DNA from: an uncultured Deinococcales bacterium
GTDB taxonomy: Bacteria; Deinococcota; Deinococci; Deinococcales; JAAFIG01
NCBI GenBank assembly: GCA_964247135.1
Contig: CAXTTL010000131.1
Coordinates: 1 to 13,731, forward strand
DNA length: 13,731 bases
Direction of reading: 5' to 3'
Made by a program: the position numbers and the translations under genes. Position 1 is the stretch's first letter; every line of letters starts with the position of its first letter. This document shows, in pieces, positions 1 to 13,731 of the stretch. The notes beneath the pieces were generated by a model. The model did not search any database, was not told the DNA's origin, and was given only the letters and a program-made list of their open reading frames with translations.

Positions 1-44
1 AGCCTCATGCGGTTGTGCGTGGGAATGATGACGCTTAAAACCAT
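1..44 (-). CDS. Glycosyltransferase family 2 protein, N-terminal fragment (runs off the left edge)
   Basis: Not in the ORF track. Reverse complement from ATG at 44 reads MVLSVIIPTHNRMR, the classic GT2 N-terminal motif (SVIIPxxN). TAGACT (56-51) lies 6 nt upstream, a leaderless start. Confidence 0.8.
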   Translation of the reverse strand, partial: MVLSVIIPTHNRMR

Positions 45-83
45 ATTTTCAGTCTACGGCAATGTGCCACTCGAGTTTGGGGC

Positions 84-120
84 AACAAAAGTTCCCCCAG
101 CCTGGGAGGGCACTGGGGGA
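84..120 (-). terminator. Intrinsic terminator of hsp20
   Basis: Inverted repeat TCCCCCAG (93-100) / CTGGGGGA (113-120), followed on the minus strand by TTTTGTT, about 30 nt after the hsp20 stop. Confidence 0.7.
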
Positions 121-148
121 TTCAGGGGAATCAGAAAAGAAGGCGGGT

Positions 149-589
149 TTAAGCGTTCAGGCTGGGCACGCCAGCAACAGTGATTTTCTTGGCGGTGGAC
201 TCTGGGGCTTTCATGAGCTTGACGGTCAAGACACCATCCTCGAGTTTGGCTTCGATGCCCTCGTGCGAGAGGCGTTCAGGCAGGTTGATCTGGCGTTTGA
301 CTTCGCCCTCGGTGCGTTCGCGCCACAAGTACTTCACGCCTTCGGGCAATGCCTCGGCTTGGGTCTTGGCGCTCAAGGTCAAGACGCTTTTCTCGAGGTT
401 CAGGTCGAGGTTTTCGGCTTTCACGCCTGGCAAGTTAACGCGCACCAACAGGTGATCGGCTGCCTCGAGCACATCGACGCCAGTGTTGGCGGTGTTGCGT
501 GGGGTTTGGGTGTTCTCGAGGTTTGAAAGTACCTCGTCCATGAGTTTCCAGGGGTTGACGGCGCGACTGTTCATTTGACGGTACAACAT
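149..589 (-). CDS. hsp20: Small heat shock protein (Hsp20/alpha-crystallin family)
   Basis: 146 aa with VDVLE..LLVRVNLPGV, ER..GEVKRQINLP and IEAKLEDGVLTVKL motifs plus a C-terminal I-x-V (KITV). SD AAGGAG lies upstream. Confidence 0.95.
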   Translation of the reverse strand: MLYRQMNSRAVNPWKLMDEVLSNLENTQTPRNTANTGVDVLEAADHLLVRVNLPGVKAENLDLNLEKSVLTLSAKTQAEALPEGVKYLWRERTEGEVKRQINLPERLSHEGIEAKLEDGVLTVKLMKAPESTAKKITVAGVPSLNA

Positions 590-660
590 AATTTTCTCCT
601 TTTATTTGGGCTGTTTGGTAACTCGCCCACTTCTTGAGATGAATTAAAGCACACAATAAA

Positions 661-681
661 CTTGAGCGTTGTGCACTCAAT
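661..681. promoter_or_regulatory. HAIR operator (HspR-associated inverted repeat) upstream of hsp20
   Basis: CTTGAGC-GTTGTGC-ACTCAAT against consensus CTTGAGT-N7-ACTCAAG: 12/14 match with the exact 7-bp spacer, about 70 nt upstream of a heat-shock gene. Confidence 0.85.
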
Positions 682-1176
682 TACATTGCAGAATTTAAAG
701 TATTAAATTTGCTGTCTAATCGATTGAAACACCTGGTGATACAAAACTAAAGATAACGCTATTGAACACACAAGCAATCACTCCGAGAAACATAACTTGA
801 AACTGTGATGCCTTGAATTTGTGACCACGCTGTGACCGATCAAGAAGCATAGTGAACCCAGGCTCGAGATGAACTTGAACCCGAAAGGAGGGTAGCTTCG
901 ATTCATTCCAGGGTCTCAGTGTCTCAGGTTGAGGGCTTTAATGACGTTTTCAAGTTCGACTGAGACAGTGCGGAGCAAATGATTGGTTTTTGGAGAAATT
1001 CGCTCAAGAGAACCTTAAATTGTGCTGCGAAGGTGAGCACAGCGATCCAAAGTGTTCGTTACAGCTTGTGGCTTGAATCTCGAGAATCCCAATGTGTGAA
1101 GCCGAAACTTGCTCAATCTCGAGGTTGAAATCCACGAATCCCTTAAAAATTGAAAACTTCACTTCTAGGAGCAATC

Positions 1177-2970
1177 ATGAAGAACCTTGTTTTTTGGCGC
1201 TCAAGTACCATAGCGCTCATTGGAATCGGTTTGGCTTTTCTGGGCTGGAGGGCTTTTGCCGATGAACGAATTGCCTCAACGCCAATTGGACCAAACATGG
1301 TCAAGTACAGGATTGACGAGCCAAATGTCAGGCAGCCATCCACCGATTATCAAAGTCTTGTCTTTAAGCCTGGAGATCGCGTGACCATCAATGCCGGTGG
1401 CTGCGTTCAAACGGGTGGGCATGGCAGAACCTGGAAACGCTATGTCAATCCAGGTGGTTCAAATTCTGATCGTCTTTATCACGGTCTGATCTGGATTCCA
1501 GGTGCGACCGGCAGCCTGGTGCGAATTCAAAGTGTGATTGGACGAACCCTCACGATTCCACTCAATATCGGTACCGCCGACCTCTTTTTGCGGCTCGGAT
1601 ATGAAGATGACGGTTACGGCGACAACAGTTACAAAGACCACGATGACGGCACCGACGATCAGTGCAAAAACGTTGGCGCGGCATGGGTCGAGCTGACCGT
1701 TGAACACAAACCAAATGACACAACCACAGCACCGCCACCGTTGCCATTTGATCTGTCTCTCGCACCAATCGATGATAATTTTCTGCCCATCAATGCCAAA
1801 TGGGGTTGGCAAATCACAAACCCAGGTCAACTTCCCGACCCAGAGGTGCAATGCGCTGGGCAGCCAGACAAGAACCCCTGCACCAATCAGGCAACCTCTC
1901 GAGACTCGTGGTCATTCATTTGTGGACCTCATGCCAATTGGTTTCCAGCCACCTATGAGGGGACCTTGAGCTGGGAATCACACTCGGCTCCGATCAAAGA
2001 TGACGACTATAACCTGCGGCTTAAACGCGATGACAAAGCCGCTTTAACCAAGAACGATGAAACCAAAGGACAGTTGCTCGAGTTTTCATCGGACGAAACG
2101 ATAGATCATTTCAAAACCCCCTGGTGGGATGGTTTCCACAAGGCGGTGGACAAGAGCGATGCTGCCGCCCACGCGCTGGTCGATGGGCGTTTTGCGATTG
2201 TCACAGGGTTGGTCGGTCTGGACTGCGAGCACTCATGCGGTTCAGAATTGCACCCCGTTTACGCGATGGCAATTCGTGTCAAGGACGATCCTTCGGATGA
2301 GGTCTGGGCGATCATGGTGCGCAATTGGGGCAATGAAGGTTTTTGCAGCTCCGATCAGCACCTGCTGCCATTAAAGACGTTCAGTTTTCGTCTTCCCTGG
2401 CGAGCAGGTGCAACGCAAGTGACCTCCGTTCAAGGAACGCAATTTCTCTCGAATGACCCACAAGCCAGTGGTCCCAGCATGAGTGCCGCCGTCAATCAGG
2501 GCGTGTTGGCAAGTTTTACGATGTCTGACCCACACGAGGATGGCACACGCATCAATGGTGAACTCCATTTGCGCTGGTCAGCGCCTGCGGGAATATCAAT
2601 GCGACTTCCGATCAGGGCGATCCCACCTGGTCCCGTCACACTTCCCGTAGAAACCGAAGACGATGCCGAAGCAAAATTTGGCGCACTGGTTACGAACATG
2701 CCCAAACAGGCACGTACCGCCCTGCTTGCCAATATTGCAAAAAAGAACATCGCTCAAGATCAAACAAAGTTTGCAGCCAAAGCACTCGTCAGTGTCTCCA
2801 ACTTGCCAGCCTTAAATGTTTCAAGACTGCGGACAACTCAGATAAGAACCCAGGCTGTTCCCGCAATACGTTGGGTTAAACACCGCCAACAATTGCTCAA
2901 AGCGGTCTGTGCAGCATACGGTGGCAAACTCGAGGGTTTCCCCGCTGGGGCTTGCGACGGCGTGAAGTAG
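1177..2970 (+). CDS. Secreted Cys-rich hypothetical protein (about 597 aa), possible N-terminal LecA/PA-IL-like beta-sandwich
   Basis: Long ORF. Start moved from TTG 1150 to ATG 1177 because TAGGAG precedes it. Signal peptide MKNLVFWRSSTIALIGIGLAFLGWRAFA-DE, 10 Cys, and FKPGDRVTINAGG / LRLGYEDDGYGDN segments reminiscent of PA-IL-like lectin folds (not verified). Confidence 0.8.
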   Translation: MKNLVFWRSSTIALIGIGLAFLGWRAFADERIASTPIGPNMVKYRIDEPNVRQPSTDYQSLVFKPGDRVTINAGGCVQTGGHGRTWKRYVNPGGSNSDRLYHGLIWIPGATGSLVRIQSVIGRTLTIPLNIGTADLFLRLGYEDDGYGDNSYKDHDDGTDDQCKNVGAAWVELTVEHKPNDTTTAPPPLPFDLSLAPIDDNFLPINAKWGWQITNPGQLPDPEVQCAGQPDKNPCTNQATSRDSWSFICGPHANWFPATYEGTLSWESHSAPIKDDDYNLRLKRDDKAALTKNDETKGQLLEFSSDETIDHFKTPWWDGFHKAVDKSDAAAHALVDGRFAIVTGLVGLDCEHSCGSELHPVYAMAIRVKDDPSDEVWAIMVRNWGNEGFCSSDQHLLPLKTFSFRLPWRAGATQVTSVQGTQFLSNDPQASGPSMSAAVNQGVLASFTMSDPHEDGTRINGELHLRWSAPAGISMRLPIRAIPPGPVTLPVETEDDAEAKFGALVTNMPKQARTALLANIAKKNIAQDQTKFAAKALVSVSNLPALNVSRLRTTQIRTQAVPAIRWVKHRQQLLKAVCAAYGGKLEGFPAGACDGVK

Positions 2971-3011
2971 GGGCATTGCAATGTAAAAACGTGATGCAAT
3001 CGGCTGAAGCC

Positions 3012-3044
3012 AAGAAAAAAGCTCGAGCCGTAAAGCTCGAGCTT
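3012..3044 (-). terminator. Intrinsic terminator with a stem made of two CTCGAG copies
   Basis: AAGCTCGAGC-CGTAAA-GCTCGAGCTT (3019-3044) flanked by AAGAAAAAA, a U-tract on the minus strand. It lies between convergent stops at 2970 and 3063. Confidence 0.7.
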
Positions 3045-3062
3045 CCCAAAATATTTTGATCT

Positions 3063-3377
3063 TTAGCTTGGCAAGATGGTGGTGTTCGTCGTACCGCCCG
3101 TGGTGGCACTTGGGTTCTTTTCGATGAAATCATCGATTTTTAAAACCAATTGGCGCATCGCCTCTTGCACCGCCGCCGCAACTTCCCGCGCCATGCGAAT
3201 GTCGTGACCCGTGTTCAACTCGGCAACGTTGACTTGCAATTGGTCGCCGTCCACCGTGATCTCGAGACCAAAACGTGGAATGAGCGCGGTCGCAACGGCT
3301 TGGGCGCTGTTCATGTCGGTCGCCATCGCCATGAGTGTGCCTTCTTTGAGTGATTTCAGTGGGTTTGTGGGTTGCAT
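3063..3377 (-). CDS. Hypothetical protein (about 104 aa)
   Basis: ATG 3377 is preceded by SD AAAGGA, the composition is protein-like (alpha/beta) and a terminator follows. No family recognised. Confidence 0.7.
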   Translation of the reverse strand: MQPTNPLKSLKEGTLMAMATDMNSAQAVATALIPRFGLEITVDGDQLQVNVAELNTGHDIRMAREVAAAVQEAMRQLVLKIDDFIEKNPSATTGGTTNTTILPS

Positions 3378-3513
3378 GAATAATCCTTTCAAAACTGCTT
3401 AAAAGTCTCGAGCGACCATGCCCGTAAGGTGCATCATATGGTCAAGACAGCGAGCTTACCGTGTCAGGGTGAGGATTCACAAGGAGGGAATTCTCGAGAA
3501 GAGATCAAATGGC

Positions 3514-3541
3514 GTCGGGGCGAGACGCGTCTCACCCCGAC
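3514..3541. repeat. GC-rich palindromic hairpin (REP-like or 3' stem of the carboxypeptidase mRNA)
   Basis: GTCGGGGCGAGAC-GC-GTCTCACCCCGAC. The 13-nt arms pair fully on the minus strand with one G:U, about 22 nt after the carboxypeptidase stop. No clear U-tract. Confidence 0.55.
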
Positions 3542-3563
3542 AGAATACGTACTTCTCGAGCTT

Positions 3564-5063
3564 TCAAAGTCCGTACAAATCACTGAATTTGCTTTTCAAA
3601 TACGCCACATACGGTTTTGCGGTCAGTGGTTTCCCCGTGGCTCGAGCGATCAATTCTGGTGGTAGGTAGGTTTTGCCGTACTGGTGAACGTGCTCAATCA
3701 ACCAACCCAGTAAGGGCGCGTATTGCCCCGCCGCGAACATGCCGTTCAGGTCGCCCAGGGTTTCTTTGGCGGTCTCGAGCAATTGCACGCTTAAAATGTT
3801 GCCCAAACTGTAGGTCGGGAAGTACGCGAACAGCGCCTCAGACCAGTGAACGTCTTGCATCACACCATTGGCATCGTTTGGCGGGGTAATGCCGAGGTAT
3901 TCCTGCATTTTGGCATTCCAGGCTTCGGGGAGTTCTGAAACCTTCAACTTCCCTTCAAAGACCGCCAGCTCGAGTTCAAATCGCAGCATAATGTGCAGGT
4001 TATAGGTGATTTCGTCGGCTTCGACACGGATTAAACTGGGCTGCACACGGTTGACGAGCTTGTACATGGTTTCCGCGTCCACGTCGCGCAAACTTTCGGG
4101 AAAATAATTTTGCAATTTGGGAAACCAGTGCTGCCAGAAGGCTCGAGATCGTCCGACCAGATTCTCCCAAAGGCGCGATTGGCTTTCGTGAACGGTGCTC
4201 CAGCAACCTCGAGCCAGGGGGGTGCGGCGCAGGTGCTCGCCCGTGTTTTGCTCGTACATGGCGTGTCCAGCCTCGTGGAACGTGCCAAACAACGCCATTG
4301 GCAGGTAGTTGGGGTCGTAACGCGTGGTCATGCGCACGTCGTCTTTGGAAAAATTGATGGCGAACGGGTGCGCGGTCGGGTCGAGCCGTCCTCGGTTGAG
4401 GTCGTACCCAAAGGCTTGGGACACCTCGAGCGCGAAGGCTTTTTGTTTGTCGATGTCGTAATGACGTTTGAGGTTGCTGTAATCGGCAACCTCGCCTTTG
4501 GCGGCGATGGCTTTGACCAATGGCACGGTCTCGAGACGCAAATCGGCAAAAATCCCGCGAATGTCTTCGGTTTTTAAACCAGGGTCGTAATCCCAAAGGA
4601 GCGCGTCAAACGGATGCGCGGAACTGTCGTAGTAATTGGCGGCTTTGCCTGCCATTTCAAACATCTTCTCGAGGTGCGGCAAAAACGTTTTGAAATCGTT
4701 TTTGCCTCTGGCTTCCTGCCAAGCGTTGCTCGAGCGTGCCCTGGCTTGCGAGAACTCGGCAACGAATTCCGTGGGCAGTTTGCTCTTGCGGTCAAAATCG
4801 CGCCTGACCTGACGCAGAAGCGCACCCTCAAACGATTGTTGCTCGGCAAATTCTGGCTCGAGTTCGGAAAGCAATTCTTTCAACTGCGGCGCCGTACCTT
4901 TTTGATGGATGATGCGTGCCAGGGTTGCACCTTGCAGCGCTCGGGTTTCAATGCCACCGCGCGGCATTTGGGTTTCCTTGTCCCAACTCAAGACGCTCGA
5001 GATGCCTGACAAGTCACTGATTTCGGCGAGCAAATTTTTAAACGTTTCAAGATTTTGGTTCAT
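3564..5063 (-). CDS. Carboxypeptidase, peptidase family M32 (carboxypeptidase Taq-like)
   Basis: 499 aa with M32 motifs HPF, DVRMTTRY, HEAGH (HExxH), HESQSR, IRVEADE, QDVHW and YFPTYSLG. Confidence 0.96.
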   Translation of the reverse strand: MNQNLETFKNLLAEISDLSGISSVLSWDKETQMPRGGIETRALQGATLARIIHQKGTAPQLKELLSELEPEFAEQQSFEGALLRQVRRDFDRKSKLPTEFVAEFSQARARSSNAWQEARGKNDFKTFLPHLEKMFEMAGKAANYYDSSAHPFDALLWDYDPGLKTEDIRGIFADLRLETVPLVKAIAAKGEVADYSNLKRHYDIDKQKAFALEVSQAFGYDLNRGRLDPTAHPFAINFSKDDVRMTTRYDPNYLPMALFGTFHEAGHAMYEQNTGEHLRRTPLARGCWSTVHESQSRLWENLVGRSRAFWQHWFPKLQNYFPESLRDVDAETMYKLVNRVQPSLIRVEADEITYNLHIMLRFELELAVFEGKLKVSELPEAWNAKMQEYLGITPPNDANGVMQDVHWSEALFAYFPTYSLGNILSVQLLETAKETLGDLNGMFAAGQYAPLLGWLIEHVHQYGKTYLPPELIARATGKPLTAKPYVAYLKSKFSDLYGL

Positions 5064-5109
5064 GACCCAGTCTACTCGAGCTTGTGTTTTGATGGCTTAA
5101 ATTGTCTTG

Positions 5110-5324
5110 TTTCCCACAAAATGCTGTATGGTTTCCGAATTTGGTTTGGGATAAGTTATCCACACCCTGATTCCAAATGCTGGGGATTGACAAGCAATTG
5201 CCCCAAGTGCTAAATCAAGATTTAAGTTGTTCTAAACAGTAAAAATCGATTTTTTGTTGCAGACAAAATCACTCGATTTAAGTTATCCACACCCGCATCA
5301 AACCTGTGGATAACTTGTGGATAA
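5110..5324. promoter_or_regulatory. DnaA-box cluster flanking an AT-rich segment (oriC-like or DnaA-titrating locus)
   Basis: Four perfect boxes: TTATCCACA at 5156-5164 and 5283-5291, TGTGGATAA at 5305-5313 and 5316-5324. Two degenerate boxes: TTTCCCACA 5110-5118 and TTGGGATAA 5146-5154. AT-rich core at about 5211-5282. Confidence 0.8.
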
Positions 5325-5327
5325 CTT

Positions 5328-5945
5328 TTAAGCTTGCGTCTCGAGCGCCATTTTGGCACGTTCGACAAATGCCCTGACCATCTGGTGGTCTTTGACTGCC
5401 GCCGAGGCTTCCACGCCGCTCGAAACATCGACGCCCCAAGGCTTGAGTTGCCGCACCGCTGCCGCCACATTCTGAGGATTCAACCCGCCCGCCAGCAACC
5501 AACGCCTGCCCCCGAGCTTTGCCGTCTCGAGTAACTTCCAATCGAAGGCTTGTCCAGAACCAGGATCAAGACCATCAATCAGCAAGGTGTCATGTTTTGG
5601 AAGCTCGAGGTTGGGCTTAAAACTGACCGCCCGAATCACTGGGCGTAACTTTGCCACCTGCGCGGCGAATTCATCCGATTCCTGACCATTGAGTTGCACC
5701 GCGCTCAACCCAACCTGCTCAACCGTCTCGAGAATCGTCTCAAAGCTGGCATTGCGAAACACACCAACCCGAGCCATGAACGGACTTAACGCACGGCTGA
5801 TTTCTTGCGCCCGAGGAAAAGCAAGAAAACGTTTTGTGCCAGGCACGAAATTCAAACCGAGCGCGTCAGCCCCAGCCTGTTCTGCAAAAAGTGCATCTTC
5901 GACTCGAGTGACGCCACAAATTTTGACCCGAATGGAAGGCAGCAT
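5328..5945 (-). CDS. trpF: Phosphoribosylanthranilate isomerase
   Basis: RVKICGVTRVEDA, GADALG, VGVF, GSGQAFDW, LAGGLNPQNV and GVDVSSGVE motifs. Leaderless TAGAAT-N6-ATG. Confidence 0.96.
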   Translation of the reverse strand: MLPSIRVKICGVTRVEDALFAEQAGADALGLNFVPGTKRFLAFPRAQEISRALSPFMARVGVFRNASFETILETVEQVGLSAVQLNGQESDEFAAQVAKLRPVIRAVSFKPNLELPKHDTLLIDGLDPGSGQAFDWKLLETAKLGGRRWLLAGGLNPQNVAAAVRQLKPWGVDVSSGVEASAAVKDHQMVRAFVERAKMALETQA

Positions 5946-6181
5946 GGTTTGATTCTATCTCGAGATGTGATTCAAAGTTGAAAGAACGAATTTCGGGCAA
6001 TAAAAAACGCGCCCGTTTAGGCGCTGATAAATAAAGGATACCAGGGAATGCACTATTCGTCAAGCACATGCACCTGAGTACCGTTTTTCACGTGTTATCG
6101 GTGCGCACGGCGCACCGAAGACCAATATCTCGAGATACAACGCACTTGCTCTGAAAGCCCTTAAACCAATAACCTGAACCC

Positions 6182-7084
6182 ATGACCGCCAAAAAACCAG
6201 CCAATCAAAAACCAAAAAACATCTCCCGAACCAAAACTTCAAGCTCGAGCCTCAAAACCAAAAGTGTCACCGTGGCGTTTCAGGGCGTTCCTGGGGCTTA
6301 CGGCGAGATTGCCGCGAACGCCAGCAGCCCGAACGCCGCGCCCAAGGGTTACACGACCTTTCACGAGGTGCTCGAGGCGGTGCGAATTGGCGAAACCAAT
6401 CTGGGGGTGATTCCAGTCGAAAACTCGTTGGCGGGCACGGTCTATCAGGCAATGGACTTGCTGCCCGAAACGGATTTGCACATCATCGGCGAGATCATTG
6501 TGCGCGTCAACCATCACCTGCTGGCATTGCCAGGGGTCAAACTCGAGCAGGTCAAACGTGTTCACTCGCACCCGCAGGCGCTGGCGCAAAGCGACGGATT
6601 TATTGCCAAGCACCACATGATCCCCATTGCGGCTTTTGATACCGCAGGCGCAGCCAGTGAGCTGATCGAACGCGGCGCAACCGACGAAGCGGTGATTGCC
6701 AGCAAACGCGCCGGCGAACTCTACGGCTTGACCGTGTTGGCGGCAGGCATCGAAGACGAAGACTTCAACTACACCCGCTTTCTGGTGCTGTCAAAACACG
6801 AAATCGAACCCCAAGACGTACCGTACAAAACCAGCCTGGTCTTTGCCGTGCGTCACACGCCAGGATTTCTGCTCGAGACGCTCAACCAATTAAAGGGCTT
6901 GAACCTCACCAAAATCGAGTCCCGTCCGCGCCGCGACCGCGCCTGGAGTTACCTGATTTACATCGACATCGAAGGTGACGCTCGAGAAACCCGCATCGCC
7001 CAAGCGCTGGTCGGTGTGCTGCAAAAAGCCAGTTTTGTGAAGGTGCTCGGCTCGTACCCGATGGCACTCGAGCCTGTGGGTTGA
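6182..7084 (+). CDS. pheA: Prephenate dehydratase (PDT + ACT domain)
   Basis: [36 protein letters not shown] and NLTKIESRP motifs. No chorismate mutase domain. Leaderless TAACCT-N6-ATG. Confidence 0.96.
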
Positions 7085-7155
7085 AAGAAATTGCTCGAGC
7101 AGTCCAAACCGTTTTTTCACGTTTAAAACTGACAAAAGAGGGTAATCTAAGACCA

Positions 7156-8223
7156 ATGCGTCGTTTGATCCTTCCTTCCCTGGCACTCTTCACAGTGCTC
7201 TTTCTCGCCACCAGTTTCGCTTTTTCTTACACCGTCAAAGCGGGCGACACGCTTTACAGCATCGCCAGGAACTTTCGCACCACCGTCAGTGAACTCGAGC
7301 GGCTGAACAACCTCTCGAGCGCCACGGTCAAAATAGGGCAGGTGTTGACCATTCCCACCGTGACCAGCAGCAAACCTGCCCCCAACCTGACCCCAGGAAC
7401 TCGAGAAGCCACGTTTCAAGGGCAAACCAGCGCCAAAGTGATTCACCGTTTAAAAGCCGTCCCTGGCGACCCTGTGACTGTGCGGGTGCTCGGCGCCAAA
7501 GGCGGAGCGCCGATTGTCACCTGGGGTCCGCAACGCCCCGACGGCACGTTTGAAGAGTTGGTCATGACCCCCGACGGCAACGACTGGGTCGGCGTTGGGC
7601 GCGAACTGCTCGGCGAACCACCCAAAACCGTCAATCTGGAAACCAACATCGGCGTCGAAGCCATCACCTCGAGCGTTCAGTTGTTGCGCGACCCGCAAGG
7701 CATTCAAAACGTTTTTGTCAGCCAGCAGGTGCTCTCAACCGCCAACGACACCAACCGCGAACGCGAACTGGCGGTCTTAAACCCCGCCTACAAACAAAGC
7801 GAACTGACCCCTCGAGCCTTTTTTAAGCCGTGGACTGCGCCGATTAACAGCGCCCACATCAGCCCTTTTGGGCAAGCCAGACGTTACGAACGCGGTGGAG
7901 ACGTGAAATACCATTACGGCGAGGATTACGCGGGCAAAATCGGCGACCCGATCCGTGCCGCCAACGATGGCACGGTGGTCATTGCAGGGTTTTACGCGAT
8001 TCGCGGCGGTTTGACTGGCATCGACCACGGCGCGGGCATTGTCAGTCTGTACTTTCACCAATCCAAAATAAACGTGGTTATCGGGCAAAAAGTCACTCGA
8101 GGTGAAATCATCGGTTTGGTAGGCGGGACGGGTTTTGTGACCGGTCCGCACCTGCACTTTGAAATGCGCGTCCGGGGCGAAGCCACCGACCCAAAACAGT
8201 GGATCGGCAAAATTTTCCCTTAA
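7156..8223 (+). CDS. LysM-domain M23 family peptidoglycan endopeptidase
   Basis: Start reassigned to ATG 7156 (MRRLILPSL... signal peptide; TAATCT-N7-ATG). LysM motif YTVKAGDTLYSIA..LNNL. M23 motifs HYGED (HxxxD) and TGPHLHFE. Confidence 0.93.
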   Translation: MRRLILPSLALFTVLFLATSFAFSYTVKAGDTLYSIARNFRTTVSELERLNNLSSATVKIGQVLTIPTVTSSKPAPNLTPGTREATFQGQTSAKVIHRLKAVPGDPVTVRVLGAKGGAPIVTWGPQRPDGTFEELVMTPDGNDWVGVGRELLGEPPKTVNLETNIGVEAITSSVQLLRDPQGIQNVFVSQQVLSTANDTNRERELAVLNPAYKQSELTPRAFFKPWTAPINSAHISPFGQARRYERGGDVKYHYGEDYAGKIGDPIRAANDGTVVIAGFYAIRGGLTGIDHGAGIVSLYFHQSKINVVIGQKVTRGEIIGLVGGTGFVTGPHLHFEMRVRGEATDPKQWIGKIFP

Positions 8224-8275
8224 AACCTCGAGCGCATCAGTTTTTTTTCTCATCTGAAACGATAAAATAACCTTT

Positions 8276-9778
8276 ATGCGAATGGCTGGTATCACCCAAG
8301 CACTCGGTTTTGTATTGATTGGCGGCTTGGCACTGGCGCAAGTTGCCAACCGACCCGACCCCGTGGTCTTGTTCGTCAACGACCTGCCCGTGTTTGAGGG
8401 CGAATACAACCGCGCCCAAATCGAGAACCCAGCCGCCGCGCTGCCCGCCAAAGGATTCTTTAAAACAGACCGCAACAACCTGGCACTGGCAAGCGTGGTC
8501 AAAACCCAAGCCATTCAAAGTGATGCCAGCAACATCGAAGTCAGCAGCAGCGAAGTCGATCACGACATCAACGACCTGATGAAACAAAACAACTGGGATT
8601 TTGGGGAGTTTAAACAAAACATTGAAGCCGCCGGTTACAGCGTCGAAAGTTACCGCCGCCAAATCCGCCAACAACTGCGCAGTGAACGCCGAATCGTCCA
8701 AATCAAAGACCAAGTCAGCCTCAGCGCCGAAGAACTCAATTTATATTACAACCTCTTTAAAAACCGTTACGCCAACAACGGCAAAGTTTTGCCACTCTCG
8801 CAAATCAAAAACCAAGTCGAATTTGATGCCAGAACTGTCAAAACCAACGCCACACTCGAGCACTGGTATCAAAAACTGATGAAAGGCGCCACACTTCGCG
8901 CCCCAGAAAACTCGAGTTTGGAAGTGTATAACCCCATTGTTGCCAAGATGGGAAAAAGCGAAATTGACCTTTGGACGTTAAACCATGCCGTTTACAACGA
9001 TCCCAGGTTTACAGTGCTGCAAAGCGGCAACCAAAACCTGGCAAATGAACTTCAAAAACTAAAAACCAATATCCTCGAGCAACTGATCAACCAATGCGCC
9101 GCCCTCGAGTTTGCCCAAAAAAGCGGTCAACCATTTGTTGGGCAAGGACAAGACTTGCTGGAGGCGGTGACCAATTACAAATTACAACACCTGAGCGTCA
9201 CAGATGCCGAAGTCAAGCAGTACTATCAAACCAACAGCGCCAGCTTTCAAACCCCAGGCTTGGTCAGCTTCAAAACCTTTGCTTTCGTCAACACCAACAC
9301 CGCCAACGCGTTCCGAAACGAACTGATTCGCAGTGGGCGCCCAGTCGAAAATCTTGCCCGCAAATACAGCCAAAGCTCGAGTCAACTGATTCAAGGCACC
9401 ACAAACCAACTGAACCCAAGCGTCAAAAAAGCCATCTTTGATCAGAAGCTCAGCAGGGTCAAAAACGGTTTGATCACACCAACCACCAAAATGAACGGCA
9501 AGAACCTTGTGTTTTTTGTGCAAAACATTCAATACCCAAAAACACCAAGCTTTGATCAAGTCAAAACCCAGGCTTTACAAAAAACACTGGCATACAAACG
9601 TCAAACGACCACCCAGACCTGGCTGCAAAACGCCCGCAAAAGCCTCAAGCTCGAGAATCAACTACAAGCCATTCAAAAAGATTCTGAAGCCCGTGGAAAC
9701 CGCAGTGGAAGCATCGCTGCGACCCAATCAAATCCAATTCCCAAACCAGAACCCAAAACCCCAATCCTTCAACCCTAA
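8276..9778 (+). CDS. SurA/PrsA-like exported foldase with repeated SurA-N-like regions and a degenerate parvulin-like region
   Basis: Signal peptide, two SurA-N-like blocks (PVVLFVND...YRRQIRQQL and PIVAKMGKSEI...ILEQLINQ), two S/T-x-x-E-x-x-x-YY motifs, LARKYS and PSFDQVK. Leaderless TAAAAT-N7-ATG. Confidence 0.75.
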   Translation: MRMAGITQALGFVLIGGLALAQVANRPDPVVLFVNDLPVFEGEYNRAQIENPAAALPAKGFFKTDRNNLALASVVKTQAIQSDASNIEVSSSEVDHDINDLMKQNNWDFGEFKQNIEAAGYSVESYRRQIRQQLRSERRIVQIKDQVSLSAEELNLYYNLFKNRYANNGKVLPLSQIKNQVEFDARTVKTNATLEHWYQKLMKGATLRAPENSSLEVYNPIVAKMGKSEIDLWTLNHAVYNDPRFTVLQSGNQNLANELQKLKTNILEQLINQCAALEFAQKSGQPFVGQGQDLLEAVTNYKLQHLSVTDAEVKQYYQTNSASFQTPGLVSFKTFAFVNTNTANAFRNELIRSGRPVENLARKYSQSSSQLIQGTTNQLNPSVKKAIFDQKLSRVKNGLITPTTKMNGKNLVFFVQNIQYPKTPSFDQVKTQALQKTLAYKRQTTTQTWLQNARKSLKLENQLQAIQKDSEARGNRSGSIAATQSNPIPKPEPKTPILQP

Positions 9779-9811
9779 ACAGCTCAACTCGAGCTGGCAA
9801 AACACGCACGA

Positions 9812-9840
9812 TTGACACGACAACCTCGAGCACATATAAT
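9812..9840 (+). promoter_or_regulatory. Consensus sigma70/SigA promoter of tRNA-Lys
   Basis: TTGACA (9812-9817), 17 bp, TATAAT (9835-9840), 29 nt upstream of the tRNA. Confidence 0.9.
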
Positions 9841-9869
9841 CTCGAGCGCTGCCCAAGAAGGGCATGAAT

Positions 9870-9945
9870 GGCCTGTTAGCTCAGTCGGTAGAGCAGCTGA
9901 CTTTTAATCAGTGGGTCGCTGGTTCGAATCCAGCACGGGCCACCA
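9870..9945 (+). tRNA. tRNA-Lys (anticodon UUU)
   Basis: 76-nt cloverleaf: acceptor GGCCTGT/ACGGGCC, D arm GCTC..GAGC, anticodon arm GCTGA-CTTTTAA-TCAGT, T loop GGTTCGAATCC and encoded CCA. Confidence 0.98.
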
Positions 9946-9981
9946 AACAAAACCTCCGTCACTGACGGGGGGTTTTTGTTT
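9946..9981 (+). terminator. Intrinsic terminator after tRNA-Lys, probably bidirectional
   Basis: AACAAAACCTCCGTC-ACT-GACGGGGGGTTTTTGTTT hairpin with A/T tracts on both sides. It also faces the convergent integrase gene. Confidence 0.85.
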
Positions 9982-10006
9982 CTCGAGAAGCTCGAGAAAT
10001 GCTAGA

Positions 10007-10045
10007 TTTTGCCCTTTTTTGCCCCGTGGATGTAACGCGGATGTA
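10007..10045. repeat. Tandem short direct repeats, candidate integrase arm-type sites
   Basis: TTTTGCCC at 10007-10014 and 10017-10024, and GGATGTA at 10028-10034 and 10039-10045, between the tRNA and the integrase stop. Confidence 0.5.
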
Positions 10046-10055
10046 GTAGAGATTT

Positions 10056-11447
10056 TTAGTTCAGTGGGAGGGCTTGAAACGTCCGTGCTGGAACGGGCGT
10101 TTCAAACAAATCCACCACATGCTGACGGCGTTCAGACTCGAGCACATGACGATATACGTCCAACGTGATCGAGACTTTCGAGTGTCCAAGTACCTTGCTG
10201 ACCACTTCAATCGGCATTCCTCGCCGTAGCATCAGTGTCCCAGCCGTATGCCGCAAGTCGTGGGGTGAAATGATCGGCAGGGCAGCACCAGATCGAATCA
10301 CCAACTCGAGTTTGGCGCGGTGAACCCATGCAATGGCTTTGAGTCGATCTTTAAAAGCCACTTGGTACTCAACCCAGATTTTTTTACCCCTTGCATCTCG
10401 CTCGCCCGAATCACGTTTTCGGGTGATGGGTTCAGTCGTGGACCACTCGAGTAATCCTTTTAAGGAACGGTCAAGGTTATCAGGGTGCGTGTATGTGCCA
10501 AGGGTGGTGGCAAACACTGGGGCATCCTCACGGAAGGCAATGCCATTTGCCTCCAATTCAGCGAGTTGTGATTTTCGTTGCCACTCGAGAACCGCTTTGA
10601 GACTTGCGGGAATCAGCACCTCTCGAGTGCCAGATACGGTTTTGGTCGGACGCATCTCGAGCTTGCCGCCTGGTGTGGTGAGGTTTTGCTTGACTTGCAA
10701 TAAATCATTCTCGAGATCCAAGTCACACCAGCGAAGTCCCATTACCTCGCCACGACGTAAACCAATTGAAACACAGGTAAAGAGCGCCGACCACAAACGG
10801 CAAGAGTCAATGGCATACAGGGTTTCACCCAATTCATGTAATCGAGCCACCTGATCGAAGTCCAAGGCGATCCCAGGATGTTCGGTGCGGCTGACCTTGA
10901 CACGTTTGACCGATTCTGTTGGATTGATGGTAATCAACCCGTCAGCCACCGCCTCACGAAAGACTGCCCGCAAGCGTGTGCGGATGTGCGCCAGTGTGCG
11001 GCTCGAGGTCATCCTGCCAGCACCCATGCCACTTTCTGCGGGTGTGACTGCGAGTTTAGCAAGGGTGTCACGGATGTGAAACGCTTTGACTTCTCGAGGT
11101 TTGAGTGTGCCGATGTATTTGAGTGCCGCAGCCAACTCGCGTTGATACGAGATTCGAGAATTGGTGGAGAGGTTGGTTTGACGCTCGAGCCAGGTTTGGG
11201 CGTATTCGTTTAAGGTGGACTTGTCGGGTGGGGCAAGCAAACCTTTTTGATGTGCAGTGATTGCACCAGCGAGGGCTTTGGCGGCAGCGGTTTTGTCTTT
11301 TTCCGTGCCAGCTCGAGCGATGCGTTTTCCATCTTGGTCATAACCCAATGTGACCTGCCACGACCACTTACCGTTATCGCGCTCCCAGATAGTTCCAAGA
11401 CCGTTTGCCTTATACTTTGCTTTTCGTTCCGCTTTCTTTTTTGCCAT
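10056..11447 (-). CDS. int: Tyrosine recombinase / phage-type integrase
   Basis: Arm-binding-type N-terminus (NGLGTIWER..GKW), core-binding region, and catalytic R (GLRRGE), K (PTKT), HDLRH, LGHS and Y (TLDVYRH). SD GAGGTG. Confidence 0.96.
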   Translation of the reverse strand: MAKKKAERKAKYKANGLGTIWERDNGKWSWQVTLGYDQDGKRIARAGTEKDKTAAAKALAGAITAHQKGLLAPPDKSTLNEYAQTWLERQTNLSTNSRISYQRELAAALKYIGTLKPREVKAFHIRDTLAKLAVTPAESGMGAGRMTSSRTLAHIRTRLRAVFREAVADGLITINPTESVKRVKVSRTEHPGIALDFDQVARLHELGETLYAIDSCRLWSALFTCVSIGLRRGEVMGLRWCDLDLENDLLQVKQNLTTPGGKLEMRPTKTVSGTREVLIPASLKAVLEWQRKSQLAELEANGIAFREDAPVFATTLGTYTHPDNLDRSLKGLLEWSTTEPITRKRDSGERDARGKKIWVEYQVAFKDRLKAIAWVHRAKLELVIRSGAALPIISPHDLRHTAGTLMLRRGMPIEVVSKVLGHSKVSITLDVYRHVLESERRQHVVDLFETPVPARTFQALPLN

Positions 11448-11655
11448 CTTCGATCACCTCGAGTTTGATTCGCACACCAAGAAACTCGAGCAAGTCCTTT
11501 CCAGTTTCGGTCAGCAAGGATTTTCGACCTGTGAAGTACGGGTTGACCGCTTGCCGATTGATGTTCTTGCTCGAGGCAAACGCCGCTTGTGTTTGTTTGC
11601 GGGTTTGCATGGCTTTATTGATTTCGTCGATCAGTTGTTTTTCAATGTCTCTCAC
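11410..11655 (-). CDS. Small XRE/Cro-like HTH DNA-binding protein
   Basis: 81 aa with TQAAFASSKNINRQAVNPYFTGRK HTH-like pattern. Overlaps the integrase start by 38 nt. GTG start lies 6 nt after TGcTAAGTT (extended -10). Confidence 0.75.
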   Translation of the reverse strand: MRDIEKQLIDEINKAMQTRKQTQAAFASSKNINRQAVNPYFTGRKSLLTETGKDLLEFLGVRIKLEVIEDGKKESGTKSKV

Positions 11656-11661
11656 CTCCTG

Positions 11662-11716
11662 AACTTAGCAGACTGTCAATCCTTTGCGTTGACAGTAAAC
11701 CTTCCAGGTTTACAAT
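11662..11716. promoter_or_regulatory. Divergent promoters overlapped by two inverted-repeat operators
   Basis: Plus strand: TTGACA 11689-11694, 16 bp, TACAAT 11711-11716. Minus strand: extended -10 TGcTAAGTT 11670-11662. Inverted repeats ACTGTCAA-N9-TTGACAGT (11672-11696) and GTAAACCT-N3-AGGTTTAC (11695-11713). Confidence 0.7.
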
Positions 11717-11739
11717 GAGAGCACTTGTGGAATGGGAAG

Positions 11740-11955
11740 TCAAGCGCTCGAGTCACCAAATTTCAGTTGCTCGAGTTCCCAACGCTGCAATGCTTCAATT
11801 GGAATGCGAATGACGGGACGACGACTGTTCGGATCACCCAATTTGATGGCAGGCAAGCGCTTCTCTGCGATTTCTTTGTAAATCATGCGACTGTGAACTC
11901 CAAACCGACTGGCTGCCGCGCCGACAGAAAGATATTCTCGAGCTTCACCCATCAC
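11740..11955 (-). CDS. xis: Excisionase-like winged-HTH protein (recombination directionality factor)
   Basis: 71 aa with YLSVGAAASRFGVHSRMIYKEIAEKRLPAIKLG..IRIP, the typical excisionase/HTH_17 pattern. SD AAAGGAG. Close to the integrase. Confidence 0.85.
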   Translation of the reverse strand: MMGEAREYLSVGAAASRFGVHSRMIYKEIAEKRLPAIKLGDPNSRRPVIRIPIEALQRWELEQLKFGDSSA

Positions 11956-12077
11956 TGTTCACGCTCCTTTGCATCGGAAAGTGTTTGACACCGACGCTGA
12001 TGTCAGGGTAGTGACCGACTGGGATGCTCGAGTTATCATGTTTGCATCAGGCGCTTGAGTTATTGAGTGCAACAACT

Positions 12078-12117
12078 AAAAATAAGGATAGACCAGCCAA
12101 TAAAAGCGGCTGGTCTA
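12078..12117 (-). terminator. Intrinsic terminator of the cargo operon
   Basis: Perfect 10-bp stem TAGACCAGCC-N9-GGCTGGTCTA (12089-12117), followed on the minus strand by TCCTTATTTTT, 18 nt after the stop at 12136. Confidence 0.75.
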
Positions 12118-12135
12118 AACCTCAAGCACTGAATT

Positions 12136-12684
12136 TTAATCGCGTTGACCAAAATGAAATTGTCGTTCGGCTGGAGCATCCACCAAAATCTTACCTGTTC
12201 GCGGCGCTGAATTACCTTCAATTGGAGTTACGCATTTCTCTCGTTCGCACACTTTGAACCCGTCCCAGGCAGCCCAGTAAGTCGGACTGGAAAGAAGATT
12301 CCAAACACCCGTAAAGGTTTGACCATCGTCAGCAAGGGTGAACACGAACTCGCCACCTCGAGCATCGGCGGGCGCATCACCGTCTGGTTCGTTGGTCAAC
12401 CAATTGCCATTCCACGGATTTGACCACCAGCGCCCCTCCCAAACGCGACCATCGGCGGACAACAAACCGTACAACACCCAAGCGTGAAATCCTGAACCGT
12501 CTTGAATGCCTTCCATCCGCACGAAAATCTCGTTGTGGGCATTGACAATGTTGCCACCATAACGAATCCGCAATGGGATTCCTTTTGGCGTGTTCAACAT
12601 CTCACCGTTTTGTACATTCTGCCAGGTTGCTGCCCAAATTCCTTCAAACGATCCTTGCAACCCTTCTGTAACTTCGTGTGGCAT
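12136..12684 (-). CDS. Hypothetical Trp/Gly-rich beta protein, paralog of 12724-13263
   Basis: 182 aa, SD AAGGAGG, three motif blocks shared with the upstream ORF. Confidence 0.85.
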   Translation of the reverse strand: MPHEVTEGLQGSFEGIWAATWQNVQNGEMLNTPKGIPLRIRYGGNIVNAHNEIFVRMEGIQDGSGFHAWVLYGLLSADGRVWEGRWWSNPWNGNWLTNEPDGDAPADARGGEFVFTLADDGQTFTGVWNLLSSPTYWAAWDGFKVCEREKCVTPIEGNSAPRTGKILVDAPAERQFHFGQRD

Positions 12685-12723
12685 AGCAGCCTCCTTGATC
12701 CAGCTTGGATCTGAGCTTGGAGT

Positions 12724-13263
12724 TCAGAACAATCCCGATGGCGGTGTCACAATAACAGTTAGCAAATCTCGAGCGGGGAAAGGTGGCGGGTTAAAGCTTT
12801 TGCGATAACGCGGGTTGTGACTGATTTTCCGACCATCCCAAGGAAACCAGTTTGTCGGTTGCGAGGAGATATTAAAACCACCTGTGAATGTTTTTTCATC
12901 TGGGCTGAGTTCAAAGAAGAACTGCCCGCTTTGGTTGAGGAAACTGTCGTTTCGCAATTCACTGATTGGACCGCCACCGTTGTCGAACCCGTTCCACATT
13001 GGTCCCCAAAAACGTCCAATCAGAACGCGCTCCTCGAGGTCTGTGCGAGCATACGAATTCCACTGTGGCTTCAAAAATGGCACGCCATCGGTGTAGCTCA
13101 ATGGCTGATTGCCCTTGCCTGAGTAGTAGATAAAATTTCCGCGCTGCCCAAGGCGCAAAAGGGATTCAATACTCATTGCGGTACGTGCCTCTCGACTGAG
13201 AGTGTTGTCGTTGCGATTCACACCTGCAAACGTTTCTTCCCACGTGCCTTCAAAGTTTCCCAT
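12724..13263 (-). CDS. Hypothetical Trp/Gly-rich beta protein, paralog of 12136-12684
   Basis: 179 aa, SD GGAGG, three motif blocks shared with the downstream ORF. Confidence 0.85.
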   Translation of the reverse strand: MGNFEGTWEETFAGVNRNDNTLSREARTAMSIESLLRLGQRGNFIYYSGKGNQPLSYTDGVPFLKPQWNSYARTDLEERVLIGRFWGPMWNGFDNGGGPISELRNDSFLNQSGQFFFELSPDEKTFTGGFNISSQPTNWFPWDGRKISHNPRYRKSFNPPPFPARDLLTVIVTPPSGLF

Positions 13264-13309
13264 GTAATCCTCCGGTGTTAGAATCTTTGGAATGCTTGAG
13301 CCTGTCTGG

Positions 13310-13729
13310 TTATTTTGCCAGTCCCTCGAGCTGTTTCATCTGTGCCTCGAGTTTCTTCATGGCATTTGCCAATTCGCCATGAATATTGCGAGCGGCTTCC
13401 AAACGGGTTTTGTAATTCGGTGAGCCGTTGCTGTCTGTTTGAAACCAAAATGCTGGCTCTAATTGTGCGAGACCCTTGGTCGGAACAATTTGGACGAGCG
13501 AAGCGATCATTCCATCGTTCAGATATCTGGAAACTGGATCACCTGGATCTCGAATCGGTCCAACACGAATTGGAACGTCCTCCCACAGTCCAAGGCTTTG
13601 CGCGAACTGAACAATTTTGAAATTCCGCATCATTAGAAAGACGATGTAGGCTTCCCAACTTTTGGTTTTGTACTGTTCGCAGTCAGCTTCAGACCTGCCA
13701 GAATTGAGACACGCATAGTATTGCTTCAT
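13310..13729 (-). CDS. Hypothetical protein with C-terminal coiled coil (may be 5'-truncated by the window edge)
   Basis: At least 139 aa, co-oriented with the two paralogs (46-nt gap). Heptad-like end ELANAMKKLEAQMKQLEGL. The ATG is 2 nt from the edge, so the true start is uncertain. Confidence 0.75.
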   Translation of the reverse strand: MKQYYACLNSGRSEADCEQYKTKSWEAYIVFLMMRNFKIVQFAQSLGLWEDVPIRVGPIRDPGDPVSRYLNDGMIASLVQIVPTKGLAQLEPAFWFQTDSNGSPNYKTRLEAARNIHGELANAMKKLEAQMKQLEGLAK

Positions 13730-13731
13730 TT

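Follow-up and report, generated by a model that had tools for sequence, protein, structure and literature searches.

The HIP1 word of cyanobacteria has resisted explanation for three decades and, to our knowledge, is known from one phylum only. HIP1 (GCGATCGC) and the alternate HIPs are short, GC-rich palindromes, 15- to 300-fold over-represented in the genes and spacers of whole lineages (PMC4390886, PMC5861425). The DUS of Neisseria and the USS of Pasteurellaceae are genome-wide words, each specific to a lineage and common to its related species, which are often paired in terminator hairpins, occupy the least costly coding frames and are explicable by uptake and recombination drive. Chi, read by RecBCD or AddAB, is also short and over-represented; it labels DNA as self and influences how that DNA is degraded and recombined. 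In the Dcm/Vsr system of E. coli, a repair bias raises the frequency of the methylase palindrome, seen as an excess of CCWGG; this excess is modest and limited to the T:G-correctable position. Restriction, by contrast, normally depletes its own site.

CTCGAG, the recognition word of XhoI/PaeR7I-type restriction-modification (R-M) systems, is a lineage-wide genomic "word" in one uncultured Deinococcales family, where resident DNA of all kinds carries it approximately once per 150 bp. No published account of CTCGAG hyper-abundance in bacteria emerged from literature searches, and the sole report of its over-representation that they returned concerns the honey-bee genome (PMC3903499).

CTCGAG in the window

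The window, meaning the whole 13,731-nucleotide stretch of DNA that was analysed, contains 84 copies of CTCGAG between positions 70 and 13351 (the first begins at 70 and the last occupies 13346-13351), at a mean spacing of about 160 bp. This exact count bears out the preliminary description, which had given about 84 copies, or one per 160 bp or so. Across 200 dinucleotide-preserving shuffles of the window, the word appeared 2.58 times on average and never more than seven times. The copies lie in genes, where all three frames are used, in spacers and in a mobile island. As the same account had stated, both genes and spacers are involved, with 25 of the 84 falling outside the listed ORFs, within 2,881 non-coding bases, and the remainder inside.

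A core block at 3015..9980, syntenic with five congeners, holds genes for an M32 carboxypeptidase, trpF, pheA, a LysM-M23 peptidase, a SurA-like PPIase and tRNA-Lys. It contains 48 copies (6.9 per kb), and 62-83% of its aligned CTCGAG sites are conserved in the five congeners, against 32-46% of background hexamers. The M32 carboxypeptidase gene (3564..5063, reverse strand) has 11 copies, distributed 6/3/2 over the frames, and CTCGAG encodes six of its seven Leu-Glu pairs, just as described previously; its orthologues carry 6-12 copies each within the family and 0-2 in outgroups. Similarly, the reported use of three frames within pheA (prephenate dehydratase; 6182..7084, forward strand), which has six copies distributed 4/1/1, is correct, the sites at 6371, 6981 and 6244 lying in frames 0, 1 and 2, respectively.

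Two segments of the window are missing from the congeners. An insert at 711..3014, absent from all five, is motif-poor, with six copies (2.6 per kb), and its 606-aa ORF has no family match. The second is a genomic island at 9981..13731, downstream of tRNA-Lys(UUU) (9870..9945, forward strand), its attachment point; the island has 25 copies, or 6.7 per kb, which is the density of the host. It encodes a phage-type tyrosine integrase (10056-11447, reverse strand) with 11 copies, while its other ORFs are without a match. When the window's ORFs of no assigned family were searched against Pfam, PHROGs and NCBIfam, this integrase was the sole match, and it found no relative among viral contigs. Two sites, at 9825 and 9841, lie in a promoter-like region upstream of the tRNA gene, and a close pair with a start-to-start distance of 9 bp (9982..9996) directly follows its terminator, exemplifying the short-spaced pairs of intergenic DNA, which build terminator stems at other loci.

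CTCGAG in the genome

The genome from which the window derives (G000; 386 contigs) contains 33,925 copies in 5.09 Mb, for an observed/expected ratio (O/E) of 24.7, in keeping with the roughly 25-fold enrichment first claimed. Among all hexamers of this genome, CTCGAG ranks first in both frequency and over-representation. The median density of the 297 contigs above 5 kb is 6.8 per kb and the minimum 2.56, and each of 4,128 3-kb windows holds at least three copies. Contig C289 is one of the two motif-poorest contigs and the poorest above 5 kb; it was considered as a possible rRNA contig and rejected, having no Rfam match. Counts in 3-kb windows are over-dispersed (1.65), and spacing is near-geometric (CV 0.96). 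The pair-distance spectrum up to 600 bp holds the 3-base codon period alone, so the spacing periodicity that had been proposed for examination is limited to that period, with no regular spacing or helical phasing over these distances.

The exact hexamer is the unit of enrichment. Its ±10-bp contexts are 99.8% unique (33,844 distinct among 33,886 sites), and the sites are thus no repeat family. Flanking preference is mild (G at -1, 39%; C at +1, 38%). GAGCTC, which is composed of the same two codons, does not occur at all, and a start-to-start distance of 6 is never found because GAGCTC would arise. Most other palindromes are depleted, unlike CTCGAG. TTCGAA and GTCGAC are depleted approximately 10-fold and ATCGAT stands at expectation; the TCGA core, which the preliminary description had also considered, is therefore not the unit.

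Coding and non-coding DNA

The ORFs of the genome contain 29,184 copies, against approximately 4,100 after synonymous-codon shuffling and 1,730 after shuffling of codon order. A 7-fold excess thus remains over the codon-preserving shuffles that had been suggested as a control. Frame 0 (Leu-Glu) is the commonest placement, accounting for 17,776 of the 29,184, and Leu-Glu pairs are themselves over-used 2.4 times. Strictly non-coding DNA, with 7.23 copies per kb and an O/E of 35, is at least as rich in the word as coding DNA.

Over the 20 bp directly past stop codons the density rises to 13.5 per kb, against about 6.5, and pairs spaced by 10-30 bp are 2-4 times as common in intergenic as in coding DNA; in the examples found, close intergenic pairs form hairpin-plus-T-run terminators. 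CTCGAG is also present in some tRNA genes and within a CRISPR repeat. Amino acids have been replaced under the force on CTCGAG, which is also strong enough to have moulded terminators, certain tRNA genes and the CRISPR repeat.

Mobile DNA, CRISPR spacers and viruses

Most R-M genes of the genome carry the word at 3.8-7.3 per kb, whereas a foreign-looking methylase gene on contig C189, with a GC content of 0.40, has none; the motif-poor insert at 711..3014 of the window is likewise foreign-looking. Three of the 16 unique CRISPR spacers sampled contain CTCGAG, or approximately 6 per kb. The full CRISPR repeat had no match among metagenome contigs and a 20-mer of it had one, at a contig end, so no extra spacers were gained, and no further arrays were found in the collected loci. 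A scan of a viral collection for three close CTCGAG sites returned, among the matches listed, mostly GC-rich contigs. Nine of the richest, several of which lack GAGCTC, had no tblastx or blastn match to the source genome, and no phage of the family was found among the matches listed.

Distribution across the family and its relatives

The excess is a property of the genome and of the family, rather than of the window, as the preliminary description had asked to be checked. All 18 other family genomes, one of which is a single contig, are enriched at 4.3-6.8 copies per kb; with the source genome, the sample comprises 19 genomes, the metagenome-assembled genomes (MAGs) being 57-94% complete. All 13 orthologous loci from separately deposited MAGs are likewise enriched (3.7-8.1 per kb at GC contents of 0.44-0.58), as opposed to a median of 0.09 per kb in 67 loci from Deinococcus, Chloroflexota, Armatimonadota and others. 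Short contigs from three other public DNA runs, in which shares were small and data available in that form, match four of the window's CTCGAG sites exactly. Together, the 18 genomes, the 13 loci and the three runs show that the excess is not an assembly artefact.

Within the same order, the genus Deinococcus is depleted of CTCGAG approximately 10-fold while the family is enriched 25-fold. The enrichment is milder in a sister lineage (G019), at 1.6 per kb and 1.8 times the shuffled expectation, and relatives with an XhoI-family R-M pair reach only 1.7 times their codon shuffle.

Site conservation and the force per position

In an alignment of 304 kb between the source genome and a second family member (G005) at 85.6% identity, 1,685 CTCGAG sites are shared, 475 are confined to the former and 303 to the latter, such that 78-85% of sites are conserved against 45% of background hexamers. 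Where the amino acid is conserved, CTC before GAG is retained in 1,110 of 1,212 cases (766 of 1,336 elsewhere) and GAG after CTC in 1,124 of 1,185 (841 of 1,202 elsewhere). Synonymous positions within the word are kept in 80-95% of cases, compared with 56-71% elsewhere, and synonymous change there is 3-6 times lower than in the same codons elsewhere. Protection ends at the edge of the word: 4-fold sites 1-3 bp from a shared CTCGAG diverge by 30.1% (n=1,219), as compared with 30-34% at all other distances, and this flat profile holds no gradient of the kind left by repair patches.

Where the two genomes differ at a single position of the word, transitions are spread over positions 1/6 (106), 2/5 (136) and 3/4 (87), and no decay signature of the 5mC type is present at CTCGAG. 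The transition neighbours of the word have O/E values of 1.2-1.7 that are similar at all positions; the depletion of one-mismatch variants that had been anticipated as a possibility was not found, all positions being alike. All six positions are hence protected about equally, with a sharp stop at the word edges. Modelled as independent sites at equilibrium, a scaled advantage of about 3-3.5 yields the 25-35-fold excess as well as the observed proportion of CTCGAG to its one-mismatch neighbours.

The earlier proposal of a DNA-level process acting on the exact hexamer is upheld by the survival of the excess in codon shuffles, by non-coding enrichment at least as strong as coding, and by protection of inner synonymous positions but not of flanking 4-fold sites. 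The target of the force maintaining CTCGAG is DNA rather than protein or codon usage; the force is weak, directional and present in all 19 family genomes examined.

Search for a cognate enzyme or reader

The XhoI-family endonuclease (PF04555) was detected in none of the 19 family genomes. Across the order it occurs in six of 201 genomes, five of them in one sister family, where it is paired with a beta-class methylase that has no orthologue in the family studied here. Vsr endonuclease was likewise found in 0 of 19. The six methylases of the source genome have only patchy orthologues in the 18 others; the single-contig genome (G011) has no match to PF01555, another (G008) none to PF00145, and no methylase orthologue group spans the six good genomes. 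This search covered five Pfam methylase families in MAGs 57-94% complete, which leaves room for an unrecognised or non-orthologous enzyme. The methyltransferase co-distributed with the enrichment that the preliminary description had looked to is consequently not seen as an orthologue shared across the family. Its suggestion of methylation-directed repair fares poorly as well, there being no XhoI-family endonuclease, no Vsr, no family-wide methyltransferase orthologue and no selective loss of variants at any position. Judged from these homology searches, the word does not appear to travel with an XhoI-type restriction system, Vsr or a family-wide DNA methyltransferase orthologue.

Among potential readers, the ComEC domain was present in 18 of the 19 genomes studied here and in all 22 from the other families. 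Every family of the order has RecB-type nuclease proteins with PDDEXK_1 (PF12705), approximately 900-1,150 aa long; within the enriched family, the search retrieved them from only 10 of 18 genomes. As both domains are present in all families, neither tracks CTCGAG; ComEC as a marker of the motif and PF12705 as a proxy for a Chi reader were rejected as uninformative. The ComEC, RecB-type, XhoI-family, Vsr and methylase searches yielded no candidate for a protein that reads CTCGAG.

Possible mechanisms

The most likely explanation, advanced here tentatively, is that CTCGAG is a protein-read "self" word that acts in DNA exchange or defence, like DUS/USS or Chi, and has no canonical cognate methylase. 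A lineage-specific protein would read CTCGAG directly, acting at uptake, recombination or degradation, where DNA is judged self or foreign. DNA bearing the word would be taken up, spared or recombined slightly more often, so that the word would accumulate by drive, selection or both, and mobile DNA living in these hosts would carry it too. It is possible, if doubtful, that the word is methylation-independent in the full sense, the bare hexamer being read by a lineage-specific protein that biases uptake, recombination or degradation, with everything from genes to mobilome rewritten. By analogy, the doubled density past stop codons and the terminator pairs suggest a self word, as may the presence of CTCGAG in accessory and mobile genes and its lack in foreign-looking ones, and its occurrence in three of 16 spacers alongside ComEC in 18 of 19 genomes. 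Against this, a 6-bp word discriminates poorly per copy. At one site per 150 bp nearly every fragment has many, and the gain per extra site from uptake alone should therefore be small; if phage DNA carries the word, to which the sample of 16 spacers speaks, uptake alone is not the driver. Near-geometric spacing and over-dispersion give no sign of selection for even coverage, and we know of no sequence preference in DNA uptake by Thermus, which also counts against a self word. Current work on HIP1 points in the same direction as a self word (bioRxiv 10.1101/2024.09.10.611283, PMC13756078): HIP1 is compared there with Chi in the former, and methylases likewise lack a significant correlation with HIP1 in the latter.

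Alternatively, an orphan methylase may modify CTCGAG as in HIP1-type models, with methyl-directed mismatch or very-short-patch repair making and keeping sites (Elhai's ratchet, or a Dcm/Vsr-like process). This is unlikely, although over-abundance and site conservation are HIP1-like, the family genomes are methylase-rich and the MAGs are incomplete. The preference for G at -1 and C at +1 would yield an edge GC step as in Elhai's model (PMC4390886), and CTCGAG has been reported as methylated in thermophilic communities that include Deinococcota (bioRxiv 10.64898/2026.06.24.734251). However, the lack of a family-spanning methylase group and of Vsr speaks against it, as does the weak enrichment in relatives that do possess an XhoI-family pair. 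The CTCGAG core is itself enriched 25-fold, whereas the HIP1 methylase core is unenriched outside the octamer (PMC4390886), and CTCGAG density is approximately 7 times the saturation of about 1 per kb that Elhai predicted. Nor are inter-genome differences concentrated at outer positions or cytosines, the 87 transitions at positions 3/4 being the fewest.

Neutral molecular drive, in which near-cognate heteroduplexes are turned into CTCGAG by a mismatch nuclease specific for the hexamer, or by some other bias in repair or gene conversion, without any function for the cell, is also unlikely. It would suit a force that is weak, per-site, blind to context and equal over six positions with a sharp edge, as well as the near-geometric spacing with its sole 3-base period. 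It would further suit the spread of the word throughout the resident DNA, from islands and R-M genes to tRNA genes and the CRISPR repeat, and its weaker version in the sister lineage. Yet the Vsr and XhoI-family folds were not detected and no candidate enzyme emerged; one-mismatch neighbours are not below composition, though decay from 34,000 sites would give that, and from sequence alone such drive is inseparable from weak selection.

Still less probable is that CTCGAG is the preferred site of an abundant nucleoid-associated or chromosome-organising protein, its density held by weak selection per site. The spacing range of nucleoid proteins includes one site per 150 bp or so, the word is alike in coding and non-coding DNA, and a nucleoid role was argued for HIP1 by Xu et al. 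2018 (PMC5861425). Nonetheless, the sites show neither regular spacing nor helical phasing over pair distances up to 600 bp, their 3-kb counts are over-dispersed, readers of 6-bp palindromes are more typically restriction- or methylase-like, and no candidate protein was found. Finally, a trivial origin in codon or dipeptide usage, in a dispersed repeat or in faulty assembly or binning, to which the predominance of frame 0 and the 2-7 copies per kb in high-GC relatives and phages with CTC/GAG codon preference (among the matches listed) might seem to point, is refuted by the protein-preserving shuffles, the greater non-coding density, the unique contexts, the absence of GAGCTC and replication in 18 other genomes and 13 independent loci.

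Significance

CTCGAG constitutes an independent HIP1-like case in Deinococcota that is denser, shorter, sharply bounded and apparently without a conserved cognate methylase. The phenomenon of a word driven to saturation is thereby separable from the cyanobacterial particulars (DmtA/DmtC). Should the methylation-independent self word prove true, it would mean that the role of HIP1 in cyanobacteria has been filled a second time, by independent evolution and through a different mechanism. The enriched family and the depleted Deinococcus, together in one order, form a natural contrast for phylogenetic profiling. In practical terms, CTCGAG density flags imported DNA in family genomes and serves as a sensitive signal for binning and host assignment of the family's MAGs, plasmids and phages.

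Comparison with known systems

CTCGAG shares its recognition word with XhoI/PaeR7I-type systems, whose enzymes occur in the sister family and in 0 of 19 genomes here; site depletion of the kind restriction produces is seen in Deinococcus, and the family shows the opposite. Like Dcm/Vsr, a repair bias could raise the frequency of a palindrome, but Vsr was detected in none of the 19 genomes, not every genome has a C5 methylase and the drive extends to all six positions. Chi resembles CTCGAG as an over-represented short word, though it is much rarer, lacks symmetry and follows the direction of replication. CTCGAG, a palindrome, falls outside this asymmetric, replication-oriented, RecBCD/AddAB-read class. 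DUS and USS share with CTCGAG a genome-wide distribution specific to the lineage, favoured coding frames and pairing in terminators; they are, however, 9-12-mers without palindromic symmetry that occur about once per kb and have a receptor, known or inferred, whereas CTCGAG is a 6-bp palindrome at 6.7 per kb and a putative uptake word.

HIP1 differs in being an octamer built of a methylase core plus flanks, whereas CTCGAG is a hexamer enriched as a whole word, approximately 7 times denser (6.7 per kb) and in another phylum. HIP-type palindromes generally coexist with a methyltransferase for the palindrome or core, are distributed periodically on a 10-90 kb scale and, the core being what the methylase recognises, tend to deviate by one base at their outer positions. 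In the CTCGAG family, the five Pfam methylase families searched yielded no orthologue common to its genomes, and one-base deviations show no such bias. The resemblance to HIP1 noted at the outset is nevertheless real: CTCGAG is at least 15-fold over-represented in coding and non-coding DNA (O/E 24.7 overall and 35 in strictly non-coding DNA). Moreover, both words are conserved above background, occur in a CRISPR repeat and flag imported DNA by their scarcity.

Abundance and lineage of CTCGAG

CTCGAG occurs exactly 84 times in the window, matching the preliminary description in number and position, whereas 200 dinucleotide-preserving shuffles average 2.58 copies and never exceed 7. Its further claims are borne out as well: the hexamer is present in all three frames of pheA, writes six of the seven Leu-Glu pairs of the M32 carboxypeptidase, and lies in genes and spacers alike, 25 of the 84 copies being outside any ORF. 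The genome assembly to which the window belongs as contig C131, G000 (5.09 Mb, 386 contigs), holds 33,925 copies at an observed/expected ratio (O/E) of 24.7, and CTCGAG ranks first among all G000 hexamers in both frequency and over-representation. Over the 297 contigs longer than 5 kb, the density has a median of 6.8 and a minimum of 2.56 per kb. The flanking bases are nearly unconstrained (G at −1, 39%; C at +1, 38%; A at −3, 37%) and 33,844 of 33,886 sites have unique ±10-bp contexts. Thus, the unit is the hexamer itself, as first proposed, and a dispersed repeat is ruled out.

The idea that the enrichment might be limited to the window fails on these genome-wide counts and on the 18 other genomes of the CTCGAG-rich family (five genera; one genome a single contig), all of which hold 4.3–6.8 copies per kb. 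The remaining four families of the order range from 0.03 to 2.9 per kb. In the sister-family genome G019 the enrichment is weaker yet real: the density is 1.6 per kb overall, exceeding the synonymous shuffle 1.8-fold, and 1.9 in the non-coding part, and other relatives lie 1.1–2.9-fold over the synonymous shuffle in small samples. In a search for related loci, the lineage came up as MAGs labelled uncultured 'Deinococcales bacterium'; the 13 loci sharing at least 67% identity with the carboxypeptidase all carry 3.7–8.1 copies per kb at a GC of 0.44–0.58, and those from Deinococcus, Chloroflexota, Armatimonadota and other groups (67 loci) never exceed 0.6 per kb, around a median of 0.09. The genus Deinococcus, whose name loci L310, L315, L319, L320 and L328 carry, is about 10-fold depleted, with 128–942 copies in each of six genomes (G020, G024, G028, G032, G036, G040). 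As a search of 51 Deinococcus genomes found no XhoI-family endonuclease, a different enzyme family must target CTCGAG there.

G000 avoids palindromes to an extreme degree. GAGCTC is absent from its 5.09 Mb, GGGCCC, CGGCCG and GGATCC occur 1, 3 and 7 times, and 36 of the 64 palindromic hexamers fall below an O/E of 0.2 (median 0.15, versus 0.81 for non-palindromes); among tetramers, GGCC stands at 0.016 and CTAG at 0.07. Elsewhere in the family GAGCTC has 3–25 copies in 15 of the 18 genomes and up to 568 in the remaining three.

Coding and non-coding DNA

A heuristic, greedy selection made without a gene caller gave 4,620 ORFs with a minimum length of 100 aa, which cover 87.6% of G000; in these CTCGAG reaches 6.5 per kb against 7.6 in the remainder, with 17,776, 4,658 and 6,750 sites in codon frames 0, 1 and 2. 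The excess persists under the codon-preserving shuffling proposed earlier: the 29,184 in-ORF copies fall to about 4,100 when synonymous codons are shuffled within genes, the protein being kept, and to about 1,730 when codon order is shuffled. Strict non-coding DNA (195,860 bp with no ORF of at least 60 aa in any frame) holds 7.23 per kb, an O/E of 35. The pressure has also altered protein sequences. Leu-Glu is the most over-used dipeptide in G000 (23,150 versus 9,671 expected), with 76.8% of the pairs encoded as CTCGAG, and Glu-Leu stands at its expectation. The M32 carboxypeptidase gene contains 6–12 copies in 13 family orthologues and 0–2 in 15 outgroup orthologues, which have Leu-Glu in just 38 of 225 cells across the 15 columns with an in-frame family site. 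An origin of the excess as a codon, repeat or assembly artefact is refuted, with next to no probability left to it.

Conservation and strength of the force

Between G000 and its congener G005 (304 kb aligned, 85.6% identity), 1,685 sites are common, 475 are found only in G000 and 303 only in G005, so that CTCGAG is conserved at 78–85%, versus 45% for other hexamers. Across the syntenic block of the window in five congeners, the corresponding values are 62–83% and 32–46%. Where the amino acid is conserved between G000 and G005, CTC is kept in 1,110/1,212 cases before GAG and in 766/1,336 elsewhere, GAG in 1,124/1,185 when preceded by CTC and 841/1,202 elsewhere, TCG in 405/447 inside the hexamer and 633/896 elsewhere, and CGA in 211/263 and 266/477, respectively. 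Protection stops at the edge of CTCGAG: 4-fold sites 1–3 bp away diverge by 30.1% (n=1,219), and those at all other distances by 30–34%. Single differences in this alignment fall at every position of the hexamer (transitions: 106 at 1/6, 136 at 2/5, 87 at 3/4), with no excess at either cytosine. One-mismatch variants, for which depletion had been a suggested test, show no depletion as a group; the O/E of the three transition neighbours, at 1.2–1.7, is what the decay of 34,000 sites into them would produce.

The ratio of loss to gain flux is about 27 by our own arithmetic from genome counts, with a natural logarithm of 3.3, and that of the non-coding excess of 35 is 3.56. Both fit a model of independent sites at equilibrium under a scaled advantage of about 3–3.5, comparable in strength to biased gene conversion or to a strong codon bias. 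A biased repair or conversion drive without function is a rival reading judged unlikely. Under the G-meC mismatch-repair ratchet of Elhai, in the accessible part of its description, the flanks of a methylase core should be enriched, deviations should fall at the outer positions, and the density should saturate at about 1 per kb (PMC4390886); none of the three is seen in the G000 data.

Methylases, restriction and repair enzymes

G000 encodes two C5 methylases, several beta-class N6/N4 enzymes, one D12-class enzyme, one permuted methylase-like protein and a type I HsdM, along with two MmeI-like enzymes and one SNF2-methylase fusion. Orthologues of six of its methylases at 50% identity or more occur in about 3, 3, 0, 2–3, 6 and 3 of the 18 other family genomes, a patchiness usual for mobile restriction-modification (R-M) genes. 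A methyltransferase co-distributed with the enrichment, which the preliminary description had proposed to seek, did not emerge: when matches to five methylase Pfam families in five good genomes were clustered and set against G000 by tblastn, no orthologue group was common to all six genomes (within these Pfam families, at a completeness of 57–94%). PF01555 has no match in the single-contig family genome G011, nor PF00145 in another member, G008. Of 201 genomes in the order, six have an XhoI-family endonuclease, and five of these belong to one sister family where the gene adjoins a beta-class methylase; this methylase has no orthologue in the CTCGAG-rich family, and the endonuclease family itself occurs in 0/19 of its genomes. 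A classical R-M origin is thus not supported, and neither is a Dcm/Vsr-type short-patch mechanism, given the absence of the Vsr nuclease from all 19 family genomes and of PF00145 from G008. Drive confined to a single deaminable site would in any case be unable to lift CTCGAG 25-fold above all 18 neighbours. Methylation of CTCGAG by an unrecognised enzyme is likewise doubtful on this distribution, although a preprint on hot-spring communities, in the part available, lists CTCGAG as a methylated motif (bioRxiv 10.64898/2026.06.24.734251). Together, these comparisons show a weak, hexamer-exact and family-wide force at the DNA level that has no conserved partner, be it a methylase, XhoI or Vsr.

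The D12-class methylase (G000:C320:2155-2985) is 84% identical between G000 and G011, of different genera, and 76% between G000 and G005, of the same genus. Several R-M genes are similarly patchy, a sign of gene flow inside the family. The permuted protein (G000:C4:28577-29977, 466 aa) bears beta-class methylase motifs with the SAM-binding part ahead of the DPPY-type part; only a small number of family genomes have it, two of them with internal stops.

Mobile DNA, terminators and CRISPR

The genomic island downstream of tRNA-Lys(UUU) (window 9870-13731), which encodes a tyrosine integrase of phage type (10056-11447, minus strand) as well as ORFs without family match, is missing from five congeners, yet carries CTCGAG at the host density of 6.7 per kb. 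The strain-specific insert at 711-3014 has just 2.6 per kb and so looks more recently acquired; its 606-aa ORF (1150-2970) has no match in Pfam, PHROGs or NCBIfam. Most R-M genes of G000 have 3.8–7.3 copies per kb, and one AT-rich methylase gene has none. Two short dispersed repeats, at 3411-3447 (about 37 bp, adjoining a CTCGAG) and 5989-6079 (about 90 bp), have many copies of 75–97% identity across all five congeners and are probably REP/MITE-like elements. Five viral contigs (L245, L148, L157, L204, L210; GC 0.58–0.69) bear 4–6 CTCGAG per kb and no GAGCTC, the signature pair of the family; no sequence link from them to G000 was found.

CTCGAG is densest directly after stop codons, reaching 13.5 per kb over the 20 bp that follow them, and intergenic copies lying close together form hairpins with a T-run behind them; two copies of the palindrome pair together and thereby build terminator stems. 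Ten copies lie in 8 of the 66 tRNA genes of G000 (e.g. C157:3282-3938, C14:11589-11740), about 1.4 being predicted from composition (our own arithmetic); several of the ten fall within the 3' acceptor or T-arm part of the gene. Three of these genes, with four of the ten copies, belong to the tRNA cluster on C157, which has an atypical look and is possibly mobile. One CRISPR array (G000:C221:6950-8177 and G000:C9:1-170) comprises at least 17 repeats, each 37 bp long and containing one CTCGAG; among its 16 unique spacers (GC 0.45), a small sample, three contain the hexamer, about 6 per kb versus 0.13 copies expected.

Possible role and known systems

The tentatively favoured reading, ahead of its rivals though short of probable, is that a lineage-specific protein reads CTCGAG directly, acting during DNA exchange or in telling self from foreign DNA, in the manner of DUS/USS or Chi. 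Such a candidate reader would recognise the hexamer itself during these events. The reading is favoured by the placement of CTCGAG at terminators, by its presence in accessory and mobile DNA circulating in the family, by its scarcity in imported DNA, and by the spacers, which hint at CTCGAG in invaders. Against it, the analysis turned up no reader protein, the distribution of ComEC and RecB-type nucleases does not follow that of CTCGAG, and at the current density the marginal value of one extra copy should be small. That CTCGAG is instead a nucleoid-protein site is less likely than methylation by an unrecognised enzyme or a drive without function. None of 4,128 3-kb windows of G000 has fewer than three copies; spacing is near-geometric (CV 0.96), with gaps below 40 bp rarer than expected in coding DNA, and the periodicity that was to be looked for is confined, in a spectrum of pair distances up to 600 bp, to the 3-base codon period as the one short period; the remaining peaks are the lowest frequencies that this 600-bp span contains.

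A literature search found no report of CTCGAG hyper-abundance in bacteria or of an iterated palindrome in Deinococcota, and none of the HIP1 papers found describes the former; these papers, the hot-spring preprint and a honey-bee CTCGAG observation (PMC3903499), which is unrelated, come nearest. Work on HIP1, in the sections accessible, likewise points to transformation and a 'watermark' role (bioRxiv 10.1101/2024.09.10.611283; PMC13756078), with methylases showing no significant correlation in the latter. CTCGAG resembles the HIP or DUS words, but differs from them in anatomy and, apparently, in its dependence on methylation.
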